Shown here piece by piece: positions 1-64,000 of a stretch of DNA of 64,000 nt. Where the stretch lies: IMG/VR virus record IMGVR_UViG_3300008120_000033; one strand, given 5' to 3'. The notes under the pieces were generated by a model. The model had not been told where the DNA came from. It saw nothing but the letters and a program-made list of their open reading frames with translations, and did not search any database. The translations under genes were made by a program, and so were the position numbers. How positions within the stretch are numbered: position 1 is the stretch's first letter; each line of letters starts with the position of its first letter. Source of the stretch: an uncultured virus (IMG/VR IMGVR_UViG_3300008120_000033). Taxonomy: Duplodnaviria > Heunggongvirae > Uroviricota > Caudoviricetes.

Positions 1-186
1 GCCAGCGATAACGGTTGCAGTACCATCCGAGTTTGGTCGAATAACTATTGGTTTAATTTGTCCGAATTCACGGTACGAGGCCATGATTGCCTCAACATTT
101 CCACGACGCGGGTTCCCATCAAGTGGCGAAAGAACATCTATGTCTACAGCAAGCTCAATAAGCGATTCATGTATTCCATTTGACAT
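1..186 (-). CDS. ParB-like N-terminal domain protein (partial, runs off window)
   Basis: Manual translation from ATG 186: MSNGIHESLIELAVDIDVLSPLDGNPRRGNVEAIMASYREFGQIKPIVIRPNSDGTATVIAG; NPR..FGQ.KPIV..IAG is ParB/Srx-like. Confidence 0.75.
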   Translation of the reverse strand, partial: MSNGIHESLIELAVDIDVLSPLDGNPRRGNVEAIMASYREFGQIKPIVIRPNSDGTATVIAG

Positions 187-187
187 G

Positions 188-523
188 TCAGACCTGCGTT
201 CTCACGTTTGCGTTGAGTGTGCGAATAGCATCAATTGATGACCTTATTGAAAGAAGAACTTCTCGCTTTGCCTTGACCAGGGCCTCAGCGCACTTATATT
301 CGAAAAGCTGTTGGTCGAGCTTGTAGTCAGCCCACGCTTCTCGTTCCTTAATTGAGCCCTTTGCCGAAATGTACTCCTTGGCCCAGTTTGACTTGTATAG
401 GGCTTCCTTTTTTGCCATATCCATGGCAACAGTTTCAAACTGCTCGGTCTCGTTCTCTAGTCTGTTCACCAGTCGAATGAGCTCCTGCTCAATTTCTATT
501 TGACTGATAGGTGTAGTTCTCAT
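188..523 (-). CDS. Hypothetical coiled-coil phage protein
   Basis: 111-aa helical ORF in operon between RuvC and ParB-like genes. Confidence 0.7.
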   Translation of the reverse strand: MRTTPISQIEIEQELIRLVNRLENETEQFETVAMDMAKKEALYKSNWAKEYISAKGSIKEREAWADYKLDQQLFEYKCAEALVKAKREVLLSIRSSIDAIRTLNANVRTQV

Positions 524-533
524 TTATTAATCC

Positions 534-1070
534 TCACAAATTTTTCTCATTATTTTCAATGTTGTCAATTGCGGTCCAGTCTACTTTGGCCAAGGCTAAT
601 AATTGTTCCTTTGTCCAATCCCACTCCGAGTTACCTAAATAGGCGATTCCCATCTGCTCAAGCACCCAAGCGTCGCACTCATCGTTTCCACCAGCACCGG
701 AGAATACTTTTCCAGTTTTTGCTGATATCGCTGAAATTACCTCACCCTTGCTTGCGTTTCCTTTTCCGGTAGCAAACTTAGCCCTGCATGTTGGTGGGAT
801 GTCTACAAAGGGTATTTGGTTCTCCCAGAGTCTCATTCTCACACATCCACCAAGCTCACCAATACTGTGTGCTTGGGAATTCCTTGAGGAAAATGAATAC
901 CCCTCTATGAGGGCGCAATCAATTCTCTCAGATAAACAAATATCAGCTATTTGTCTGCTCACGATAGAGAGGCGTTCTGGCCCTCTCTCTTTGACCGCGA
1001 TGACATGCGTACTGCCATTAATTGAAACACCCGTTGATGTAAGTGATAAATCAAGACCAACGAGCCGCAT
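534..1070 (-). CDS. ruvC: RuvC-like Holliday junction resolvase
   Basis: GLDLSLTSTG (catalytic D), IEGY, ELGG, KFATGKGNASK, NDECDA motifs. Confidence 0.88.
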   Translation of the reverse strand: MRLVGLDLSLTSTGVSINGSTHVIAVKERGPERLSIVSRQIADICLSERIDCALIEGYSFSSRNSQAHSIGELGGCVRMRLWENQIPFVDIPPTCRAKFATGKGNASKGEVISAISAKTGKVFSGAGGNDECDAWVLEQMGIAYLGNSEWDWTKEQLLALAKVDWTAIDNIENNEKNL

Positions 1071-1085
1071 AGTTTCGACTATAAC

Positions 1086-1128
1086 AAAAAACGCAGAAGT
1101 AGGGAGGCTTTATCTCCCTACTTCTGCG
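1086..1128 (-). terminator. Rho-independent terminator after HNH gene
   Basis: 15-bp perfect stem cgcagaagtagggag/ctccctacttctgcg followed by T6 on minus strand. Confidence 0.8.
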
Positions 1129-1159
1129 CCTATAACGGTCCTAAGGTGATTACAGTGTA

Positions 1160-1579
1160 CTACTTTTCCCAGGAGTGTTTTGCTAATCCTAAATTAAAAG
1201 ACAACTCAGGATATTCACCTATACGTGTGTGGCACGGCCTGCAAACTGCGAGTACATTTTCTTCGTCAAGTATCGAGCCACCCTGTGAACGTCTGACTAA
1301 TTCATGAACATCGGTGCTCTGGTTTACCCAAAAAACTGCCCTAGCATCATGTTCGGCAAAAACTGGACAGGCCTGACAAAATGGTCTTTCCGAAAGTATT
1401 TTTTTGACAAACTTCCGCCTGTCAACGTACTTATCTTCCATCTTCTTGCTTCTGTGAGCAATTTTTTTAGAAGAACGATTTATGGGTTTATTCTGTTTTA
1501 GGCCAGTTTTTGACTGTAGTTGTTTTTTTGCTTTTAGTGGCGTTTTCTGCTGTAGCGGTTTTTTTCTCTGTAGCGCCAC
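1160..1579 (-). CDS. HNH endonuclease
   Basis: CQAC...DVHELVRRSQGGSILDEENVLAVCRPCH; basic N-terminus. Confidence 0.8.
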   Translation of the reverse strand: MALQRKKPLQQKTPLKAKKQLQSKTGLKQNKPINRSSKKIAHRSKKMEDKYVDRRKFVKKILSERPFCQACPVFAEHDARAVFWVNQSTDVHELVRRSQGGSILDEENVLAVCRPCHTRIGEYPELSFNLGLAKHSWEK

Positions 1580-1590
1580 GGCGTTACCAC

Positions 1591-2094
1591 CTATAGGTTG
1601 TCGTTATTTACGGAATCAAAGTTCCACTGGTTATCCAGAGTATCCCATAGAGCTCTATCGATAGAAGTGTCCTCAAGGTCAAACTGTCTCATCAGATTAC
1701 GATGCTCAATTATGGCTTTTCGATAGAACTCAACCTGGTCCCATCCGTCAGAATTAATGACATCGCCAGTATCAATCATCACGCAAACTTCGTCGAGTCT
1801 CTTATCTACATGAAACTTAAATCTACGAACTCTTGTGGCCTTTGTGTCGTAGTAGCTATTTGACTCGCGAGCAAGTCTTGTTCCGGTCTTGCCCAGGGAC
1901 GCATAGCGCCTCTCGTCAGAGATTGCATCTGCTTCAATGCTTTCAATCTGACGTTGAAGATTTTCTGAAAGAGCAATAAGCGCTTCTCTCCAGCGCTCCC
2001 AATTATCTTCTTTCATCAACTCCTGTTTGTGGACAGGGGAGATTTTATTCTTAACCTCCTCTGCAACCATCCTTGCAAAAGCGTCATCGTTCAT
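1591..2094 (-). CDS. Hypothetical protein
   Basis: ORF; start placed at ATG 2094, 7 nt after a TATGTT -10 element. Confidence 0.65.
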   Translation of the reverse strand: MNDDAFARMVAEEVKNKISPVHKQELMKEDNWERWREALIALSENLQRQIESIEADAISDERRYASLGKTGTRLARESNSYYDTKATRVRRFKFHVDKRLDEVCVMIDTGDVINSDGWDQVEFYRKAIIEHRNLMRQFDLEDTSIDRALWDTLDNQWNFDSVNNDNL

Positions 2095-2144
2095 ATCGAT
2101 GAACATAGCAGGTATTAAAGCCTGCGGTTTTATTGTTTTTCCTC

Positions 2145-2918
2145 TTACTGCCATGCTGGGCAAATCCTTTTATATCCACACCAATTGCAAAGAATTGATT
2201 TATTTGGCTCAAACTCACCGCTTCTGCAGCGTGAATCTATTCCTTCTCGGACCTCTTGAATCACCTCGATGACTTCTTGAACATCTTCTGGTGAAACGAC
2301 TTTTTCAAACCTAACGCCATCCTTGAGGTAGAGGAGCTCTAGTGACATTGATTCTGGAACAATATCAATGCTCTCCAATAGTTGACTATAGATAATCAAC
2401 TGGAAGAACTTATCCCCCATGTACTTGGGTTTTGGTGTTTTGCCGGTCTTGTAGTCGGATATTTTGGCGACGCCATTCTCGTAGAAAAGACGGTCGATGT
2501 AGCCATGGAGACGAATGCCGCCAACAACACCCTCAACATGCTCCTCTATTGCCCATGGGGTCGTATTCAGCGGGTCCTCAAGTCTCCAGAGGTTCTCTAT
2601 ACACCACCATGCTGTCCATCTAAAAAAGTTCAGTTCCTTTTCAGAATGAATAAGACCTGCCGCCTTCTCTCCCCAAGATTCAGTCCACAACTGTCTAGCT
2701 AGTGCTTTTGCCGTTTCCTGCGTTCTCTGCTCAGGGGGCAGTGCATACATTGTTTCAAGAACTTCATGAACGAAATTACCGAGAACAGTCGCGTCTGTCG
2801 GCGCATCGGGTAAGCCATCGATTTTGCTGTACTTAAACTTCAGTGGACACTGGCGAAAAGTGGAGATTGACGAAGGGGAAAGCCTGTCTGGTGCTACCAG
2901 AATTGGCTCACTCATCAT
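2145..2918 (-). CDS. PD-(D/E)XK RecB/Cas4-like exonuclease
   Basis: LSPSSI..CP, G..VHEVLE, GYIDRL, ISDYKTG, QL..Y, C-terminal CNWCGYKRIC. Confidence 0.9.
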   Translation of the reverse strand: MMSEPILVAPDRLSPSSISTFRQCPLKFKYSKIDGLPDAPTDATVLGNFVHEVLETMYALPPEQRTQETAKALARQLWTESWGEKAAGLIHSEKELNFFRWTAWWCIENLWRLEDPLNTTPWAIEEHVEGVVGGIRLHGYIDRLFYENGVAKISDYKTGKTPKPKYMGDKFFQLIIYSQLLESIDIVPESMSLELLYLKDGVRFEKVVSPEDVQEVIEVIQEVREGIDSRCRSGEFEPNKSILCNWCGYKRICPAWQ

Positions 2919-3591
2919 TCTTTACCGGAGTAGCGCCGAACGACAAAGCCATGGCCTTGACAACCAGGGCATCAATATCTTCAATCGTCGCTGTTGTTTT
3001 TGTTGGCTTGGGCCGACCTGAAGAATGTGTCTCCCAGAATGCATTCAGTTCGTCTTTTTGTTCTTTTGTGAGGAGTTTCGTTACAGTGATGAAGTTATCC
3101 CAGCGTGATTCAATCTCTGGGTCTACTACCTGCTGTGGAGCGGAAGAACTTTCCGTAGCCTGCATTGCCTCTTCAATATCAAGAGCATCAGCAGAACGAG
3201 CAAGATATAGGCCGATACCAAGATTCTGTGCAGCCTTTTTCAACGCATCAGAAACTGCACCCTTAAAGTCATTTCCAAGGTCAACGGGTCGGCCGTCCTT
3301 CTTTGAACGCTTCACACTAATTCCACCAAATCCGTGCTTGACAACGGTCTTGTCACCGATGAGCGCAGTAAGGCTTACGTGGGCGATGATTTCATCCTGG
3401 TCAATCGTGTCTCTATTGACAGAGATAATTTCAAAGGACCAGTTATCTACGCCAATGACGCGATTGAGCCGGTTGATTACCTCGCTAACAGGCAGGTAGA
3501 CCAGCTCCACGCCGCTCTTGACAATTACCTTCTCCATCTCCTGCGGAAATGGCTCCGCTAGGTGGTTGTAAAGTTCGGAAGAGTTTTCCAT
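2908..3591 (-). CDS. Rad52/Rad22-family single-strand annealing protein (Sak-like)
   Basis: L..PFP, YLPVSEVINRLNRVIGVDNWSF, FKGAVSDALKKAAQNLGIGLYL; start trimmed to ATG 3591. Confidence 0.88.
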   Translation of the reverse strand: MENSSELYNHLAEPFPQEMEKVIVKSGVELVYLPVSEVINRLNRVIGVDNWSFEIISVNRDTIDQDEIIAHVSLTALIGDKTVVKHGFGGISVKRSKKDGRPVDLGNDFKGAVSDALKKAAQNLGIGLYLARSADALDIEEAMQATESSSAPQQVVDPEIESRWDNFITVTKLLTKEQKDELNAFWETHSSGRPKPTKTTATIEDIDALVVKAMALSFGATPVKNDE

Positions 3592-3601
3592 GTTCAATGC
3601 C

Positions 3602-4099
3602 TCAGATTTCCTTTGGTTTACGCACGATGATGCTAGTGCGCAGTTCGCCAACTTCGCAGTAGTTGTCGGCATTAACGCCGAGTTTATTTAGTTCCTTGAT
3701 TCTCCAGTAAGAGGGAGCACAGTAGGTCAACATTTCTGCAGCTATTTCCTGTGGAGACTTGATGACTTCACCAGTATCCATATCAACCGACATCTGAACA
3801 ACTTTTTGGGCAACGACGGAGGCAAGAGCCTTGTGGTCCCAACCCTTTCTGTCGTACGAGGATTTCTTCTCAATAGTTGAGCCATCGGGGAGCGAAATAT
3901 TTTCTGTCTCTCCCATAATTCTAGAGACTGCCCTAGACAGATGGTCATACACATACGAGACATCCCTCTTGAGGATGTTCATTTCAACTAGGGCTGAACA
4001 AGCCTCATCCATGGATGGCTCAGATGAAACGAATGCATCGATATCGAACTCAAGTTTTGTAATAAGTTCTTTTATCTCGGCAAGTTTTTCTAATGACAT
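3602..4099 (-). CDS. Hypothetical phage protein
   Basis: ORF with DMDTGEV motif in recombination operon; start at ATG 4099. Confidence 0.65.
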   Translation of the reverse strand: MSLEKLAEIKELITKLEFDIDAFVSSEPSMDEACSALVEMNILKRDVSYVYDHLSRAVSRIMGETENISLPDGSTIEKKSSYDRKGWDHKALASVVAQKVVQMSVDMDTGEVIKSPQEIAAEMLTYCAPSYWRIKELNKLGVNADNYCEVGELRTSIIVRKPKEI

Positions 4100-4126
4100 T
4101 AATAATCCCCTTAGCAAGTAGGTGGC

Positions 4127-5440
4127 TTAGAGGAGTATATGTACCCGTTTTCTCTGGGGCAACCCCAGTCCGGTCAAATATGTAAAAGCCCCAACGGCAG
4201 AGTCAACCTGGTCATCATGATTGGTTGCTTCTGGAAACGATGAAAACTCGTCAAGCCAGTTTGTTAGCCATGCCCCACGGACTAATCTCACATTCCCATT
4301 GGCAACGGCTGCAGCGAATGGGCGCGCTCTCGTAACTTTGTCCCCCGTGGGCTTCATCGCGCCAAAGTCGTATCCTGGAACTACATATCTAGCGAACTGG
4401 TCAACCAGTGCCTTACCCGATGAACCAGGTTCCTGTTCCATTCTGATTGGAACGCCATGACCATCCTCCGAGGCTGTCTGGGCCATTAGCTCTTCAACCT
4501 TCTCGCCACGAACACGAGCTCTTCTAACATCGAGCACGTAAGCAATGCCACCGTCGAACATCATCAAAGTACCAACCGTCCAGTCCGGGTCGGGATTTGA
4601 CGCGGATGGCTCGGTCGCTGCCAAGTCCCAGTATCTGACAACCCGTGCCGAACTGGTGATATTCGGAATCTCGCTTCCGTCGATTATTACAAAACCGGTT
4701 CTGTCAAATAGGGTACCAAGAGTTGTCGACCACCAGTCGCCTTCCTCAAGCCTGCGACGCTCAACAGGGTCAAGGGCAGACAACGACTGTCGATAAGAAT
4801 CGGCGTCAATTCCAGGGTTGTCGGTAAGTCGTGAAGGAACGAAAATTCTTCCCTCTTTCCTTCCTTCAACAATAAATCTCTGTCTAACCCAGTTGGGAGC
4901 GGGGTTTGATGCCGCTCTCATTCTGAGGGGTATTTGGGACACGGGACCATTCGCGGGACGACGCAAACGGGAGAACATGTATCGGTAGTCAGATTCGCGG
5001 ATTTCTGTAACTTCGTCCATGCCAATGAACTGAAATTCTGAACCCTTGTAGCGAAGGTAGTCATTCTGATTGTTTAGGTAACCAAAAGAAATTCTCGCCC
5101 CAGAAGGAAATGTCGCAATAAAAGTATTGCTGTTCCAGTGAATGTCGTCGTAGTTGGACATCCAAGATTTAAAACGGTCCATCAGGGCGCCAGGAAGGGA
5201 GAGGTCGGCAAAAGTACGACGGAAGAGAATGGCTGAATATCCAGGAATGTCGACATACTGCAGGGCGGCCATTAGCAAAGCCGAGGACTTGCCACCGCCT
5301 GCTGCGCCACCAAAAAGGGCCTCGATTGCGTTTGTCCTCAAGAAGACTTTTTGGTTTATGGAGGGTTCTTCTGGACAAAACGGAGTTTCTTTAGGGGTTA
5401 AGTATTCAAGAACTTCTTCCCAGTTTGGTTTTTGAGCCAT
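4127..5440 (-). CDS. terL: Terminase large subunit
   Basis: Walker A GGAAGGGKS, Walker B FIGMDEVT, ASNP, DNP, nuclease RYWDLAA and HDDQVDS. Confidence 0.93.
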   Translation of the reverse strand: MAQKPNWEEVLEYLTPKETPFCPEEPSINQKVFLRTNAIEALFGGAAGGGKSSALLMAALQYVDIPGYSAILFRRTFADLSLPGALMDRFKSWMSNYDDIHWNSNTFIATFPSGARISFGYLNNQNDYLRYKGSEFQFIGMDEVTEIRESDYRYMFSRLRRPANGPVSQIPLRMRAASNPAPNWVRQRFIVEGRKEGRIFVPSRLTDNPGIDADSYRQSLSALDPVERRRLEEGDWWSTTLGTLFDRTGFVIIDGSEIPNITSSARVVRYWDLAATEPSASNPDPDWTVGTLMMFDGGIAYVLDVRRARVRGEKVEELMAQTASEDGHGVPIRMEQEPGSSGKALVDQFARYVVPGYDFGAMKPTGDKVTRARPFAAAVANGNVRLVRGAWLTNWLDEFSSFPEATNHDDQVDSAVGAFTYLTGLGLPQRKRVHILL

Positions 5441-5502
5441 AATCAATTCTTCCTGCACTCTTTCCGCCACGGCGAGCAATTTTGTGCGCTACTGTATGTT
5501 AT

Positions 5503-5748
5503 ATGCCAAAACCCAAGACAAATATTAAGAAGCGCCTCAGAGTTACCATGGCGAACACCCGCTCAAGGCTTAGAGTGGCAAGAATAAGGGTCAGAACGGC
5601 ACTCAACAGAGGCACGTTCGCCAATATATTCATGCTTTGCTTTATAATATTGACCAGTATTGGAGCGGGAATGATTTTCTTCCCCGCTGGGTGGATTGTG
5701 GCTGGGGTTTCATGTGGCGTTTTCGGATTTTTGCTGGGTGCTGAGTAG
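5503..5748 (+). CDS. Small membrane protein preceding portal
   Basis: Basic N-terminus plus two hydrophobic helices; ATG 7 nt after TACTGT. Confidence 0.65.
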   Translation: MPKPKTNIKKRLRVTMANTRSRLRVARIRVRTALNRGTFANIFMLCFIILTSIGAGMIFFPAGWIVAGVSCGVFGFLLGAE

Positions 5749-5755
5749 ATAAATC

Positions 5756-7843
5756 ATGGCGTGGAACTCAAGACAAAACAAGTCCCTTGATGGACCTCAG
5801 GCTAAGCAGCTCGGCTACGGGTTGCCTATTTCAAGCAATCCATCGTTCGTTGGCAAGTCCTATAGGGACTCGTGGGACATTGAGCGCGCATACCGCGAGG
5901 GCATGTCCAAAATTACGTGGGTTAATCGCTGTATTGACGCTATTTCCGGGAACCAGGCGAGACTTCCAATAATTCTCCGCAAAGACAACTCCAATATGGG
6001 TGAGATTGTTGTTGGGCGCGAAGCAAACAGGTCCAATCTTTTGGAGATTCTTAACAATCGTGCCAACCTTGGGGAGAACTCGTTTATCTTCCGTTACCGG
6101 CTTTCGGCTCAGTTGCTTCTCGGTACTCGCGGTGTTTTTATCGAGAAAATCCGTGGTCGAGACGGCGGAATAATTGCTCTGAACCTTCTTCCACCGCAAT
6201 CAACTGCGCCAATTCCAGACCCCAAGACTTTCGTCAAGGGCTACGAAGTGATGATGCCTTATGGTGAGAAGAAATTCCTAAAACCAGAAGATGTCTGCTG
6301 GATTAGGCGACCACACCCACTCGACCCATACTTGTCCCTGACCCCGCTGGAAGCAGCCGGTGTTGCGATAGAAATTGAAAACCTTGCCAAGCTTTATAAC
6401 CGCAACTACCTCCTTAATGACGGTAGACCAGGCGGACTCCTTGTTGTTCGTGGAGAAATCGACGAAGACGACAAGGAAGAGTTGAAGTCTAGATTTCGTG
6501 GGAACCTCGCGAAGACTGGCCACACAACGGTAATTGCGGCAGATGACGGAGTTGATTACGTCGACACCTCGGCCTCCCCAAGAGATGCCGCATATATTCA
6601 GATGCGTCAGGTCACCAAGGAGGAAATCCTTTCTGCGTTTGGTGTTCCCGAGTCGGTCATCGGAAATGCTGCTGGAAGAACATTTAGTAACGCAGCAGAG
6701 GAAATTCGCGTTTTCTGGATGGAAACAATGCTTCCTCACCTAGAGCCAATTGCTCGCGCGCTTGATGAACTGGATGATAAGTACTACGTCGACTTCGACA
6801 CTTCGGAAGTCCCCATCCTTATGCTTTACAAGCAAGAGCGAGACAGATACCTCCTCCAGGAGTTCCAGGGCGGCCTGATTTCGGCAAACGAGTACAGAAC
6901 TGGCTCGTCACGCAAGGAAGTTGAAGCCGACCTTGCTGACTCACTATTAGCAAACCCGAACCTCATTCCGATTGCCAACACCAAGAAGAAGATGGAGGAG
7001 AACGCAGCACAGGTCCCCGGCGCACCTGGAATGCCTGGAATGCCTGGAATGCCTGGAATGCCACCAATGCCGGGTGCCCCAATGCCTCCTGGGGCACCAG
7101 TACCCCTTGACCCAAACACAATGCAGGGAGCGATGGCTGAAGCAGCTGGTGCGGGCGAGTTGGCCCAAACAACCGTTCCGGCCGAGGCCGCACCACCAGT
7201 AACTCCGCCGCCCCCAGTACCCGGAATGACGATGGCTGGCGCAGACGCTTCTCTAGTTGAAACAAAGACTGAAGAAGATGAAATAGAAGAAAAAAATGAC
7301 TCTTACTTCGAAGACAAGTCGGAGATGGCTATCGAAAGATGGGCCGAAATTCTTTCAAGAAGCATTGAGCGCGTCATAGAAAGACAGCAAAGGGTCGTTC
7401 TTGAGAAGGTGACTGGAATGAAGGCCAGAAAGGCCCTATCTGCTGGAACCCTTGAGGTGGACGCAGTTCTAGCTATCGATACTTGGGATAGACAGATGGA
7501 AGAGGACATTAAGCCAATTCTTTCTGCGATTATTCGCGACTCTCACGATGCTAGAAAAGAATTTGGCGAAGCTAACGGAATCAAAGTAAAGAGCCTGCCA
7601 AAACTTGACACGGTAAAGACCGTTGACTCTCAGGTTGGTGTAATTAAGTCACTCAACAGGGAGAACGTCAATGAAATACAGCGCCTCTACATTGACAGCC
7701 TTAATCTCATTGACGGAGATAGTAGAGCGTCGATGATTCGTGAGGGAATTGTCGACATGTACACCAACTTTTTTGCCAAAGAACAGGCTGAAATTGCTAT
7801 GGATGTTGCCAGAAGTACCTGGAATTACGCCCAAACTGTTTAA
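5756..7843 (+). CDS. Portal protein (HK97 family) with Pro-rich linker and C-terminal extension
   Basis: WVNRCIDAIS, HPLDPYLSLTPL, NDGRPGGLL, EEILSAFGVPES, ISANEYR. Confidence 0.9.
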   Translation: MAWNSRQNKSLDGPQAKQLGYGLPISSNPSFVGKSYRDSWDIERAYREGMSKITWVNRCIDAISGNQARLPIILRKDNSNMGEIVVGREANRSNLLEILNNRANLGENSFIFRYRLSAQLLLGTRGVFIEKIRGRDGGIIALNLLPPQSTAPIPDPKTFVKGYEVMMPYGEKKFLKPEDVCWIRRPHPLDPYLSLTPLEAAGVAIEIENLAKLYNRNYLLNDGRPGGLLVVRGEIDEDDKEELKSRFRGNLAKTGHTTVIAADDGVDYVDTSASPRDAAYIQMRQVTKEEILSAFGVPESVIGNAAGRTFSNAAEEIRVFWMETMLPHLEPIARALDELDDKYYVDFDTSEVPILMLYKQERDRYLLQEFQGGLISANEYRTGSSRKEVEADLADSLLANPNLIPIANTKKKMEENAAQVPGAPGMPGMPGMPGMPPMPGAPMPPGAPVPLDPNTMQGAMAEAAGAGELAQTTVPAEAAPPVTPPPPVPGMTMAGADASLVETKTEEDEIEEKNDSYFEDKSEMAIERWAEILSRSIERVIERQQRVVLEKVTGMKARKALSAGTLEVDAVLAIDTWDRQMEEDIKPILSAIIRDSHDARKEFGEANGIKVKSLPKLDTVKTVDSQVGVIKSLNRENVNEIQRLYIDSLNLIDGDSRASMIREGIVDMYTNFFAKEQAEIAMDVARSTWNYAQTV
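7025..7060 (+). repeat. (CCTGGAATG)x4 tandem repeat encoding PGM repeats in portal
   Basis: Four exact 9-bp units. Confidence 0.9.
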
Positions 7844-7946
7844 TTGCTGTAAATATTATCTTTATACAGCTATAAAAATCGAAACTTACACTGCTCAGAC
7901 TTAATAGTGGTTTATTATCAGATAGTCCACTACGGAAGGTAGCCCA

Positions 7947-10900
7947 ATGCCAGGTGAGGTTTTTGAATACAAGACAACTGCGCTAGGCACTGCCGAGGGC
8001 AAGGCCGACTCAGTTAACCTCAATGAGGCGCAGGGTATTGTCGAGTGTTTCGTTGCTGGCATCGGAAACAAGGACTCAGTTGGTGACATCGTTGCCACTG
8101 GTGCTTTTACAAAGAGCTTGATGCGTAGAAAACCACGTGTTGTATGGGGCCATAACTGGAATGACCCGATTGGTAAAGTTCTAGAGATTTACGAAGTTCC
8201 TCCCACCGATAATCGCTTGCCAATGAAGATGAAAATGGCTGGAATTGGTGGACTTTTTGCTCGCGTCCAGTTCAATCTTCAGTCCGAGAAGGGCCGGGAA
8301 GCCTTTGCAAATGTTGCCTTTTTTGGCGAGGAGCAAGAGTGGTCAATTGGTTACAAGACGCTACGCGCTCAGTATGACCAGAAATCTCAGGCAAATGTCA
8401 TCTTTGAGCTTGAACTATACGAAGTCTCCCCCGTTCTGCATGGTGCAAACCAGCTAACTGGAACAATCTCAGTTAAGTCAGATGAAAAGGGCGGAATGAT
8501 GACCCCATCACCGATGATGATGATGGAAGAAGACGAGACAGACGAAATCCAAAAGCAGCTATCGATGGTTATCGGTTCAAAGGTCATGATTGATGACGTT
8601 GCTGATGACATGATTACCTTCTCGCGTAGGGAAGACGAAGGAAAAGTGGGCAAGTACAAGTGCCACTACAGCCGTGGACCTGCCGGATTTATGTTTGGCC
8701 CACCACAGCGTGTTCCTATGGCTCCAAAGCCAATGCCAATGATGCCAATGGCTTCACCTGGAATGCCGTCAGTCCCAGAAAGAATTATGCGTCCTTCGCA
8801 GATGCCGGGAATCCCTGTTGCAATCAAGCCAGGCGAGGCTGGGATGCAAATAGTTCCGCTTCCGCCAGTTGATTACGAGGACTCAGGTAAAAAGCCTCGT
8901 CCGCAGTTCGACCCGAACAATATCGACTCAGAAGAGGCTGACCTCCGCGATTCTCTTCTTAAGATAGTTAAGCGCTATGGCAAGTTTAATGAAGACGCTG
9001 ATGGCGTTTGGGCTGGGTACACATCGGCCGCAGAAAATGATGTCAAGAACATCGGCGTCAAGTGCGCCAACTGCGTATTTTTCAAGGGTGGGAACTCTTG
9101 CCAGATAATCGACCTCGACATTGAATCTGAAGGTAAGTGCAGATTTGCAGTCATTCCTAAGGGTGTAGTCAAGGGTGATGTTGTCATCAAGAAGTCTTAC
9201 GAATACCAGACAGAAGCAAATGAAGAGGATTACCTTGAGGACCTTGAGGTTAAGTATCCAGGCGAACTAGCCGTAGCTGCTCTAAGAGGAATTATTGGGC
9301 GTAAGCGCAAGAAGAATCGTAAATACAAGAGCCTCGCTGACTTCGGTCGCGAGGGCGATGACATGAATGGCGCATACTGCATTCCGGTAATGCCGCAGTA
9401 TGCGTTCCGTGTAAAGCAGGCTCTCGACCCAATTTTTGATTACCACTATGCCGACGCTTATGTGGATACGGATGGAATTGTTATCACTTCGGGGGCCAGC
9501 TTTGAGCTCATCGACGCAATTGATACCGCGCTTGATAATTTAAAAAAAAAATCCTTAAATGATGGTGGCATAGAAGAAAAGGCTATTGGCTACCGCCTAG
9601 GCAGGGCAATTGGTAGCCGAATGGTTGACCGACCAAATCTTGGTGGCGGTCGCTCTCGTGGAAGATTCTTCACCAGCTCTGGTGCTCAGGACTTTGACCC
9701 ATTCACCGCAAGAGACGTTGACCTTGATGGAATTGTTGGTGAGGGCCTATTCATGCGAGGCACACCCCTTGCGCAGGCCGACCCAACCCCAGACGGTCCT
9801 GGCTCAATACGCAACCCAAAGCCATCCCCCGAGCAGCTCAAGAAGCCAGGCGCACCTGGCGCGCCAGTATCAAAGCCAGCAACAGGACTTTCGAGTGGAA
9901 AGCTCTATGAGGTTCCACGTGTGGATGACCCAGATGTTGCGTCGTTTGACAAAATGGCCATGGCTGAAGAGCAGAGAGAACAGCTACAGGGTGTTCTTGA
10001 TGGGGCAAGTGACCCAGACCAAATAAAGAGACTGCGTAAGGCAATCAACGAACTCGACAAATACATGAATCGTGTCGAGAAGATGTCAGAGCGCGAAATG
10101 CGTCAGCAGGATGCTGGAGACGTAACCAAACTCTCAAGCGGTTACCAGCGCTTCCTCAGCACCCCAGACAATAAGCGTAGCGATTTTGACAAGGTTAAGT
10201 ATCAGGGCCCACTCAACAAGTTCAAAGAAGGTGAAAGACTTTCCTCTGGAAAGGTTCTTGACTCCGACAATGTAACCCCAGAAGAGCAAAAGCAAATTCT
10301 GGATGATGTTTATGCCAAGATGACAGAGCAGATTATTACTGCTCTTGAAGAAATTGCCAAGAATCCAGGCAATGCGAGATGGGAAATCCCGTGGCGCCAA
10401 CTGGAAATCATGGCGAGAAACGCAACTGGCCAGAAGCGTGTTTATCAGGGAACAAACCAGCTGATGCTGACACTAATCAGCAGCGCTAGGGGCTACAAGA
10501 CGAATCGCTGGGCCGGAGCTGGTCAGTGGAAAAAGATTGGCGGCAAAATAAGCAAGGAGGCCATGGAAAAGCGTGGCGTCCAGATTCTTGCTCCGAACAA
10601 AACAGAGACAGCCATACTCGATAGGGATGGAAATGTAGTTGGCAGCTATCGCGGCTTCCACACAACCACAGTCTGGAACGTCGCAGACGTTGAGGGTCTC
10701 CCACCAGAAATGTATGAATTAGATGATGTTCTTCAGTTGTCACCAGAGCAGAGACTCCAGGACCTGGAAGATGTAATCAAAGAAATTGCTCCAGCATGGA
10801 AGGAAGTCAAGGGCAATAGGGCTTTCTATAGCCCAATGGCTGACGAAATCACAATGCCGCAGTTTGAGCAGTTCAAGGACCCATTGAACTTCTACTCAAC

Positions 10901-13900
10901 GCTATTCCACGAGACCGTTCACTGGACATCACACCCATCAAGAATGAACAGAAAACTTGGCAAACAGTTTGGTGATGCTGATTATGCATTCGAAGAACTT
11001 ATTGCCGAGATTGGTTCGGCATTTGCTCTTGGCGCAATGGGTGTTGAAGCTCCAGTGAGAAAAGACCACGCACCGTACTTGGCTTCATGGCTCCAGGCTC
11101 TACGTAGCCGTCCAGAGGCATTGAAAGACGCAATTACTCAAGCTCAGCAGGCTGTTGACTTCCTGATGAATCGTTCGGCAACCATGCGCAAGCGTGCTGG
11201 TATTCCGGATGGCGAGCGCAAGGGCAAGGACGAGGCAACCGCTGAAGTCCCAATGATTGTTGGATTTGAGGATTCACCAAAGATTCCGACAATTGGTGGC
11301 GTGCGTGGAACATTTGGCGACGAAGACATTGAGGACATAGTTCCTCCAGCTCCAGCAGAAAAGCCAAAGAGAACGAGGAAGGGCTCAAAGGCCTCCGGCG
11401 AGGCTTCAACCGAGGCCCTGTCTAGCGGCGCAATGATGAGCAACCTCAATACCGTTGATGAAGACATTATCGGCGGCGGCTATATCCGTCGTGAGGGTCG
11501 CGACGGGTTAGCTAAGGACGTATCTGGACGCTTGTCCAGTGGTGCATCGCGTGGTTCAGTCCAGCATAGGAGCGGTGACGAAGCTCGTGCCGTAAAACGC
11601 TCACCAGGAACGGCACATTTCGGAAGCCTATATGGATTCTCTTATGAGCCAACAGAGCAGCAGAAAGACATCATCGATACTGGTCTTGCTTTAATGTTTG
11701 GCGAGCAAAAAGGCATCATGACTGTTTCTGCTGGTGCCGGCTCAGGGAAAACAACAACCCTCAAGGCATTGATGGCCGCAGCTGAACGCGAGTTTGATAT
11801 CACGCGATTCATTAATCGACCGGAAGCCCTAAAGGAAAAACTGGATTTCATCTCCGAGAAGTACAGCACCGATGATGACAAGTTTGACCTTTCCTCAATG
11901 TCGGAAGAGGACAGGGATACAAAACTTTCTGAACTTAGAGACAAATTTAAGTCACCAACGGCGTACTACGTTGTTTTCAACAAGAAGAATGAAGAAGAGG
12001 CTGCTGCTGAATTCAGCGACAACACTGGTGTATCAACACTAAACAGGCTGTCTTGGTGGTCATTGTTGCTCGGTCAGGGTGACGAAAAGTATGGCAAGAA
12101 GTTCCGCGACAAGGTAAAAATTTCCACCCAGGATAGAGGGACATTTGCCAGAAGAGACAAAGACGGAAAACTTCAAACAATCAAGTTCACAAAAGTTGAT
12201 GGAACAGAGGGTGAGACGGTTGGGTACGACCCGGGCTGGAGAGACCTTGGTTATTTGAAGCTATCTGACTCAAACGGCTGGATTAAAGCACTCAAGCTCA
12301 CCGATAGAGAAGAGTTCTCTGCTGGCAAGGGTGCCGGAATGCCAACCCCAATAGCGGGAGTAAATCTAACAGTTAGAGACTATGCAGACATTCTTAACAA
12401 GGCACTCAAGGCATTCGCAAACAGTGCTGACGAGAAAATCGGCCCACAGCACTTCAAGAGAGCAGACATCAACAAGGGCAGAGCATCTGATTCAATTGTT
12501 GACACTGAATGGCCTTCAATTCCAGACCAGTGGTTGAAAGACGCCAATGATGGTTGGAACATGGTTACCGACCCGGACAGCATCGTCCTTCCAGACCAAG
12601 GGCAGACAGACAAACTCTGGGCGATGACCGACCCAGACCTGAGAAGCGACCCTGGCTTGATTGGTCATGCCACAGGAAAAGACCTAGAGGCAAACGTTCA
12701 GGTTCCAAAGGAAACAAAAGTTGGGGACATTCTCCCTGACGGACGTGTGGTTATCTCTGTAAAGACAGGCCAGAAAGGCAAGAACTTCCAGGCCACGGTC
12801 GCGCGGAGATACGCAACTAAGGATAACCCGCTGTCAATGTTCATGATTGACGAAGCTCAAGATATGAACCCAGTAATGGAGCAGGTGTTAAATAAGAACA
12901 GAGACAATCTCTCTATTCTACTTGTTGGCGACAAGAGGCAAGCAGTTTATGCGTTCCGTGGTGCTAAAGACATTCTTTCCTCACTAAACGGCGACTATGA
13001 CCTCCCATTGAATGAGTCGTTCCGTTATGGACCAACTGTTGCTTGGTTGGCAAACCTGATTCAGTCACAGGGCAATATTGACGATTCTGAATTGGGAATA
13101 GAAGACAGATTCCACCACGTTGCCGGTTTGGCTGTTGATGTAATCAACAACGACTTCGACATGGATGGCCTTTCCCCAGAAAGAGCCCGCGAAGCCTTAG
13201 TAAAGATTGAGTCAAAGTACAAGAGCGACAGAATCAGAATTGCCCAAAAAGGCATTCGTGATGATTTCGATATGACAAGCATGACTGTTGACCAGAGAAG
13301 AGAAAAGCTCAAAGCAGCAGACAAGAAGTACAAGACAAAGCTTGCATCTTTGTCTGATGATGAAATTGTTTCAGGTATTGAAATCAACAAGGCTCTCTCC
13401 AAGGAGCTCCGAAAAGTAGAAGATAGTTACGTTGCTCTTGCCGATATGGACGAGGCAGCAAGAAGCAAGGAGCTTGCGTCACTAAAGGATGTTCTTTCAA
13501 AAGAAGCAGCTGGTGAGTTTGTTGCCGACATGAAGGACGCTGACGCAATCCTTACGCGCGATAATGCAACAATTATTTATGAAGCATTGCAGTTCATCCA
13601 AAACTTCCAGCCGAGATTCACCAGAAACGGACAGGAACTCCCTCCCGTTGTGATGATTCCAGCGACAAAACACAGAGAAATGAAAGCATTCTTTGAGCAC
13701 TTGTCGTTCGTAATGGATACACCGGTAGATAAGCAGATAGAGCTGACAAAGAAGGGGTTGCGCCCGAAAGCGTCTTCATGGATTGGTGATGTTTGGGATG
13801 CTGGCGAAATAAAGCGCAGGGCTCAACAAGAGCAGTATGCACAGCTCAAGTCAATGTACAAGCTTGTTACTCGCGGCAATAAAAACCTCGGAATCCCACC

Positions 13901-16850
13901 ACGCAGGGCATGGGAATACCGAAACATGTTCGCTAATGGCGTAACGCCAGGAATCAAGGCGCCAGTCATTGTTCCAGAGAGAAAGATGCTCAATCTTTCC
14001 AAGCTCAAGGACGTAAATGTTGATGACCTAAAGACCATATCTGCACAGCGCGGAACGGGTTTCACCTCAACGTCAACAGCAAGTCGTGCCAGAAGATTTG
14101 AGGTAATTCCAGACACAACCGGTAAAGGAAAGAGCAAGGTTCAGTGGCACCTCCAGCTCGCGGATGTGAACGGAAAGCGTGAGGGCGAATGGACGGGGGC
14201 CATTGAGTTATTTGACTGGGGCATTGATAGCGGTGGTGAATACACCGATACCAAGACTGGAAAAGTCGTAAAAGCGCCACAGGGTGTCTACTTCAGAGAC
14301 ATGATGAGAATCCTAGAGGATAGTGATTACTACGGTGGAAAAGTCCAATTCAAGAAGAACGGTCTCCGAAACAAGGAAGGTTCTGGAAAAGAGTTTGGAG
14401 ACACTGTTGTTATCAAGGGCGATACCGACGAAGAAACTGCTTTTATTCTCAACGACATAGTAAGCCGCATGAGGACTTCAGCAAAAACGCCAAATGCTGA
14501 CGTTGAAATAACAACCGCGCAGCTATCCAAGGGTAGAGAGTGGGATAGGGTCCGCGTTGCTTCTGACTTCCGTAATCCTCCAGACCTCGACATAGACCCA
14601 GAAACTGGAAAACCAGTTGAGAGTCGCTCCAGAAGAGAGGAACTCAACATTGTTTATGTTGCTCTAACTAGAGCAAAGAGAGCAATCGACCCGGGCAAGG
14701 CAATATACGACCTTTACCTCTCTGACACTGTGTCGGCAAGACAAAGGGAGGCAATCGACAAGGCTATTGAGGACGGCAGAATGCCCGACTATCTCAATAA
14801 GCCGGAAGGCCTGTTTGACCCATACTCTGGGGAAATAAATGCACCAACACCAACAATCGAAGACGACGACGATGAGCCTGGCGACTACGAAGTTGGTGGT
14901 GGCGATGATGGCAAGTCAATTGACGACATAATCAAAGAAAAAGAAGAGGAAAAAGAAGACGAAGACGCCAGCATCGACGGAATCGAAGACATCGGTGACG
15001 AGGACGCGTCCAATAGTCCAGACATGGACCAGTTCGTTGACTTCCTTTCCTCTGGTCGCTCAGGTCGCGGACGCAGAAACCGCAGACTAAATCGTTCCCG
15101 TCAAACCCCATGGTCCGACGAAGACAGGCAAAGATTTGCTGACCGTGACAGGCTGAGGGCAAATCGTCGCCCTGGCAAGCGGAATGATGGTCCGTCGCCA
15201 GAAGAGTTCTTCTCTAGCGGTCGTACCGATGTGGAGCTAGAAGGAAGATTTGGTCGCAGACTGCGCCAGGGCGGAGCTCAGCGCGCACCAAGGAATGCAA
15301 GACCAAGCACACAAGGAATTGCAGGTCTGAGGTTGTCTGGAAACCCAGAAACAAACTCTAAAGCTAGACGCGAACTCGATTATTCAATGCGCGTATGGGA
15401 CGGATTCAAGAGAACCGGCATAGCCCTTGACGTGAATAGTGATGATTCTGGAACTGATGCAAGACAGAGACAGATTCGCGAAGCGATGAACAACGTTTCA
15501 CAGAGAATGGCAGACAGACCACAAATTACTGTTGGTAGCGTTTCGTCAAACAACCCTAACCAGAACCCAACAGCCTCAACATGGATGCTCTCCACGGAAA
15601 AACTGAAGGATACGATAAGAATTCCAACGGAATACTCTGTCCAGACCGACCCAGGAACCGGAAGAAAAGACATTACTTGGACCCAATCGCGTCCACTAAG
15701 CAATGATGAGCTGGCATCCCTGCTGAACCTTGACAAGCCAAATGCGGCAAAACTTTCGGACCCCGATGCCGGAATTAACCACGATGCGGTACGCATGCTT
15801 GTTGCCGAACTTGGAAAACAGCCAGAGTTTGCTGGATGGAGGCTTTTTGCCCCTGTCACAAGAGCAGACGAAGACTTTGCTGAAATGAACGTAATGGAAC
15901 GATTTGCGGAAAATCTTGGCAGGGCCAACATGCGTGACCGATTCATAATCGAAACATTTGGCAAGGACGCATTCCCACACTGGTTTGACGAGGAAGAAAA
16001 TAACCCAATCTCCCCAGAGGAATACGATTCACTTGGTGAGGTGAGCAGGGTTTCACAATTCCGTGCTAGCGGCCGATTCGATAAAGATAGCGCCACCAGG
16101 GGTGACTCACCAGTTGAGGAAATGCTCATGGAGGAGTCAATTGATGAGGCAGAACTTCCTGACATACAGGAGCCAGATGTTTCTGCGGAGGAGCTAAGGG
16201 CTGACAAGACTGCGCGCAAGGACTTTGAACTTGACGCTCTTCTCAAGTATCTGGGTATCCCAGAAAAGGGATGGCAACAGAGAATGCGCGAAAGACTGCA
16301 GCAGTCGTTCGGCATGGATGATGTTGGTCTTGGCGCACAGAGTGACTGGAAGAAAAACGGAGTTCCAATCGCGTATATCAACCAGATGATAAAGGCTGGT
16401 CTCATTCCAGACGCCAGTTCTGTTTGGCGAGATGGAGACTCCGGTTCAAAACTGGATTCAGAACTCAGCAACGCGAAACATGCTGTTTATGAGGCACTTA
16501 ATGAATTTATTGACAAGAGTTTTCCGAATTCGCCGCAAAACAGCACAAAAACGCGCAACTACATAACAAACAGCACAGATATGGCCCTATATCTGTCGGA
16601 GTCAGCAAAGAGAAAAGGTTCCGTATTCAGCCCAAGAAAGGGCGATGAACCAAGATTCAGCAGCAACGAGCTACAACAGATTGTCAACAGATTCAATGAA
16701 GCATTTGGAACGAATCACACCATTGAAGACATCTTCAGTAGAGAGCAGCTAGAGACAGCACGCAGAAGAATTGAAGAGGATGGCGAGACACTCTCTGGAA
16801 AAAAACGAGAGAGAAGAAAGGTTAAGCCAGACAATTTCGCCAACGATTAA
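7947..16850 (+). CDS. 2967-aa polyvalent protein: HK97-type prohead protease + Cys4 (HiPIP-like) module + ArdC-like ssDNA-binding/zincin + UvrD-like SF1 helicase + unknown modules
   Basis: DSVGDIVATGAF, WGHNWNDPIG, WSIGY, LYEVSPVLHGAN (protease); CANC..C..C at 9063-9140; W.IPW..Y.G.N..L, HETVHWT (10908), YAFEELIAE; AGAGSGKTT (11730), DEAQD (12849), VGDKRQAVYAFRG, SFRYG, KGREW, YVALTRAK. Confidence 0.88.
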   Translation: MPGEVFEYKTTALGTAEGKADSVNLNEAQGIVECFVAGIGNKDSVGDIVATGAFTKSLMRRKPRVVWGHNWNDPIGKVLEIYEVPPTDNRLPMKMKMAGIGGLFARVQFNLQSEKGREAFANVAFFGEEQEWSIGYKTLRAQYDQKSQANVIFELELYEVSPVLHGANQLTGTISVKSDEKGGMMTPSPMMMMEEDETDEIQKQLSMVIGSKVMIDDVADDMITFSRREDEGKVGKYKCHYSRGPAGFMFGPPQRVPMAPKPMPMMPMASPGMPSVPERIMRPSQMPGIPVAIKPGEAGMQIVPLPPVDYEDSGKKPRPQFDPNNIDSEEADLRDSLLKIVKRYGKFNEDADGVWAGYTSAAENDVKNIGVKCANCVFFKGGNSCQIIDLDIESEGKCRFAVIPKGVVKGDVVIKKSYEYQTEANEEDYLEDLEVKYPGELAVAALRGIIGRKRKKNRKYKSLADFGREGDDMNGAYCIPVMPQYAFRVKQALDPIFDYHYADAYVDTDGIVITSGASFELIDAIDTALDNLKKKSLNDGGIEEKAIGYRLGRAIGSRMVDRPNLGGGRSRGRFFTSSGAQDFDPFTARDVDLDGIVGEGLFMRGTPLAQADPTPDGPGSIRNPKPSPEQLKKPGAPGAPVSKPATGLSSGKLYEVPRVDDPDVASFDKMAMAEEQREQLQGVLDGASDPDQIKRLRKAINELDKYMNRVEKMSEREMRQQDAGDVTKLSSGYQRFLSTPDNKRSDFDKVKYQGPLNKFKEGERLSSGKVLDSDNVTPEEQKQILDDVYAKMTEQIITALEEIAKNPGNARWEIPWRQLEIMARNATGQKRVYQGTNQLMLTLISSARGYKTNRWAGAGQWKKIGGKISKEAMEKRGVQILAPNKTETAILDRDGNVVGSYRGFHTTTVWNVADVEGLPPEMYELDDVLQLSPEQRLQDLEDVIKEIAPAWKEVKGNRAFYSPMADEITMPQFEQFKDPLNFYSTLFHETVHWTSHPSRMNRKLGKQFGDADYAFEELIAEIGSAFALGAMGVEAPVRKDHAPYLASWLQALRSRPEALKDAITQAQQAVDFLMNRSATMRKRAGIPDGERKGKDEATAEVPMIVGFEDSPKIPTIGGVRGTFGDEDIEDIVPPAPAEKPKRTRKGSKASGEASTEALSSGAMMSNLNTVDEDIIGGGYIRREGRDGLAKDVSGRLSSGASRGSVQHRSGDEARAVKRSPGTAHFGSLYGFSYEPTEQQKDIIDTGLALMFGEQKGIMTVSAGAGSGKTTTLKALMAAAEREFDITRFINRPEALKEKLDFISEKYSTDDDKFDLSSMSEEDRDTKLSELRDKFKSPTAYYVVFNKKNEEEAAAEFSDNTGVSTLNRLSWWSLLLGQGDEKYGKKFRDKVKISTQDRGTFARRDKDGKLQTIKFTKVDGTEGETVGYDPGWRDLGYLKLSDSNGWIKALKLTDREEFSAGKGAGMPTPIAGVNLTVRDYADILNKALKAFANSADEKIGPQHFKRADINKGRASDSIVDTEWPSIPDQWLKDANDGWNMVTDPDSIVLPDQGQTDKLWAMTDPDLRSDPGLIGHATGKDLEANVQVPKETKVGDILPDGRVVISVKTGQKGKNFQATVARRYATKDNPLSMFMIDEAQDMNPVMEQVLNKNRDNLSILLVGDKRQAVYAFRGAKDILSSLNGDYDLPLNESFRYGPTVAWLANLIQSQGNIDDSELGIEDRFHHVAGLAVDVINNDFDMDGLSPERAREALVKIESKYKSDRIRIAQKGIRDDFDMTSMTVDQRREKLKAADKKYKTKLASLSDDEIVSGIEINKALSKELRKVEDSYVALADMDEAARSKELASLKDVLSKEAAGEFVADMKDADAILTRDNATIIYEALQFIQNFQPRFTRNGQELPPVVMIPATKHREMKAFFEHLSFVMDTPVDKQIELTKKGLRPKASSWIGDVWDAGEIKRRAQQEQYAQLKSMYKLVTRGNKNLGIPPRRAWEYRNMFANGVTPGIKAPVIVPERKMLNLSKLKDVNVDDLKTISAQRGTGFTSTSTASRARRFEVIPDTTGKGKSKVQWHLQLADVNGKREGEWTGAIELFDWGIDSGGEYTDTKTGKVVKAPQGVYFRDMMRILEDSDYYGGKVQFKKNGLRNKEGSGKEFGDTVVIKGDTDEETAFILNDIVSRMRTSAKTPNADVEITTAQLSKGREWDRVRVASDFRNPPDLDIDPETGKPVESRSRREELNIVYVALTRAKRAIDPGKAIYDLYLSDTVSARQREAIDKAIEDGRMPDYLNKPEGLFDPYSGEINAPTPTIEDDDDEPGDYEVGGGDDGKSIDDIIKEKEEEKEDEDASIDGIEDIGDEDASNSPDMDQFVDFLSSGRSGRGRRNRRLNRSRQTPWSDEDRQRFADRDRLRANRRPGKRNDGPSPEEFFSSGRTDVELEGRFGRRLRQGGAQRAPRNARPSTQGIAGLRLSGNPETNSKARRELDYSMRVWDGFKRTGIALDVNSDDSGTDARQRQIREAMNNVSQRMADRPQITVGSVSSNNPNQNPTASTWMLSTEKLKDTIRIPTEYSVQTDPGTGRKDITWTQSRPLSNDELASLLNLDKPNAAKLSDPDAGINHDAVRMLVAELGKQPEFAGWRLFAPVTRADEDFAEMNVMERFAENLGRANMRDRFIIETFGKDAFPHWFDEEENNPISPEEYDSLGEVSRVSQFRASGRFDKDSATRGDSPVEEMLMEESIDEAELPDIQEPDVSAEELRADKTARKDFELDALLKYLGIPEKGWQQRMRERLQQSFGMDDVGLGAQSDWKKNGVPIAYINQMIKAGLIPDASSVWRDGDSGSKLDSELSNAKHAVYEALNEFIDKSFPNSPQNSTKTRNYITNSTDMALYLSESAKRKGSVFSPRKGDEPRFSSNELQQIVNRFNEAFGTNHTIEDIFSREQLETARRRIEEDGETLSGKKRERRKVKPDNFAND
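9539..9551 (+). other. Candidate slippery site T-TTA-AAA-AAA-AAA (A10)
   Basis: X-XXY-YYZ heptamer in phase with the ORF; longest A-run noticed in window; both shifted frames stop within a few codons. Confidence 0.5.
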
Positions 16851-16967
16851 CAGGCAAGCAAATTAGCAAACGTTACTAATTAGCGCGCAAGGTTCTGATA
16901 CGTTATAATTTAAGCAAATTGATTGGTTAATGTCCCTATGGCATTTCCCTGCATTTACGGGAGTTCT

Positions 16968-18545
16968 ATGAGCTACGACGAGAAAGCCACAGTCAGCATT
17001 GACGCCGAGGGCAACGTTCTTAAGTGCGCCAAAGGCGCTAGTGCCGCTGACTGCGGTTTTGTTAAGGGTTCGGAGTTGTGCGCAAAGTGCGGCGCCATGC
17101 CTGTTGAGATGAAGATGGTTCCCGCCTCTGAGTTGGAGGAGAAGGAAATGGCCATGGAAGCTCCGGAAATGAAGCCGAAGAAGAAGCCTGCAGAAGGTGG
17201 CGTTGTTGGCGTAATGGAAGTTGACCTTGAGGCAGACACCGAAGAGGAAGAAGACGAAGACGGCGAGCCAATGGAGAAATCATCTAAAGAGATGAAGCCC
17301 AAGAGGGTCCCAGTTCCTGGCCAGGTAATAATGGCTGATGACGAGGGCGAAGAGGCAGCGCTTGACGAAGCCGAAATGGACATGGAGTCAATGGGTGACG
17401 AAGACGAGGAGTCTTCTGCTCAAAGAACTATGGGCAAGGCGAAGGCTGCAAAGCTTGAGGTAGAAATCGACTCAGAAGATGATGACGAAGAGTCAGACGA
17501 CGAAGAAATGTCGGAAGACGAAGAAATGTCAGACGAGGACGAAGAGGACGAGGAATACGAGGAAGACGAAGACGATGAGCTCATTATGGGCGAGAAGTCA
17601 TTCTCTGCTCGCGACTCAGAGTGGGAAGACATTCGCAGGTCACGAATTAAGTCCCTTGGAATAAAGACAGCTGACCTTGGCGCTCACGGATATCTATGTG
17701 CAATAGAGAGAAAAGCCTATGCGGGTTCTTCTCCTGTTTGCGACGACTGCCCAGGTGGTTGTGTTGCTGAAAAGGGTCTGCCCGGACTGCTACACGTCGA
17801 AGGTTTGGCAGAAAAAATGTTCGATGGTGTTGTTGTTGACTCCGGCTACTCGCAGCCAGCAGACATGTTTGTTGTTGATGTACAGACAAAGGATGGTTCC
17901 GTCAAGGAAGTATTCATCGACGGAACAAGCGCAGAAGTTTTGGGCTTCCAGAAGCTCGATGAATCAGAATTTGAACAGAAGTCTGGCTTTTCTGAATACA
18001 AGCTCATTGATTTCACCGAAGCAGCAGAAATCGCCGTCAAGTCAATTGATGGACATGTTGTTGCGGTAGAGCCAGATGTTTTCGAAGGTTTTGATGCTTA
18101 TGCTGTAGAAATCGAAGGATTTGACGGAAAGTCGTACGACGTCTTCGTTGCCCTTGATGGCGAAGTGCTCGGTTATGACAAGTATGAAGCTGATGAGGTT
18201 GAGCAGATTGAAGCAGAAGCAGCTGAGATTGCAATCAAGAGAGCTTTTTCTGAAGAGAGAAGAATGGAACTTGCCAAGGAAGGTATGGCTCTTCCTGACG
18301 GTTCATATCCAATCGTTTCAGAGTCCGACCTAAGAAATGCAATTCAGGCTTTCGGTAGGGCAAAAGACAAAGAGGCTGCCAAGCGCCATATTATGAAGCG
18401 CGCTCGCGACCTTAAACTCGAAAGCCTTATCCCCGCAAACTGGCTTGCCGGAAGCAAGGAAAAGAGCGAGGAGCTGGGTGATGCGGATTTCATGGCGGCC
18501 CTCGTCGAGTTCCAGCTTCTCGAAGACTCAATCGACGATAAGTAA
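16968..18545 (+). CDS. Head-associated protein: Cys motifs, very acidic linker, two PepSY-like repeats, C-terminal DUF6582-like domain
   Basis: IDFTEAAEIAVKSIDGHVVAVE..YAVEI..DVFVALDGEVL; ALPDGSYPIVSESDLRNAIQAFGRAKD..AAKRHI; start ATG 16968 after GGGAG. Confidence 0.7.
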   Translation: MSYDEKATVSIDAEGNVLKCAKGASAADCGFVKGSELCAKCGAMPVEMKMVPASELEEKEMAMEAPEMKPKKKPAEGGVVGVMEVDLEADTEEEEDEDGEPMEKSSKEMKPKRVPVPGQVIMADDEGEEAALDEAEMDMESMGDEDEESSAQRTMGKAKAAKLEVEIDSEDDDEESDDEEMSEDEEMSDEDEEDEEYEEDEDDELIMGEKSFSARDSEWEDIRRSRIKSLGIKTADLGAHGYLCAIERKAYAGSSPVCDDCPGGCVAEKGLPGLLHVEGLAEKMFDGVVVDSGYSQPADMFVVDVQTKDGSVKEVFIDGTSAEVLGFQKLDESEFEQKSGFSEYKLIDFTEAAEIAVKSIDGHVVAVEPDVFEGFDAYAVEIEGFDGKSYDVFVALDGEVLGYDKYEADEVEQIEAEAAEIAIKRAFSEERRMELAKEGMALPDGSYPIVSESDLRNAIQAFGRAKDKEAAKRHIMKRARDLKLESLIPANWLAGSKEKSEELGDADFMAALVEFQLLEDSIDDK

Positions 18546-18559
18546 CCGAGGTCCCCGAT

Positions 18560-21500
18560 ATGTCGGGTGAACCGGTAAAGCACAGGGTAATAACGTCTGG
18601 ACGTCTAGTATCTCCAGTTGCCTGCTGTAGGGACTTCGATGCTAGAGCGCTTCGTTTCAAGCAATCAATCAACGGAAGCGTCTACTCAGGCAGGCTTCAA
18701 GCAGATATAGCCGTAAAGGCGCTTGGTTGGGGCATCTCTCGCAAGCAAGACGAGGGAAACACTGACAATAAAAAGCGTGAATTCACCGGGGAATCAATGC
18801 CCGGTGTTGAAAAAAACGCATACGGGTATAGGTGGAAACCAGAAGCCAGATGGGAACCGGGCTCAAAGCTTGTTCTATCGCCAACAATTGAGAGCATTCG
18901 CGGAATGGATATCGAGCCTAATTTTGGCTGGATTCCAGAAAAGGAACGCGAAGTTGATTCGTTTGACAAGCTGCTGAATAAGCTGCGAAATAAACCACAC
19001 ATAAAAATATCTAAGTTTGATGTAAACCCTAAGACTGACGAAGTTGACACATCTTCTGAAAAAATTGTCGACCCATTTGCAATGTCAACAGGCATGACAA
19101 TGGAGGAACGCAGAAGAAGGCTCAACAAGGGCAAAAACGTAGAAGAAAAATCATTAGGACCCAATCTTGGTGCGCGAGTTCCTGGCGGTTCATTGCTAGC
19201 AAGGGCAGCTGCAGCAGTTGGAATACTTAGAGATGAAAATAATAAGTTTAGGTGTCCTCCAGGAACGCCAGCAGCTAACCAGTTTACGGACGCCATGGGC
19301 TCAAACTGCTTTGGGTTCAGTGCTAGTAGATTCGCAAGATTTGCTGCTCGCCAGGCCGCAGAACTCTCCAACCAAGGAGAAATGCAGGGACTTAGAAACA
19401 GTGCACGAAATGTACTTGACTTTGTTTACAACGGAAGATGGTTTCGTGACTTAGCTGATGCTGACCCAGCAAGAATTGGTCGCAGTCCATGGTATGACGC
19501 AGCAACTGGCGAAAGAATAGAAACACCTGACTGGCGTGACGTTGATGGCCCAGAAAATCTCCGCGTAACAACTAATGGGATGATTAACGCGCAAGATGAA
19601 ATTGCGCGAGCTGATGCTGAAGTTCTCAGTCTACTGGATGACCTTGGTGTCGACATAAGTGATGAGGCGAGAGCCACGAATGAAGACCTTGGTCAAGCAT
19701 TTGACACACTGCGACAGATGGCTAATAATGGCGACCCACGCGGATGGGATGTAAACCTTGTCAACGCAAACGGAGTAGACCAGCCAAGACTGACACCACA
19801 ACAAGTCGAGCAGTTTGTCACAGCCCGCCTACAGGCCGTTCAGGGATGGACTTCACTCTCAAAAGAAGAACAAGACCTCATGGTCAAGGCTGATACTGCA
19901 AGATATTACGAAACCGAAAGAGCATTCCTTGAGTCCCTGCTAGTTCAGTTCAAGAGAAACCCATCTGCAGCAAAGTTTCTTGGAACAATCATGTACGACT
20001 CGGACTCGAACCACGAGGCCGGAACATCACTAATGCGCGATGCTGCTCAAATTATCGACATGACTGACCCTGTTACTGGGAAAACAAGAAAAGTCAAAAT
20101 ACCCGGGGAAATGCGTGGGGTAATCGACTTCAACATGGACATGATTATGAGCAACCAGGAAACCATGCTTCCAAACATGGGTGCTGGCCAGCGCCTGTCA
20201 ATAGCTGCCATTGGCGGAAGAACAGACGCCGAATCTCAGATGGCTCTTTCACATTTTATGCTAAACGCTGACCTTGCGGCTCGCCACATGGCTGGACTCG
20301 TAGATGGTCCAAAATCATTCACGAGACACATAGGGATACACGAATTTGCCCACTTGGTCCAGGCTCAGGGATTCATGGAGGAGATTGACCGCAGAGCAAA
20401 AGCCGGAATGCTTGAGGTTCCGCAGTTCTCTAAGCGCGGCGACTATCTAGGGCAGAAAAAGATAAATAGCCTTTACGACTTAAGCGCTGGCGACATCATG
20501 AACATGATGACACAAACAGCTGACGGGATAAACCTTAAAGAACTTGGTGATGTGATGAGCCGCCTAGAGGGTGTTGCTCAGTTCTCTGGCGCATATCCAA
20601 GAGAATATGAAAAGGGAAGCGAAATATGGGCGCTCGAAGCCCTTGCTGAACTTTATGCGCTGAGGGAACAAAAACTTATAAGCGGCGATGACGTCGACTC
20701 GGTTCTGGAGTTCATGGATGACATCATGGCAAAGAGAGCTGAAACTTCGGCAGCAATCGCAAGCGCAACATATGACCTGGATGAGGTTGATTCTCCAGAC
20801 ATTGATTCACCAACAGCAGACGTTCTTCCTGGAATAACGCCAGAAGAACTAGACGCAATGGCAGAAGAAGCGCTAGTCCGTAGGGTTGCCGACAGGAGAG
20901 AAACTCTAAAAGCTTTCAGAAGTGACTATTCGGGACTCACTCAGGAGGAGATGTTTGATGTTGCTACAGAAATAGCGACAGATTACACTATCGCTAAAGA
21001 AAGTCTGGATGAAATAGAAAAGTCGGAAATCCCATCTGGCTTAACACCGGAAGAAACAGATGCTGCAACAAGAGCCAGACAAGAGCTTCTTGATATAGCC
21101 ATAGAAGAGGCTCAATTCCATGAGAAGAAGTACGACGATGCACGTCGTGAATGGAAAAAGAAGTATGGAATTGGTGCTCGTTCGGAAAACGCAAGATTTG
21201 ACGCAGAAGTAGGGTCACTAAGGGAGTCTCGCGGCCTACTTAGTCCATCGGAAGCTGCTAAAAATGCAAGAGCAAGACAGCTTGATGCTATTTCTGAAGA
21301 CATAACACAAATCGATGATAAAAAAGCCATCAGAAAAATGGCCGACACCCAAGTTCTGATGAAGGCAAATTCTGATGATGTCGACAAATCAGTAGAACTA
21401 GCTGAAGAATTCGACACCATGAAGAATGCCATGATTGAAAAACTTAGGGCTGGTGGAGATAAACGCAGCAGGTCGAGAATTAGTAAAGAAATCGATGAAA

Positions 21501-24500
21501 AAATTGAAGCCCTAAACAGCCCTAAACCAAAACCAACTAGAAAATTCAAATCGAAAGCGGATGCTGATTCATTTGTTAAGTCTCGTAGGGCGAGTCAATC
21601 AAGACGACTTACGCCACGTCAACGTGAAGCCATTCGCCAGATTGGTACTGGTGAAGACGTGGATATCTCTAATGTTTTGGACCCACAGAAACAAGTTTCC
21701 GCTGGTCGTGCAATAAATCGTCGCAACGCTCGCCTTGCAAGGCTTGGTCTTGAGGTAGATGAAAATTCATCTTCTGAAGCCCCCCTTGATAGGCAAGTGC
21801 AGAATGTTTTGATTCCAACAATGGAGGCGATAGATGCCACCTCCATAACAGAGCCTTTCGAGATTGAGGCAATCGTAGAAGTTGAGTCTGGTAAGGTTTC
21901 CGGCCGCTCTGTTGGAAAAGATGTTCAGATAGACAGCCTCGTTACGGGCAGGCTTATGCCCAAGGGCCGTAGACCAACGAAGCTGACAAGACAGCAAGAA
22001 TCTGATGCCCCCGAAGGCAAGAAGAAGAAGCGCGTTGTAATTTCTCTGAAGGAGGGAGACAAGGGAATATTCTCGTCTCCTGGAGAAGATGGGGAGAGCA
22101 GATTCATTCTACCTCCCGGCTCTTTGCGTGTTGTGTCTCGTGGTGACGATGGAACAATCTACATGGAGGTTTCATCTCAGAAGAATGCAGTTGAGGCTGC
22201 CGAGTCATTGAGGGATTCTCTTTCTAACGGCACTGATGACGCAATTTGGCGAAAAGGTGCATCCAATAGGGTTGGCAAGGTTGTCAATGAATATGTGACT
22301 GCACGCCGGGAAAGCAGAGATATAGATTCCCCTAGAAACGACAGCGATAAACAGATAGCAGAGACAAACTCATCCATCAATGAACAGGTAGTTGATGCTG
22401 GCTCAAGCTTTGGTGAAGGTATAGATGATGTTGACCTTCAGGGCGCAAGCGAATCATTGTCATCCGGACGTTCAATATATGGTCCAAAACAAACAAGAGC
22501 ACAGAGAACCGAGTCTCGACGCAGTAAAATCTCCAGCAACGCTAAGGAAATAAGAAACATACTTTCAGGCAAAGGCTCAAAAGAATTCCCAGAACTATCA
22601 AAGGAAAATATTGACCCACGTGTTGCCGAATTAATTATGAACCTTCCAGATGAAGAACTTCATTCACTAATCGAGGAAACCGCATACAGAATGCATTCTG
22701 GCCTAGATAGGCGCGCCCATGTGAGAATGAGGGAATCAGAAGTTGATGAAATGCTCATAACTGGAACGGTTCGTTCACCACTCGCATCAAGCTCTGACGA
22801 TTCTCCAGTTGCTTCAAGACGCATAGAAAGAATACTGAGACGCAACTCATCTGGCACAAGAGAAGACGGCTTCAGAAGAGCCATGCAAAGCGAATCCCTT
22901 AGCAGTGGGGCAGTCAAAAAGGGCATCGGTGAGCGCCTAAAGGGCAGGGCGATGAATCAGATAGCTGAACGAATGGGCCTCGATGATGAAGAGAAAGAAG
23001 TCATGGAGCTTGTCGTTGATACGGCCGCAGCGATGCGTTTTGGTCCTCAAGCTGCACTCACGAAACTTGGAATGGAACTAGCCAGAAGAGGAAGCAGAGA
23101 CCTAGCAGAGTTTGTTGTTGAAAAACTTAAGGAAGACGACAGAATCAACGATGAACAAGCAAAGATGATTCTTAAGAGAATGAATAGAGTTGCCCCAGAG
23201 GGGCTGCCCGAACCGCTCAAGGATGCCGCAGTTTCTGCAGCAAGGGGCGCGCGCAGGATGGTTGATACACCAGAAAACAGGGAAAGAATAGCTACAGCGC
23301 GTGAATCTGCTGGACGCAGAGCAAGGCGCTTACGAGATGCAAGCGCAGAACGAGTGCGCGAAATGCGAGACAGAATAACTGGTGTTGAGGCAATCAACGA
23401 CGCGGGCGAAACTGGGCCTCCCATCGGGCTACCGCCAGTGCCGGTTCTTCGCGGCGAACCACGAGTGACCCTCTCTAGCGGAAGGGTGGAGAGAACACTT
23501 AAGCCTGGCTCGATATCCCCACAAACTTCCAAAATAAAGAGCAGTCGTGCTTCAATCTCTCTCGGGGAAAATTGGCGTGACCAAATAGAAGTTTACGAGA
23601 TAGGCGGAAAGCGTGTCGCCTTCGGTGTTCCCAATGAACAGTCATGGGAATCAGATATATCTGATGTTGAAGTTTTACCAATTAACCCATTTGTTATTTC
23701 TGGGCTTGACGAGACATCTGACGAGGGCCGGGAGTTGGCCATTAAGTGGACACTTGCCGGAATTGGACTTAATGAAGAAGGTAATGATTCAAAAACAGAA
23801 GCAAGTTCAATACTTTATGCAGCAACGCGCGGTGACACTGACGCACAAAAGAGACTTGATGACCTTGCCGAGGCCGGACAGAAGACAGTTGACGCAAGTC
23901 GCAAAAACATAGCCCAATTACGACAGGAAACAATCGATAGGGAAGCTGCCGCAAGAGAGAAGACCCTAAGTGAACTTAGAAGGGCATTGCCAGACGCTTC
24001 AGAAGAAGAAATACAAAGAAGAGCACGCCCCTCTCGGTCCAACGGCTTTAGTGGCCTGTCAGTAGACGACCTGTATCTCGTCCACGAAACTACATATGAA
24101 CCACAGTACGACAGTGATGGTAATTTAGTTATAAGACCAACAGGCGACTACCCAATGCTTGATGAAAATGGTCAACCGCTACTCGATGACAATGGTAGAC
24201 CGTGGGATACATATAGGGGAACAATACATTTTTCTATTAACCACAGGGTTTCCGGACATCAGCAAAGAGAGACCCCAGAAGCAAGCAATGTAATAATGAT
24301 TCCGTTAAAGGACGTTATTGCGGCCAACCCTGGAGCACTCGACAACCTTTACGGAGTTGATACATATTTAACGCCACCACCGGGGGAGCCACTCAAACTT
24401 CCTGCGTCTGCAGTTAGGACACTCAAACTAGAAAAGGGTGAAACCGACCCATGGGGCAAGGTTCATACTGAGCTTGAAAGCATGGGAATGAGTCCTGATG

Positions 24501-24772
24501 TCAGGATGTATGGAGGCACAGACTCTGTTGGCCTCGATGCCGACCAGAGAATAAGTGGAATAGCTGCCCAGCTTGACGTTGAGAATAAAATGCACTCACA
24601 CTCAGATAATGCACACTTTGAAAAAACAAGAAAACATGATGGTATGTCATTCCCTGTTACTCCTGGAATATTTGCTAACTTAAGTCGAAATGCTCTTCTG
24701 CGTTTAATGCATCAAGATAGATGGTCTGGGGCAAACAACTCACTATCTGAAACAACAAGAAGTGTTGTTTAG
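18560..24772 (+). CDS. 2070-aa polyvalent protein: zincin (HEFAH), degenerate ADP-ribosyltransferase-like module, C-terminal domain paralogous to 41140 protein
   Basis: GIHEFAHLVQ (20339)...EALAELY; VISLKEGDKGIF..GESRFILPPGSLRVV; three LSSG motifs. Confidence 0.72.
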   Translation: MSGEPVKHRVITSGRLVSPVACCRDFDARALRFKQSINGSVYSGRLQADIAVKALGWGISRKQDEGNTDNKKREFTGESMPGVEKNAYGYRWKPEARWEPGSKLVLSPTIESIRGMDIEPNFGWIPEKEREVDSFDKLLNKLRNKPHIKISKFDVNPKTDEVDTSSEKIVDPFAMSTGMTMEERRRRLNKGKNVEEKSLGPNLGARVPGGSLLARAAAAVGILRDENNKFRCPPGTPAANQFTDAMGSNCFGFSASRFARFAARQAAELSNQGEMQGLRNSARNVLDFVYNGRWFRDLADADPARIGRSPWYDAATGERIETPDWRDVDGPENLRVTTNGMINAQDEIARADAEVLSLLDDLGVDISDEARATNEDLGQAFDTLRQMANNGDPRGWDVNLVNANGVDQPRLTPQQVEQFVTARLQAVQGWTSLSKEEQDLMVKADTARYYETERAFLESLLVQFKRNPSAAKFLGTIMYDSDSNHEAGTSLMRDAAQIIDMTDPVTGKTRKVKIPGEMRGVIDFNMDMIMSNQETMLPNMGAGQRLSIAAIGGRTDAESQMALSHFMLNADLAARHMAGLVDGPKSFTRHIGIHEFAHLVQAQGFMEEIDRRAKAGMLEVPQFSKRGDYLGQKKINSLYDLSAGDIMNMMTQTADGINLKELGDVMSRLEGVAQFSGAYPREYEKGSEIWALEALAELYALREQKLISGDDVDSVLEFMDDIMAKRAETSAAIASATYDLDEVDSPDIDSPTADVLPGITPEELDAMAEEALVRRVADRRETLKAFRSDYSGLTQEEMFDVATEIATDYTIAKESLDEIEKSEIPSGLTPEETDAATRARQELLDIAIEEAQFHEKKYDDARREWKKKYGIGARSENARFDAEVGSLRESRGLLSPSEAAKNARARQLDAISEDITQIDDKKAIRKMADTQVLMKANSDDVDKSVELAEEFDTMKNAMIEKLRAGGDKRSRSRISKEIDEKIEALNSPKPKPTRKFKSKADADSFVKSRRASQSRRLTPRQREAIRQIGTGEDVDISNVLDPQKQVSAGRAINRRNARLARLGLEVDENSSSEAPLDRQVQNVLIPTMEAIDATSITEPFEIEAIVEVESGKVSGRSVGKDVQIDSLVTGRLMPKGRRPTKLTRQQESDAPEGKKKKRVVISLKEGDKGIFSSPGEDGESRFILPPGSLRVVSRGDDGTIYMEVSSQKNAVEAAESLRDSLSNGTDDAIWRKGASNRVGKVVNEYVTARRESRDIDSPRNDSDKQIAETNSSINEQVVDAGSSFGEGIDDVDLQGASESLSSGRSIYGPKQTRAQRTESRRSKISSNAKEIRNILSGKGSKEFPELSKENIDPRVAELIMNLPDEELHSLIEETAYRMHSGLDRRAHVRMRESEVDEMLITGTVRSPLASSSDDSPVASRRIERILRRNSSGTREDGFRRAMQSESLSSGAVKKGIGERLKGRAMNQIAERMGLDDEEKEVMELVVDTAAAMRFGPQAALTKLGMELARRGSRDLAEFVVEKLKEDDRINDEQAKMILKRMNRVAPEGLPEPLKDAAVSAARGARRMVDTPENRERIATARESAGRRARRLRDASAERVREMRDRITGVEAINDAGETGPPIGLPPVPVLRGEPRVTLSSGRVERTLKPGSISPQTSKIKSSRASISLGENWRDQIEVYEIGGKRVAFGVPNEQSWESDISDVEVLPINPFVISGLDETSDEGRELAIKWTLAGIGLNEEGNDSKTEASSILYAATRGDTDAQKRLDDLAEAGQKTVDASRKNIAQLRQETIDREAAAREKTLSELRRALPDASEEEIQRRARPSRSNGFSGLSVDDLYLVHETTYEPQYDSDGNLVIRPTGDYPMLDENGQPLLDDNGRPWDTYRGTIHFSINHRVSGHQQRETPEASNVIMIPLKDVIAANPGALDNLYGVDTYLTPPPGEPLKLPASAVRTLKLEKGETDPWGKVHTELESMGMSPDVRMYGGTDSVGLDADQRISGIAAQLDVENKMHSHSDNAHFEKTRKHDGMSFPVTPGIFANLSRNALLRLMHQDRWSGANNSLSETTRSVV

Positions 24773-24789
24773 TTGGGTGGATGATTTAA

Positions 24790-26307
24790 ATGACAAGTAA
24801 CAACAATCAGCGCGGATTTAGCGCAAGAAATATAACGAAGTCAGAAAAGGCTCGGGCAAATAGATTTATTTCTGCCGCTGTTTCTCGTTCTGGTGCCAGC
24901 AAGCAGGAATCAGACAATATTAAAAAAACCATTTGGGAGCTTCGTTCAGTTGTTTCTCGTGACAGAGACTCGGGGTATATGAAAGCGGCTACGTCTGTAG
25001 CTACGGACATTGGGCCGGATTATGCAATTGCTGCAGTCTCAAGACTCGGTGATATGGGGCTTGTTGGTGACATCGAAGTTGAATCAATGATTTCCGCGAT
25101 AGAAAAGAAGCACAAAACCAACAGAAATAATTCGGTGCGAATAACCCGATTATTTAATCAGGCAGCAGATGCTGTTACGGAGTCAGGAATTGGTCTTCTC
25201 GCCCCAAAGGTTATAAATGGCAGAACGATAGGTTCGGGCGGAAACCGCAATAGAAGTGCAACCAGTGAGCAAAAACCTTTAGGTGGAGAAACCGTAGAAA
25301 GAGCGGCATCGGACATTGCTAGGGATTATTACGCAAGCGTTGGTCTTGGTCAGGATGTACCTGACGAGCTAATGCCGGTCTCTGGGTACGTAATTCACGA
25401 GGACCAAATCAAAAAGAAAAGACAGCTCGCAATGTCTTCAGGTATTGGCAACGTTGAGTCAGATGCGATATTTGAATTAGGTGACGAAGATATTCTCGGT
25501 GATGGATTGACCGCCCATGGGGAAATAGAGGTTGTGCTAAAGCCCGGCGTATCAGGAAGAGTGTCATACGGAATGGGTAATGGGGTGAAAAATGGCAATA
25601 AGCCTGTTCGCCTTAACTCAACAAATAAAGAAGATGTATCTGACGCCCTATCTAATCTAGATGGCTCAAACGGAAAAATAGAGTCAATGGAGACAATGCT
25701 TAATCTGCTTGCGGCAAGTATTGATAAGGATTTTGCAGACGTCAACAGCTCACTCGATGAGTCTGGCTCAATGAGGCGCTCTGGGCAATTTGATTCAGAG
25801 AAAAGAACCCATAAACCGCTTGAAGCACATGTGCTTGGTGGATTTGACATAGATGAAATTGAGCAAATTAACTACCCGTTCACCAAGTTGCAGAAAATGG
25901 CCGCCAATCAGGATATAAGCGATGTTGTTAACGAATCATTTATTAACAACACCCTTGTTAAGAACGGATTTACTATTGAAGAAATTGAGTACATGTCTTC
26001 TACGGGGATGACTTCACGCACAAACACCGAAAGTATGGACATGCTTCGCTCCTACAGGCTTGCCGTAAAGATGCGAGACAAGTACCAGGAGTCAGGCATA
26101 AACAAATTAATGATTGCTCACCCATCTGGCATAAATATCTTTAACCCACTAAGCCACTCTAAAGCTGCGAGGCCAGGACAAGATGTTGAAGAGGTTTTGA
26201 AAGAAAACATAGAGATAGAGATAGCCGAGATGGGCAAGAAGCTCATGAAGGAAATAAGAAGCAGTGAAAAACCTTCACTTATTTCAAGACGAGGCGGCAA
26301 GCTATGA
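24790..26307 (+). CDS. Hypothetical protein with degenerate DUF3626-like motifs
   Basis: PVSGY..GEIEVVLKPGVSGRVSYGMGN..LEAHVLGGFDIDEIEQI resembles P.YG..LK..V..R...GDS..EAQ.HG. Confidence 0.5.
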   Translation: MTSNNNQRGFSARNITKSEKARANRFISAAVSRSGASKQESDNIKKTIWELRSVVSRDRDSGYMKAATSVATDIGPDYAIAAVSRLGDMGLVGDIEVESMISAIEKKHKTNRNNSVRITRLFNQAADAVTESGIGLLAPKVINGRTIGSGGNRNRSATSEQKPLGGETVERAASDIARDYYASVGLGQDVPDELMPVSGYVIHEDQIKKKRQLAMSSGIGNVESDAIFELGDEDILGDGLTAHGEIEVVLKPGVSGRVSYGMGNGVKNGNKPVRLNSTNKEDVSDALSNLDGSNGKIESMETMLNLLAASIDKDFADVNSSLDESGSMRRSGQFDSEKRTHKPLEAHVLGGFDIDEIEQINYPFTKLQKMAANQDISDVVNESFINNTLVKNGFTIEEIEYMSSTGMTSRTNTESMDMLRSYRLAVKMRDKYQESGINKLMIAHPSGINIFNPLSHSKAARPGQDVEEVLKENIEIEIAEMGKKLMKEIRSSEKPSLISRRGGKL

Positions 26308-26816
26308 AAGCAGCACTTGTAGGGACCGTTGGAGACGACAAGCTTTACTACATAATCGACGCCACGGTCAATGACAAAGATGGCGCAATTGAGAGAGAAG
26401 ATGGAACTGTTGTGAGGATTGACTTTATGTCCTTTTCCTCAAGTGCTCGCAGTTTAAAGAAAATAAGGACATCGCCATTCCATAGAAAACTATGGGATGC
26501 CCCAAGAAACATGTCTTCCGGTAGCTGGTATGAAACATTCATCTCAAAGGAAAAAGAAGTGGATGAGAAGATGCTTGCCGGGTTGCCTGTTTATTCTGCT
26601 CTTGGAAAAGACCGCAAGAAGATTGACAAGATTAATGAGAAATCTCTTGAATTTTCATCCAGTGGTTTAGCGAATCAAATTTTGAGCAAATCGGCTAATG
26701 GGCCAGTGGTAAAGTTTGATAAGCCAAAACGAGTATTCAATACGAAGCAGGAGCGGAAAGACGCATGGCTCGCCATGCACCTGCTCCGAAAAATAGAGGA
26801 GAGCGATAATGCTTGA
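26304..26816 (+). CDS. Hypothetical protein
   Basis: 170-aa ORF, ATGA overlap with upstream gene. Confidence 0.7.
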   Translation: MKAALVGTVGDDKLYYIIDATVNDKDGAIEREDGTVVRIDFMSFSSSARSLKKIRTSPFHRKLWDAPRNMSSGSWYETFISKEKEVDEKMLAGLPVYSALGKDRKKIDKINEKSLEFSSSGLANQILSKSANGPVVKFDKPKRVFNTKQERKDAWLAMHLLRKIEESDNA

Positions 26817-27462
26817 CAATGAGCAGATTAAGGCCGACCCGCTTGGCGGCATACTGCCACAGGAACTGGTCACTGGTGACATACTTAGGGGGTACGGCCC
26901 CAGAAGAGGCAATCTTGAGCGCCTACTTAGGTATTGGCGACCAATCATGAAGAAGCCTGGTGGATTCAGAAGATGTCGAGTGATTCTTGCAAACCATCCA
27001 GAGCTTTATCCACTTAGCAATATATGCGCCTGGCTGCACCATGAGACAACTGGTTTATGGCCAAACGAAGGATGTCATCATCCGGGCATGAAAAACTGCA
27101 GAAAAAAGCTTCGCAAGTTAACAAACTGGACTGATGCGCAGTTTTCTCAGTCTCTCGCTGGCAAGAAACCAAAGAATGTGGTTAGAAATCTTAAAAAGAG
27201 TGACTCCATTGAAGAGTTGGACATGTTCTTTTACGACAGGGAGTTTGCCACTGAGGAAAAGGGTCTAAACCAGGTCGTAACAGAAGGTGACATTGAGTAC
27301 GCGATGAAGGTCTTGTCGGAATTTGCCGACATGGAGCCAGATTTTATCAAGTTTATCGGTGACGATAAAAATTGGCAAATAGAAGGCGAAAACGAATCTG
27401 GAACAAAGGTTTATTCTGCGTTCATTAGTTCAAAATCGGATGAGGAAAACTGCTGTGGATGA
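26809..27462 (+). CDS. Head-cluster protein with Cys/His motif
   Basis: L.RYW..PGGFRRC..L..CAWLHHETTGLWP, a motif type I recall from actinophage head clusters. Confidence 0.6.
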   Translation: MLDNEQIKADPLGGILPQELVTGDILRGYGPRRGNLERLLRYWRPIMKKPGGFRRCRVILANHPELYPLSNICAWLHHETTGLWPNEGCHHPGMKNCRKKLRKLTNWTDAQFSQSLAGKKPKNVVRNLKKSDSIEELDMFFYDREFATEEKGLNQVVTEGDIEYAMKVLSEFADMEPDFIKFIGDDKNWQIEGENESGTKVYSAFISSKSDEENCCG

Positions 27463-29482
27463 ACTTCTTCCATGTTGCGACAATAACGAGCTTATTGTAA
27501 CAAGAGTGGTACTTGGCGACCTTTTTGGGAAGTCAAACGTGGACCATCTACGTGGAAGAAAGCAGCTTTCCCATGCCCTAATTCAGTACAGGGCTCTCTC
27601 AAAAAGAAACGGCAACACTAAGAGAAGAAAAAGTCAGACAGGAAACAATCAAATCAGCTTCAAGGCAAATGCACTACGCCAAATAGGAAGCACGATAGGA
27701 AGCACTCTCGTTCCTGGAGACTTAGGTCCGGTAAGGTCGCCTGTTCGTTCTGCTTTTTATAGAGCAGCCACTCCAGGTTTTGGTGGAGGCCGTCGTGGCG
27801 GTTCACTGCCTGGTCAAAACCGTGCGGCCAGATGCCCCGAGGGGTATCAGTATGGTGGAAGATTTACAGACAATAGGTTTACAACTTGCGGTCAACAACT
27901 TTTCGACATACCATCAGTCCTTGGTGCAGCAGTAAGAGAAATACGCAGAGCACAGACTTCTGGACTACCGGATAGGGTGTCCGGAAGGGATATAACTGGC
28001 GGAATAGCACCAAGTTCAATCATTCAAAGTCGTGCCCCCCAGATTCCGCGTGTCGGAAACGAAAATCGCTCAATCTCTATGGGTAGAACAAGAGACATTA
28101 TCCGTGACGTTGGTCAGTTTAATTCTTCGTCGTCGACGCGGGTGAGACGAATGGTAAGACGTGACGGATTTGTTCTTGAGCCGGTCGTACCAAGCCGCGT
28201 TTTGCGAGCAATACCCGACAACAGGGACATGGAAGGCGCTTCATTCATAATGTCAGCATTGTCTCCATCTGATATTGGTGGAGAAGAGCTGGGTCTTCTT
28301 TCAAATACGGGAATAAGGTCTCTTATTTATGTTCTGCCTGGTGGTTCTTCGCTGACGCTTGAAAAAGCAAGGAAGCTCACTGTTGGCGAAAGAAGAAAGC
28401 TTGGGCGGGTAGTTAACACTGCACAGGAGATAAATAACTCAACAAACCCAGCAGCAAGACTGGTAAACGTTTCTCAAGAAATTGGCGACGGGATTCAGTA
28501 CTCAGAAAAATTTGTTGGGATAAAGAACCCAAACGAGCCAGTTGGCAAGACAACCAGATGGGCACAAGAGCTCCTTTTTTCAAAGAGAAGAAAAAAGCCA
28601 GTTGATGTTTCCACCTCGGAATCAAGAGAAACTGTGTCTTTTGATGCAAAGCGTAAGCTTATTAAAGATATTGACAGGGCAATGGCTCACCTATCTGGGG
28701 GTGGCTCTCTCTCTGCAATCCACCCAGACATTCTTTCTGAGGTAATTAAGCGTTCCAACGCTATCCAGAAACAGAAAATGGGCAACAACATTACTGCAGT
28801 TGTATCTGGGCCAGAAAAGTATTTCATGTATGAGCGTCCAGCAAAATTCCAACATCTCGGTGAAAGGTTTGCTTCAGACGTACAGCAGTTCCTTGGGCTT
28901 AGCTCACCTGACGTGCTTTTTGTTGGCAAAGCCGGCGATAAAAGAACGTACTTGCGCCAGGATGTTGAAGCAGCAATACCGGGTGGCGTGTTTAATCCAA
29001 ATGCAAAGTTTCAGGACATAGGTTACGAGGATGTGGCCCGGATGATTGTTGCCGATTTCCTTACTGACCAGAGAAATAGGCCATCAACATCGATTTATCC
29101 AATAGATACCCCTGATGGCACAAGGGCAGTGCTTGCACAAAACACTACTTCTGGTCTGACAGACCTATCCAAGATAGAAATCACCAAAAGAATGAAATTG
29201 AGACTCAATGACTTCTATGAATCAGGCCTGACACCAGCATATTCTGAGTATTACCAGACTTTGAAGGCTGAACAAAGGGTTCTATTGATTCAGTTCATTG
29301 GTCAGCTCATTAATAGGGCAAGAAAGTTCAGTACTTCCAATTTCCAGAACGATATGAACAGATATGGAATGTCTGCAGGCGAAAAGATACACATGGAAAT
29401 CATGGAAAAACTTTTCACAGAGCGACTTGATGTTCTTAGAAATCAAAAAAACATCCTAAACACGATAATCAGAGGCGCCTAA
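27440..29482 (+). CDS. Multidomain protein with C-terminal HipA/PI4K-like pseudo-kinase
   Basis: GERFASDVQQFLGLSSPDV..DFLTDQRNRPSTSI..VLAQN versus the usual D....N.DRH..N / ID; N-terminal RCPEG..FTD..C. Confidence 0.55.
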   Translation: MRKTAVDELLPCCDNNELIVTRVVLGDLFGKSNVDHLRGRKQLSHALIQYRALSKRNGNTKRRKSQTGNNQISFKANALRQIGSTIGSTLVPGDLGPVRSPVRSAFYRAATPGFGGGRRGGSLPGQNRAARCPEGYQYGGRFTDNRFTTCGQQLFDIPSVLGAAVREIRRAQTSGLPDRVSGRDITGGIAPSSIIQSRAPQIPRVGNENRSISMGRTRDIIRDVGQFNSSSSTRVRRMVRRDGFVLEPVVPSRVLRAIPDNRDMEGASFIMSALSPSDIGGEELGLLSNTGIRSLIYVLPGGSSLTLEKARKLTVGERRKLGRVVNTAQEINNSTNPAARLVNVSQEIGDGIQYSEKFVGIKNPNEPVGKTTRWAQELLFSKRRKKPVDVSTSESRETVSFDAKRKLIKDIDRAMAHLSGGGSLSAIHPDILSEVIKRSNAIQKQKMGNNITAVVSGPEKYFMYERPAKFQHLGERFASDVQQFLGLSSPDVLFVGKAGDKRTYLRQDVEAAIPGGVFNPNAKFQDIGYEDVARMIVADFLTDQRNRPSTSIYPIDTPDGTRAVLAQNTTSGLTDLSKIEITKRMKLRLNDFYESGLTPAYSEYYQTLKAEQRVLLIQFIGQLINRARKFSTSNFQNDMNRYGMSAGEKIHMEIMEKLFTERLDVLRNQKNILNTIIRGA

Positions 29483-29483
29483 A

Positions 29484-30221
29484 ATGAAAAAAGTCGCAAT
29501 AATCAAAGATTTGTTCAGAAACACCCCTCATGTTGTTATTTCCGATAATGACGGTGTAATTGAATCAAAGAGTTTGACGGAGTACGGGAAGCGGATAGTT
29601 GCAGAAAGCTCTATATCTGCAGATATAGAGCAAATAGCTCTTCCCGAGGGGTTTGTTTGCACTGGATTCAAGTCCGTAACCCCATCGATTGAAAAAATGC
29701 TTGGTTCGTTTGCCTCGGACGCCATAGAAACCAAGTCACTAAAACAAGATTACGTTACTGAAAAACCATCGCAGGCCTTTCGCATGTTTAGCAATAGACA
29801 CACAAACACTGAATTAAGTGAAAACAAGCCCTCATCAGAGCTATCAATAGCAAAATTTTCTTCTGTTGAGTCAAAAATGAATGCAATTGATTATAAGGCA
29901 AGACAATTCGAGGTCGCTTCGCGGATTTCGTCCATCATTTCCCCCATAAAGAGTGGAAAATTTGGTTTCGATACAACTAAGTCAGCATTTGTTCCACGAA
30001 AAAATAATGCAATCTCTCTACTTGCCTCCGAAATTGCAGAAAAATCTGTGCCTGAATCAATGATGGGCAGATTTCTTTCAGATGACGGAAAACGCGATAG
30101 GACCACAGCCAGAAGAAGACTGAAGAGAAGAGCGAGAAACCTGTCTCCAGTTATTGATGGCAAAAAAATGCTTTCTGGTAAGCAAAGAATAACAATTTCA
30201 ATTAAGTCGAAACTTGGGTAA
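29484..30221 (+). CDS. Hypothetical protein
   Basis: 245-aa ORF in head operon. Confidence 0.7.
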   Translation: MKKVAIIKDLFRNTPHVVISDNDGVIESKSLTEYGKRIVAESSISADIEQIALPEGFVCTGFKSVTPSIEKMLGSFASDAIETKSLKQDYVTEKPSQAFRMFSNRHTNTELSENKPSSELSIAKFSSVESKMNAIDYKARQFEVASRISSIISPIKSGKFGFDTTKSAFVPRKNNAISLLASEIAEKSVPESMMGRFLSDDGKRDRTTARRRLKRRARNLSPVIDGKKMLSGKQRITISIKSKLG

Positions 30222-30223
30222 TC

Positions 30224-30862
30224 ATGGCACGCGAAAAGAAATTAGTCGATAAAGTTCAGGCACTTGCAATGGCCAGAGAAATTGGCTGCACTGGTGCGCA
30301 TCTTTCCGCAGACGGAAACTGGATGCCATGCGAGACAATGGAAGAAATGGAGAGAATCTCCAATATTGCGGAAACATCGAAATGGAGAACAGTTGTCCCC
30401 GGTTACAGCCCTAAGAAAAAACGCGAGATGGGTAAGAGGAAAAAGAAAAGAAGTGATTGGGAGAACCTCCGCGAAGCCCCAATAATGGGCATAGCTACAC
30501 TCCCTGGCGGTGGACTCGTGTCGGCAACTTCTTTTGGTGGCAAATCAGTCGGCCCAGAATATATCCGCGAGACAGACATGGATGTATTTATGGACCCAGA
30601 GTCAGCTAGGGCTCGTTCAAGACAGCTTGGGTGCATCGGCATTAGTAGGCGGGTCAGCAAAAATGGACGCTCGGTATGGATGCCGTGCAGCAACATGACG
30701 GATTATGCAAACAGGGCTGGCTCAACGGCCCTTGGTAGACGAAATATCTCCAAAAGAAGAGACAATGAAACCAGGGAAGCAGTTCGGGTTGTTCTTTCAG
30801 AACGAGGAAATAAGCCCGTAAAACGCAAGTCAAGCATCCCTGAAGAACTAAGGCACAAGTAG
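30224..30862 (+). CDS. Protein with two GC.G...WMPC (DUF3721-like) repeats
   Basis: EIGCTGAH..WMPC and QLGCIG..WMPC. Confidence 0.7.
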   Translation: MAREKKLVDKVQALAMAREIGCTGAHLSADGNWMPCETMEEMERISNIAETSKWRTVVPGYSPKKKREMGKRKKKRSDWENLREAPIMGIATLPGGGLVSATSFGGKSVGPEYIRETDMDVFMDPESARARSRQLGCIGISRRVSKNGRSVWMPCSNMTDYANRAGSTALGRRNISKRRDNETREAVRVVLSERGNKPVKRKSSIPEELRHK

Positions 30863-31028
30863 CAGTAAAAAAACTATTTACACACTTTAATGGCAAAACA
30901 TAATTAGTTCCACTAAATGATGTCAATCATCTGTTATTTTTGATTATTAGCAGGGCTGGGTGCTTACCTAAGCCATCCGCTGAAAAGCAATTAATCCAAC
31001 CCTTCAACTTCAATAAGAGGTAAACACA

Positions 31029-32390
31029 ATGTCGGAAGACAAAGCCCGCATCTCAGAGCTCCAGTCAGCTCTAAGAACCAAAATGGACGAGAATAAGGCA
31101 ATTGCCGACTCGTTCCGCGTTGAGGACGGCACAGTAGTCGTCTCCTCAGACCAGAAGACAGCGTTCGACAAGAACATGCGCGACATCAAAGAAATCAAGT
31201 CGCTTCTTTCGGACCTTCAGACCATCGAAAACGTTGACAGCTGGTCAAATCAGCCAGCAGGTGACTCGGTTTCTTCAGCCTATGCTGCTGCTGCCGCTGA
31301 CCTCACCCAGTTGACATCACGTGAAATCAAGAGCATCGGCCAGATGTTCCTTGAGTCAGCTGAGTTCAAGGCCCTCAACGGTGGACGTAATGGCGCAAAC
31401 ATGGCCGCTCCATGGCAGGTGAAGGCTTCCCTCACCAGCTTCTCAGGTGGTTACAACGTCAAGGACGTCTTCTCAGGTATGCCAAGCGGTGACATCACCA
31501 CTGGCCTTGGTTCAGTTCAGCGTGACGCAATCGTTACTCCTCCAATGCGTACCAAGCGCGTTCGTGACCTTTTCCCGGTCCGTCGCACAAACGCAGCGGT
31601 TATCGAGTACTTCCGTCAGCTCGGGTTCACCACACTTGAGGCTGGTCATGGCGTAAACAACGCTGCGACAGTTGCAGAGCGTGGAACCGGCGCAGCGAGC
31701 GCGACCTTCGGCATCAAGCCACAGTCGTCATTCGCTTTCGTTGGTGAGCAGGCTCCAGTGCGCACACTCGCACACTGGGAAGCAGCACACCGCAACGTTC
31801 TTGCCGATGAGCCACAGCTGCGCTCAATCATCGACAACGAGCTAATGTACGGTCTGCGTCTCCTCGAAGACAACCAGATTCTGAACGGTGACGGAACCGG
31901 CGAGAACCTTCTCGGCGTGCTCAACACACCAAACATTCAGGAATACGCATGGTCAGATGGAGAAACCGCTCCAGTTGCTGACACCAAGGCTGACGCAATT
32001 CGTCGTGCTGCTACCCTCTCGTTCCTGGCTTACTACGAGCCAAGCGGTGTTGTTCTACACCCGAACGACTGGGAAGACATCGAACTGACGAAGGACGAGC
32101 AGGGTCAGTACCTAATCGCAGTTTCGGTTGCGATGGGTGGTGAGCCAAAGGTCTGGCGCATGCCGCTGGTGGACACCCCAGCCATCGATGAGGGCACTGC
32201 TCTTGTTGGTGCCTTCGGTACCGGCGCTCAGTTGTACGACCGCGAGGAAGCCAGCATCCGTATTTCGGAACAGCACTCAGACTTCTTCGTACGCAACGCC
32301 ATCGTCATCTTGGCCGAGCAGCGCCTAGCCCTAGCGGTGAAGCGTCCAGAGGCCTTCGTGAAGGTGTCATTCGACAGCGCACCTGTCTGA
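31029..32390 (+). CDS. Major capsid protein, HK97 fold, with N-terminal scaffold (delta) domain
   Basis: Coiled-coil N-terminus, EIKSIGQMF, QILNGDGTGENLLG, LHPNDW, FVRNAIVILAEQRLALAVKRPEAF; SD AAGAGG; strongly biased codons. Confidence 0.95.
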   Translation: MSEDKARISELQSALRTKMDENKAIADSFRVEDGTVVVSSDQKTAFDKNMRDIKEIKSLLSDLQTIENVDSWSNQPAGDSVSSAYAAAAADLTQLTSREIKSIGQMFLESAEFKALNGGRNGANMAAPWQVKASLTSFSGGYNVKDVFSGMPSGDITTGLGSVQRDAIVTPPMRTKRVRDLFPVRRTNAAVIEYFRQLGFTTLEAGHGVNNAATVAERGTGAASATFGIKPQSSFAFVGEQAPVRTLAHWEAAHRNVLADEPQLRSIIDNELMYGLRLLEDNQILNGDGTGENLLGVLNTPNIQEYAWSDGETAPVADTKADAIRRAATLSFLAYYEPSGVVLHPNDWEDIELTKDEQGQYLIAVSVAMGGEPKVWRMPLVDTPAIDEGTALVGAFGTGAQLYDREEASIRISEQHSDFFVRNAIVILAEQRLALAVKRPEAFVKVSFDSAPV

Positions 32391-32418
32391 TAACGACCAA
32401 CGCGTAGCAACGCAAGAG

Positions 32419-32462
32419 AGAACCCTGGGGCAACGGGAAACCGGAACCCCAGGGTTCTTTTC
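32419..32462 (+). terminator. Rho-independent terminator after capsid gene
   Basis: 12-bp stem agaaccctgggg/ccccagggttct followed by T-run. Confidence 0.8.
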
Positions 32463-32498
32463 TATCTACAAACAACTTTCATGGGATAATGTAGCTAT

Positions 32499-33323
32499 AT
32501 GGATGAAACCAATAACGAGAATCTTGACTCCCTCTTTGAGCAGCTTCTTAATATTTCTGACGCCATAGACGTCGAAGAAGAACTTGCCCTAATTGCTGAG
32601 CAGTCAATAGTCGAACTAAAGAGCGATTCAATGATGCCGATATTCGATGAATACTACGGTGGGAAAATCTTAAATGACTGCATTGAAGGCAAGGCAGCCA
32701 AGAAAAGACTCAAAGACCCCAAGGGTGGTCTCACTGCTGCTGGGCGCGCCTACTTCAAGCGCAAAGAAGGGGCAAACCTAAAACCCGGAGTAATGGGGCC
32801 AGCAAATACTCCAGAAAAGATGAGAAGGAAGGGCTCCTTCCTAACACGCTTCTTCACGAATCCATCCGGGCCAATGGTTGACGAAAAAGGTAGAGCCACA
32901 AGGCTTGCGCTCTCTGCCGCAGCATGGGGTGAACCAGTACCCAAAAATATGGAAGATGCAGCAAAGCTTGCAGCAAAGGGGAGAAGACTTCTTGAGCGTT
33001 ATAGCAAGGTTAAGAAGAAGTCAGAAAATCCCGAAGAATTTAGTTTGTCAATATTTGGCTCGACACAAAGAAAATCGGCTGACCGCAGTATTCATGATAC
33101 GGACCTCACCGGTATTGGCGTAATTAGTGAACTCTATACCCCGGAAGAGCTAGTTACAGACGAATCGGTAACCACACTTCGCGATGAGACCAGGAAAGCA
33201 ATGTTGATGCTTTCCCCATCTTTTATGAAAGGCGACCGAATGTTTGCTGGTGACGAATCCGTCATGGCCAGAATGAACAGGGCGTCACGACAAATGGCTA
33301 AAGCGAGAAAAGATAAGCGCTAA
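32499..33323 (+). CDS. Phage protein with DUF6321-like domain
   Basis: KDPKGGLTAAGRAYF..NLKPGV..RRKGSFLTRF. Confidence 0.65.
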   Translation: MDETNNENLDSLFEQLLNISDAIDVEEELALIAEQSIVELKSDSMMPIFDEYYGGKILNDCIEGKAAKKRLKDPKGGLTAAGRAYFKRKEGANLKPGVMGPANTPEKMRRKGSFLTRFFTNPSGPMVDEKGRATRLALSAAAWGEPVPKNMEDAAKLAAKGRRLLERYSKVKKKSENPEEFSLSIFGSTQRKSADRSIHDTDLTGIGVISELYTPEELVTDESVTTLRDETRKAMLMLSPSFMKGDRMFAGDESVMARMNRASRQMAKARKDKR

Positions 33324-33682
33324 TTAGTTTTCGCGTGCTCATTGCATAGCGTCTTGATGTAGCCAGAGTTCCTGGTTGCCCCAGGAGAACCACAGAGCTC
33401 GCATGTCGAAGAAGACATCTTTTCATATTTAGAAACAACCCCACACATCTGCTTGTAAAGAGATGGGTTACTAGAAGAAAAGTAATACTTGAGTGTTCCA
33501 AATTTCTCTTTAATCTGGGCAATCGTATACTCGTCATCTATTGTTTTTAACTCCTGATGGCAGTTGGCGATAATTTCATTCCACCCATGCTCGCAATCTA
33601 TTATTGCGGGAAAACCAGACTGGAACCGGGACAATATATCCCTAAAGTCACCAAGTCTCTCTGTTGGTTCGAATTCAGCCAT
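33320..33682 (-). CDS. Conserved phage hypothetical protein
   Basis: GW..I..QIKEKFGTL.YY..CELCG..TLC; start ATG 33682. Confidence 0.75.
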   Translation of the reverse strand: MAEFEPTERLGDFRDILSRFQSGFPAIIDCEHGWNEIIANCHQELKTIDDEYTIAQIKEKFGTLKYYFSSSNPSLYKQMCGVVSKYEKMSSSTCELCGSPGATRNSGYIKTLCNEHAKTN

Positions 33683-33714
33683 CCGAACATTGTACACCTT
33701 ATGCGGTATTTATT

Positions 33715-33790
33715 TGGCTGGCGAGGCAGGGCTCGAACCTGCGACCAAAGGATTAACAGTCCTCCGCTCTGCCAACTGAGCTACTCGCCA
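33715..33790 (-). tRNA. tRNA-Asn(GTT)
   Basis: Cloverleaf, loop CT-GTT-AA, GTTCGA, encoded CCA. Confidence 0.95.
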
Positions 33791-33809
33791 ATGATTGAAT
33801 ACTACCTTG

Positions 33810-33890
33810 TGGGCTAGGCGGGATTTGAACCCGCATCCCTTTCGGGAGAGGATTTTAAGTCCTCCGTGTATGCCATTCCACCACTAGCCC
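33810..33890 (-). tRNA. tRNA-Leu(TAA)
   Basis: GGGCTAG acceptor, CT-TAA-AA loop, long variable arm; CCA not encoded. Confidence 0.93.
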
Positions 33891-33925
33891 CCTGCTGCTG
33901 GGCTACGCACCCCACGCTGTCAAAA

Positions 33926-34001
33926 TGGCGCGTCGGGCAGGACTCGAACCTGCAATCGACAGATTAGAAGTCTGTTGCCTTATCCATTTGGCCACCGACG
34001 C
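33926..34001 (-). tRNA. tRNA-Arg(TCT)
   Basis: GCGTCGG acceptor, CT-TCT-AA loop, CCA. Confidence 0.95.
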
Positions 34002-34009
34002 ATTTGTTG

Positions 34010-34046
34010 GTGGCCACCCCGAGTTCGTACTTTTCGGGGTGGCCAC
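34010..34046. other. 13-bp hairpin between nrdJ and tRNA cluster (terminator or processing signal)
   Basis: gtggccaccccga/tcggggtggccac; no clear U-tract. Confidence 0.5.
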
Positions 34047-34052
34047 TTACAA

Positions 34053-35978
34053 TCACTTTACCGGGCAGGCTCCAGTTGCGCAATTCTCTAAATCGAACTC
34101 TGCGTCAAACTTGCTCTGGACCAAAGGTAGGTCGAAATTAATCTTCGAAACAGTCTTCGTGTACTGCTCTTCCGTAATTTCCTCATATGGAGGTAGGGCA
34201 AAGTTGTGGTCACTATGCAAGAGGAACGAAACAGATTTTACGCCTTTGTCATAGTTCTGGCTCAACCATGACTTGATGTCATCAAGCTCTTCTTTACGGT
34301 AATAAACAGTCACAGAAACTGCATTATCTGCCCACTGTGTCTGCATTTTCTTAACCCACTCAAGCTGCTCGATTGCTGTCATATCTTTTGCGAGAATTGA
34401 ACCCTCTGGTGACATGCAAGGGAATTCAACAACGAAACGCGTATGGTCCTCACGCCCATCAAGGCCGACGTCCCACTGAACCTTGTATCCACGCTTGCGG
34501 CATGCCTCAACCAATGGGTCAGAGGCACCGAACCGAACACGACGAATGTAGTGACTAGCGAAAGCTGGGTGAATTCCAGGAGTAACCCCAGGCAGCAGAG
34601 AAAGTGTGCCGGATGGCTGAACCGTCGTTATTCTGACTGACTCAGGGAAACCATTCTTTGCTGAATATTCCTTATCGATATCGCGCAAATATTGATAAGT
34701 GCCGTCGAGCCATGACAACTGCTTCTCCGTTGACTGAAGAACTCCAGTGATGCTCTGCCCAAGACGAGCGTTCTGACGAACAATCGAAGTTGTCTTCTCA
34801 TATGGATAGGGCAGACGCGTGATGTGCTTCTGTGTCATGTAAAGCAAACGAGCAATGCTGTGCAACTGCTTCTCTGATGTGATATTCGGAAGGAAAACCG
34901 TTGCTAGATTGCACGACTCGCCGTCCCCAAGGGCAATTTCGGCACAAGGGTTGAAGCCCTCGATTGTTGGGTCTGGACGCTTCTCTCCAAGACGTCCATA
35001 CGTGCGAGCAAGTTTTCTGTTTACCAAACCGTATGGTTCACCAGAACCGTCATAACCCTTCCATAGCTCGGAGGGGATTTCATTCCAGCCATCCGCGTAG
35101 AGGGAGTTGTTGCTGTTTGCTCTCCATGCCGGAATGGAACCAGACGCCCAGTTTTTGGCTCGGAGAAACAAAACGTCATCTGGGTCACCCATTGAAATCT
35201 GAGCCGAGCGGCGAGATGAACCAGAGACAACAATGCGCCCGATGATGTTGCAAATATCTAGCACGTCAACAGAGCGAAGTTTCTTGCCAACACGGTTGTC
35301 TAGCACTTTACAGATATCTGCTATTCCATCAATGAGCGCGCCAGGTCCGCTGGCAGTTCCACCAAACGTTTTGAGTGGTGCTCCAAATTCGCGAACCAGA
35401 ATCGTGGAGTATGAGAATGACTTACCGGTGTCAAAGTATGACTTTAGTACGCCGTGAAGAAGGCGACGCCAACCGGTTCGTGAGTCCGGAACAATGATGT
35501 CCGCATCATTAGTGCGTTCATGCGTAATCGTTACACCTGTCTTGATTTTTGGCAGGTCATGAATCTTGGAGCGCTCAACAGAGAATCCAACACCACCGCC
35601 AAGCATGAGCATGTCAAACAAGAACTCAAAATCCTCGATTGTTTCAACGTTTACGAAATAACAGTTATTGAGCGATGCTCCACCAAACTTCTTAACCATA
35701 GGTGTTCCAAGTTGCCACAATGCTCGTCCGCTCATTGAGCAACGAAGGTTGTACATGTGGTCAAAAAGTTCTTCAGCTTCTTTTTGTGTGTAGGGGACTC
35801 CAATTTCAATTGCGCCATTTATAACGCGCTGGATTGTGTCAGCCCAGGTTTCGAGTGTTCCATCTTCTTTGGTGCGGCTATACGTACGGAGAAAAACAAT
35901 CTCCCCCATGCCATTAAAACCCCAAGGTATTGGCTTGCCGTTATAGGTGTTTACAAATTCGTCGCTAATTACGCTCAT
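34053..35978 (-). CDS. nrdJ: Class II (B12-dependent) ribonucleoside-triphosphate reductase
   Basis: RTYSR, SLNNC, RRSAQI, GFNPCAEI, TTVQPSGTLSLL, C-terminal CATGACP. Confidence 0.92.
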   Translation of the reverse strand: MSVISDEFVNTYNGKPIPWGFNGMGEIVFLRTYSRTKEDGTLETWADTIQRVINGAIEIGVPYTQKEAEELFDHMYNLRCSMSGRALWQLGTPMVKKFGGASLNNCYFVNVETIEDFEFLFDMLMLGGGVGFSVERSKIHDLPKIKTGVTITHERTNDADIIVPDSRTGWRRLLHGVLKSYFDTGKSFSYSTILVREFGAPLKTFGGTASGPGALIDGIADICKVLDNRVGKKLRSVDVLDICNIIGRIVVSGSSRRSAQISMGDPDDVLFLRAKNWASGSIPAWRANSNNSLYADGWNEIPSELWKGYDGSGEPYGLVNRKLARTYGRLGEKRPDPTIEGFNPCAEIALGDGESCNLATVFLPNITSEKQLHSIARLLYMTQKHITRLPYPYEKTTSIVRQNARLGQSITGVLQSTEKQLSWLDGTYQYLRDIDKEYSAKNGFPESVRITTVQPSGTLSLLPGVTPGIHPAFASHYIRRVRFGASDPLVEACRKRGYKVQWDVGLDGREDHTRFVVEFPCMSPEGSILAKDMTAIEQLEWVKKMQTQWADNAVSVTVYYRKEELDDIKSWLSQNYDKGVKSVSFLLHSDHNFALPPYEEITEEQYTKTVSKINFDLPLVQSKFDAEFDLENCATGACPVK

Positions 35979-36069
35979 TTTTATCTTTCGCTTGCTAGGT
36001 GTTCAACAGTGGAACACCGAGTGTAGCGCAAGAATGAATAGTGAAAAAGTCGAGGGACTATAGTAATTT

Positions 36070-36417
36070 TTAAATGAGTCCTAGATTTTTTGCTTCCTCA
36101 AGGGGTATGTGTTTCCCCTTCTTGTGGATAAGTATCCGCGTCACTAAACCGGGCGCAATTTGACGCTCTTCGTAATAATCTTCTTCAACATAAAAAGTCA
36201 GTTTTTTATCCAGGGTTGAATTTGTATTGAACCCCCAAATAGTTTCTGGCGGACCAGAATCCCCGGTGCAGTCACCAGTTGGGTGACCACAAACAAGACA
36301 TGGCTTCCTAGCCGCCCTCAAATACGGGATGCCATGAATCTCCCCAGACTCGGATTCCTCCCCCCCAAAGGCAGGGCTATCGTAGAATGCTCCCATAGTC
36401 AATAAATTATACGTCAA
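36070..36417 (-). CDS. Hypothetical protein (C..CGHPTGDC motif)
   Basis: ORF; start uncertain. Confidence 0.6.
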   Translation of the reverse strand: MTYNLLTMGAFYDSPAFGGEESESGEIHGIPYLRAARKPCLVCGHPTGDCTGDSGPPETIWGFNTNSTLDKKLTFYVEEDYYEERQIAPGLVTRILIHKKGKHIPLEEAKNLGLI

Positions 36418-37048
36418 AAAATTCTTGCATTAGAAAGCCGATTTCATTTATTTCATCCCTGACTTGCACCAAGTGGGCCGACGTAACCTCTTCTACTGGC
36501 TGCACCATGAGTGACCTGCGAATCATGGTTGGGTATTTGGCGTTCTTGATGTGGGAGTCGGCCTTTTCTGGATAAACCAAAATGTCGTTCCACATTACGT
36601 TTTTCCCAACACCCATCCTGTATGGTGCGGCAACCATTGACACTGGACTAATCCTTCCACCATCATCTAGTCCGGCGTGCATGACGGTGAGGCACTCCAT
36701 GACTGGTTTTGTTGGGTCCACGAAGGCCTCGGCAAGGTCGGTGTCCCCAGTGGCCGCCCTGTCCAGGGAGCAGTAGCCCTCAGAAACCATGGTTATCGCC
36801 GTAATCCACCAATACTGCCTAAGGATGCTACATAGGTTCATGGACGCGGCAAATCGGTCCTCTTTGTCGCTCTTGGAGAGGGATTCTCCCATCTGGCAAA
36901 TCAGCCCCAAACTGTCTCCCACCCATCCTAAAAAATGGACAGCCAGCTCCTCGCCAACACCGTGTTCCTTGACAGCCTCATCCTTGGCCATCTGTCCAGA
37001 TGTTAGGGCGAGGGCCATCTTACTTATTTCACTGACGTACTCCTGCAC
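36407..37048 (-). CDS. Hypothetical protein
   Basis: 213-aa ORF, GTG 6 nt after TAGTAT. Confidence 0.7.
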   Translation of the reverse strand: MQEYVSEISKMALALTSGQMAKDEAVKEHGVGEELAVHFLGWVGDSLGLICQMGESLSKSDKEDRFAASMNLCSILRQYWWITAITMVSEGYCSLDRAATGDTDLAEAFVDPTKPVMECLTVMHAGLDDGGRISPVSMVAAPYRMGVGKNVMWNDILVYPEKADSHIKNAKYPTMIRRSLMVQPVEEVTSAHLVQVRDEINEIGFLMQEFFDV

Positions 37049-37144
37049 AGAAAGATACTAAATCCCCTTTTAAAATTTTTCCGTAAATACTTAATCGACG
37101 AATATTTGCAGACAACAGCACTCTTGTGTATTAGTATTTCCGGC

Positions 37145-37450
37145 ATGGCCAATGACAAAAAACCAGCAAAAAAGACAGCAGCCCCAAAGAAAGCTGCACA
37201 GAAAAAAGCCCCAGTAAAGAAGGCTGCTCCGGCAAAGAAGGCTGCTCCGGCAAAGAAGGCTGCAGCATCCAAAACTTCAGCAACCCCCAAGACGGTGGAA
37301 AACGTTTCTTTTGAGGCTTCCATTGCTCCCGTGACACACAGCAAGCCAATCATTCAAAATAACATCATTCAAAATAAGATGATTGAACAAACCACCCCAG
37401 CGAAGCCAGCAAAAAAGCGCTCACTGTTTAGCCGACTCTTCGGTCGCTAA
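37145..37450 (+). CDS. Histone H1-like basic protein (PAKK repeats)
   Basis: KKAAPAKK repeats with 18-bp DNA repeat 37216-37263; C-terminal KKRSLFSRLFGR. Confidence 0.75.
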   Translation: MANDKKPAKKTAAPKKAAQKKAPVKKAAPAKKAAPAKKAAASKTSATPKTVENVSFEASIAPVTHSKPIIQNNIIQNKMIEQTTPAKPAKKRSLFSRLFGR

Positions 37451-37458
37451 AAAAATAC

Positions 37459-37869
37459 ATGACCACGGAGCGAAGAAAAGCTCCAAGACGGTCTGTCACA
37501 AAAATTGAGAGAGCTGGTTCTTGGGGTAACGTCATCTACAGACACTTTCTCTCCTGTGGTCACGTCGAGGAGCGCAAACGTGCGGCTTCAACGCCAGAAC
37601 TTGCGTGCACGTGGTGTCCCAAGGCTGAACAAAAAGAACAAGAGATAAAGGCGCTTTCACGCCCTGGGATACTTGTTGCCTACGAGCCAAATCTTGCCGA
37701 CCAAGAATTAAAAATAGAATCATCGAGAGCCGCAATAGCACAGAGACTCGGTGTCCCACTTGATGCTGTAGATATTGCTTCAGAAGATATTGCTGGCGAA
37801 CTGATTATCAGGAGCGCAACTATTTACTTATCTGCACGAGATGTAGCAAGGATTGTTGACAGCAGGTAG
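37459..37869 (+). CDS. Hypothetical Zn-ribbon protein
   Basis: LSCGH..CTWC. Confidence 0.65.
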   Translation: MTTERRKAPRRSVTKIERAGSWGNVIYRHFLSCGHVEERKRAASTPELACTWCPKAEQKEQEIKALSRPGILVAYEPNLADQELKIESSRAAIAQRLGVPLDAVDIASEDIAGELIIRSATIYLSARDVARIVDSR

Positions 37870-37905
37870 CATTCACAAACAGGTTGAACTGAACATGGAG
37901 GGGCA

Positions 37906-38274
37906 ATGTACGAAGAAGTAATCTACGGAATAAACAGGATTACAAGAATCGATGAGCCCCCGCGAGATGGCGCATGCAAGGGTCATGACCCAAGAATGTG
38001 GTATCCACACGCATCTCGTAGTGATGAAGGCAACTACTCAGAGAATTACAAAAAGGCTATTGAGGATGGGAAAGCGGCGAAGAGGATTTGTCTCGGCTGT
38101 ATCAAAAAACTTGAATGCCTCAGTTATGCGTTATATCATGAGGGGCATGGAATATGGGGAGGAAAGACTGAGCGTGAACGGAACGCCATTAGACGACTTC
38201 TCAAAATTCAAATGGTTCCTCGTGAGCCCTTTATCATGGTCTCGCGTGAACAGGTGGCCTTGAGGGATGAGTAA
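37906..38274 (+). CDS. whiB: WhiB-family transcription regulator
   Basis: AC.G.DP.MWYP..AKRIC.GC....C..YAL..GIWGG.TERER. Confidence 0.92.
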   Translation: MYEEVIYGINRITRIDEPPRDGACKGHDPRMWYPHASRSDEGNYSENYKKAIEDGKAAKRICLGCIKKLECLSYALYHEGHGIWGGKTERERNAIRRLLKIQMVPREPFIMVSREQVALRDE

Positions 38275-40102
38275 TCACCCATCAGAACAAACAGAGAACT
38301 TCCTTAGCAGACTTCAAAATGTAAGAAAGTCTGGCAAGGGTTGGGTTTCTAGTTGCCCCTGCAGAAGTGATGACGACAACCCATCGCTTTCAATCTCTGA
38401 GGGTAACGATGGTCGTGTTCTCGTAACTTGTCACCGTGGTTCTGGCTGCAACTTTGAGCAGATTTGTGATGCTGTTAGTCTCAAACCAGCAGACCTTATG
38501 CCACCGAGTTCTGAAAGCTTTTCTATCGATAGATTCGGCAGTAAAGCGCCAGCACCAATCCGCACTCTCAAGCAACCAGAAAAAACAGAAAAAAATCTGA
38601 ATATCCTGCCGCAATCTAAACCAAAGTTTGTTGAGTCATACGACTACCTGGACGAGAACGGTGTTTTACTTTTTCAGAAACTGCGCTACGTGGATGAGAA
38701 TGGCAAGAAAACCTTTAGGCAAAGGAAGCCTGATGGCGCTGGTGGATGGGAGTACTCGCTTGGCGACATACCTCGACCTCTTTATAATCTCCCAGCAGTA
38801 TTGACAGCAAAGCAGCAAGGCTTCCCTATCTGGGTTGTTGAGGGCGAGAAGGATGCCAACACCCTCATTGATGTTGGGATTATCGCAACCACTATGCCTA
38901 ATGGTGCTGGTAGCTGGATGGATATCCACACAGAAGCCCTAGCGGGGGCAACAGTAGAAATCATTGCTGACAATGATGAAGCGGGCAAGAAGCACGCACA
39001 ACAGGTGCTTGATGAATTAACCAACGCTGGGTGTAGTGCGCAGGTTTGGTATACACCCAAGCACAAAGACATTACGGACCATCTTTCCGCCGGCCTAGGA
39101 ATCGATGACCTTGAGTATATGGAAAGCTTTAGCGAAGAATCGTCTAGCACCACCCCACTCATAGATGAAGTAATAGAGGTAGAAGAACTTTCACCAGAAG
39201 AGCAGGCATTACACAAGCTGCAAGAACTTCTGCAAAGAGATGATATCGATATAAAGCAGAAGATTTTAAAGAGCAATCTAATTCTTTCGACGGCTACTGT
39301 TTCTTTCGTTCTCGACACAGGAAGGCTCGTTCACTGGAATGACTTCCTCCAGGAGACAACTGGTGAAAAGTATGAGTGGGTAATCCCTGGTCTGCTGGAG
39401 CGTTCCGAAAGGGTTATTGTTGTTGCCGCAGAGGGTGTTGGTAAAACAATGCTCGCACGACAAGTTGGGATTCTTTGTTCTGCCGGCATTCATCCTTTTT
39501 CTTTCCAGCCGATGCCAAGAATTAAAACACTTACTGTTGACCTAGAAAACCCAGACAGAATTATTCGTAGAACATCTCGCGGAATAGCGGAGAGAGCCAT
39601 GGGAATGGCACGCACATCCAGACTTGACGCTCACCTGCTGACCAAGCCATCGGGAATGGACCTACTCAAGGCCGCAGATAGGGCAATACTGGAAGAAGCA
39701 CTGGATGAGGTGAGGCCAGAGCTCCTTGTTATAGGACCTCTATACAAAGCATTCCTAGACCCAGGTGGGAGAACATCGGAATCAATTGCTATTGAGGTCG
39801 CCAAATATCTTGACACAATCAGGACTGTGTACAGATGTGCCCTATGGATTGAGCATCACGCACCATTGGGTACAAGTATGTCAAGCAGAGATTTAAGACC
39901 ATTTGGTTCTGCCGTATGGTCCAGGTGGCCAGAATTCGGTATCTCGTTGCAGCCAGACCCAATGGCTCTCGGTGATTACGTCTACGATGTTAGACATTTC
40001 CGAGGTGCCCGTGACGAGCGTCAATGGCCGACTAAAATGAAGAGGGGAAAGACTTTCCCATTCGAGGTGCTCGAATTCATGACGGTCGGCAAAGACAAAT
40101 GA
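38267..40102 (+). CDS. DNA primase-helicase (Zn-binding + Toprim + RecA-like AAA)
   Basis: CPC..DDNPSL..CH; VVEGEKDA, IADNDEAG; AAEGVGKT; IEHH, GS. Confidence 0.88.
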   Translation: MSNHPSEQTENFLSRLQNVRKSGKGWVSSCPCRSDDDNPSLSISEGNDGRVLVTCHRGSGCNFEQICDAVSLKPADLMPPSSESFSIDRFGSKAPAPIRTLKQPEKTEKNLNILPQSKPKFVESYDYLDENGVLLFQKLRYVDENGKKTFRQRKPDGAGGWEYSLGDIPRPLYNLPAVLTAKQQGFPIWVVEGEKDANTLIDVGIIATTMPNGAGSWMDIHTEALAGATVEIIADNDEAGKKHAQQVLDELTNAGCSAQVWYTPKHKDITDHLSAGLGIDDLEYMESFSEESSSTTPLIDEVIEVEELSPEEQALHKLQELLQRDDIDIKQKILKSNLILSTATVSFVLDTGRLVHWNDFLQETTGEKYEWVIPGLLERSERVIVVAAEGVGKTMLARQVGILCSAGIHPFSFQPMPRIKTLTVDLENPDRIIRRTSRGIAERAMGMARTSRLDAHLLTKPSGMDLLKAADRAILEEALDEVRPELLVIGPLYKAFLDPGGRTSESIAIEVAKYLDTIRTVYRCALWIEHHAPLGTSMSSRDLRPFGSAVWSRWPEFGISLQPDPMALGDYVYDVRHFRGARDERQWPTKMKRGKTFPFEVLEFMTVGKDK

Positions 40103-40773
40103 GCGAAGACAACAAGCCAAAACCAATACAAACGAAAGAATTCCTCAATGAGAGGGATATGCGCATTTTTAAGATGCGTCAGGCCGGCACGTCCGTAAAC
40201 GAAATAGCCAGAAGATTTGGTATGTCGACCAGTTCTGTCTCTAGGTCAATTCAGAGACAGCTAGAAAAGATGAATCGCGAAACCATCCTTGCTTATCCAG
40301 AGGTTCTTCGAATGGAGCTAGAAAGATTGGACAACCTCCAGCAGGCAATCTGGCCAATGACACAGCACCGAAGAGTCCAGATGGATGACGGAACAGAAAT
40401 GCAAGTTGAACCAGACCTAAAAGCAATACAGCAGGTTCTTTCTATTATGGATAGAAGAACAAAACTTCTTGGCATGGAACAGACGAACTTGAATGTCAAT
40501 GTGGATACAAATAGTTCAGCAATACGTGCAGTTATCGCTGGGCAGCCAGGACTGAATAAACCAGCCACGGGATTCGATGCCGAATCTGAAGCAAAGAAAC
40601 TTCTGGAACTCATGGCCATTGCTGGCGTTCTGCCAGAGGGGACGATTAAGTCTCTCCTGGGTGCTGACCAAGCAGAGATTATTGATGCCGAAATAGTTGG
40701 GATAGAAGGTTCCGCTACGGACGAGTATCTTGAGATAGGTTATGATGAAGACGAGGACGGCGATGAGCAATAA
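40099..40773 (+). CDS. HTH protein, possible terminase small subunit
   Basis: MRQAG.S..EIARRFG; ELERLD.L..AIW..AIQQVL.IMDRR.KLLG. Confidence 0.6.
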   Translation: MSEDNKPKPIQTKEFLNERDMRIFKMRQAGTSVNEIARRFGMSTSSVSRSIQRQLEKMNRETILAYPEVLRMELERLDNLQQAIWPMTQHRRVQMDDGTEMQVEPDLKAIQQVLSIMDRRTKLLGMEQTNLNVNVDTNSSAIRAVIAGQPGLNKPATGFDAESEAKKLLELMAIAGVLPEGTIKSLLGADQAEIIDAEIVGIEGSATDEYLEIGYDEDEDGDEQ

Positions 40774-41086
40774 CCCAGAACATTCAAATATTCGCGCAGC
40801 AATGGACAAGGTTGCGGAATCTATTGAGCCGACCATTGCTACAAGCAATATTGACGAAGAGGGGCCAGCCGACAAGCAGGTCCTCATACGGACAAATGAA
40901 GCAGAAAGAGAGCGCTGGAAAAGCGCAGCTGAAAAAGAAGCAATGACACTCTCTGCATGGATTCGTAAGGCATTGAATGAGTCAGCCTCAAATGTCCTTG
41001 ACTGCCCTCACCCGATTGACCTCATCCGCTTCTATCCATGGGCCGGCGGCAAAAAGGTTTGCACCCGCTGCCGTCAAAGGTTATAG
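40763..41086 (+). CDS. Ribbon-helix-helix protein with C-terminal Zn ribbon
   Basis: QVLIRT...ERWK.AA....LSAWIR..L; C.H..C..C. Confidence 0.6.
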   Translation: MSNNPEHSNIRAAMDKVAESIEPTIATSNIDEEGPADKQVLIRTNEAERERWKSAAEKEAMTLSAWIRKALNESASNVLDCPHPIDLIRFYPWAGGKKVCTRCRQRL

Positions 41087-41139
41087 CACTAAATTACCTA
41101 AATTTATTGAGCACCAAAGCAATGGTATTATTGCTTTGA

Positions 41140-44100
41140 ATGTCTGAGAATAAAGAATTCCCTATTCCCTTTGATGAGTCACGTCGTGGAAAGCGTGCAG
41201 GTCATGAGGAGAAGTCAATTGGCCGTCGACTCCTTGGTCGCGCAATAGATAGACCATCAATTGGAAGAAATAGGGGTCGAAACAACAATGTTGACCTACC
41301 CACTGGGGGCAAGCCAGGAAAACGCCGCCCAACGGGAACAACGAGAGACATCGACGGCGATGGCTGGGTTGATGAAGGAACCACGAACCCCAGATGGATG
41401 GGGGTCCCGAGCGGGAATGGGAACAGCCCTGGGGTACCTAATAGGAATAGAAAAAATCCCAACGTAAAACCAAACGCCCCTAAGTCAAGCCGCGAAATAG
41501 AGTCAATATTTCTTTCCAGTGGGAAACTTCGCGAGCGTCCAGTAGTCGAAGAGATAGACAGAAACCTGAAAGATGGCTCACTTAGCACCTCTCCCAACAA
41601 GGGAATTATTGGTATGCGTGATGGCGGATTTTCGGTCGCAAAAAAGCCAAGTGAGTCTGATTCATTTCTACGTCAGGAATACCGTGAATGGTCAATCGGT
41701 GACGAGAAGGTTATCTTCGGCATACCAGAACGCCCTGCATCAATGGCCGATGACCCCGGTTACTACGACGGTGATGCAAAAATCGTACCCATGAACCCTT
41801 ATGTTATTTCAGGATTGCCAGCAGACTCCAAAGAGGGGCAAGAAATAGCAAAAAAGTGGGCTTATGCGAAATCGTCAGCAGAAGTTGCCGGCGACGAAGA
41901 ACCTACATACATAGAGGCACTTCTATATGCTGGGTCGCGTGGTGACTCCGAGGCAATGAGCATATTCGATGAATTTGCCAAAGTGGGAAAAGCTGCTGCA
42001 GATAAGGCAAAAGAAGAAAGAGCTGCGACATATCTTCAGTCATACAACAGAGAAGATGTTCAGCAGGACCTAAAAAGAGCCGGTCTCGACAACCTCTCGA
42101 TTGATGATTTATATCTAGTTCATGAAACCAAATATGAACCGGAATTCGACGAAGATGGCAACTTGATGCTTAGGCCTCTTGGTGATTGGGTTCTCAAGAA
42201 TCTAGATGGCCAGGATGCAACATACGATAGGGAAACAATTCATTTTGCAATGAACCACCTTGCCGGCGGCCATCTTATGAGGCAGAGAAACGACGAGGGT
42301 GAAAACAGGTACATCATAGTATCCAAGCTTTCAGACGTTCTTGAAATGAACCCCGGCTCCATTGATGCCTTAAATCCTGTAGATGTTGGGCTCGTTCCAC
42401 CACCCAATGAACCATTGAGGCTTCCAAAGAAATCCATAAAAGTTTTAGAAAATCCAGATACGGAAGACGTCGACTCCCTTGTGTCACAAACTCTCAGGGA
42501 AATGGGTGCAAAACACATATTCACTGCGGGTGAGTACGGGAATAAAACCGAAACAAGTGCAATTCTAAAGATTGCCTCAGAACTAGGCGCAAATGTTGAG
42601 CTTCACGCAAATACACCGAGTGGTTCAATTGAGCAAATTGACAAGGGCACAAATTTATCTGGCTCTTTCATTGGTGCCAACTGGCTTGGTGAAATGAGCG
42701 AAAACTCAATAGCGCGACTCGGCAATAATTCAAAATGGCACGGATTAAAGGAAACCGGCTACTCGATGCGCCGAGACGAATATGAAGATTTGCTAAATTC
42801 AAATTCTGGGAAGCTCGGTTCTGACACTGGTAGAAGTGAGGTTCTTTTTAGCGGCAAAGCTCCACAGTATCCACGTCCACCGGCATACGGTCCACTTATT
42901 GGCGGAGCGGAAGAATATTTCGATGGAGTTAAAGACTGGCAAGAATTCGCAGAAAAGTACCGTGGCCGAGATGTTGTATGGATTGACTATGAAACAACTG
43001 GGTTAGTTTTTGATGAGTTTGGCAAAAGCTCGGCAAATGGCAAACCGGTTCAGCTTGGTGCCGTCAAAGTAAGAGATGGCAAAATAGTTGACCGATTTAA
43101 TGTATTTATAAATCCAGGCGAACCACTTGGCGAATGGTCGAGACAGTATCTCCGTGGTCCAGGTGGTGAGAACCTTACTGACGAATGGCTATCTACTCAG
43201 ATGTCTTTATCTGACGCTCATAGACAATTTGCTGAGTTTGCTGGAGCTGGTGCAATACTTGGCCTCCAGAATGCAGCTTTCGATAAAAACGTTCTCGAAG
43301 ATGAACTCAAGGAAAACGGCATAGATTGGCAACCAACTGGGTACATCGACACCATGGACATGTCCGCCATGACCTTGCCAAAGTGGACGCCAGAAAACCA
43401 AGATGGGCCATCAATGGTCGGCCGCGACGGAGAAAGACGTGCATCCAGCAGTCTTAAGGCCATAACGGAATACCTGGATGTCGAGCTTGGTGACAAGCAC
43501 CACACAGCCGACGCTGATGCTGAAGCGGCAGCCATGGTTATGGAGAACCTCATTGCTAGGGCCATAGAAAATGGCTGGACAGCTGACGCAATAAAGCCAG
43601 ATACGCGACGCGAGTTTGTGGAGAAGCGTAAAAAAGAATTTGACGAAAAAGTAGCAAAATTTGAAGAAGACAAGAAGTCTTACCTTGACGCGTTAGCCAA
43701 TGAGTCCGATGGAGACAAACTTTCATCTGGGGCAACCAAGACAAAAGCACGTAAATACGGAGATAGCAAACCTGGCGGTGAGGAACGATTTATTAGAAAT
43801 AGTTCAACATGGCTAAAAGGCTTAAGCTCAAAACAGATTGCAGAGCTTGTTGTTCCCGAATCCCATGAACAGTACATAGAAATGCTGCTTGATGATTACT
43901 TCCCTGCCCGAGATGGTGAAAATCCAGGCTTTGTGGATGCATTTAAAAACAACTTGATTGAGTCAATGAAGAGGAGTCCGTGGATTAAGGGCGACTACTC
44001 AGAAGAATCGACTGAAAAGATTAGAGAACTTGTTGAGTCTTCTCTTGAGGCCAGCCCGTCACTGAAGTGGGCATTTGAGAACTTTGGTGCCCCCATGTTT

Positions 44101-44772
44101 GTGATGCTTACGCCAGAAGGTGCATCGCTTTATGAGAATCAGCCAGCGCTAAAGGCTAAAAGAGAACAAATAATGCAGTCTCGTGGTTTAAAAAGTGAGC
44201 CGTTCGTTAGGGGTATACAATTCACTGGCAAAGACCTTATTTCATTCAATAGAAAACTGATTGTTGACCAGATGTCAAATGACCCAGACTTTGAGACATC
44301 CCCATTGATTGCAGATGCCAATCACGTTGTTAGACCGGGAAGGGCAAATATTGACATAGCAGCATCATCTACGCTTTCTCACGAGTATGGCCATTGGCTT
44401 CAGAAAAGAGCACTGCGCGAAAATGAGCGCACGGCGAAATCAGTTACCGGAGTCAAGTACGGCGGAGAACAAGTACCTAGCTCTAGAATGCCACTTGTTA
44501 TAAGAATTGCTGAAATGTATGAAAATGCCGAAGTTGATGAGTTGATTGGCAAAGCTCACAGGGACGGAATGCCCCTAGAGGCGACTCCATCAATACCAAG
44601 AACACTAACAACGTATGCCCACACAAACGGCAGGGAGATGATTGCCGAGGGATTCAGTGCATTCTTTCATCCAAATCCAGATGTCAAGAATCAGGCAATC
44701 AATAAAAAACTGCTAGATGATGTTTATCGAATGCTTGGTCTGGAACCCGGCGAAGCACCGTGGTCGGCTTAG
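41140..44772 (+). CDS. 1210-aa polyvalent protein: unknown domain (paralog of 18560 C-terminus) + DnaQ-like DEDDh exonuclease + zincin
   Basis: WIDYETTG (42985), QNAAFD, IDT, HHTADADA; LSHEYGHW (44380)..EMIAEGF; modules bounded by LSSG/LFSG. Confidence 0.8.
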   Translation: MSENKEFPIPFDESRRGKRAGHEEKSIGRRLLGRAIDRPSIGRNRGRNNNVDLPTGGKPGKRRPTGTTRDIDGDGWVDEGTTNPRWMGVPSGNGNSPGVPNRNRKNPNVKPNAPKSSREIESIFLSSGKLRERPVVEEIDRNLKDGSLSTSPNKGIIGMRDGGFSVAKKPSESDSFLRQEYREWSIGDEKVIFGIPERPASMADDPGYYDGDAKIVPMNPYVISGLPADSKEGQEIAKKWAYAKSSAEVAGDEEPTYIEALLYAGSRGDSEAMSIFDEFAKVGKAAADKAKEERAATYLQSYNREDVQQDLKRAGLDNLSIDDLYLVHETKYEPEFDEDGNLMLRPLGDWVLKNLDGQDATYDRETIHFAMNHLAGGHLMRQRNDEGENRYIIVSKLSDVLEMNPGSIDALNPVDVGLVPPPNEPLRLPKKSIKVLENPDTEDVDSLVSQTLREMGAKHIFTAGEYGNKTETSAILKIASELGANVELHANTPSGSIEQIDKGTNLSGSFIGANWLGEMSENSIARLGNNSKWHGLKETGYSMRRDEYEDLLNSNSGKLGSDTGRSEVLFSGKAPQYPRPPAYGPLIGGAEEYFDGVKDWQEFAEKYRGRDVVWIDYETTGLVFDEFGKSSANGKPVQLGAVKVRDGKIVDRFNVFINPGEPLGEWSRQYLRGPGGENLTDEWLSTQMSLSDAHRQFAEFAGAGAILGLQNAAFDKNVLEDELKENGIDWQPTGYIDTMDMSAMTLPKWTPENQDGPSMVGRDGERRASSSLKAITEYLDVELGDKHHTADADAEAAAMVMENLIARAIENGWTADAIKPDTRREFVEKRKKEFDEKVAKFEEDKKSYLDALANESDGDKLSSGATKTKARKYGDSKPGGEERFIRNSSTWLKGLSSKQIAELVVPESHEQYIEMLLDDYFPARDGENPGFVDAFKNNLIESMKRSPWIKGDYSEESTEKIRELVESSLEASPSLKWAFENFGAPMFVMLTPEGASLYENQPALKAKREQIMQSRGLKSEPFVRGIQFTGKDLISFNRKLIVDQMSNDPDFETSPLIADANHVVRPGRANIDIAASSTLSHEYGHWLQKRALRENERTAKSVTGVKYGGEQVPSSRMPLVIRIAEMYENAEVDELIGKAHRDGMPLEATPSIPRTLTTYAHTNGREMIAEGFSAFFHPNPDVKNQAINKKLLDDVYRMLGLEPGEAPWSA

Positions 44773-44793
44773 TAAAATACAGAGGAAATACAA

Positions 44794-45288
44794 ATGAGAG
44801 AATTTAAATCAGTAGGCGAATCAGCGGCATGGGTTGAGGAAAGTATCGACTCGTTCGTTAATGAAGCTCCAGAAATTCTGGTTAAAGCCGCAAACATGAC
44901 ATACACAAAGCCAGAATTGCGTGAACGTCTGAAAAAAAGAATTATGGCTGGGTCTAAAGGTGGCAAACCAGGGCAATGGTCAGCCAGAAAAGCACAGATG
45001 CTCGCAATGGAATACAGAAAAGCTGGTGGCGGATACAGGGGCAAGCTGGGAAAGAATCAGCGTTCGCTAAAAAAGTGGACAAAAGAAAGATGGACGACAT
45101 CAGATAATAAGCCAGCTATCAGAAAAGGTGGGACGAGGAGATACCTCCCTGCTAAGGCATGGTCTAGGCTTACCCCAGCACAACGAAGAGCCACAAATCG
45201 TAAAAAAATTCTTGGCAGCCGTAGAGGCGAACAGTTTGTTAGAAATACAGAAGCAGCAGAGACTGCCGGAAGGAATGCGAGAAGTTAA
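44794..45288 (+). CDS. DUF5872-like basic phage protein
   Basis: YTKPELRERLK..GGKPGQWSARKAQ..Y..AGGGY..LKKWTKE.W..RYLP. Confidence 0.75.
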   Translation: MREFKSVGESAAWVEESIDSFVNEAPEILVKAANMTYTKPELRERLKKRIMAGSKGGKPGQWSARKAQMLAMEYRKAGGGYRGKLGKNQRSLKKWTKERWTTSDNKPAIRKGGTRRYLPAKAWSRLTPAQRRATNRKKILGSRRGEQFVRNTEAAETAGRNARS

Positions 45289-45289
45289 A

Positions 45290-45466
45290 ATGGGTAGGTC
45301 GTTTGACCAGGATGATGATGAGTACATCGAGCTACTAGCCGAGTACGAAAGATACGTAAAGTCAAGCCCTGGGGCATATGAAGACTTTGATGATTGGCTA
45401 GAAGTTGAATACGGCCAGTCAAAGAAAAAAGTCATAAAACGAACAAGAAGACGAGAAAGGGAGTAG
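45290..45466 (+). CDS. Small hypothetical protein
   Basis: MGRSFDQ.., tight packing after previous stop. Confidence 0.55.
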   Translation: MGRSFDQDDDEYIELLAEYERYVKSSPGAYEDFDDWLEVEYGQSKKKVIKRTRRRERE

Positions 45467-45468
45467 AT

Positions 45469-45648
45469 ATGACAACTCCATGGATTGGTCTAGATGACGC
45501 TGACCTCGACTATGTTGCAGAAATTGGCGACACCGAAAGACGTGAAGGCTACGAAGAGATGATGGACATGATTGCCATCTACGAGCACACAAAGAATAGG
45601 CTCGCCAAAAAAAGTGGTAGCGAAAATGAAAGCGATGAGGCCGAGTAA
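45469..45648 (+). CDS. Small hypothetical protein (59 aa, not in ORF track)
   Basis: MTTPWIGLDDADLDY...SDEAE, SD GGGAG. Confidence 0.55.
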   Translation: MTTPWIGLDDADLDYVAEIGDTERREGYEEMMDMIAIYEHTKNRLAKKSGSENESDEAE

Positions 45649-45670
45649 TACTCGACCCCACCGCAATCAA

Positions 45671-45910
45671 CTACTTACGAGTGCTTTTTGTCCTTTTTGC
45701 GGGGGAGTTTTCTGAAGCAAGAGCCTTGAGTTCCTGCTCATAAATTTCCGTGAACTCACCCGAGTGTCTGTTCTTTAGAACCAGGTGTGCTCTCCTGCGC
45801 GCCTCTTGACGAACAGCATTTCTAGCCTGAGATTCTGCCTTTTGTTCCGGAGTATGGCGAGGCCTTCCTCTACCCATTCCCTTTTGCTTGAGCTTGTCAT
45901 ATTCAGACAT
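45671..45910 (-). CDS. Small basic protein with AT-hook-like RGRPR
   Basis: 79 aa, SD AGGGGAG. Confidence 0.65.
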   Translation of the reverse strand: MSEYDKLKQKGMGRGRPRHTPEQKAESQARNAVRQEARRRAHLVLKNRHSGEFTEIYEQELKALASENSPAKRTKSTRK

Positions 45911-46013
45911 GTCTATAACTCCCCTTTTCAGTAGGTGTTTTGTTTAGGTGTTGACATAGTAACCAGTATGTCCTACCGGGACAACCCCAATCAAAGAAAT
46001 ATTTTTAGAACAC

Positions 46014-46053
46014 AAAAAAGGGGTCCACCGCAGGTTTTCCCACGGTGGACCCC
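46014..46053 (-). terminator. Rho-independent terminator after ssb
   Basis: 11-bp stem ggggtccaccg/cggtggacccc plus T6 on minus strand. Confidence 0.8.
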
Positions 46054-46069
46054 TTCGGGGGGGGCTATA

Positions 46070-46555
46070 TCAGAAGGGCTCTTCTGATGAGTCCATGCCA
46101 GGGATTGTTGAGGCACCAACGCCAGCCGGGGTGGCTGGACGCTGACGACGCTGCTGATTGCCCTGTGGGCGCTGCTGACCGCCCTGCTGCGTGTTTCCAC
46201 TAGAGGTACGGCGGGTAACCTCTTCGATTGAACGGGTGGAAATTCCAACCTCCTCGGCAACTAGCTCAATGAATGAGCGATTATTGCCTTCCTTGTCCTC
46301 GTATGAGCGCTGTTCAAGGCGACCATATACGATGACTCCGATTCCCTTTTCGAGGGTTTTGGCTGCGTTCTCTGCGACATATCGCCATGCGGCAACATTA
46401 AAGAAGCTGGTCTTTTCCTGCTTGGCACCATCATTGTCGTACCAGATGTGAGAAGCGGCGACTGTGAAAGTCAGCTTCATCTGGCCTGAAGTGGTGAATG
46501 TTGCCTCTGGGTCAGCGGTAAGATTACCGATGACAGTGATTGGTGATGTATTCAT
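46070..46555 (-). CDS. ssb: Single-stranded DNA-binding protein
   Basis: VIGNLTADPE, AENAAKTLEKG, GRLEQRSYEDKEG, acidic tail EEPF. Confidence 0.93.
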   Translation of the reverse strand: MNTSPITVIGNLTADPEATFTTSGQMKLTFTVAASHIWYDNDGAKQEKTSFFNVAAWRYVAENAAKTLEKGIGVIVYGRLEQRSYEDKEGNNRSFIELVAEEVGISTRSIEEVTRRTSSGNTQQGGQQRPQGNQQRRQRPATPAGVGASTIPGMDSSEEPF

Positions 46556-46617
46556 TTTTCTCCTGAACTCACGGGTTGGGACATCACTATATCCACGGAT
46601 GTAGTACGCTGTCAACC

Positions 46618-46851
46618 ATGCCGAACCCAGAAGCAAAACTTAAACTTAGTGACAGTATTTATAACGTAATTTATGAAGTTATCGATAAAGGTGACGGCAG
46701 TCAGGACGACCTCATGGAGGCAAGACTTTCAGCAGAAGACCTGTCGATGATGATTGTCGATTCAGTTTTTTCTGACATATCAGAATCACTTGACGCATCG
46801 GGCGCTATCGTCGCTACACTGAATACCACTGGTCCGCTCGACGAAGAGTAA
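46618..46851 (+). CDS. Hypothetical protein
   Basis: ATG 7 nt after TACGCT. Confidence 0.6.
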   Translation: MPNPEAKLKLSDSIYNVIYEVIDKGDGSQDDLMEARLSAEDLSMMIVDSVFSDISESLDASGAIVATLNTTGPLDEE

Positions 46852-46879
46852 ATCCAGCCCCAACAAGAAGGTACTAACT

Positions 46880-47326
46880 GTGGCTGCTGAATTTGACATA
46901 CCTGCACGGACTTTTGACTTCAGGGCAGACCTTGCATACGGACAAGAGGGGGAAACTCTTGTATCCGGATTCCTTGATTCGCTTGAGGGTGGAGATTTTG
47001 AAGTAAAAAGCGACCGATACAGAAATGGGCGTATGGTTGTCGAAACCAACCAAAACCCCAGGGGGTTGCGAGTTGATGGCGAGCAAGTATGGGTTCCTAG
47101 CGGAATCAACATTACGACTGCTAAGTGGTGGGTTTACATATATTCTCCGGACGGAGCATTTGTAATTATCTCTGTATCCAGATTAAAAAGATATCTCCGT
47201 GCTAATACTGCACTATTTAATGAGTCAACAAAACGCAACCTTGGTGGTGCGGATAATCCAGCTCGCGGTTTTCTGTTGATGACAGAAAATGTTCTTGACA
47301 TGTTGACAAACTCAGCATACGATTAG
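46880..47326 (+). CDS. Putative PD-(D/E)XK-fold phage protein
   Basis: F..DL.YG..GE, EVKSDR, PSGI..T.A.WW. Confidence 0.6.
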   Translation: MAAEFDIPARTFDFRADLAYGQEGETLVSGFLDSLEGGDFEVKSDRYRNGRMVVETNQNPRGLRVDGEQVWVPSGINITTAKWWVYIYSPDGAFVIISVSRLKRYLRANTALFNESTKRNLGGADNPARGFLLMTENVLDMLTNSAYD

Positions 47327-47353
47327 CTCATCTACTAACACCCTGGAGGGGAA

Positions 47354-47764
47354 GTGCAGACATTCGTTCCTTATGCGGATATTTGTGAATCTGGAATGGT
47401 TCTTGATAGAGCCCGTCTCGGCAAACAGCGAGTTGAAACATTTCAACTTATTCGCTGCAATCTCGATGTGTCACTTGGGTGGAAAAATCATCCAGCGGCA
47501 AAGATGTGGGCAGACAACATTAACGGCCTAATTGCTTATGGTGTCGCAATTTGTGATGCATGGATAGCAAGGGGGTATAAAGACACATGTCGGGAAAAGA
47601 TTCTCTCCTACGGAGAGCCGGACGCATCTGATATGCCTTTTTGGTGGGGAGACGAGCGAGTCCACTCATCGCATCGTGCAAATCTACTGAGAAAAGATTT
47701 CAGTCATTATTCCCAGTTTGGATGGGGCGAAAATCCCGAGATGCCGTATTTCTGGCCCGCCTAG
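47354..47764 (+). CDS. Pyrimidine-dimer DNA glycosylase family (DenV/MSMEG_6728-like)
   Basis: MQTF.P, LD..RLGKQRVE, HPAAKMW, RGY.D, SHRANLLRKD. Confidence 0.85.
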   Translation: MQTFVPYADICESGMVLDRARLGKQRVETFQLIRCNLDVSLGWKNHPAAKMWADNINGLIAYGVAICDAWIARGYKDTCREKILSYGEPDASDMPFWWGDERVHSSHRANLLRKDFSHYSQFGWGENPEMPYFWPA

Positions 47765-47780
47765 GATGTATAGTCAAATC

Positions 47781-48110
47781 ATGATTACCGAATTAACTCC
47801 AGACACCTACGACGAACTTGTCGGCTCCTCCCAGACTCCGGTAGTAGTTGATTTTTGGGCTCCATGGTGTGGTCCATGTAAGCAAATCGCTCCAGTCTTG
47901 GAAGAAGTTTCTGGTGAGATTTCATCAGAAGTAACAATCTTCAAAATGAACATCGAGGATTATCCGGAGTTCGCTGTTAAGTACGACATTAAGTCAATCC
48001 CGGCTCTTGTCGTCATCAAGGAAGGCTCATACGTGGGTAGGGTTCCTATTACTGGTTATGGGAAAAGCAGTCTCATTGAACGAATACGAATAGCCATAGC
48101 TGACAATTAA
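47781..48110 (+). CDS. trxA: Thioredoxin
   Basis: VDFWAPWCGPCK, SIP. Confidence 0.93.
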   Translation: MITELTPDTYDELVGSSQTPVVVDFWAPWCGPCKQIAPVLEEVSGEISSEVTIFKMNIEDYPEFAVKYDIKSIPALVVIKEGSYVGRVPITGYGKSSLIERIRIAIADN

Positions 48111-48122
48111 AAATCAGCTTTG

Positions 48123-48197
48123 GCTGAAGTATCGGCTCACTCTTATAAAGTGTAGAAACCGTAGGGGTACACGTGGGTTCAAATCCCACCTTCAGCA
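48123..48197 (+). ncRNA. Atypical tRNA-like RNA (no D-stem; possible UAU anticodon; long variable region)
   Basis: Acceptor GCTGAAG/CTTCAGC-A, T-arm GTGGG-TTCAAAT-CCCAC, CACT-CTTATAA-AGTG hairpin. Confidence 0.65.
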
Positions 48198-48207
48198 CTG
48201 AGGAATT

Positions 48208-48369
48208 ATGACCAATAACAAACAATACACAAAACTTGTTCTTCATGTCTCAGAGGAGCTGAATCAACGCATTCAGGATGCTGCAGCAAAAAACAAATTG
48301 TCCACTGGCTCAGTTATTAGGGAGGCACTTGTCAAGTACCTTGACGATTCGGAAAAGGGAAAGAAGTGA
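48208..48369 (+). CDS. CopG/RHH-like small protein (53 aa, not in ORF track)
   Basis: KLVLHVSEELNQRIQDAAAKNKLSTGSVIREAL; SD GAGGA. Confidence 0.7.
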   Translation: MTNNKQYTKLVLHVSEELNQRIQDAAAKNKLSTGSVIREALVKYLDDSEKGKK

Positions 48370-48596
48370 GCAACACTGTTTTTGTCTTGGCCATCTTTGC
48401 TTCACTCGCCGGCCTGTGGGGTGGCTTAAGGGCGGTTGGTGCATTTCTAGAAACAGCGAAATGCGCCTCTTGTGGTTACTACAGGCCGAGAGAGTACATG
48501 GTCATCATTCGCCTGGACAATGGCAAAACCGCATACGTGTGCGATGAGCCTGGTCGGTGTATTGCGAGAATTGAAATTTCCCAAAAACCTAGATAA
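48366..48596 (+). CDS. Small membrane-anchored Zn-ribbon protein
   Basis: N-terminal hydrophobic helix, CASC..C. Confidence 0.5.
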   Translation: MSNTVFVLAIFASLAGLWGGLRAVGAFLETAKCASCGYYRPREYMVIIRLDNGKTAYVCDEPGRCIARIEISQKPR

Positions 48597-48659
48597 GGTT
48601 TGCCGTGCGCGTCAACTAGCCAATGTCGCATAATAAAAATTGAGGGGAATTAAATAGCG

Positions 48660-49244
48660 ATGAACTACTACAGAAATAAAAGCTCAGTTCCACGTTTGCA
48701 AAATAGGCAAGTCACACCGCAGAGAAGGTCAAACCTTGTTACTGATAAAGGATTATTTGAGTGGATTAAGGAACAGGATTGGTCTGAATTCGCTCAAAGT
48801 CTTGCCAGTTTCTATGAAAAAAATGGCGGATTCACTGAAAAGCAGTTTGATTCCGCTCAAAACATGAGACTTAAGCTTGATGAATTTTATGACCCCTATG
48901 GTCGCAGTGTCGAAAACGGCGTATACATAGATGAAGAAGAAGATGTTATCTTTAAGCTCTCATGGCTTAAGAAGGGTGACTACAAGTCGCGCTCTCTGAG
49001 GAGCAGAGCCATTGACTCGCCAAACTGGCGCGAAGTAAAAAATGGTTTCGCCTTCAATAAGCGAGACGATTTTTTCAACGATGTTGTAAGCGGTCGAATC
49101 AGGCTACTCAGTGAAGACGAGCTGATTAACATCGGCAGAACAACTGGCATATGTTGTGTTTGTGGTAAAACGCTAGACAATGCACAAAGCATTGCTGCGG
49201 GAATCGGACCATACTGTGCCAAGCAGCAAAAAGAGGGATATTGA
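48660..49244 (+). CDS. DUF6011-like protein
   Basis: CCVCGKTL....SI..GIGP.C. Confidence 0.75.
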   Translation: MNYYRNKSSVPRLQNRQVTPQRRSNLVTDKGLFEWIKEQDWSEFAQSLASFYEKNGGFTEKQFDSAQNMRLKLDEFYDPYGRSVENGVYIDEEEDVIFKLSWLKKGDYKSRSLRSRAIDSPNWREVKNGFAFNKRDDFFNDVVSGRIRLLSEDELINIGRTTGICCVCGKTLDNAQSIAAGIGPYCAKQQKEGY

Positions 49245-49254
49245 GGATTGATTC

Positions 49255-49557
49255 ATGAGTATGAAATTGGTCGAATTTAATGGTGGTCAGGCAGTTTTTG
49301 TGCGATGGCAAACAAGAAAACCCCAAGCTGGTGACCACATGAATATCTACTATGGCGAAGAAAAAATGCCAGGAAGACAAGTAGAGAAGAGACTCATACT
49401 GAAGGAACGCATTCACTCTCAGCCGTGGGAAACAGATAACAACATGACCGAAGAATGGTGGACATTCGTTGAGGTGTCCGAGTCAGAATTCCAGAAGACC
49501 CAGGTTCATGCATCAAGAAACAAATTAATAGCAGAGACTCACGATAGTTTGTTTTAA
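49255..49557 (+). CDS. Hypothetical protein
   Basis: 100-aa ORF with SD. Confidence 0.6.
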   Translation: MSMKLVEFNGGQAVFVRWQTRKPQAGDHMNIYYGEEKMPGRQVEKRLILKERIHSQPWETDNNMTEEWWTFVEVSESEFQKTQVHASRNKLIAETHDSLF

Positions 49558-49567
49558 TAAGAACTCG

Positions 49568-49639
49568 GGGCGCTTAGCTCAGCGGTAGAGCAACTCGTTT
49601 ACACCGAGTAGGTCGGGGGTTCGAGACCCTCAGCGCCCA
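49568..49639 (+). tRNA. tRNA-Val(TAC)
   Basis: GGGCGCT acceptor, TT-TAC-AC loop. Confidence 0.93.
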
Positions 49640-49642
49640 CAT

Positions 49643-50125
49643 ATGACAAATAAATTTATCCAGGTTGAACTTTCCTGGCACGAATATGCGATGGCATCCG
49701 AAATCGGTCGCTTGCGACAATTAACTTCGATACGTCGCGGCAGTGCCGATAATCATGGTTTTACAGGGCTGGGATGGAGCGAACATATCGAAGGTGCCTG
49801 TGGAGAGATGGCTGTTAGTAAGTTCCTTAACGTTTACTGGGATGGTGGGATTGACACGTTTAAAGACGCCGATGTCGGAGCAACAATACAGGTTAGAACT
49901 AGGTCATCGCACTCATATGAACTCATAGTAAGGCCAGACGACTACGACGATGATATTTATGTTCTGGTGACCGGAAAATGCCCTGTTTACAGAATTTGGG
50001 GATACATTTCCGGCCTTGAGGCAAAGAATAGCAATTACCTCCAAACGCACGGAAATAGGCCAGCTGCTTATTTTGTGCCCAAAATTGCACTTAAGGAGAT
50101 AAGTGAACTAGCTTCCAAAAACTAG
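49643..50125 (+). CDS. Hypothetical phage protein (possible nuclease fold)
   Basis: GACGEMAV..DV...QVRT. Confidence 0.6.
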   Translation: MTNKFIQVELSWHEYAMASEIGRLRQLTSIRRGSADNHGFTGLGWSEHIEGACGEMAVSKFLNVYWDGGIDTFKDADVGATIQVRTRSSHSYELIVRPDDYDDDIYVLVTGKCPVYRIWGYISGLEAKNSNYLQTHGNRPAAYFVPKIALKEISELASKN

Positions 50126-50198
50126 GGCCCTTAGCTCAGTTGGTTAGAGCGCCGGACTCATAATCCGTTGGTCGTGGGTTCAAGTCCCACAGGGCCCA
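50125..50198 (+). tRNA. tRNA(CAT), probably Ile2 (lysidine type)
   Basis: GGGCCCT acceptor, CT-CAT-AA loop; resembles ileX-type tRNAs. Confidence 0.88.
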
Positions 50199-50213
50199 CT
50201 AACATAAGAATCT

Positions 50214-50303
50214 GGAAGAGTGGCAGAGCGGCCGAATGCACCTGTCTTGAAAACAGGAGTCCGTTTGCGCGGACCGGGGGTTCAAATCCCTCCTCTTCCG
50301 CCA
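50214..50303 (+). tRNA. tRNA-Ser(TGA)
   Basis: Long variable arm, CT-TGA-AA loop, GCCA end. Confidence 0.95.
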
Positions 50304-50321
50304 GTACACAAGGATGACACT

Positions 50322-51119
50322 GTGAATAAGCGATTGACCATCGTTATTGGGTTCAGTTTTCTGCTTGCATCGTGCAGCTCGAAAAGTGTTGACATTCAGC
50401 AGACTTCAACCACAATTGAAGATAAAACAGCAATATCCATTACAACGAGGTCTGTTGGTAGCGGCAAAGAAGCCGTTACCTATTATGTTGCGGAAGTGGA
50501 GCTTGGAGACCCGCGAGATATGGGTTCAATGGTCGCCAGGGGTCATACATCTGAGGTGGCAAGAGATGCCGGGGCAGAGCTGGCTATCAATGGTGATTTC
50601 TTTACATATCGAAATAATGGCGTGATTATCAGGGGTGGAAAAGTCCTCATAAACAAGCCGAAGCGTGATGGGATGTCCATAACTTCATCTGGGGAAATGA
50701 TTATCTACAAAGAAAAAGAAATATCCGTAGAGTCACTTAATGCGGCTGGTGTCCTAAATTCATTTTCATTCGGGCCAGTGCTCATAGATGAATGGCAAAT
50801 TCCAGAAGGCATCGACGACTATTACGAGGTCGATACTGGCAGGTCTATAAATGGCCGACATCCAAGAACAGGGATTTGTATGGTTGAAAAAAATAAGTTT
50901 GTACTTATAGTTGTTGATGGTAGAAGCCCTGGATACAGCATGGGCATGACTCTTGGGGAGTTCGCTGAACTATTCGCTTCTCAGGGTTGTAAAACCGCCT
51001 ACAACCTTGATGGTGGGGGCTCGTCCGTGATGTACAGCAAGGGTTTGGTAGTAAATAACCCACTTGGCAGGGGGAGAGAGCGCACAAACGGTGACATTAT
51101 TTACGTCACCAGTGGCTAG
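50322..51119 (+). CDS. Phosphodiester glycosidase (NAGPA-like) lipoprotein
   Basis: Lipobox LASC; AINGDF, FGP.L, HPRTGI, VVDGR, AYNLDGGGSS; start GTG 50322. Confidence 0.85.
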   Translation: MNKRLTIVIGFSFLLASCSSKSVDIQQTSTTIEDKTAISITTRSVGSGKEAVTYYVAEVELGDPRDMGSMVARGHTSEVARDAGAELAINGDFFTYRNNGVIIRGGKVLINKPKRDGMSITSSGEMIIYKEKEISVESLNAAGVLNSFSFGPVLIDEWQIPEGIDDYYEVDTGRSINGRHPRTGICMVEKNKFVLIVVDGRSPGYSMGMTLGEFAELFASQGCKTAYNLDGGGSSVMYSKGLVVNNPLGRGRERTNGDIIYVTSG

Positions 51120-51185
51120 TCGTGTTGATGTTGTCAACAGATGCATGTAATATTCCAAATACCTAGACCCATGGAGGGTAATTCA

Positions 51186-52109
51186 ATGAAGAAGAAAATC
51201 ATTTCTGTAGCGATTGCTTCTAGCGTTTTGCTTGCAGCATGCAGTAGCTCTTCCGATGACGCAGAGCAAGCCAGTACAACAACTGAACCACAGGTTGAAG
51301 AGGTCCTGACCCTTGTCGCGGTTGGTGACATTTCCTGCAGTCAGGCGCAAAGGAATTCTGGAGATTATGACTGTGCTGATGAGCGGGTGGCTCAGTTAGT
51401 AAGAACCATTGACCCCGACTATGCCCTTCTTCTTGGGGATATTCAGTACAACAGCCATACGGTTGAAAACTTCGATAGAAACTTCGGCATTATTTGGCAA
51501 GACATTATTCCAATCTCAATGCCCATCCCTGGGAATCATGAGTATGCAGAAGGTGGGGCGCGTGGTTACTACGCCAAGTGGGGTGAGCGCTTTGGAACAT
51601 CCGGGTATTACTCAAGACTTCTCAACAACGACTGGGTTCTTGTTGGCCTTAATACCAATGACCAGTGCAGTGACGTTGACTGTTCTCGTGATTCAGAGCA
51701 ATACGCATGGTTCGGAGCTGAGCTAAACAAATATGGTCAGCAGTGTGTAATTCCAATGATGCATCAACCTAGATACTCTTCAGGAAACCATGGCAGCAAC
51801 ATGGTTGTTTCCGAAATCTTTGACCTGATGGATGGCAATAATGTTCCGCTAGTGCTTACAGCGCATGACCACCATTATGAGAGATTTGAGACCTATAAGG
51901 GAATAGACATGGAGCCAATTCAGTTTGTCGTTGGAACTGGCGGTAAGGGTCTCAGAAGTGTTGGTCAACCAATTCCAGGGTCAATGAAGATGATTGATGA
52001 TGAGCATGGAGTACTTGTTCTCGAGATTCGTGGAAAGACTGTCAATACATATTTCATTGATATTGATGGAAATATCCTGGACTCGCGTTCAATCACCTGC
52101 ACCAAGTAG
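51186..52109 (+). CDS. Calcineurin-like metallophosphoesterase lipoprotein
   Basis: Lipobox LAAC; AVGDI, LGDIQY, PGNHEY, MHQP, AHDHHYER, VGTGG. Confidence 0.88.
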   Translation: MKKKIISVAIASSVLLAACSSSSDDAEQASTTTEPQVEEVLTLVAVGDISCSQAQRNSGDYDCADERVAQLVRTIDPDYALLLGDIQYNSHTVENFDRNFGIIWQDIIPISMPIPGNHEYAEGGARGYYAKWGERFGTSGYYSRLLNNDWVLVGLNTNDQCSDVDCSRDSEQYAWFGAELNKYGQQCVIPMMHQPRYSSGNHGSNMVVSEIFDLMDGNNVPLVLTAHDHHYERFETYKGIDMEPIQFVVGTGGKGLRSVGQPIPGSMKMIDDEHGVLVLEIRGKTVNTYFIDIDGNILDSRSITCTK

Positions 52110-52127
52110 GGTGCTAGTGTTTTTCAC

Positions 52128-52760
52128 ATGCCAGAACTGAATGCCAATATTCCCGCAATCGAATGTTACGTACGTGGCAATTATCTAAGGAATCAGAAAG
52201 ATTCACACGATAAATACTTCCCATGCATGATTTTTGGTGTTGCCTCAATACAGGGACGGAGCCCTCTATTTCACTTTCTAATGGAGGATGGTGGTGTTTG
52301 GTGGAGAATGCCAATAAGTGCATTCTGTGCAGAACCGGGAACAAAAGAGGTTGATATTCACGAACTTGTTCTTTGGAACTCATTCAGCCCATATGTGACT
52401 GTTACGGAATTCCAGGCCATGAGGAACATGAGAATGACGTATGTCTCCAGGTCTGGAGAGTTTGTCAGTGGTAAATACCTGTTCACTCTTGATTGGCATC
52501 ACCCCGAGGACAACCAGACAAATGCTGGATTCAGCATGAATCCGGGGCAACACAAATGTGGCCATGTAATTCTAAGAGATGATGGCAATTTTGCAATTCA
52601 GCCAAATAATAGGGTCAGAATGTTTGACCCGTCATTTACAACCAAAAAAGGTAACTTGATTGACCGTCTAATAAATACTAGACAATGGGATGTCGAGGAT
52701 GCCTCTAAGTGGAGAACGTCCGACGATGACAGATATCATTACGGGATAGATACCGAGTAA
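52128..52760 (+). CDS. Conserved phage hypothetical protein
   Basis: LNANIP..R.PISAF..YLFTLDW..HKC.H..DGNFA.QPNNR. Confidence 0.75.
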   Translation: MPELNANIPAIECYVRGNYLRNQKDSHDKYFPCMIFGVASIQGRSPLFHFLMEDGGVWWRMPISAFCAEPGTKEVDIHELVLWNSFSPYVTVTEFQAMRNMRMTYVSRSGEFVSGKYLFTLDWHHPEDNQTNAGFSMNPGQHKCGHVILRDDGNFAIQPNNRVRMFDPSFTTKKGNLIDRLINTRQWDVEDASKWRTSDDDRYHYGIDTE

Positions 52761-52766
52761 CAAATA

Positions 52767-52846
52767 GGGCGAGTGGCGGAATTGGCAGACGCGCTGGTTT
52801 TAGGTACCAGTTCTTAGGAGTGAGGGTTCGAGTCCCTCCTTGCCCA
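52767..52846 (+). tRNA. tRNA-Leu(TAG)
   Basis: GGCGGAATTGGCAGACGC D-arm, TT-TAG-GT loop. Confidence 0.93.
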
Positions 52847-52871
52847 CAACAAGAAACAGAAGGAGAGGAAA

Positions 52872-53084
52872 GTGACACAAGATAACAATGGGTACAACAT
52901 GAATGACCTTCATAAAGATATTTGGTCTTTATATCGTGCTGGACTAATTGAAGCTCGAATACGTGAAGATGGTGAATGGATTTTCAGTATCAGCGATAAA
53001 GCCGCATCCATGACCGAAGATGAACTTCGCAACACCGTGGAAAGCATGGATGATTACGAGATTGCTGATGATGACAATGGGTGA
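52872..53084 (+). CDS. Hypothetical protein
   Basis: SD AGGAGAGG, 70 aa. Confidence 0.6.
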   Translation: MTQDNNGYNMNDLHKDIWSLYRAGLIEARIREDGEWIFSISDKAASMTEDELRNTVESMDDYEIADDDNG

Positions 53085-53244
53085 GGGGTCGGTCACCTAT
53101 TCCCGCTACCTACAGACTCAGCATAGGCTTGAGCAGTGGAAGATTCTTGCAGAAAAAATGTTTCTTGTAGCATATGCACGTGGCGCAACCGAAGAAGAGT
53201 TGAAGCCATTTTTTGACATGCGAAATCACGAAATGGACGAATAA
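53077..53244 (+). CDS. Small hypothetical protein
   Basis: Fills gap between neighbours; start uncertain. Confidence 0.45.
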   Translation: MGEGSVTYSRYLQTQHRLEQWKILAEKMFLVAYARGATEEELKPFFDMRNHEMDE

Positions 53245-53247
53245 AGA

Positions 53248-53487
53248 ATGAACCTAGAGGACCACTTAGTTGAACTGCATTGGGAACATGGGCTTAAGTC
53301 ATTTCTCACAGCTGCCGAAACAATCACTAATCTAAAAAACGAAGTTCAGATGTGGAAAGATATCGCTGGATTTCTTGCCACCATCATCGGGGAGAATAAG
53401 TACCTCGGTGAACAGCACTCCTCGCTGGAGCAGGTTATCGATTACGCAATTTATTCACAGGGGCAAAAGGAATCAAAAAACTCTTAG
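53248..53487 (+). CDS. Hypothetical protein
   Basis: 79 aa; AAETITNLKNEVQMWK segment resembles the downstream small-gene family. Confidence 0.55.
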   Translation: MNLEDHLVELHWEHGLKSFLTAAETITNLKNEVQMWKDIAGFLATIIGENKYLGEQHSSLEQVIDYAIYSQGQKESKNS

Positions 53488-54875
53488 TCTTTTGAGGTGA
53501 GCCTTCTGCGAATCGCAACAATCAAAAGACCTGCAGCCACCAGAAGTGCAGCTACCCTCATTGGTGAGCGGCTATTGGCTCCAGTTTCCGGAAGCGGTCC
53601 ATGCTCATGTGACGAGTGGTCATGGGTTGTTGTTGGGGAATCCACTGGCGGCTCAACGGTAGTTGGAACAGGAACTGTTGTTTCCGGTTCTGGAATAGTT
53701 GTCTCTGGCACGGTTGTTTCTGGAACGGTGGTTTCCGGAACGGTTGTTTCCGGAACGGTAGTTTCTGGCACGGTTGTTTCTGGAGCTGGAGCCCAGGTCA
53801 CCGTAATAGAAACGGTCTTAACAACACCGTTAACGGTTGCTGTTGCCGTATAAACATTTGTTCCAGTTGAAGACGTATTAATTGTTATTGTTGCTATTCC
53901 GGAAGAATCGGTTGTTGCTGTAAATGTTTGACCAGCATCTGGTCCACCGGTAACTGTGATGCTTACAGAGACGCCAGTCTGTGGCACACCAGCAAGCGTC
54001 TGGGCCGTGGCGGTAATCGTTAAAGGTGTTCCGGCGGCTGGATTATCTGGACTAATAGACAAGGTGAATGAGCTTGGTAGTGAAACTTCTCCACCACCAA
54101 CGGAAACAGCAACACGTGGTGAGGTTGGGCCTGGATATGGGTAGTCAACCAGGGTCTTTAGTGTCCCAAGATTTCCAGTGAAATACCCATGCCAGCAGGC
54201 TGCAACAATTGAGTTAGTTAGGCCGAAGTCCGTGTTTCCATCAGCCGTCGCCTCTGGACCACCATTGCATCCTCCGTCATTGAATACAGCACCAGGAAGA
54301 AGGGCGGTAAGCCAACCATATGGATTGTAATTTGCAAACAATCCGCCACCAGAATTAACGAAGTCAGCTATTTTCTCTGCATTGGCGGTGAATATTGAGC
54401 TGACTGCACCAGAGCGACTCCAATCATCAGGAATCCATAGCATTTTTGGCGGAGCAGAGGAGATGGTGGTTGAAAAGAAGGTCTCTAACTCTGCAGCCGT
54501 CGTAATAAACTCATAAACTGGAGCTGTAGAAAATTCAGAAGAAAAATCACCGCTTAAGAAGGTGTTCCAGTTTCCTCCACACCCACCCGCACTTAATGGG
54601 TTAGAGATTCCAAGAATTGCAATCTTCCCGGTGTTTGACGGCATTATTGACTGGTCATAAACACTTTTCAGGACCTTGGCAATGTATTGGTCGGTATTTT
54701 CGTTATATGACGCGTGACAAACGGGGTCCATTCCATCAAGAACAATAGGCCCACCACTGCTAGCACTTGCATAAACTGTTGATTTTGGAGCTGATTGGGT
54801 TAACCCAACAGCTGCCGTAAGAAGAAGGACGATAGCTAGCGCAGCACTTTTGAGGTTACGTGATTTAAGGAGCAT
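53484..54875 (-). CDS. Sortase-anchored (LPETG) surface protein with Ig-like domain and (PETTV)n stalk
   Basis: Signal peptide; Big-1-like TTDSSGIAT; PETTV repeats; LPETG + hydrophobic helix + RRR tail. Confidence 0.85.
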   Translation of the reverse strand: MLLKSRNLKSAALAIVLLLTAAVGLTQSAPKSTVYASASSGGPIVLDGMDPVCHASYNENTDQYIAKVLKSVYDQSIMPSNTGKIAILGISNPLSAGGCGGNWNTFLSGDFSSEFSTAPVYEFITTAAELETFFSTTISSAPPKMLWIPDDWSRSGAVSSIFTANAEKIADFVNSGGGLFANYNPYGWLTALLPGAVFNDGGCNGGPEATADGNTDFGLTNSIVAACWHGYFTGNLGTLKTLVDYPYPGPTSPRVAVSVGGGEVSLPSSFTLSISPDNPAAGTPLTITATAQTLAGVPQTGVSVSITVTGGPDAGQTFTATTDSSGIATITINTSSTGTNVYTATATVNGVVKTVSITVTWAPAPETTVPETTVPETTVPETTVPETTVPETTIPEPETTVPVPTTVEPPVDSPTTTHDHSSHEHGPLPETGANSRSPMRVAALLVAAGLLIVAIRRRLTSKD

Positions 54876-54980
54876 AATATCCAATTCTGTTCTAGTAACA
54901 ACGAACAATTAATAATAACATTCTGAAAATAATCACGGCGGTAGCCGCTCAGCACAACAACGCGTATACTGCTGACAAAG

Positions 54981-55057
54981 CCGAACGTAGCGCAGCTTGG
55001 TAGCGCACCTGCTTTGGGAGCAGGGGGTCGCAGGTTCAAATCCTGCCGTTCGGACCA
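54981..55057 (+). tRNA. tRNA-Pro(TGG)
   Basis: TT-TGG-GA loop, CCA; TATACT -10 upstream. Confidence 0.95.
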
Positions 55058-55058
55058 C

Positions 55059-55133
55059 TGGGAAATGGTGTAATTGGCAACACAACTGGTTCTGGTCCAG
55101 TTATTCAGGGTTCGAGTCCTTGTTTCCCAACCA
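55059..55133 (+). tRNA. tRNA-Gln(CTG)
   Basis: TGGGAAA acceptor, TT-CTG-GT loop, CCA. Confidence 0.93.
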
Positions 55134-55247
55134 AACAGAGGAGACATGTGCTTAAGTACCTAATAGGATGGTCGATAGGAATTATTAATTTAGTTGTGAC
55201 TATTTTTTTAGAAGTTAGACGCAACAAAAAAGAACAGGAAAAAATGG

Positions 55248-55445
55248 ATGCAGGATGACATTGTGACCCGACTACGAGATTTACGGGAAGTGTTGATGGG
55301 TAACCCGATTATGGCTCGTGAAGTTCAAGAGGCTATGGATGAGATTGAACGCCTACGGGAGCAAATCAAGGCACTTGTTCACGAATGGGAACTATCGGAG
55401 CGTGGCGTACACTGCGAACACAAGGAGGTGTGTGATGAGATATAA
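55248..55445 (+). CDS. DIVTRLR-family small protein 1
   Basis: DDIVTRLR..AMDEIERLR. Confidence 0.7.
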   Translation: MQDDIVTRLRDLREVLMGNPIMAREVQEAMDEIERLREQIKALVHEWELSERGVHCEHKEVCDEI

Positions 55446-55716
55446 ATTCAACCCCGAAGCCCGTAACCGTTACGAGTATTACAGAGAGCATTTATTTCGC
55501 CAGTATCTTGCTCCAGCCATAGAGCGCAACGAACGGATGCGTAAAAACGGCGTTCATGCGCTTCTTATCCCATCTATGAATGGTGCTATCTGGACTTCTG
55601 AAACTAGAGCCAAGAAAGAAGCCAAAAAGATGGTCAAATGGGACAAGCGTATGGCTAGGCTAAATAAAATCCCACTCTCCCAGATTCCTAGAACAGAATG
55701 GGCGCAGAATCCATGA
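55435..55716 (+). CDS. Hypothetical basic protein
   Basis: ATG 55435 after AGGAGG. Confidence 0.65.
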   Translation: MRYKFNPEARNRYEYYREHLFRQYLAPAIERNERMRKNGVHALLIPSMNGAIWTSETRAKKEAKKMVKWDKRMARLNKIPLSQIPRTEWAQNP

Positions 55717-55940
55717 GCCATGACATTGTGACCCGACTACGGGCAAGCATTGACGGCGATTACTTCGGAAGTCGTGAGGACATGAAAGAAGCCGTTGCCG
55801 AGATTGAACAATTACGCTTAGAGCGTGATAAGTGGTTTCACTTAGCGAGGCGTTTATATAACCAGTACGGTAAGCGAGGAAGTGAAGTTTTAGCAGAGGC
55901 TTACCTGCTCAACGATTACGAACAGGCGGTGAAATTTTAA
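55713..55940 (+). CDS. DIVTRLR-family small protein 2
   Basis: HDIVTRLR..AVAEIEQLR. Confidence 0.7.
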   Translation: MSHDIVTRLRASIDGDYFGSREDMKEAVAEIEQLRLERDKWFHLARRLYNQYGKRGSEVLAEAYLLNDYEQAVKF

Positions 55941-56386
55941 TGACCGATGACATTGTGACCCGACTACGGCAGGAATGGGAGTACGGTAATAATGCCAAAG
56001 GGTGCGACTATGAAATGTTCGCTCAAGCCGCTGATGAGATTGAACGACTACGCGTAGTGAATCAAATGCTGAACGAGGCTCTCTCGAATAAAGGAATCAA
56101 GCAAGTCGCCAAAGTCGTTTCAACAACTGGTTCGTGTGACGAATGGATGTTGCCAATTTTTGCAAAAGACAACCGCCATCTCTGCGATGGTTGTGGCGGC
56201 GAGAAATACCATCACTCCTACGAATGGGTACCTGCCATAACTCCATTTGGGGGTTCTTACAAGCCGTGGTCACTGGAACAAATTCATAAATGGCGTGAGG
56301 ATGATTTGATTACTAATGAGAGATATCACTTCTTGGTATCTGTGACGAAAGATTTTGACAAGCCAAAGGCGGTGCGTGGTGCCTGA
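55940..56386 (+). CDS. DIVTRLR-family protein 3
   Basis: DDIVTRLR..AADEIERLR plus unique C-terminus. Confidence 0.7.
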   Translation: MTDDIVTRLRQEWEYGNNAKGCDYEMFAQAADEIERLRVVNQMLNEALSNKGIKQVAKVVSTTGSCDEWMLPIFAKDNRHLCDGCGGEKYHHSYEWVPAITPFGGSYKPWSLEQIHKWREDDLITNERYHFLVSVTKDFDKPKAVRGA

Positions 56387-56555
56387 TGACATTGTGACCC
56401 GACTACGGAACATCGCTGCCTTGCGTGGGAACTTGGGTGGGAATATTATTCCATTCGCCTGCGTTGAAGCCGCCGATGAGATTGAACGCCTACGGACAGA
56501 GCTGGTGCAGGCCAATAATCAAATAAGGCTACTAATCGCAATAGAAACCGCATGA
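56379..56555 (+). CDS. DIVTRLR-family small protein 4
   Basis: GTG start; DDIVTRLR..AADEIERLR. Confidence 0.65.
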   Translation: MPDDIVTRLRNIAALRGNLGGNIIPFACVEAADEIERLRTELVQANNQIRLLIAIETA

Positions 56556-57010
56556 CCAATAATACAATTCTTCCACACGAACAAAAGTGGATGAGGGTTC
56601 TCGATGGAGCTGCCAAAGAGTTTTCTACCTGTGCCAAAAGGCAATATGCCGCCGTCGTGGTCGCTCCAAATAAGCGCGTTGTTGGCTTTGGCTACAATGG
56701 TTCGCCGCCGGGAGTGGCCCACTGCAACGAAGGCGCCTGTCCACGTCTCCACGAGGACTCTGCTTCCGGTTCGGCTTACGATAACTGCATTTCCCAGCAC
56801 GCCGAAGCCGGGGCCCTTCTGTGGTCCGACCCAGGCCTAAGACTGGGTTCAACCCTGATAATCAACGGCTCACCTTGTATGGGCTGTGCAAAATTAATCG
56901 CTTCTTCGGGGGTTAAAAGGGTTGTATACAGGCTTGACCCGTCATACAATCAGCTCCCTGTGGTATTAAATCTACTGAATGAAGCCGGAATAGAGTACGT
57001 TTCTGCATAA
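56552..57010 (+). CDS. dCMP deaminase
   Basis: STC.KR, GYNG.P.G..HC, HAE, PCMGC. Confidence 0.9.
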   Translation: MTNNTILPHEQKWMRVLDGAAKEFSTCAKRQYAAVVVAPNKRVVGFGYNGSPPGVAHCNEGACPRLHEDSASGSAYDNCISQHAEAGALLWSDPGLRLGSTLIINGSPCMGCAKLIASSGVKRVVYRLDPSYNQLPVVLNLLNEAGIEYVSA

Positions 57011-57015
57011 AACTG

Positions 57016-57088
57016 GCCCCTATAGCTCAGTTGGTAGAGCAGCGGACTTTTAATCCGTGGGTCGCAGGTTCGAGCCCTGCTGGGGGTA
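57016..57088 (+). tRNA. tRNA-Lys(TTT)
   Basis: CT-TTT-AA loop, GTTCGA. Confidence 0.92.
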
Positions 57089-57158
57089 CCGTGACGGTTG
57101 CAATACTTGGCACATTGTGATAGACACTAAACACAACAATTATCCCAGGAGGGGTACC

Positions 57159-57545
57159 GTGAAAAAGATGGCAACATCACTTCTTATTGGACTTGGCGTT
57201 CTTGCGCTCTCTGCCTGCACGGTGGAGGTGAAAGAGGACTCTGGTAGTAGCCAGCGCCCAACCGCTACCACGGCATACATTCCGCCGTCACAATCAATTG
57301 ACGACCTTTACCTTGAGGTTATTTATGACGAGTACCCGTTCCTGTATTCACAGATGGGTGATTCCGCTCTTCTTCAGTTCGGAAGACTTGCATGCGATTC
57401 AATTGACGAAGGCATGACGCTTGCTGAGCTCGCAATGATGGCAGTAGATGCTTACGCAGACCCAGAAATGGTTGGATTCATTGTCGGGGCGGCAGTGTAT
57501 GCGTACTGTCCAGAAAACGAGTGGTTCCTTCGTAGCGGAGTCTGA
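57159..57545 (+). CDS. DUF732-like lipoprotein
   Basis: Lipobox LSAC; G..AC..I..G..GAAV.AYCPE. Confidence 0.7.
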   Translation: MKKMATSLLIGLGVLALSACTVEVKEDSGSSQRPTATTAYIPPSQSIDDLYLEVIYDEYPFLYSQMGDSALLQFGRLACDSIDEGMTLAELAMMAVDAYADPEMVGFIVGAAVYAYCPENEWFLRSGV

Positions 57546-57550
57546 TTCAA

Positions 57551-58231
57551 ATGTCCTCTGAGGCTTTTGGGTTTGTGCGCCTAGATGGCCACATGGCAGA
57601 CGATATGTCTGTTGTTAACTCGGCCAGGGTTTCTTTCGCGCGAAATTCTGAAATACATGGCGGAATGACTGGCAAGGACAAGGGGCTTATCGGGTTTCTC
57701 ATGCGTGAACGCCATGGGACCCCTTTTGAGCACAACTCATTTCGATTCCATATTAAGTGCCCAATGTTTGTGGCAAGAGAGTGGTTCAGGCATCGCATTG
57801 GCTCATTCAACGAGTTCAGTGCCAGATACTCGGAGGTGCCAAACGATTTCTGGGTACCAGATGAATCATCCATAAGGACGCAGGTTGGCAAACCGGGGGC
57901 CTACACGTTTGAGCAGGTAGACCAGGTAGTCGCAGAACAGGCTGTTGAAATAATCGCCGGCATGAATCAGGCTGCATACAACTCTTATGCACTGCTTCTT
58001 GAGCTTGGCGTGGCGAAGGAAATTGCTCGTAGTGTTTTGCCAGTATCCATGTACACGCAGTTCTACTGGACAGTAAATGCCCGCTCTTTAATGAACTTTC
58101 TTTCTTTGAGACTTGATGAAAATGCCCAGGCGGAAATACGCGAATACGCCAAAGAGGTGGAGAAATACTTCGCTGAGACCATGCCTATCACCTATCAAGC
58201 ATGGGTCGATAACAGCAGGGTAGCTCCTTAA
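57551..58231 (+). CDS. thyX: Flavin-dependent thymidylate synthase
   Basis: ARVS, HGTPFEH, REWFRHR..SFNEFSARY, NARSLMNFL.LR, AQ.EIR. Confidence 0.95.
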   Translation: MSSEAFGFVRLDGHMADDMSVVNSARVSFARNSEIHGGMTGKDKGLIGFLMRERHGTPFEHNSFRFHIKCPMFVAREWFRHRIGSFNEFSARYSEVPNDFWVPDESSIRTQVGKPGAYTFEQVDQVVAEQAVEIIAGMNQAAYNSYALLLELGVAKEIARSVLPVSMYTQFYWTVNARSLMNFLSLRLDENAQAEIREYAKEVEKYFAETMPITYQAWVDNSRVAP

Positions 58232-58249
58232 TCGACTAGGCTTATAAAC

Positions 58250-59314
58250 ATGAAGGGCCTAATTCTTGCTGGTGGTCATGGAACCAGACTGCGACCAATA
58301 ACGCACACACGAGCGAAGCAACTCGTTCCAATAGCTAATAAGCCAATAATCCACTACGCCATTGAATCAATGGTTCGGGCCGGCATAAAAGAAATCGGCG
58401 TAATTATTGGCAAGAACGGTGCCGATGTGATTGAGTCACTTCGTAACGGTGAACAATTTGGTGCCGAAATAACTTACATGAAGCAATCAATACCAAGAGG
58501 TCTTGCTGATTGTGTTTCAATAGCTCGTGATTTTCTCGGTGAAGAAAACTTCATCATGTACCTAGGCGACAACATGATTGAGATGGAGTTGTCAACTTTC
58601 ACGGAAACATGGATATCAGAGGGGGCAAAGATACTTCTCTGCCAAGTTGATAATCCAAAGAGCTTCGGTGTTGCCCAGTTTGATGACTCTGGAAAAATTG
58701 TTCGCCTTGTAGAAAAACCGGAATATCCACCATCGGACATGGCTCTTGTCGGCGTATACATGTTTACCCCAGATATTCACGAAGCGGTTGCATCAATTAA
58801 GCCATCAGCGCGCGGAGAACTTGAGATTACCGATGCGATTCAGTGGTTGCTTGATTCGGGTAAGCCAGTATTTCACGAGACACTCTCTGGGTGGTGGATT
58901 GATACTGGCAAGAAAGACTCCCTACTTGAATGCAACCGTCTTGTTCTTGACACAATTGAGCGACACATAGATGGCGATATTGATTTGATGACAGTGCTTG
59001 AGGGGCGCATATCCATTCCGGATGGCGTAACGATTGTCAACTCCAGAATTTCAGGACCGGTAATTATTGGTTCTGGAACGGAAATACGCGACTCTTATAT
59101 TGGTCCATATACGGCAATCGGCTCAAACTGTGAAATCATCAATTCAGAGATTGAAAACTCAGTAGTGATGGACGGAAGCGAAGTAAGAGAAATAAGAAGA
59201 ATGACTGATTCCCTTATTGGTATGAACGCAAGACTTATGCCATCACCAACAAAGCCAAAATCAACACGAATGATGATTGGTGACGACTGCGTAGTGGAGG
59301 TAGCAGACCAATGA
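58250..59314 (+). CDS. rmlA: Glucose-1-phosphate thymidylyltransferase (long form)
   Basis: GLILAGGHGTRLRPIT..KQL.P, YLGDN, VEKP, RGELEITD. Confidence 0.93.
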   Translation: MKGLILAGGHGTRLRPITHTRAKQLVPIANKPIIHYAIESMVRAGIKEIGVIIGKNGADVIESLRNGEQFGAEITYMKQSIPRGLADCVSIARDFLGEENFIMYLGDNMIEMELSTFTETWISEGAKILLCQVDNPKSFGVAQFDDSGKIVRLVEKPEYPPSDMALVGVYMFTPDIHEAVASIKPSARGELEITDAIQWLLDSGKPVFHETLSGWWIDTGKKDSLLECNRLVLDTIERHIDGDIDLMTVLEGRISIPDGVTIVNSRISGPVIIGSGTEIRDSYIGPYTAIGSNCEIINSEIENSVVMDGSEVREIRRMTDSLIGMNARLMPSPTKPKSTRMMIGDDCVVEVADQ

Positions 59315-59877
59315 TGAGAGTAGATTCAGAAATAATCAATGGTGTATCAATCATTATCCCGGATGTATTCCAGGACGAAAGAGGATGCTTCATAGAGACA
59401 TATAGAAGAGAATGGTTTCCTAATTCCCGCGAAATGATTCAAGGAAATCGCGCAGACAGGGCATATGGTTCTGTCGTTGGTCTTCATTATCACCTTCACC
59501 AAGCAGATTACTGGTATGTGCCTTTTGGTTCTTGCCGAATAGTGCTTCACGACCTACGCGTAGGGTCATCGACAAAAGGCAGAACGCTTATTATGGATGT
59601 TGGCGCACCAATCGATGGACCCGGACTTCATAACCACAGTGGCGTGTACATCCCACCAGGTGTTGCTCATGGATTTTCTGCCCTTACAGATATGACAATC
59701 ACGTACATGGTTGATGGTTACTACAACAAGCACGATGAACTTGGTGTTGCTTGGGATGACCCAGCGATAAACGCTCAATGGGGTGTTAAGTATCCGATTC
59801 TTTCTAAAAGGGATATGAACAATCCTCGTATTGACGAAATTCCCGAGCGTTTAATGCCGCATTTCGGTTTGCGCTGA
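59311..59877 (+). CDS. rmlC: dTDP-4-dehydrorhamnose 3,5-epimerase
   Basis: DERG.F.E, GLHYH, DLR..S, YIPPGVAHGF, WDDP, LSKRD. Confidence 0.9.
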   Translation: MMRVDSEIINGVSIIIPDVFQDERGCFIETYRREWFPNSREMIQGNRADRAYGSVVGLHYHLHQADYWYVPFGSCRIVLHDLRVGSSTKGRTLIMDVGAPIDGPGLHNHSGVYIPPGVAHGFSALTDMTITYMVDGYYNKHDELGVAWDDPAINAQWGVKYPILSKRDMNNPRIDEIPERLMPHFGLR

Positions 59878-59878
59878 A

Positions 59879-60847
59879 ATGAAACAACTAGTAACCGGCG
59901 GAGCTGGCTTTATTGGCTCAAGCTACGCACGCCATGTGTTAAAAAATACAGACGATGAAGTTGTCGTATACGACGCGCTCACCTATGCCGGAAACATGTC
60001 TACAATGATTGACCTAAGGGATGATAAGAGGTTTTCCTTCGTCCATGGAAACATATGCGACCCATCATCACTATGGGAAGCAATGAAGCAGTGTGATGTT
60101 GTTGTTCATTTTGCAGCAGAAAGCCATGTTGATAGGTCAATAAGTGGCTCTGATGATTTCATACTTACCAATTGTTTTGGAACAAACGTAGTGATGAATA
60201 CGGCACTTGCTGTTGGTATCGAAAAAGTTATCCATATAGGTACAGACGAGGTTTATGGCTCAGTAGATGTCGGTTCATCGCTGGAGTCGGACCCACTTGA
60301 GCCACGGTCTCCATACTCAGCATCAAAAGCCGGTTCTGACCTCATAGCTCTTTCATATCACCACACACACGGGCTTCCGGTAACAGTCACTCGGTGTACG
60401 AACAATTTTGGACCGTTTCAATATCCAGAAAAAGCAATACCGCTATTTGTGACCAACCTGCTAGAAGGAAAAAACATTCCACTATATGGGGACGGGCTAA
60501 ACGAGAGAGACTGGCTATTTGTAGACGACCATTGCTCTGGAATTCTTCTAGTGCTAAACAAGGGTCTAGATGGAGAGATTTATAACATTGGCGCCGGAAA
60601 CGAAACGCCAAACATCGAACTAGTGATGAAAATACTTGAGCTAACGGATTTTGGTGAAGACAAAATTTCATATGTCGAAGACAGAAAGGGTCATGACCGA
60701 AGATACTCCGTCGACATTCAAAAAATTTCCGACCTTGGCTGGAGGCGTTCTCGTTCGCTAGATGAAGCTCTTGCCGAAACAGTTGGGTGGTATATAAATA
60801 ACAAGTGGTGGTGGGAGCCACTCAAGAAAAAAGAAGGAATAAAGTGA
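59879..60847 (+). CDS. rmlB: dTDP-glucose 4,6-dehydratase
   Basis: VTGGAGFIGS, HFAAESHVDRS, TDEVYG, YSASK, RDWL.V.DH. Confidence 0.95.
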   Translation: MKQLVTGGAGFIGSSYARHVLKNTDDEVVVYDALTYAGNMSTMIDLRDDKRFSFVHGNICDPSSLWEAMKQCDVVVHFAAESHVDRSISGSDDFILTNCFGTNVVMNTALAVGIEKVIHIGTDEVYGSVDVGSSLESDPLEPRSPYSASKAGSDLIALSYHHTHGLPVTVTRCTNNFGPFQYPEKAIPLFVTNLLEGKNIPLYGDGLNERDWLFVDDHCSGILLVLNKGLDGEIYNIGAGNETPNIELVMKILELTDFGEDKISYVEDRKGHDRRYSVDIQKISDLGWRRSRSLDEALAETVGWYINNKWWWEPLKKKEGIK

Positions 60848-61704
60848 GAGTTCTTGTAACTGGCGCTAATGGTCAGCTCGGCAGTGAAGTTGTTGCCGAG
60901 TGTCTCGCTAATGGTGACGAAGTTATCCCAATGACGAGAGAAGATGCCGACCTAGCAGACTTGCTAGCTGTGGGTAAATTTATCCAGGAACTTAGACCGA
61001 CTCATATTATTCACTGTGCAGCAATGACCGGTGTCGATAAGTGTGAAACATACTCAAGGGAAGCAGTGAGAATAAACACTCTTGCCACTGACATGATTGT
61101 TAGAACGGCCTATGAAATAGGGGCTCACGTCACATACATCTCAACAGACTACGTATTTAGTGGTAGACAAGATGAACCATACGTCGAGAGCGACAGTCAA
61201 TTCCCAATAAACAAGTACGGTATAACCAAGAAAAACGGAGAGCTTGTTCTTCGCCCAACAGATGCAATCGTTCGAGTCTCATGGTTATTTGGCCCAAATG
61301 GAAATAACATCGTAAAGACTGTTCTAAATCTCTGCAAAACCCAGGACGAGCTTAGATTCGTGGATGACCAAATAGGCAATCCCACGTATGCGCCAGATGC
61401 CGCACGAGTTATTTCGAAAATATCCCGCAATAACATGGTGGGGATTTTTCACGTAACAAATGAAGGCTCAGTGTCGTGGTACGAATTTGTACGCGACCTA
61501 CTCGATATTGCTGAAGTAAAGCATGTTGTTCTCAAGCCCGTCTCGAGCGTCGACATGCGTGTGTCTGGCTCAGCACTAAGACCGAAGAATTCAGTGCTCG
61601 CCAATACGAGACTTACTCCCGAAGCTGGATTTGAGCCGATGCCCCACTACAGGAACGCCCTCCAGAGAATGGTCGACGAACTTGCTGCTAGAGGAAGTAT
61701 CTAG
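60844..61704 (+). CDS. rmlD: dTDP-4-dehydrorhamnose reductase
   Basis: VTGANGQLG, ISTDYVF.G, YGITK, VDDQIG.PT, SWYEF; start GTG 60844. Confidence 0.93.
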   Translation: MRVLVTGANGQLGSEVVAECLANGDEVIPMTREDADLADLLAVGKFIQELRPTHIIHCAAMTGVDKCETYSREAVRINTLATDMIVRTAYEIGAHVTYISTDYVFSGRQDEPYVESDSQFPINKYGITKKNGELVLRPTDAIVRVSWLFGPNGNNIVKTVLNLCKTQDELRFVDDQIGNPTYAPDAARVISKISRNNMVGIFHVTNEGSVSWYEFVRDLLDIAEVKHVVLKPVSSVDMRVSGSALRPKNSVLANTRLTPEAGFEPMPHYRNALQRMVDELAARGSI

Positions 61705-62567
61705 TTAGAGAACCAGACCAGGTTTTCTGCAGCCATTAAGACCTTTGCAACAATATCCTGCTGAGTTAACGGCTTCTCCGGAACACCAGCTTTCGTAAGT
61801 CCCCAGTAATTTAGGCCCTCGATGTGCTTCTTCCTAGTTGCATCATCATAAACGCCAGTTGGGGTCTTCATACCCATAAGCACCTGAAGGTCTAGAACAG
61901 CAACTGACTTCTCGCCCCACTCGTACTTAATAAGCATCAACTTATCTGGGTCGTCGTAATGGAATAGCTGTTTTGGCTTTCCTCCAGCACAAGGCAGTGC
62001 GCCCCAGCCGCCAAAGCCAACTGGTTCTTTCTTGTAGTGATAAATCTGTGGGACACCATGGCGCTCGGCAAATTCCCGCCCACGGTCAACTACTACTTCC
62101 CAACCCCAAAGAGCAATGCGATTCCCTACAAGAATCTGCTGCTCCTTTGTGGCTTCCTGTGGAGTGGGGGCAAATTCCTCACCACCCCAGCGCTCCCATG
62201 TGCCCATCTGGCCCTGTCCAAGGACACCCTTAGCAAATGTGCCGGTATTCATGATTCCGACACCACCACTAAAGCGTCCACCGTTCTGCCAATTGCTGCC
62301 AGTCTCGCAGCGGGCCAGCTCGTCCCAGAACTCGATTCTGGGCTTTGGCCTGTCCGTCTTTGTTAGCTGATTGCGGTCGTAAAGACCTGCTTCCAGAGCC
62401 GGGGACTCGGGCTCCTCTTTCGGAACCTCGGCTTTTTTAACCATCTCAGTATTGCTATTCACCCCCTCATTCTTTGCTTCCGTTTCTGTCTGTGGCCAGA
62501 AGGACCAGCCGACCAGCAACGGAATAAGGGCATATATGGCAATGGAATAGAGACGGTTAGTCTGCAT
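61701..62567 (-). CDS. Membrane-anchored/secreted Rpf-like lytic transglycosylase
   Basis: WDELARCETGSNW, TW...GG..AP.P..AT.EQQI; N-terminal hydrophobic helix. Confidence 0.8.
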   Translation of the reverse strand: MQTNRLYSIAIYALIPLLVGWSFWPQTETEAKNEGVNSNTEMVKKAEVPKEEPESPALEAGLYDRNQLTKTDRPKPRIEFWDELARCETGSNWQNGGRFSGGVGIMNTGTFAKGVLGQGQMGTWERWGGEEFAPTPQEATKEQQILVGNRIALWGWEVVVDRGREFAERHGVPQIYHYKKEPVGFGGWGALPCAGGKPKQLFHYDDPDKLMLIKYEWGEKSVAVLDLQVLMGMKTPTGVYDDATRKKHIEGLNYWGLTKAGVPEKPLTQQDIVAKVLMAAENLVWFSN

Positions 62568-62837
62568 TGGTTTTTCCTGACCTCGGTGGATAAGACGCTC
62601 GTGTTAGTAGCCGGAGCACCCGATATCTGGGGTACATCTATTTTACCCCCAACATCCCAAAAAGTGCAAACAACCCCCTAGCCCGCGCCCCCCGCCGGCC
62701 GCCGCAACCCCAATAAAAGCAACGCTTTTAGAACAAAGCTGTATACCCAAAAAAATTTTTGGGAACGACCCTCTTTTTTGGATAAATTTATCCGGGAACC
62801 CTGTACATGCTCATATATTTGCGTTACCCTAAATCCC

Positions 62838-63131
62838 ATGACTACATATTCCACCGACTATGAATTCGACCCCATCGGAGAGAGCTTCAAATACAAAGAG
62901 TCAATGGTCTTTGTGACAAACGACAACAGTGAATGGTTGGTCGTTTTTGATGGTGAAAGGGCCTACCTCTACAGGATGGAACGCACAGAATCTGGCGGCG
63001 ACAAAATCGCGCGGCACTATGCAAGCTTCCTTGCTTCAGGAAACGAGTATTTCGAGTTCCTAAACGACCGCTCTGGAACGATGGTGAATTTCGCGCGGCG
63101 CTTATTATCTTCTGTCTCTTCCACGAGCTAG
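62838..63131 (+). CDS. Hypothetical protein
   Basis: ATG 7 nt after TACCCT. Confidence 0.55.
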   Translation: MTTYSTDYEFDPIGESFKYKESMVFVTNDNSEWLVVFDGERAYLYRMERTESGGDKIARHYASFLASGNEYFEFLNDRSGTMVNFARRLLSSVSSTS

Positions 63132-63267
63132 AACGCTGTTAAGACGGTCCAGTAAGGCTAGAGAGCCACTCTGGGGAACCGATTACAGGTACATACCCCC
63201 GGGTACGAACACCAGAAGCAACAGCAACAGAATAATCAAACAAACAATCAACACATCAATTAGCTCG

Positions 63268-63477
63268 TCAGCCATCCATGCGTTCCATGACGAACGAAGC
63301 AATCATGGGGTCAATCTTGTCCCTGTGAAACGGGTCATGCACATGACCTCTTACCTCTACTGCGATGTCTGGAGCCACCTCGTGGAGGACGTTAAAGAAG
63401 GCCTGCCCGAGTGGCCATTCGCCGGCCATCGAATCATGCTTTTCGTGAACAAGGGCAAGAAACTCGTCGTATGTCAT
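63268..63477 (-). CDS. Small phage protein
   Basis: W.LGQAFFN.L..P..A..G...DPF; ATG 6 nt after TACCAT. Confidence 0.7.
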   Translation of the reverse strand: MTYDEFLALVHEKHDSMAGEWPLGQAFFNVLHEVAPDIAVEVRGHVHDPFHRDKIDPMIASFVMERMDG

Positions 63478-63654
63478 GGGGTCATGGTATCGCCGGCCGC
63501 GACCATATTGCCGGCTCCTAGGGCAGGTTTGGATAAATTTAAGTGAAGTAATTTGGAGTCCAAAATTTCTGTAGTAGCTGGCCACCGGTTGGGGGGTGCC
63601 AGTGAAAGTAGGCGGGGCTCACAGCGCGTGGGGTCGGCATCTACGCAATGATGG

Positions 63655-64000
63655 ACTGTCACGCAGTGTGTCACGGGGTGAGCGCAACGCACACGCACAC
63701 GCAATGCGCACACACACGCATACGCAACGCAGTAGCAACGCACACGCAATGCGCAACGATTACGAAAGTGTGTCAAGCAGTGTGTTACACACGCACACAC
63801 GCACGCCGTTGTAAGTGTGATGCGAACACACACGCAAGCAAGCGACAAGCAAACACACAAAGTGTAAGTGAGTGTGTGTGAAGTGTTGAGAGACAAGCAG
63901 TGTGAGTGTGTTACGCACAAGCAGTGAGCAAGGCTAGCGATACAGTGAGCAATGCGTCAGTGAGTAGGTGAGTCACTATCGTGCTCGTTGTCATAAGTAC
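63655..64000. repeat. Low-complexity CA/CG/TG-rich non-coding tract
   Basis: Imperfect repeats of ACACGC, GCAATGCGCA and CAAGCAGTG; continues to window end. Confidence 0.8.

Follow-up and report, generated by a model that had tools for sequence, protein, structure and literature searches.

The DNA analysed here (the window) comprises 64,000 nt of an uncultured actinobacterial phage (IMGVR_UViG_3300008120_000033, Caudoviricetes). PHROG matches to terminase, portal and capsid genes reveal the phage context, and all features described below lie on the plus strand. The portal protein is encoded at 5756..7843 (Pfam Phage_portal 2.3e-50; phrog_2662 6.2e-61) and the major capsid protein at 31029..32390 (phrog_10 2.3e-60). 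Three giant proteins, which we call A, B and C, are encoded at 7947..16850 (2967 aa), 18560..24772 (2070 aa) and 41140..44772 (1210 aa). An earlier note on this DNA regarded all three as head-associated. Protein A is encoded directly downstream of the portal gene, but protein C in a replication-gene neighbourhood and not among the head genes.

Domain composition of the three giant proteins

Protein A is a protease-led polyvalent protein. It consists of a Peptidase_S78 domain, a conserved segment, ArdC-N, the MPTase-PolyVal zincin, a UvrD-like helicase and a C-terminal region, and it is the presence of S78, ArdC-N, MPTase-PolyVal and a UvrD-type helicase in one ORF that makes it polyvalent. The hallmark pair ArdC-N (aa 787-873; PF08401, 4.6e-14) and MPTase (aa 953-1062; PF18818, 3.4e-38) occupies 10305..11132 and is also recognised by phrog_7245 (6.3e-64). 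The UvrD/AAA_19/AAA_30-type helicase region follows at 11697..14684 (aa 1251-2246; Pfam; phrog_1967 5.6e-35).

The HK97-type prohead protease domain at the start of protein A (aa 28-174, 8028..8468) was overlooked in the earlier note. PF04586 (Peptidase_S78) is matched with 40.6 bits, above the curated cut-off of 21 (E 3.7e-10), and phrog_80 with 2e-24. S78 also exceeded the cut-off in all five related records searched, with one S78 locus per genome. With capsid maturation proteases of Gordonia and Brevibacterium phages the domain shares about 40% identity. Two residues, H69 (WGH) and S133 (EWSIGY), do not vary among 21 aligned sequences and may correspond to the catalytic pair of HK97 gp4; a sequence search for a solved homolog of the domain found none.

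The conserved segment of protein A (aa 541-647, 9567..9887) is predicted to be disordered and ends at an LSSG motif. It contains many invariant columns between aa 550 and 630, while most of aa 560-652 has a pLDDT below 50. BLASTP aligns A541-663 to C21-140 with 38% identity (pairwise 5e-10); by profile the match of A aa 541-647 to the N-termini of the C family is weak (domain E 0.28). The segment may be a capsid-targeting element.

Protein B matches neither Pfam nor PHROG profiles, and MPTase-PolyVal and ArdC-N were not found by Pfam in B or C. The N-terminal part of B of about 1300 aa is motif-free and is followed by three modules delimited by LSSG. Protein C is composed of an N-terminal conserved segment, LSSG, a domain which we call Y, LFSG, an RNase_T/DEDDh exonuclease (aa 613-800, 42976..43539; Pfam 1.4e-13; phrog_192 5.3e-27), LSSG and the C-terminus.

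Occurrence and enrichment of the LSSG motif

The 11 exact LSSG copies that had been counted in the three giant ORFs were all recovered. Protein A contains six of them, at aa 648 (9888..9899), 729 (10131..10142), 765 (10239..10250), 1158 (11418..11429), 1196 (11532..11543) and 2367 (15045..15056). In protein B they are found at aa 1300 (22457..22468), 1447 (22898..22909) and 1638, the last being followed by a copy of domain Y up to aa 2069 (23471..24766). Protein C carries LSSG at aa 125, followed by domain Y up to aa 543 (41512..42768), and at aa 861 (43720..43731), where the homologs P0002 and P0003 have LSSG in a similar context. The near-variants noticed before are likewise present (9669/9672, 15207/15210 and 42844). 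The residue behind the motif had been described as nearly always K, R or A, which holds for 10 of the 11 copies, the exception being Y at 10131.

The earlier estimate of well under one chance copy is borne out, as the composition of A, B and C taken together predicts 0.20 LSSG. Among 500 shuffles of these proteins no 4-mer exceeded five copies, and LSSG reached three copies once. A further 51 ORFs of the window, chosen by hand and amounting to 13,075 aa, contain no LSSG at 0.43 expected; five further six-frame occurrences all fall within short non-coding frames. In the near-identical complete genome G001 (151 kb) 11 of the 12 LSSG copies lie within A, B and C, and in the relatives G002 and G003 they are likewise concentrated in the counterparts of these proteins.

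A recurrence of this kind might be a by-product without any reader, caused by low-complexity linker composition or by recombination junctions. S, G, R, K, D and E do indeed abound in the motif flanks, and insertions and deletions of modules do occur at motifs. However, the window shows about 55-fold and the homologs about 90-fold enrichment of LSSG over composition, and no shuffled 4-mer comes close. The copies differ in their codons, as the earlier note had already pointed out, S and G stay invariant amid diverging flanks, and different clades have distinct forms fixed. The by-product explanation is close to refuted; LSSG is genuine as a motif at the level of the protein, its enrichment is strong, and it delimits modules.

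Conservation in homologs and clade-specific forms

Protein A has 295 homologs at E <= 1e-5, and the counts given here rest on the 120 listed of these 295. They contain 1026 LSSG at 11.0 expected, a number which includes inherited sites since the homologs are related to each other. In 103 of the 120 listed proteins LSSG ranks first among the 4-mers, alone or tied, and each of the 120 carries at least three motifs of the broad form, so the motif is present family-wide. For protein B, 48 homologs contain 145 LSSG (3.8 expected), and the positions at which sites are conserved lie around 1300, 1450 and 2020. Protein C has 13 homologs. Domain Y matches 198 representative proteins (E <= 0.001), and of 48 proteins of at least 1000 aa for which domain Y was the only criterion of choice, 18 have at least three motifs.

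Positional conservation of the A sites was judged in 20 close homologs. Four of the six LSSG sites are conserved, and each of them forms an island between variable flanks. The motif identity is 0.84 at site 648 (flanks 0.28/0.42), 0.80 at site 729 (0.37/0.35), 0.95 at site 765 (0.29/0.34) and 0.93 at site 1196 (0.33/0.24). Site 765, just upstream of ArdC-N, is the best conserved: S767 and G768 are invariant, and 87 of 121 sequences have a motif in this column. At site 1196, upstream of the helicase, L1196, S1198 and G1199 are invariant, and six of the 20 homologs read LASG. The two sites at 11418 (aa 1158, in a hypervariable linker) and 15045 (aa 2367), in contrast, are lineage-specific. The conserved position next to the latter is FSSG at aa 2422 (15210..15221), where the homologs have a conserved LSSG; S2423, S2424 and G2425 are invariant and position 2422 is near-invariant as L. 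FTSSG at 9669 is probably not a site, as its surroundings are well conserved and homologs have SIGA in its place.

In its wider form the consensus reads [R/K/G/S]-[L/F/M]-[S/A/G]-S-G-[R/K/A], and the core shared across clades is hydrophobic-x-Ser-small, with LSSG, FSSG, G-L-A/R-S-S/T and G-F-A-S-R as clade forms. Homologs of A and of B which contain FSSG only were found on contigs equal in size. Six more distant protease fusions lack [LFM][SAG]SG and contain instead one to six copies of G-L-x-S-[STGA], mostly with A or R as x; these six group together in the protease tree. The form G-F-A-S-[RAST] accounts for 49 sites in six proteins. LSSG would be the local version of a short recognition motif.

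Position of the motif relative to domains

The assignment of the motifs to domain borders agrees with the Pfam results. A sites 765 and 1158 enclose ArdC-N and MPTase, A sites 1196 and 2367 the UvrD-type helicase, and LFSG 569 and LSSG 861 of protein C the RNase_T domain. The duplicated domain Y had been said to follow an LSSG in both carriers, and the alignment of B to C aa 123-543 (30% identity over 461 aa) does begin at LSSG. The AlphaFold model of domain Y has a pLDDT of 86.8.

In an AlphaFold model of A aa 560-1250, in which the ArdC-N/MPTase region is folded, four of five sites are placed in low-confidence linkers that are predicted to be flexible. Sites 648 and 1158 fall entirely into segments with a pLDDT below 50, site 765 does so from its second residue onward, and site 1196 with three of its four residues. 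Site 729 is located at the border of a low-confidence loop and a helix.

BLAST similarity blocks stop within 15 aa of a motif three to five times more often than at random positions. The homolog P0002 corresponds to protein C without domain Y, and the missing part runs exactly from motif to motif. At the degenerate LFSG of protein C (aa 569, 42844..42855), P0002 reads LSSG-KAPRYP compared to LFSG-KAPQYP in C. The median spacing of motifs is 134 aa, and with 20% of the gaps being shorter than 50 aa close pairs are frequent. The first motif of the A homologs is found at a median of aa 655, hence the N-terminal block which bears the protease is motif-free.

Possible processing or docking

The best reading of these data, to which we incline slightly, is that LSSG would be cut by the fused S78 prohead protease and that packaged enzymes would thereby be freed. 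The S78 domain is the obvious candidate enzyme and the sole recognisable prohead protease of the phage. Encoded directly after the portal gene, protein A would enter the prohead as such proteases usually do, with its enzymes carried along. B and C would be packaged together with it, and C may be targeted by its N-terminal segment, which has a likeness to A aa 541-647. S78 would then cut the motifs in the linkers, so that ArdC-N/zincin, helicase, exonuclease and the other modules would become separate proteins and be ejected together with the DNA. By analogy to the hydrophobic-x-Ala|Ser sites of assemblin-fold proteases we would guess that the cut falls after the invariant Ser.

Several observations speak against this reading, namely the capsid and portal proteins without motif, the missing enrichment in the cultured relatives GMA6 and Chidiebere, both Gordonia phages, the location of protein C among replication genes, the two LSSG sites of A that are not conserved in position and the weak profile likeness between the N-termini of C and A. 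The scan for [LFM][SAG]SG found no motif in the capsid and portal proteins of the window, nor did those of the two complete relatives G002 and G003 contain an LSSG-type motif. The capsid protein is about 50% identical to those of Gordonia and Brevibacterium phages, and GMA6 and Chidiebere possess a stand-alone protease of 40% identity.

A motif-free capsid and portal are unusual for a general prohead-protease site and fit an unlikely alternative, in which LSSG is an uncut docking motif in flexible linkers that binds the capsid interior, the portal, the scaffold, DNA or a host factor, and loads or ejects the giants intact. The virion RNA polymerase of phage N4, which according to a passage in PMC5512222 is packaged unprocessed, provides a precedent. 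Enrichment, conservation, linker position and clade forms suit a co-evolving binding partner equally well as a protease. On the other hand, the motif flanks nearly every module and is often paired, which suits the excision of modules better than multivalent docking, and gains and losses comprise entire modules, exactly from one motif to the next. Furthermore, the sole universally linked candidate reader is the protease, and the hydrophobic-x-small-small shape resembles protease sites.

It is still less likely that cleavage is due to another protease, either the MPTase-PolyVal zincin of protein A or a host protease after ejection. The zincin is present in A and was found in four of the five related records searched, and autoprocessing of polyvalent proteins by MPTase was proposed by Iyer et al. 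2017 (PMC5512222). However, precomputed Pfam lists lack PF18818 in 18 of the 120 listed A homologs (of 295), which yet have 5 to 12 broad motifs each. The related genome G006 encodes an S78 fusion with repeated GLAS and no MPTase match, an absence that is insecure because G006 is 88% complete. Every member of the A family has S78, but by construction of the search. A host protease would not account for motif forms that track the tree of the phage protease.

If cleavage by S78 is generalised, a large clade of uncultured actinobacterial phages (about 120-170 kb) would encode protease-headed polyproteins of 2,000-4,700 aa with a four-residue code at every junction, whose clade forms co-evolve with the protease. 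Any module between motifs would automatically be packaged, cut out inside the capsid and delivered to the host by injection, and unlinked proteins would join by means of the motif and an N-terminal targeting segment. We put this forward tentatively and rate its chances at a little short of even.

Comparison with known systems

The earlier note knew of no described phage system with this motif. The general idea, at any rate, is in print, as passages in PMC5512222 and PMC10052503 indicate. Processing of polyvalent phage proteins by built-in peptidases is already contained in PMC5512222, where Iyer, Burroughs, Anand, de Souza and Aravind (2017) propose that MPTase acts in autoprocessing, be it prior to packaging, inside the head or once injection has taken place; the passages concerned mention assemblin-like peptidases in virion protein processing and do not classify S78. 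The likeness to our proteins extends to a giant multi-enzyme chain with ArdC-N, MPTase zincin and helicase, to predicted delivery with the DNA, to predicted proteolytic release of modules and to assemblin-like peptidases in some members. However, no cleavage consensus is named in those passages of PMC5512222, whereas here a defined, clade-variable motif is found at the junctions.

The splitting of polyvalent phage proteins was predicted before without a defined site. This study provides a precise consensus of the sites that can be put to the test, names a candidate protease and adds natural candidate substrates and site variants by the hundred. If true, our reading would yield a specificity rule for HK97-type (S78) prohead proteases that act on cargo, and no cleavage consensus would have been defined for such an S78 enzyme before. 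The protein content of mature virions would become predictable from sequence for abundant uncultured actinobacterial phages. It would explain how anti-restriction and nucleic-acid enzymes arrive in the host cell upon infection, and would offer a natural, portable and compact tag-and-cut design by which laboratory phages could be made to load foreign proteins into their capsids.

The T4 protease gp21 cleaves at L/I-x-E, and gp175 of phiKZ belongs to the same type of site system. Consensus sites of prohead proteases are described for T4-like and phiKZ-like phages, among them A-x-E for gp245 of SPN3US (PMC10052503). These systems share with ours a phage-encoded head protease (here a candidate), a short consensus with several sites per substrate, its recurrence in internal or ejected head proteins (here in A, B and C, the last of which may not be a head protein) and N-terminal propeptides by which proteins may be directed to the prohead. 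In contrast, the protease is here of the S78 (HK97) type and not of the T4 gp21 type, and the motif is hydrophobic-S-S-G and not x-x-Glu. Cleavage in T4-like and phiKZ-like phages mainly removes N-terminal propeptides and the consensus also occurs in capsid or portal substrates, while here the sites lie between enzyme modules of predicted polyproteins and capsid and portal are without it. Finally the protease is here itself fused to the cargo.

With HK97 gp4 protein A shares the Pfam S78 domain and the gene position after the portal gene. HK97 gp4 is a small stand-alone protein which digests the capsid delta domain and itself, whereas here at least 2,300 aa of cargo follow the protease block. 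HK97-type proteases are incorporated into the prohead, so fused cargo could be carried in; to our knowledge no LSSG-type consensus exists for HK97 gp4. The assemblin of herpesviruses, which has the same fold class as HK97-type proteases, cleaves at hydrophobic-x-Ala|Ser. Sequence family, host and substrates differ, but a small P1 that has a hydrophobic residue two positions ahead of it and a small P1' behind it would fit L-S-S|G if the cut, whose register is guessed here, falls after Ser.

Genomic context and domain architecture of the giant proteins

According to Pfam and PHROG matches the window is a portion of a tailed-phage genome, which encodes the large terminase (4127-5479, minus strand), the portal (5756-7843) and the major capsid protein (31029-32390), and also a ribonucleotide reductase, a primase and a WhiB-like regulator. 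Between the capsid protein and its counterparts in the Gordonia phages GMA6 and Chidiebere and the Brevibacterium phage Cantare, identity amounts to about 50%. These relatives and the WhiB-like regulator point to an actinobacterial host. The very long ORFs of the window encode the proteins A (7947-16850, 2967 aa), B (18560-24772, 2070 aa) and C (41140-44772, 1210 aa).

The N-terminus of A carries a Peptidase_S78 domain of the HK97-type prohead protease kind (aa 28-174), which was overlooked in the earlier note. It is recognized by Pfam (3.7e-10; 40.6 bits, cut-off 21) as well as by PHROG (phrog_80, 2e-24). The stand-alone capsid maturation proteases of GMA6, Chidiebere and Cantare match it with about 40% identity; a sequence search for solved structures of this domain returned none. 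Downstream follow an ArdC-N domain (aa 787-873), an MPTase-PolyVal zincin (aa 953-1062) and a UvrD-type helicase (aa 1251-2246). With this combination A is, by its predicted domains, a polyvalent protein in the sense of Iyer et al. 2017 (PMC5512222), headed by the phage's own prohead protease. No scaffold protein was recognized, and the approximately 450 aa that separate the protease domain of A from its first LSSG may be a candidate for that role.

B has no match in Pfam or PHROG. C contains a DEDDh exonuclease (RNase_T, aa 613-800); it had been counted among the head-associated proteins, but its gene is located among replication genes and not among head genes. When the modules without assignment and the neighboring head-module ORFs were compared to Pfam at E ≤ 0.1, only DUF3721 and DUF6321 scored above their own cut-offs. 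Two DUF3721 repeats (2.7e-13) are encoded immediately upstream of the capsid gene (30224-30862) and DUF6321 (4.9e-29) immediately downstream of it (32499-33323).

The LSSG motif in the window and in a complete relative

All 11 exact LSSG copies which the earlier note had located in A, B and C were recovered in place, and re-reading of the sequence bore out that their codons differ. The near-variants TSSG/FTSSG (9669-9672), FSSG (15210) and LFSG (42844) are likewise present. From their composition the three proteins (6,247 aa) should hold 0.20 copies; none of 500 shuffles gave more than five copies of any 4-mer, and a single one gave three of LSSG. The other 51 hand-picked ORFs of the window (13,075 aa, 0.43 expected) contain none, and the five remaining six-frame occurrences all fall into short non-coding frames. 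G001, a near-identical complete record of 151,107 bp with direct terminal repeats, has 98% of sampled 31-mers in common with the window. Of the 12 LSSG in its ORF pieces (about 49,100 aa), 11 belong to A, B and C, and one lies in a 1323-aa ORF piece.

Two unannotated head-module ORFs of the window contain MSSG once each, at aa 215 of 24790-26307 (QLAMSSGIG) and at aa 70 of 26304-26816 (PRNMSSGSW), which is within chance for the broad motif [LFM][SAG]SG. Beyond the window, the commonest 4-mers over the whole genomes of G001 and of the complete related record G002 are GATG, GPTG, TGAT and ATGP, the top one with 73-96 copies. Such counts point to long collagen-like proteins of G-x-T repeats, probably fibres.

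The motif in homologous proteins

The search with A aa 1-780 revealed 295 proteins at E ≤ 1e-5, of which 120 (1951-4759 aa) are listed. These 120 contain 1026 LSSG against 11.0 expected, and the 48 homologs of B contain 145 against 3.8; because the homologs are related to one another, such counts include inherited sites. In 103 of the 120 listed A homologs no 4-mer is more frequent than LSSG, and every one of the 120 has at least three copies of the broad motif. In the B homologs the N-terminal ~1260 aa are free of the motif, with sites recurring around aa 1300, 1450 and 2020. Among the C homologs 7 of 13 contain LSSG, with up to five copies per protein. A logo of 1045 sites reads [R/K/G/S]-L-S-S-G-[R/K/A]-[R/K] with polar flanks of the disorder type; F and then M are tolerated at position 1, A and then G at position 2, with almost no variation at positions 3 and 4.

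A further set was picked by domain Y alone, an uncharacterized domain common to B and C (198 representatives at E ≤ 0.001; 150 listed, 146 of them new). Among the listed proteins 48 have at least 1000 aa, and of these 18 contain at least three motifs and 20 none. One protein of this set, P0184 (4703 aa), combines a GNAT acetyltransferase, an ADP-ribosyltransferase exoenzyme (PF03496), RNase_T and domain Y with nine LSSG; therefore one junction motif serves quite different enzyme sets.

The searches turned up no cultured phage with a full-length relative of A, B or C. The observation of the earlier note as a whole holds and reaches through the homologs of A, B and C far beyond the window. LSSG is, with near certainty, a functional short linear motif.

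Linker position, site conservation and module exchange

Aligned globally, the N-terminal parts (1300-1500 aa) of 121 sequences gave too many gaps for sites to be mapped (6375 columns). Instead, A was aligned with 20 close homologs (21 sequences), and the positions at which BLAST similarity blocks end were tested. In the alignment of 21 sequences, four LSSG of A stand out as conserved islands, namely aa 648 (motif identity 0.84, flanks 0.28 and 0.42), aa 729 (0.80; 0.37 and 0.35), aa 765 (0.95; 0.29 and 0.34) and aa 1196 (0.93; 0.33 and 0.24). S and G are invariant at aa 765, 1196 and 2422, where the FSSG of A is the positional counterpart of a conserved LSSG in the homologs. The copies at aa 1158 and 2367 are present, but they are lineage-specific and not kept in position.

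The ArdC-N/zincin part is folded in an AlphaFold2 model that covers A aa 560-1250 (mean pLDDT 65; 25-row alignment). For most sites the model agrees with a position in flexible linkers: aa 648 and 1158 lie wholly below pLDDT 50 and aa 765 and 1196 do so with three of four residues, but aa 729 is found where a low-confidence loop borders on a helix.

Of the BLAST similarity blocks, 18-22% have their end no more than 15 aa from a motif, versus 4.5-6.8% for random positions. In the A family the first motif is found at a median of aa 655 and later motifs follow with a median spacing of 134 aa, 20% of the gaps being shorter than 50 aa. The protein P0002 corresponds to C without domain Y, and its N-terminal segment is joined to the exonuclease module via LSSG-KAPRYP; at exactly this junction C reads LFSG-KAPQYP. 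Modules are therefore gained or lost from motif to motif.

At A aa 513-516 (9483-9494) the sequence reads ITSG, and ITSG, MTSG or MSSG in homologs, with S515 and G516 invariant. This is a well-conserved, probably folded stretch (flank identity 0.72-0.74), and 24 of the 121 aligned sequences have the strict motif in this column. It could belong to the fold or be a site where the protease block ends.

The shared N-terminal segment and domain Y

A aa 541-663 and C aa 21-140 are similar (38% identity) in an alignment which passes through an LSSG. The part ahead of the motif (9567-9887, A aa 541-647; 41200-41511, C aa 21-124) is conserved and predicted to be disordered. It contains EEK-x-IG-x-RL-GRAI...DRP and a loop-like D-x-D-x-DG-x-V-x-E/D-G, and forms the N-terminus of C and of its homologs P0002-P0005. 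It may be a capsid-targeting or protease-docking element. When the ORFs of G001, G002 and a third related record, G003, were all searched with a profile of A aa 530-652, only A homologs came below 1e-3, with C at a domain E of 0.28. B carries a look-alike, GIGERLKGRAM, just past its LSSG at aa 1447 (aa 1451-1467, 22910-22960). The element IG-x-RL-x-GRA was rejected as evidence; its strict regular expression occurs in just 2 of 13 C, 45 of 120 listed A and 2 of 48 B homologs.

The N-termini of the B family (18560-18700, B aa 1-45) have ER-V-I-V-S-x-R-L...S-C-C-G-G-F-N-E-K-A in common. Residues 11-15 of B, I-T-S-G-R, fit a loose hydrophobic-x-Ser-small-Arg core and could mark a putative short N-terminal propeptide.

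Domain Y (41512-42819, C aa 125-560; 23471-24766, B aa 1638-2069) was previously seen as a duplicated domain that follows an LSSG in both carriers, and the alignment of B aa 1636-2069 with C aa 123-543 (30% identity over 461 aa) does begin at LSSG. The domain has invariant R, H and N residues (R-x-T-x-HF-x-LNH), and its AlphaFold model is confident (pLDDT 86.8, pTM 0.88). Foldseek found nothing in the PDB at E ≤ 0.001, and the ESM Atlas gave no usable match. The best Z in a wide VIA-align search was 4.0, which is under the noise guidance of the tool; many of these weak matches are of the ADP-ribosyltransferase fold (OspC3/CopC, DarT, tRNA 2'-phosphotransferase and LT-, pertussis- and pierisin-type toxins). 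We take this fold as a lead and not as an assignment.

Which enzyme may read the motif

S78 is included in the precomputed Pfam lists of almost all 120 listed A homologs and is found at one locus in each of five related records, always within a giant ORF. MPTase-PolyVal is present in four of these five. In the fifth, G006 (88% complete), no MPTase-PolyVal match was found, and its S78 fusion has nine copies of GLAS. As we read the Pfam lists, 18 of the 120 listed A homologs are without MPTase, and each still carries 5-12 broad motifs. That the motifs are kept where MPTase is missing favors S78 rather than the zincin as the predicted reader, but a zincin encoded elsewhere in those genomes may read the motif instead.

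A complex prediction that paired S78 (A aa 1-215) and an LSSG linker of 40 aa (aa 1178-1217), run without controls, speaks neither for nor against binding (score 0.01, mark 0.32). Counted against the protease reading are the capsid and portal proteins of the window and of two complete relatives, which have no LSSG-type motif, and the phages GMA6 and Chidiebere, in which the homologous protease stands alone and no motif enrichment was found. The link of C to the head, which consists of weak N-terminal similarity (pairwise BLAST 5e-10, above 1e-3 by profile), is counted on the same side. We consider it likely that the motif is a cleavage site, as proposed; for the further proposal that it is cut by the fused S78 prohead protease, we see a chance slightly better than even.

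Clade-specific forms and a possible cut register

Some homologs use FSSG exclusively, as P0038 of the A type (three FSSG, no LSSG) and P0174 of the B type (four FSSG, no LSSG). Both are encoded on 154,503-bp contigs and so probably belong to one genome. Six remoter protease fusions from viral contigs, which adjoin one another in the protease-domain tree, lack [LFM][SAG]SG and contain one to six copies of G-L-x-S-[STGA], mostly with x = A or R. A third form, G-F-A-S-[RAST]-[SG], was found at 49 sites in six proteins; P0011, P0204 and P0263 are among the G-F-A-S-R proteins. Common to all forms is a core in which glycine or a basic residue precedes a hydrophobic one, any residue and Ser. For proteases of the assemblin fold the cut site is hydrophobic-x-Ala↓Ser, and by analogy our guess is that the scissile bond would lie directly after the invariant Ser (L-S-S↓G).

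Comparison with known systems

In the main texts of the open-access papers searched, none was found that ties LSSG to phage proteins, and the COBRA actinophage paper mentions neither protease nor polyvalent. The closest working analogs of the LSSG system are the consensus sites of the T4-type and phiKZ/SPN3US-type prohead proteases. SPN3US gp245 cuts after A-x-E at 14 sites in nine head proteins, mostly for the removal of N-terminal propeptides (PMC10052503). For polyvalent proteins, processing by MPTase or by assemblin-like peptidases was predicted, the latter being described as always C-terminal (PMC5512222). In contrast to the polyvalent proteins as described there, the protease of A is N-terminal, and the A family has a defined junction motif.

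Follow-up and report, generated by a model that had tools for sequence, protein, structure and literature searches.

A prohead protease heads a long cargo protein with conserved junction peptides in an uncultured caudovirus

We found that a single open reading frame (ORF) of an uncultured lake-water virus of the class Caudoviricetes encodes a constant core, which is the only S78 prohead protease of the phage, followed by about 2430 aa of exchangeable cargo. The cargo modules are separated by a short repeated junction peptide, and a conserved run of ten A residues lies at the boundary between core and cargo. Hundreds of relatives retain the core and vary in their cargo. We proposed that slippage at the A run gives two forms of the protein, that the core loads the cargo into the prohead, that the protease cuts the junctions, and that the freed enzymes enter the next host; we put the probability of this whole reading at about 0.6. 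The window analyzed is the entire 64,000-nucleotide stretch of the IMG/VR record IMGVR_UViG_3300008120_000033, and its relevant features are as follows.

4127-5479, minus strand: terminase (head module)
5756..7843, plus strand: portal protein (context)
7947..16850, plus strand: whole ORF, 2967 aa, 330.8-kDa precursor, ATG to stop
7947..9551, plus strand: constant core, aa 1-535 (protease, aa 195-258 domain, Met/Pro-rich stretch, aa 411-536 domain)
8028..8468, plus strand: S78/HK97-type prohead serine protease domain, aa 28-174 (Pfam, fold match, invariant columns)
9542..9551, plus strand: A10 run (AAT TTA AAA AAA AAA TCC) at the core/cargo boundary, conserved in the DNA of diverged relatives
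9552..9887, plus strand: disordered linker between the core and junction peptide 1, aa 536-647 (pLDDT below 50 over most of aa 537-648)
9888..9899, plus strand: junction peptide 1, LSSG, aa 648-651
10131..10142, plus strand: junction peptide 2, LSSG, aa 729-732
10239..10250, plus strand: junction peptide 3, LSSG, aa 765-768, 22 residues upstream of ArdC-N
10248..11426, plus strand: ArdC cassette, aa 768-1160, 43.7 kDa, ArdC-N ssDNA-binding domain and HETVH zincin (Pfam, 6sna alignment)
11418..11429, plus strand: junction peptide 4, LSSG, aa 1158-1161
11532..11543, plus strand: junction peptide 5, LSSG, aa 1196-1199
11541..15053, plus strand: SF1 UvrD-like helicase cassette, aa 1199-2369, 130.6 kDa, large inserts between motifs (Pfam, motifs)
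15045..15056, plus strand: junction peptide 6, LSSG, aa 2367-2370
15054..15218, plus strand: basic 55-aa peptide, pI 11.9, which accompanies the C-terminal module in relatives
15210..15221, plus strand: junction peptide 7, FSSG, aa 2422-2425
15219..16847, plus strand: C-terminal module, aa 2425-2967, 61.3 kDa (pLDDT 81.8; in 105/110 cut homologues)
18560..24772, plus strand: neighbouring 2070-aa protein with LSSG at aa 1300, 1447, and 1638 and a conserved HExxH, a candidate further substrate
31029..32390, plus strand: major capsid protein, HK97-fold, with an N-terminal delta-like region (context)

The constant core and its exchangeable cargo

The ORF is one open frame without internal stops and lies in a head module with the gene order terminase, portal, 2967-aa ORF, and major capsid protein; PHROGs labels for its product were head maturation protease, anti-restriction protein, and DNA helicase. 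Its N-terminal core is shared by 294 relatives of 1631-5193 aa, and the parts of the core were matched in 129-131 of 134 large homologues. In particular, Peptidase_S78 (PF04586) matched aa 28-174 at 40.6 bits against a cut-off of 21 (45.3 bits in the genome search), and the NCBIfam equivalog TIGR01543 (proheadase_HK97) scored 48.9 bits, under its cut-off of 59; on these profiles the protease is placed in the S78 superfamily and is not called as an HK97 equivalog. The structural model of the domain matched T4 gp21 (5jbl_A; Z 8.2, rmsd 3.7, 124 aligned) and the VZV protease (Z 6.7), and its top Foldseek match was the EBV protease at a probability of 0.97, though with an E-value of only 0.033. 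As modelled, the protease domain has the assemblin/gp21 fold, and its residues H69, S133, and H165 were invariant in a 39-sequence alignment. Sequence searches gave no PDB match for the protease domain alone and no solved relative for core aa 181-764. In the AlphaFold model, aa 195-258 form a small alpha/beta domain and aa 411-536 a helical/beta domain, and the Met/Pro-rich, Cys-containing stretch was modelled poorly. The complete 151-kb genome contained a single S78 match, the fused protease, and no ClpP; a search for the S77 (T4 gp21) family gave no signal in any control genome and is hence uninformative.

The first large cargo module is a full-length ArdC homologue by sequence and a predicted anti-restriction enzyme. 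ArdcN matched aa 787-873 at 53.1 bits and MPTase-PolyVal matched aa 953-1062 at 131 bits, both above the Pfam cut-off; HETVH stands at aa 988, and the third zinc ligand lies in EELIAE at aa 1016. The fragment aa 787-1084 aligned with residues 8-296 of R388 ArdC (PDB 6sna, E 3.6e-33), and the module delimited at 10251-11417 in an earlier note, made from the sequence of the window, corresponds to the ArdC fragment at nt 10248-11426, collinear end to end with the ArdC of plasmid R388.

The second module is, to judge from its motifs, a divergent SF1 helicase with large inserts. UvrD-helicase/AAA_19 matches at aa 1251-1282 and 1621-1674 were above cut-off (PF00580, 34.1 bits; PF13245, 39.8 bits), and UvrD_C at aa 2179-2246 scored 23.0 bits, slightly below its cut-off of 25.6. 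The full SF1 motif set (Walker A, Walker B, III, IV, V, and VI) was found in the cassette, with GAGSGKT at 1263, DEAQD at 1635, GDKRQAVYAFRGA at 1661, SFRYG at 1691, KGREWD at 2195, and VALTRA at 2238. Orthology to UvrD, Rep, RecB, or AddA was not indicated, all NCBIfam equivalogs scoring 15-32 bits versus cut-offs of 543-1697, and F-box DNA helicase 1 was a weak match (E 1.7e-7). The earlier note had described one uninterrupted ORF joining an HK97-type protease, an ArdC-like HETVH zincin, and a complete UvrD-like helicase; Pfam and motifs agree with this description, and together with PHROGs and the 6sna alignment they bear out every one of its domain assignments.

The C-terminal module is predicted by its model to be well folded, without a recognisable fold or family. 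A sequence search of solved structures returned nothing under E 0.18, a protein atlas search gave no usable match, and Foldseek with the model found no match at E <= 0.001 in PDB or BFVD; the best VIA-align Z was 4.8, with a weak HTH-like likeness at model residues 420-524.

The search for other such fusions, which the earlier note had suggested, led to the large relatives described above. Among the 110 proteins that were cut into modules, 78 distinct module orders were observed; all 110 had the core, 105 the C-terminal module, 88 ArdC, and 84 the helicase. Other cargo in relatives comprised pentapeptide repeats, sigma-70 region 4, KTSC, WYL, and a second helicase.

Junction peptides between the modules

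The tetrapeptide [LF]SSG occurs seven times in the 2967-aa protein, versus 0.11 expected, and all seven copies lie between modules. LSSG was also the commonest 4-mer across the 121 large homologues (971 occurrences), 110 of which carried at least three junction peptides, with a maximum of 20, against an expectation of about 0.2. Position -1 was L, F, or M in 976 of 1085 distinct contexts, with R/K/G/S before and R/K/A after, and the consensus was [RKGS]-L-S-S-G-[RKA]. The placement of the sites was equally non-random: only 1 of 162 sites (12 proteins) fell within a Pfam-defined domain span, where 37.8 were expected, and the ArdC cassette began 7-32 residues past a site in 10 of 11 carriers, whatever its position in the protein. 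The exception was P0118, a member of the [LF]ASR clade, in which the nearest site was 245 residues upstream of the cassette. The codons used for LSSG vary from site to site; therefore, selection acts on the peptide. In variant clades, only the second position was altered, or F-A-S-R was used (LASG, LRSG, FASRG), and thus the L/F and the S stay fixed. Assemblin-fold proteases cut at (V/L/I)-X-A|S, and these sites are resembled by the fixed L/F and S of the junction peptide. The core phylogeny was uninformative as a guide to the motif variant, LASG forms being nested among LSSG forms in the core tree (an anchor filter had removed 19 rows of the 121, among them the FASR group). Because a conserved junction peptide separates the modules, the cargo looks like a polyprotein cleaved at these peptides.

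Candidate substrates in trans were sought in the neighbouring genes. The major capsid protein contains no LSSG, and its alignment with that of a variant clade gave no junction-like peptide shared at one place, save a weak F-L-[EA]-S-[AT]. In the [LF]ASR clade, the head genes next to the ORF contained no clade-type motif, so that substrates in trans do not follow the motif in this clade. In the 2070-aa neighbour, the LSSG at aa 1300 aligned with YASSG in the [LF]ASR clade. Two LSSG were also observed in a 1210-aa polymerase-like protein.

The same peptides could serve as flexible linkers or docking motifs in a protein that is packaged uncut and ejected intact as a 331-kDa multi-enzyme. The excerpts of PMC5512222 and PMC9024508 describe N4 vRNAP and DarB as packaged in the form of very large single proteins, and the lack of LSSG in the capsid protein points the same way. 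We nevertheless consider an uncut protein unlikely, since a charge-flanked peptide with fixed L/F and S at nearly all boundaries of more than 100 protease-fused proteins is the signature of a processing site, and since some relatives end in LSSG followed by a 6-residue basic tail, an arrangement that ill suits a linker.

The A10 run at the core/cargo boundary

The A10 run is the only homopolymer of 8 or more within the 64 kb, and the KKK that it encodes is the sole KKK of the protein, in which Lys is encoded by AAA 72 times and by AAG 146 times. Addition of one A at the run would end the product at ...KKKILK-stop, and loss of one A at ...KKNP-stop. Of 67 related loci, 55 could be mapped to the junction, and 53 of these 55 carried an in-frame A10 or A11, in 16 distinct contexts; both shifted frames stop 1-4 codons past the run in all 16. 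In a wider set, a run of 8 or more A's was present in 106 of 112 examinable loci. The codon before KKK differs between loci (TTA, CTA, ATA, AGA, ACA, GTA), and its final A is invariable. Based on this conservation, we proposed that the run probably gives rise to a short product, the core alone, in addition to the long form. The earlier note, whose reading of the cargo domains held up, had overlooked both this probable short form with its A10 run and the junction peptides that give the cargo the look of a cut-up polyprotein.

Two contigs, L072 and L031, carried A9 with a frame break, the cargo lying in another frame without a start codon. The cargo frame of L072 spans at least 1116 aa with 6 LSSG. 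It overlaps the run, and neither ATG nor GTG occurs among its first 140 codons; the cargo of L072 can therefore be produced only by a slip. L031 is otherwise identical to the window, and A9 in assemblies could be a homopolymer error. Short gene calls of 534-548 aa in relatives, ending at ...NLKKK, had been taken for cargo-less stand-alone proteases; this view was withdrawn, as the DNA behind the one such call that was examined has the cargo continuing out of frame.

It is also conceivable that the run has no programmed role, being a Lys-rich tail inherited from the end of an ancestral gene or a DNA-level phase-variation hot spot, and that a single protein form matters. In the first set of 67, ten fused loci lacked a stretch of at least 8 A's within the first 1000 codons, and the six run-less loci of the wider set (6/112) all belong to these ten; therefore, slippage is not obligatory for the family. 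One locus of the first set has A10 about 28 codons further on. In addition, the A9 of L031 fits replication slippage or assembly error, and folding of the RNA 3' of the run was no better than that of shuffles (z -1.33), giving no sign of a frameshift stimulator. Against this, pure AAA codons are kept in a gene that favours AAG 2:1, the preceding codon switches amino acid and retains its final A, the shifted frames close promptly in every context, and a distinct phage (L072) depends on a slip for its cargo. Thus, we give the absence of a programmed role a low probability.

Proposed mechanism and relation to known systems

Packaging, cleavage, slippage, and delivery of the cargo are steps that we infer from sequence features and from analogy, as follows. 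RNA polymerase or the ribosome would slip at A10 in part of the events, as the conserved sequence suggests, so that a core-only protein of about 59 kDa, ending in KKKILK or KKNP, would be made beside the 331-kDa fusion; this would be a dosing of the Gag/Gag-Pol type in which the long form arises when no slip occurs. HK97 gp4 enters proheads through its non-catalytic tail, and by analogy with gp4 and with the capsid-targeting sequences of T4, the core would co-assemble in the procapsid and pull the covalently attached cargo inside. There, the S78 protease would cleave the [RKGS]-L-S-S-G-[RKA] junctions, as suggested by the motif statistics, and release a 44-kDa ArdC-like zincin, a 131-kDa helicase, a basic 6.6-kDa peptide, a 61-kDa module, and small spacers. 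By analogy with P1 Dar, T4 IP/Alt, N4 vRNAP, and the phiKZ/SPN3US ejection proteins, the freed enzymes would be ejected together with the DNA and would protect or process it in the newly infected cell while the phage genes are still silent. The earlier note had likewise read the fusion as a means of loading enzymes into the head; the sole S78 protease, the position between portal and capsid genes, and the constant core with variable cargo fit that reading, and encapsidation and delivery themselves stay at the strength given here.

A cytoplasmic polyprotein, whose modules would all be freed in the host cell at a late stage of infection and would stay out of the capsid, appears improbable. The gene is part of the head operon, where it stands between the portal and capsid genes, and encodes the only prohead protease, and anti-restriction is required at DNA entry, earlier than late-gene expression. 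In addition, prohead proteases of the assemblin/gp21 fold act inside procapsids.

We judge it very unlikely that the junctions are cut by the zincin (MPTase) of the ArdC module and not by the S78 protease. Autoproteolysis by MPTase domains has been proposed for polyvalent proteins (Iyer et al. 2017, excerpts of PMC5512222), and an MPTase domain was present in 99 of the 121 homologues; however, 16 of the 22 homologues without an MPTase match (PF18818) keep 3-12 [LFM]SSG sites, and it is the S78 core that constantly accompanies the motif.

Finally, the view that the ORF arose by chimeric assembly, or that it represents adjacent genes fused and in decay, was refuted, because the identical protein was recorded on 10 contigs from three sources, at least 94% of the sampled words of the DNA were present in 19 DNA runs from many studies, and contigs from three runs of three studies tiled the ORF without indels, bridging every domain boundary; the common core of the 294 relatives argues in the same direction. 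In particular, one contig (X17, 7947-11785) alone bridges the protease, ArdC, and the start of the helicase, and another (X12, 11567-16850) alone bridges the helicase and the end of the ORF. The check for a chimera that the earlier note had named was thereby carried out, and contigs and DNA runs of independent studies excluded it. In the one RNA run checked, 5% of the words were present.

Among cultured phages, the nearest relatives are gp34 of Gordonia phage Chidiebere (452 aa) and gp13 of Brevibacterium phage Cantare (417 aa). Both are likewise head-module genes, with protease domains 36-41% identical over about 170-215 residues; unlike the protein described here, they are cargo-less, lie immediately 5' of the capsid gene, and show no similarity past aa 213. 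In Thermus dnaX, products of two lengths arise by slippage at an A run. Related literature comprises a review (PMC5009743), a report on tssM (PMC4256274), and work on ribosome sliding on poly-A (PMC4363877). As in such A-run slippage and in Gag/Gag-Pol, a homopolymer at the boundary would set the ratio of a short structural to a long enzymatic form, and a protease within the product would cut the long form; here, in contrast, the virus is a dsDNA phage and the long form is the unslipped product, an order reversed in the A9 relatives.

Polyvalent proteins have been predicted to be capsid-packaged (passages of PMC5512222), and with several effector domains in one phage polypeptide in a portal-terminase packaging context, the 2967-aa protein is a variant of them, with an N-terminal protease, junction peptides, and a candidate slip site. 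According to the same passages, ArdC-N, a zincin MPTase, and a helicase can stand in one polypeptide beside portal-terminase genes, as here, and assemblin-like peptidases are recorded in some polyvalent proteins, always C-terminal and with limited distribution; here, by contrast, the peptidase is N-terminal, is the sole maturation protease, and is the constant part. The junction peptide and the candidate slip site seen here are not described in those passages. P1 DarB, by an N-terminal 30-aa signal, and T4 IPIII are packaged via capsid-targeting sequences (excerpts of PMC9024508). P1 DarB and the T4 internal proteins/Alt, from which gp21 removes the targeting sequence, are anti-restriction or host-modifying proteins, and they resemble the scheme proposed here in their N-terminal address, prohead loading, processing inside the prohead, and ejection with the DNA. 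Unlike in these systems, the address would here be a protease-bearing core, covalently shared by several enzymes as a polyprotein. For phiKZ and SPN3US, PMC10052503, PMC7411985, and PMC5694885 report a consensus motif at which ejection or inner-body proteins are cleaved by the prohead protease; the likeness lies in a short consensus cut by an assemblin-fold prohead protease in many head-internal proteins before ejection, whereas those substrates are separate gene products with another motif and the candidate substrates here are in cis, with [LF]-x-S-[GR]. In our literature searches, no account emerged of a prohead protease at the N-terminus of a junction-delimited cargo polyprotein.

More speculatively, the arrangement may amount to plug-and-play protein delivery by tailed phages, in which any domain behind the core and flanked by [LF]-x-S-[GR] would be packaged, freed, and injected, and in which slippage at the A run would control the amount, much like the frameshifting of retroviral Gag-Pol; the nearly universal 61-kDa module with the basic peptide would then be an essential, hitherto undescribed ejection or DNA-escort protein and not an optional anti-defence enzyme. 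We offer this wider view tentatively, as possible rather than probable.

If the proposed mechanism is true, one gene in widespread freshwater phages would handle the capsid addressing, the dosing, and the release of separate enzymes, and would be the first dsDNA-phage counterpart to the retroviral Gag-Pol logic. Polyvalent proteins have long been predicted to undergo packaging and processing, and this prediction would become directly testable, the candidates for the cleavage motif, the protease (S133), and the slip site being now defined. The junction peptide and the core could serve to load foreign proteins into capsids, and the family, with its 294 large relatives and 78 orders among 110 cut proteins, would constitute a catalogue of proteins worth injecting, many of them of unknown fold.

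Reading frame, domains and head-gene context

The interval 7947-16850 (+) is one open frame of 2967 codons, lying in a head-morphogenesis block according to the Pfam/PHROGs annotation of the window. The window matches a virus record rated complete (151,107 bp, direct terminal repeats), in which the ORF is identical. The earlier note described a single ORF joining an HK97-type protease, an ArdC-like HETVH module and a complete UvrD-like helicase, and every particular was borne out by the frame, by family matches and by motif inspection. ArdC is an anti-restriction ssDNA-binding zincin of conjugative plasmids; that of plasmid R388 (6sna) aligned end to end with aa 787-1084 (E 3.6e-33), and the zinc site (HETVH plus a third ligand) was intact, as was each of the six helicase motifs.

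Head block and polyprotein domains (domains from Pfam, PHROGs and NCBIfam)
4127-5479 (-), large terminase
5756-7843 (+), portal, before the polyprotein ORF
7947-16850 (+), polyprotein
aa 28-174, S78/HK97-type prohead protease
aa 787-873, ArdC-N
aa 953-1062, polyvalent-protein zincin
between aa 1251 and 2246, SF1 UvrD-like helicase pieces
between polyprotein and major capsid protein, eight family-less ORFs of 540, 2070, 505, 170, 217, 680, 245 and 212 aa
31029-32390 (+), HK97-fold major capsid protein

The polyprotein ORF is not an artefact. The possibility of an assembly chimera, raised in the same note, was not sustained: the exact polyprotein was recorded on 10 contigs from three sources, and at least 94% of the sampled words of its DNA were present in 19 DNA runs. 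Most of these runs are metagenomes of lakes or fresh water; the five best carry the label fungus metagenome and may be where this DNA originated. Contigs from three runs of three studies covered this DNA without an indel and with few substitutions, and single contigs bridged the protease, ArdC and helicase start (7947-11785) and the helicase to the end (11567-16850).

The complete genome gave one S78 match and, in a profile search, no ClpP, indicating that the polyprotein protease is the maturation protease of the phage rather than a spare copy; an S77 search was uninformative, since no control genome gave a match. Modelled with AlphaFold, aa 1-648 (mean pLDDT 58.8) divided into four parts. 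The first is a protease fold, whose best solved match was T4 gp21 (Z 8.2), with herpesvirus proteases next; a small alpha/beta domain covers aa 195-258 and a helical/beta domain aa 411-536, and aa 537-648 are disordered.

Several neighbours were also recorded. The 540-aa protein directly 3' of the polyprotein (16923-18545, +) has a very acidic central region with long D/E runs and Cys clusters near the N terminus and mid-chain, gave no match in Pfam, PHROGs or NCBIfam, and is a possible scaffold or DNA mimic. Directly upstream of the major capsid gene lies a basic protein of 212 aa (30224-30862, +) that contains two DUF3721 motifs, and the head module is flanked by an Erf-like single-strand annealing protein with an exonuclease (2145-3672, -) and a class II (B12-dependent) ribonucleotide reductase (34053-35978, -).

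A constant core, variable cargo and a shared junction peptide

Searching large proteins (1631-5193 aa) with aa 1-420 recovered 294 relatives (E <= 0.001), and S78, ArdC-N, zincin and helicase domains occurred together in nearly all of the 120 matches listed. Some relatives carried additional cargo (sigma-70 region 4, pentapeptide repeats, KTSC, DEAD, WYL), and some large ones had no recognisable cargo domain. Among 134 large homologues, the protease domain was matched in 130 (median identity 87%), aa 181-420 in 129 and aa 421-648 in 131, whereas the cargo was matched less often (ArdC in 107, the helicase in 96, the C-terminal module in 95). The closest cultured relatives by both protease and capsid protein, Gordonia and Brevibacterium phages, differ in having a protease of 417-452 aa directly before the capsid gene, whose likeness to the polyprotein is limited to aa 4-213.

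On inspection of the translation, every linker of the polyprotein contains the same short peptide, [LF]SSG, at aa 648, 729, 765, 1158, 1196, 2367 and 2422 (seven sites; 0.11 expected from composition).

Modules framed by junction peptides
aa 768-1160, ArdC module
aa 1199-2369, helicase
55 aa, basic peptide, pI 11.9
543 aa, C-terminal module, framed on its N-terminal side

At least three sites were present in 110 of 121 large homologues, and 20 in some (about 0.2 expected); LSSG was the most frequent 4-mer of the homologue set, above any catalytic-site word, with the consensus [RKGS]-L-S-S-G-[RKA]-[RK]. In 12 proteins with mapped domains, one of 162 sites fell within a domain span, against 37.8 expected. 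The ArdC cassette began 7-32 residues past a site in 10 of 11 carriers, whatever its position in the chain; the exception was P0118, a large homologue of the [LF]ASR clade, whose nearest site lies 245 residues upstream of the cassette. The LSSG codons vary between sites, which argues for conservation of a peptide rather than a DNA repeat, and divergent clades use LASG, LRSG or FASRG, retaining L/F and S. The motif is also independent of the zincin, as 16 of 22 homologues without that domain still had 3-12 sites. Some relatives (P0076 and P0079) terminate in GLSSGRNRKKG, where a basic tail of 6 residues is all that comes after the junction peptide.

Cutting 110 homologues in silico at the motif yielded 1239 fragments, and those of at least 50 aa formed 99 similarity clusters in 78 different module orders. 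The core came first in every cut protein, and the C-terminal module and basic peptide travelled together. The C-terminal module occurred in 105 of the 110, which may make it the cargo's most important unknown; its model was confident (pLDDT 81.8), and structure comparison gave no match in PDB or BFVD.

In the complete 151-kb genome the motif occurred 16 times in six-frame ORFs of at least 100 aa, with seven in the polyprotein, three in a 2070-aa neighbour and two in a polymerase-like protein. The 2070-aa protein (18560-24772, +), two genes downstream, gave no family match; its LSSG lie at aa 1300, 1447 and 1638, the first aligning with YASSG in a 1440-aa orthologue from a distant clade, which also keeps its HExxH (HEFAH near aa 598). 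This neighbour, too, may be an internal head protein that is processed.

A run of A at the core/cargo boundary

The core ends at an A10 run (9542-9551, AAT TTA AAA AAA AAA TCC), the sole A or T run of at least 8 in the 64-kb window, encoding the sole KKK of the polyprotein in a gene that prefers AAG (146) to AAA (72) for Lys. One additional A would give KKKILK-stop and one fewer KKNP-stop, and gene calls of 534-548 aa made in relatives stop exactly at the run. The run site could be located in 55 of 67 related loci, and A10 or A11 was in frame at 53 of these, in 16 distinct sequence contexts, in all of which both shifted frames close 1-4 codons past the run. A wider set comprised 144 loci, many fetched twice; 25 escaped the anchor and 7 ended early. 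A run of at least eight A's was present in 106 of the 112 examined (61 A10, 35 A11, 9 A9, 1 A8) and absent from 6. In contexts read by eye, the codon preceding KKK was TTA, CTA, ATA, AGA, ACA or GTA, the final A being constant.

A9 with a frame break was observed in two contigs. L031/L097, one viral contig, matches the window over the core in every other respect, and its gene is split into a 536-aa protease call and out-of-frame cargo, which reflects either an error in the homopolymer or true variation of its length within the population. L072 is a different phage. Its cargo frame spans at least 1116 aa, contains six LSSG and overlaps the run; this frame is homologous to the post-run sequence of the window, and neither ATG nor GTG occurs among its first 140 codons. 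Homopolymer error could account for A9 in these contigs; taken at face value, A9 and in-frame A10 indicate that the default product is long in some genomes and short in others. Ten fused loci, including the FASRG clade, had no such run, which counts against a universal role. No convincing RNA structure was found downstream of the run, which favours RNA polymerase slippage or poly-A sliding over a classic stimulated frameshift. The 10 phage tRNA genes include tRNA-Lys(UUU) (57016-57090, +) and tRNA-Leu(UAA) (33809-33890, -), which decode AAA and TTA, the codons forming the slippery run.

A proposed packaging pathway

We proposed that slippage would yield two forms, a short one of the core alone and a long one with the cargo attached, that the core would enter the procapsid and bring the cargo along, that the S78 protease would cleave at the junction peptides, and that the freed enzymes would exit with the DNA and act ahead of phage gene expression. 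Judged from sequence, we give this whole chain a probability of about 0.6; we are more confident of the polyprotein reading alone and less so of delivery to the host. Assemblin-fold proteases cut at (V/L/I)-X-A-S, between A and S, and the junction motif, in which L/F and a small Ser are fixed while the middle varies, resembles such sites. The weak points are that the capsid protein lacks the junction peptide and that none of the head genes adjoining the FASRG-clade polyprotein has the motif of that clade. The capsid protein does carry F-L-[EA]-S-[AT]-E-F (aa about 106-112), common to the phage and the FASRG clade and located about where HK97-type capsid proteins are trimmed; that it would fit an L-x-S cleavage rule is speculation.

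In phiKZ and SPN3US a prohead protease is known to cut head-internal ejection proteins at a consensus (PMC10052503, PMC7411985, PMC5694885), and P1 DarB offers a precedent for a packaged helicase (PMC9024508). The host is likely actinobacterial, as suggested by two WhiB-family genes in the phage genome and by head genes nearest to those of actinobacteriophages.

WhiB-family genes (G001, coordinates of the source record)
window 37906-38274 (+), gene 1, mapped from G001 89008-89229
G001 27825-28016, gene 2

The closest description of such a protein is that of the polyvalent proteins, among which assemblin-like peptidases are stated to be confined to a limited set and to be invariably C-terminal (Iyer et al. 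2017, PMC5512222). In the literature searched, which for that study covers its text on peptidases, neither the A-run nor a cargo polyprotein delimited by junctions and headed by an N-terminal prohead protease was described. Taken together, the sequence comparisons suggest that the polyprotein belongs with the polyvalent proteins, and that its N-terminal prohead protease, junction-delimited cargo and A-run would be new to that class.

Follow-up and report, generated by a model that had tools for sequence, protein, structure and literature searches.

A conserved run of ten A's as a probable programmed slip site between the prohead protease and the polyvalent cargo of an uncultured tailed phage

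In a 64,000-nucleotide stretch of DNA from an uncultured tailed lake phage (hereafter the window), a run of ten A's (A10; 9542..9551, + strand) separates the prohead protease part of a giant open reading frame from its polyvalent cargo part and, as far as comparative sequence evidence reaches, is probably a programmed slip site of the dnaX-gamma kind, used mainly by RNA polymerase. The run, its reading frame, and nearby stops in both other frames are conserved among diverged relatives, and in sister lineages the cargo behind the same boundary lies in the -1 frame. Faithful reading of A10 would give a 2967-aa protease-cargo fusion, and RNA polymerase slipping on it would give mRNAs with A's added or dropped, whose standard translation would meet a stop within 2–4 codons in either other frame and yield a protease-only protein of ~59.5 kDa, whose C-terminus would coincide with that of the relatives' stand-alone proteases. 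The mixture of products would set the number of protease copies that bring cargo into the prohead, and the cargo would be released by cleavage inside the head.

Results

The fusion ORF, as defined by the ORF list together with Pfam and PHROG matches, spans 7947..16850 on the + strand (2967 aa, 330.8 kDa) and has 89 homologues with lengths of 1818–4759 aa. It lies directly after the portal gene (5756-7843), with the large terminase (4127-5479) upstream of both and further late genes behind it, which places it in a virion/packaging gene context. The N-terminal part contains a Peptidase_S78 domain, i.e., an HK97-type prohead serine protease (aa 28-174; 8028..8468, + strand), recognized by Pfam (PF04586, 40.6 bits; cutoff, 21) as well as by PHROG (phrog_80, head maturation protease, E 2e-24), and residues H69, S133, and H165 are invariant in the alignment of the protease part (A3). 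The first 183 aa matched 76 phage records at < 60% identity (among the matches listed, mostly capsid or head maturation proteases); in tblastn against the phage records the protease domain alone was matched, also at < 60% identity, and blastn against 50,697 phage records retrieved zero nucleotide relatives of the window. The cargo part holds ArdC-N (aa 787-873; Pfam E 4.6e-14) and an MPTase-PolyVal zincin (aa 953-1062; Pfam E 3.4e-38), which together occupy 10305..11132 (+ strand) and match the anti-restriction protein family phrog_7245 (E 6e-64), as well as a UvrD/SF1-like helicase region (aa ~1251-2246; 11697..14684, + strand; Pfam AAA_30, AAA_19, UvrD-helicase, and UvrD_C; phrog_1967). With ArdC-N, MPTase, and others in one polypeptide, all above their Pfam cutoffs, the ORF has the domain composition of a polyvalent protein.

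The would-be short product (aa 1-535; 7947..9551, + strand) was characterized with alignment A3 and AlphaFold, and consists of the protease, a Met/Pro-rich linker, a Cys-rich segment, and a conserved C-terminal domain with a helix ending at the lysine run. The predicted structure (mean pLDDT 54, pTM 0.27) is confident just at ~aa 200-255 and 470-534, its last predicted helix being 519-534. Stand-alone proteases of relatives (456-486 aa) stop at the homologous ..GG[SLQ]KK. Past the run lies a cargo N-terminal module (G-IEEKAIGYRLGRAIGSR..DRPNLGGGR..D.DLDGIVGEG; 9567..9746, + strand) that is conserved throughout the fusion family in the junction alignment and was found by BLASTP in a stand-alone 1210-aa protein of the window as well (ORF 41140-44772; module at 41200..41379, + strand). 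An earlier reading of the window, made from the sequence only, had equated EEKAIG, which begins at 9573, with the N-terminus of this protein, and BLASTP bore it out (post-junction peptide vs aa 21-80 of the 41140 ORF, E 3e-7, 45% over 67 aa). Judged by this similarity, the run sits at a real domain boundary, the post-junction module being the N-terminus of the stand-alone protein. The module is also similar to the very start of the cargo ORF that a relative (locus L092) has in the -1 frame (E 0.006). The 18560 ORF (P0003) was considered as a third carrier and discarded, its BLASTP match being not significant (E 0.45).

At the junction, 9539-9541 are TTT and 9542-9551 are ten A's in slippery phase, just as the sequence-only reading had it, and the zero-frame codons from 9537 are AAT TTA AAA AAA AAA TCC within the 2967-aa ORF, with TTA AAA AAA AAA at 9540-9551. 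No longer A-run exists in the window, and no other reaches eight A's (15 A7, zero A8 or A9). Two A_AAA_AAA heptamers lie within A10 in the X_XXY_YYZ phase, and relatives keep this heptamer. The one proposed in that reading, T_TTA_AAA, is in phase in the window yet not conserved: relatives have C_CTA_AAA, C_ATA_AAA, T_GTA_AAA, or C_ACA_AAA, and the A-run alone is kept. Translation confirmed the two stops that it had named, TGA at 9560..9562 in the -1 frame (ATC CTT AAA TGA) and TAA at 9556..9558 in the +1 frame (CCT TAA), both on the + strand, and its protease-only product of roughly 535 aa computes to a predicted ...LKKK-ILK of 538 aa (59.6 kDa) when one A is gained in the mRNA or the ribosome slips by -1, and to a predicted ...LKK-NP of 536 aa (59.3 kDa) when one A is lost from the mRNA. 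By default the in-frame A10 gives the huge fusion, which seems costly as the majority product of a head.

Five IMG/VR contigs are 96–100% identical to the window, four of them with A10 and the remaining one with A9. A complete record of 151,107 bases is 100% identical to the window over 9300-9800, and a Logan contig from another run (X8) crosses the stretch with no indel. The run is thus no isolated error of one assembly. The stretch was present as contigs in 18 DNA runs, a raw-read DNA run (X22, ~3% sampled) had 0 reads there, and two RNA-library contigs (X19 and X20) cover only 9309-9516 and 8902-9066, both ending short of the run.

Conservation was assessed on 80 loci of IMG/VR relatives collected with the junction alignment (A1). 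The run is kept in these related phages, as A9-A11 in 77 of the 80 loci (A10 in 61, A11 in 8, A9 in 8), and all but one of these 77 keep the reading frame. The 76 in-frame loci correspond to 36 distinct 312-nt contexts, which form 22 clusters with < 85% identity in the 600-nt flanks. All 22 clusters have NNA AAA AAA AA[A/G]. The codon before the run is TTA, CTA, ATA, GTA, or ACA (L, I, V, T), with A always as the third base, and the ten A's are the sole fully conserved block in the 22-sequence DNA alignment. Elsewhere in these ORFs, AAA accounts for 48% of the Lys codons overall and for 27% in the lineage of the window; the summed log10 probability of the junction codon choices is -37 when lineages are taken as independent, and because the lineage clusters share ancestry this is an upper bound on significance. 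Both non-zero frames stop within 5 sense codons in 22/22 clusters, compared with 6.9% of 29,357 background positions. Taken singly, the -1 frame stops within 5 codons in 22/22 clusters (38% of the background) and so does the +1 frame (23%), which stops within 1 codon in 16/22 clusters (8.5%). By these comparisons the A-run is selected at the DNA level, and since it is identical letter for letter in diverged relatives, a programmed slip site is very probable. Some protein-level constraint on the conserved Lys-Lys-Lys, present in 54 of 89 junction rows, is possible in addition. Both the K-run and its ~19-aa insert are missing from 34/88 fused homologues in the junction alignment, and in two more sets of loci 25/39 and 37/52 of the distinct peptides at the junction have no run there; with so many fused homologues lacking the run, the fusion family can evidently do without a slip site.

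In other relatives the cargo lies in a different frame. Sixteen IMG/VR loci (8 distinct contexts, 63–100% aa identity to P0147) have a protease ORF ending in TCA AAA AAA TAA or similar, and a -1-frame ORF of > 1148–1333 codons that opens 12–98 nt upstream of the run and in which the peptide directly after the run is conserved. For 3 of these 8 A7-type contexts, no ATG, GTG, or TTG was found before codon 14-36 of the -1-frame ORF. Considering the sister lineages overall, the protease stop comes shortly past A7-A9G and the -1 ORF is open for 495 to > 1300 codons. Within the KKK subfamily to which the window belongs, three loci (L181, L182, L183) read xTA AAA AAA AAG, with a stop 2–5 codons on and the cargo in the -1 frame. 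Furthermore, seven protein clusters terminate just past KKK, with closest in-frame relatives at 70–99% identity; for instance, P0112, whose frame is broken at the run, has a protease part 99.3% identical to that of P0039, which is in frame. A candidate hairpin is located 6–7 nt downstream of the run in the A7 relatives, with 93% of cells paired and zero covariation; pairing is equally good in 57 of 500 shuffles. The DNA of one split pair (P0106/P0086) was not found in IMG/VR and its best metagenome-contig match is 80% identical, the run length assigned to this pair being deduced from the protein tail alone.

The sequence-only reading had suggested a hairpin at 9564..9594 (+ strand), starting 12 nt past the run, as a distant stimulator. 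Its arms (GGTGGC-ATAG / CTAT-tg-GCTACC) are present, but the stimulator role was not supported: the fold has -9.6 kcal/mol and z -1.26, 19 of 200 shuffles are as good, and RNAalifold found 0 consensus pairs 3' of the run in 22 homologous sequences. The other fold of the window after the run was not significant either (z -1.47), and no GGAGG-like or other SD-like element was seen by eye in the 30 nt upstream of the run. Consequently, the window shows neither a structure 5–9 nt downstream nor an SD-like element upstream, of which a -1 frameshift cassette would have one as stimulator. The run, ten bases long, exceeds what a heptamer requires, and there is no conserved structure after it. An internal promoter was rejected as a conserved function: the sigma-70-like match that reaches up to the run (9511-9539) has a -10 that relatives do not keep, and 2 sigma-70-like matches were observed in the junction region vs 2.6 ± 1.5 by chance. 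An in-frame restart of the cargo was likewise discarded, since the nearest in-frame ATG beyond the run lies at aa 559 and is not conserved.

Discussion

Programmed slippage yielding a protease-only protein beside the fusion, the central claim of the sequence-only reading, is strongly supported by the comparison of relatives, i.e., by the conservation of the run, the closed frames, and the -1-frame cargo of sister lineages. With regard to the slipping agent, the stops in both frames favor RNA polymerase, since a purely ribosomal -1 shift needs the -1 stop alone. We consider it unlikely, although a serious alternative, that the ribosome slips instead, by -1 frameshifting on the in-phase A_AAA_AAA or by sliding on poly(A), which would produce ...KKK-ILK and again a protease-only protein together with the fusion. 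The conserved X_XXY_YYZ phase of A_AAA_AAA is consistent with ribosomal slipping, and so are the cargo of the persistent out-of-frame relatives, all in the -1 frame, the classical A_AAA_AAG heptamer in L181-L183, and a tRNA-Lys(UUU) encoded by the phage itself. Moreover, the 7–8 A's of the A7 relatives are short for polymerase slippage and are followed by the candidate hairpin, and for these A7-only relatives of opposite polarity a ribosomal -1 shift on A_AAA_AAA is no worse an explanation than polymerase slippage. On the other hand, the subfamily of the window has no conserved downstream structure, the fold of the window itself lacks significance, and no SD-like element was seen upstream of its run; the conserved three extra A's and the +1-frame stop are needless for a -1 shift, and the hairpin of the A7 group lacks covariation and is matched by shuffled sequences.

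It is improbable that the run is a DNA contingency (phase-variation) tract, in which replication slippage would toggle the cargo between ON (A10) and OFF (A9, A11) with no recoding. Such toggling would agree with the broken frame of the single A9 contig among the five near-identical ones, as well as with the seven protein clusters (including P0112) and three metagenome loci that are out of frame at the run; however, nearly all run-bearing IMG/VR loci are in frame, the cargo ORF of out-of-frame lineages is still open for 495 to > 1333 codons, and the post-run peptide is kept at up to 37% protease aa divergence in the A7-type loci, a conservation that makes a switched-off gene unlikely. Conserved stops in both other frames would also be of no need to a simple OFF state. 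More improbable still is an absence of any recoding, with Lys-Lys-Lys as a protein feature (linker, cleavage site, or capsid-binding patch) and the A-run as its by-product. The tripeptide is indeed conserved in over half of the junction rows and is located at the end of the predicted helix that closes a conserved domain, and the stand-alone proteases of relatives likewise end in KK, but a protein feature leaves unexplained the restriction to AAA at a site for which AAG would be the commoner codon, the third-position A of the preceding codon, whose residue varies, the rare NTA codon that creates the +1-frame stop, and the relatives with cargo in the other frame. Finally, the caveat of the sequence-only reading that the homopolymer length might be a sequencing error, making the in-frame fusion an artefact, finds a point in its favor in the single A9 contig, and it can be dismissed almost entirely for the window, because 76 independently assembled loci out of 77 with a run are in frame; A10 also recurs in the other near-identical contigs, in the complete record, and in the Logan contig of another run.

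Beyond polymerase slippage in the window, we tentatively suggest a broader scheme, which is possible rather than probable, in which the K-run boundary would be a family-wide two-way recoding switch dosing a head-packaged anti-defence polyprotein. In the in-frame lineages with A10-A11, a slip would end the protein, and in the lineages with A7, A8, or A9G plus a stop, a slip would make the fusion, such that single-base changes in run length would flip the polarity of a lineage and retune the cargo dose. If this is true, bacterial viruses have in this boundary their own counterpart of Gag/Gag-Pol, with a set point that evolves via the slip site. If the slippage reading itself is true, recoding in tailed phages sets how many head proteases carry a giant anti-restriction/helicase cargo into the capsid, and slippage in phages would then take on a new role. 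The phage recoding cases found in the literature searched concern genes for tail chaperones and capsids, and none of the open-access texts examined (including PMC5512222, PMC5009743, PMC10885494, and PMC7230728) describes slippage at a junction of prohead protease and cargo. The natural variants (A7, A8, A9G, A10, and A11, in and out of frame) offer material for relating run length to slippage rate. Gene callers label the out-of-frame relatives as a 'stand-alone protease' plus an 'ArdC/helicase protein' with a wrong start, P0106 and P0086 being cases in point.

Among known systems, the closest parallel is dnaX (tau/gamma) of Thermus thermophilus, for which slippage on a 9-base run, nearby stops in both non-zero frames, and ~50% of short product are described (PMC5009743). 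Both cases have an A/T run of 9–10 within one long ORF and close stops in both non-zero frames, and the truncated product, made there from slipped mRNAs (PMC5009743) and predicted for the window, shares the N-terminus of the full-length protein. Slippage is demonstrated in T. thermophilus and deduced from sequence in the window, the product there is a clamp-loader subunit, unlike the phage head protease with polyvalent cargo here, and the relatives of the window, unlike dnaX, occur in reverse polarity too. The window also resembles -1 frameshifting in E. coli dnaX and IS elements in having A_AAA_AA[A/G] in phase, and as in E. coli dnaX the shifted product would end at once; L181-L183 have exactly A_AAA_AAG, with cargo in the -1 frame. 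In E. coli dnaX, an SD-like element lies upstream of the slip site and a stem-loop downstream, neither of which is conserved in the subfamily of the window.

As in retroviral Gag/Gag-Pol and the phage tail-chaperone G/GT pair, a constant fraction of a structural or assembly protein would be made as a longer fusion that takes additional domains into the particle. In the A7-type relatives the polarity is that of these systems (the short form is the default and a -1 shift would make the fusion), whereas in the window the default is the fusion and a slip would give the short form, and the extension is a cargo of ~2400 aa. Polyvalent proteins were described as giant proteins whose genes lie among those for the head, with packaging and delivery as their predicted fate (Iyer et al. 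2017, PMC5512222), and the word frameshift occurs zero times in that text. The window ORF resembles them as portrayed there (PMC5512222) in combining ArdC-N, MPTase-PolyVal, and a helicase in one giant protein that would be packaged, and it differs from those of Iyer et al. (2017) by the S78 protease at its N-terminus.

Gene context and the A10 run

The fusion ORF (7947–16850, plus strand) follows the portal gene (5756–7843) directly, and the large terminase gene (4127–5479) lies on the opposite strand. Pfam and PHROGs searches assigned aa 28–174 of the 2967-aa product (predicted 330.8 kDa) to an S78 prohead serine protease, followed by ArdC-N (aa 787–873), an MPTase-PolyVal zincin (aa 953–1062) and a UvrD-like helicase (about aa 1250–2246). 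At the protease/cargo junction, T's at 9539–9541 precede ten A's at 9542–9551, read in the zero frame as AAT TTA AAA AAA AAA TCC. After the run, the −1 frame (ATC CTT AAA TGA) stops at 9560 and the +1 frame (CCT TAA) at 9556; every coordinate in the sequence-only reading proved correct when checked on the window sequence. The predicted short product would have 538 aa (59.6 kDa) after the gain of one A or a −1 shift and 536 aa (59.3 kDa) after the loss of one A.

This A10 is the only A-run of at least 8 in the 64-kb window (15 A7, no A8 or A9). Elsewhere, four T7 runs fall within 170 nt of one another close to the window's left end (1399–1565), and a G8 at 46057–46064 is the sole G-run above 6. 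A complete 151,107-base IMG/VR genome with terminal repeats (G001) is 100% identical to the window over 9300–9800, and the sample labels of the DNA runs containing this stretch are lake or freshwater, with five labelled as fungus metagenome. In a poly(A)-selected metatranscriptome library, one contig spans precisely 208 nt (9309–9516) and ends 26 nt before the A10; it may derive from capture via the internal A-tract or from carried-over DNA. The end of a sigma-70-like match (TCGACG, 17 nt, GATAAT) at 9511–9539 abuts the run; such matches in this region are as frequent as expected by chance, and its −10 element is not kept in relatives.

The peptide following the run (IEEKAIGYRLGRAIGSR..DRPNLGGGR..DLDGIVGEG) shares homology with residues 21–80 (E 3e−7) of the stand-alone 1210-aa protein encoded at 41140–44772, which places the run at a true module boundary and bears out the earlier proposal to that effect. 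The 2070-aa protein encoded at 18560–24772 was considered as a further bearer of the post-junction module and rejected, as the similarity was not significant. These two proteins have a paralogous domain in common (..PINPFVISGL..EG.E.A.KW.. and ..LSVDDLYLVHET.YEP..DGNL..RP.GD..) and an HExxH-like motif each (HEYGHW, HEFAH), and the 1210-aa protein also carries an RNase_T exonuclease domain. The predicted C-terminus of the short form coincides with that of the stand-alone proteases in relatives and with the end of a helix (aa 519–534) that is modelled with confidence within an overall poor model (pLDDT 54). The 2967-aa protein contains seven copies of the motif [L/F]SSG, a candidate head-protease cleavage site, where 2000 shuffles gave a mean of 0.11 and a maximum of 2; the 2070-aa and 1210-aa proteins contain three and two copies, respectively. 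No copy falls within aa 1–535 of the fusion or in the remaining 36 window ORFs of at least 150 aa.

Conservation of the junction

A protein search with aa 330–760 yielded 89 large homologues, nearly all with the protease and ArdC/MPTase families. The junction alignment comprised the window and 88 homologues (P0087 was left out, having no local match); of these 89 rows, 54 show [L/I/V/F]KKK at the aligned columns, while KKK is missing in 34 fused forms without an insert of ~19 aa and in P0086, which starts after the junction (35 rows). At the DNA level, an alignment of the junction (A1) led to 80 IMG/VR loci (the best 80 of 169 confirmed): 77 carry A9–A11 at the junction (A10 in 61, A11 in 8, A9 in 8) and three, all distant, have no run. 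The ORF is in frame in 76 of these 77, the exception (L044) being an A9 contig nearly identical to the window. The in-frame loci were reduced to 36 distinct 312-nt contexts and further to 22 clusters with < 85% identity in the 600-nt flank.

All 22 clusters read NNA AAA AAA AA[A/G], with TTA, CTA, ATA, GTA or ACA preceding the lysines; the amino acid encoded there varies, but the third base is invariably A. NNA codons are the minority choice for these amino acids, and AAA accounts for 48% of lysine codons elsewhere in these ORFs (27% in the window's lineage). The codon choices at the run give a summed log10 probability of −37 if clusters are taken as independent, a value that overstates the case because they are not fully so. 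The ten A's form the sole fully invariant block of the DNA alignment, and synonymous sites flanking them are clearly scrambled. Both alternative frames stop within five sense codons after the run in 22/22 clusters, vs. 6.9% of 29,357 other codon positions (background 38% for −1 and 23% for +1 separately); the +1 frame stops within one codon in 16/22 (background 8.5%), usually through a rare NTA codon two codons past the lysines with A or G as the next base. Ten tRNA genes are present in the window (33715–34001, 49568–57090), including those for Lys(UUU) at 57016–57090, Leu(UAA) and Leu(UAG); these three decode AAA, TTA and CTA, the codons at or beside the proposed slip site.

Relatives with the cargo in another frame

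Searching with aa 1–535 among proteins of 294–937 aa revealed two kinds of short protease in the best 120 of 926 matches. The first kind ends right after KKK and comprises seven clusters (P0106, P0107, P0108, P0109, P0112, P0114, P0128), whose nearest in-frame relatives are 70–99% identical. P0106 shares one 81-kb contig with P0086, a cargo-only protein beginning at the window's aa 559. Out-of-frame junction DNA was found in three loci (L181, L182, L183) with tails matching P0108 and P0109: the junction reads xTA AAA AAA AAG, with a zero-frame stop after 2–5 codons, and the −1 frame carries the cargo on to the locus end (90 open codons in L181, 495 in L182 and L183), starting straight after the junction with the peptide predicted from in-frame relatives. 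Since L182 and L183 are different contigs and have a base difference adjoining the run, their state represents a lineage rather than random error.

The second kind (29 clusters, 456–560 aa, same best 120; P0116 and P0117 were left out because the pattern matched in another context) ends in ..GG[S/L/Q]KK or similar. In 16 IMG/VR loci, representing eight distinct contexts with 63–100% identity to P0147, the protease ORF ends in TCA AAA AAA TAA or near it, with A7 or A8 and a stop within 0–4 codons. A −1-frame ORF of more than 1148–1333 codons opens 12–98 nt before the run and runs off the locus; its conserved first residues carry the module seen in the window's post-junction peptide (E 0.006). 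In 5/8 contexts codon 2 is a possible start (GTG or TTG); in the other three the earliest lies at codon 14–36, within or past the conserved module. A candidate hairpin 6–7 nt past the run in A7-type relatives is 93% paired, with no covariation. In the A7-plus-stop loci L090–L121 (e.g., L092:5354–5490), an invariant GGTGG precedes the run by 3 nt and the hairpin (GCCC...GGGC) follows it by 6–7 nt; both also encode conserved residues (Gly-Gly, Pro and Gly) and may or may not act as RNA elements.

A third junction state, in L101, L103 and L105 (about 5344–5362), is an in-frame TCA AAA AAA GGT (GGSKKG, A7), where the −1 frame stays open for one codon and the +1 frame for 15. Many fused relatives have no run at all; run-less junction peptides made up 25/39 distinct ones in one set (72 of 80 loci) and 37/52 in another (69 of 80), after dropping 8 and 11 loci whose match fell short of the junction.

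Mechanism of the proposed recoding

A recoding site is the best explanation for the run, given that its DNA is kept against codon usage, both other frames are closed and it lies at a module boundary; in relatives, ORFs in different frames meet at this same boundary. On this reading, slippage would occur at the run at some rate, and the fusion would be packaged and cleaved.

For the window, three features point to slippage by the RNA polymerase: a run of 10 rather than 7, conservation of the +1-frame stop, and the absence of any stimulator. Ribosomal −1 slippage is a serious rival; the sequence-only reading had pointed to a T_TTA_AAA heptamer in the phase it needs and to a possible hairpin at 9564–9594, farther off than a canonical stimulator. 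The heptamer is not kept in relatives, where A_AAA_AAA alone is conserved and could serve such a shift. The hairpin folds weakly (−9.6 kcal/mol, z −1.26) and begins 12 nt past the run, and RNAalifold returned 0 consensus pairs on the 22 cluster sequences; the 89 nt downstream of the run gave a fold z of −1.47. In the A7 relatives, ribosomal −1 slippage may be the principal mechanism.

Comparison with known systems

No account of slippage at a prohead-protease/cargo junction emerged from our literature search. The window's cargo is in keeping with the polyvalent proteins described by Iyer et al. 2017 (PMC5512222), except that those authors place the assemblin-like peptidase invariably at the C-terminus; the passages on these proteins do not mention a frameshift. 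The arrangement of the run is that described, in the account of transcriptional slippage, for T. thermophilus dnaX (PMC5009743).
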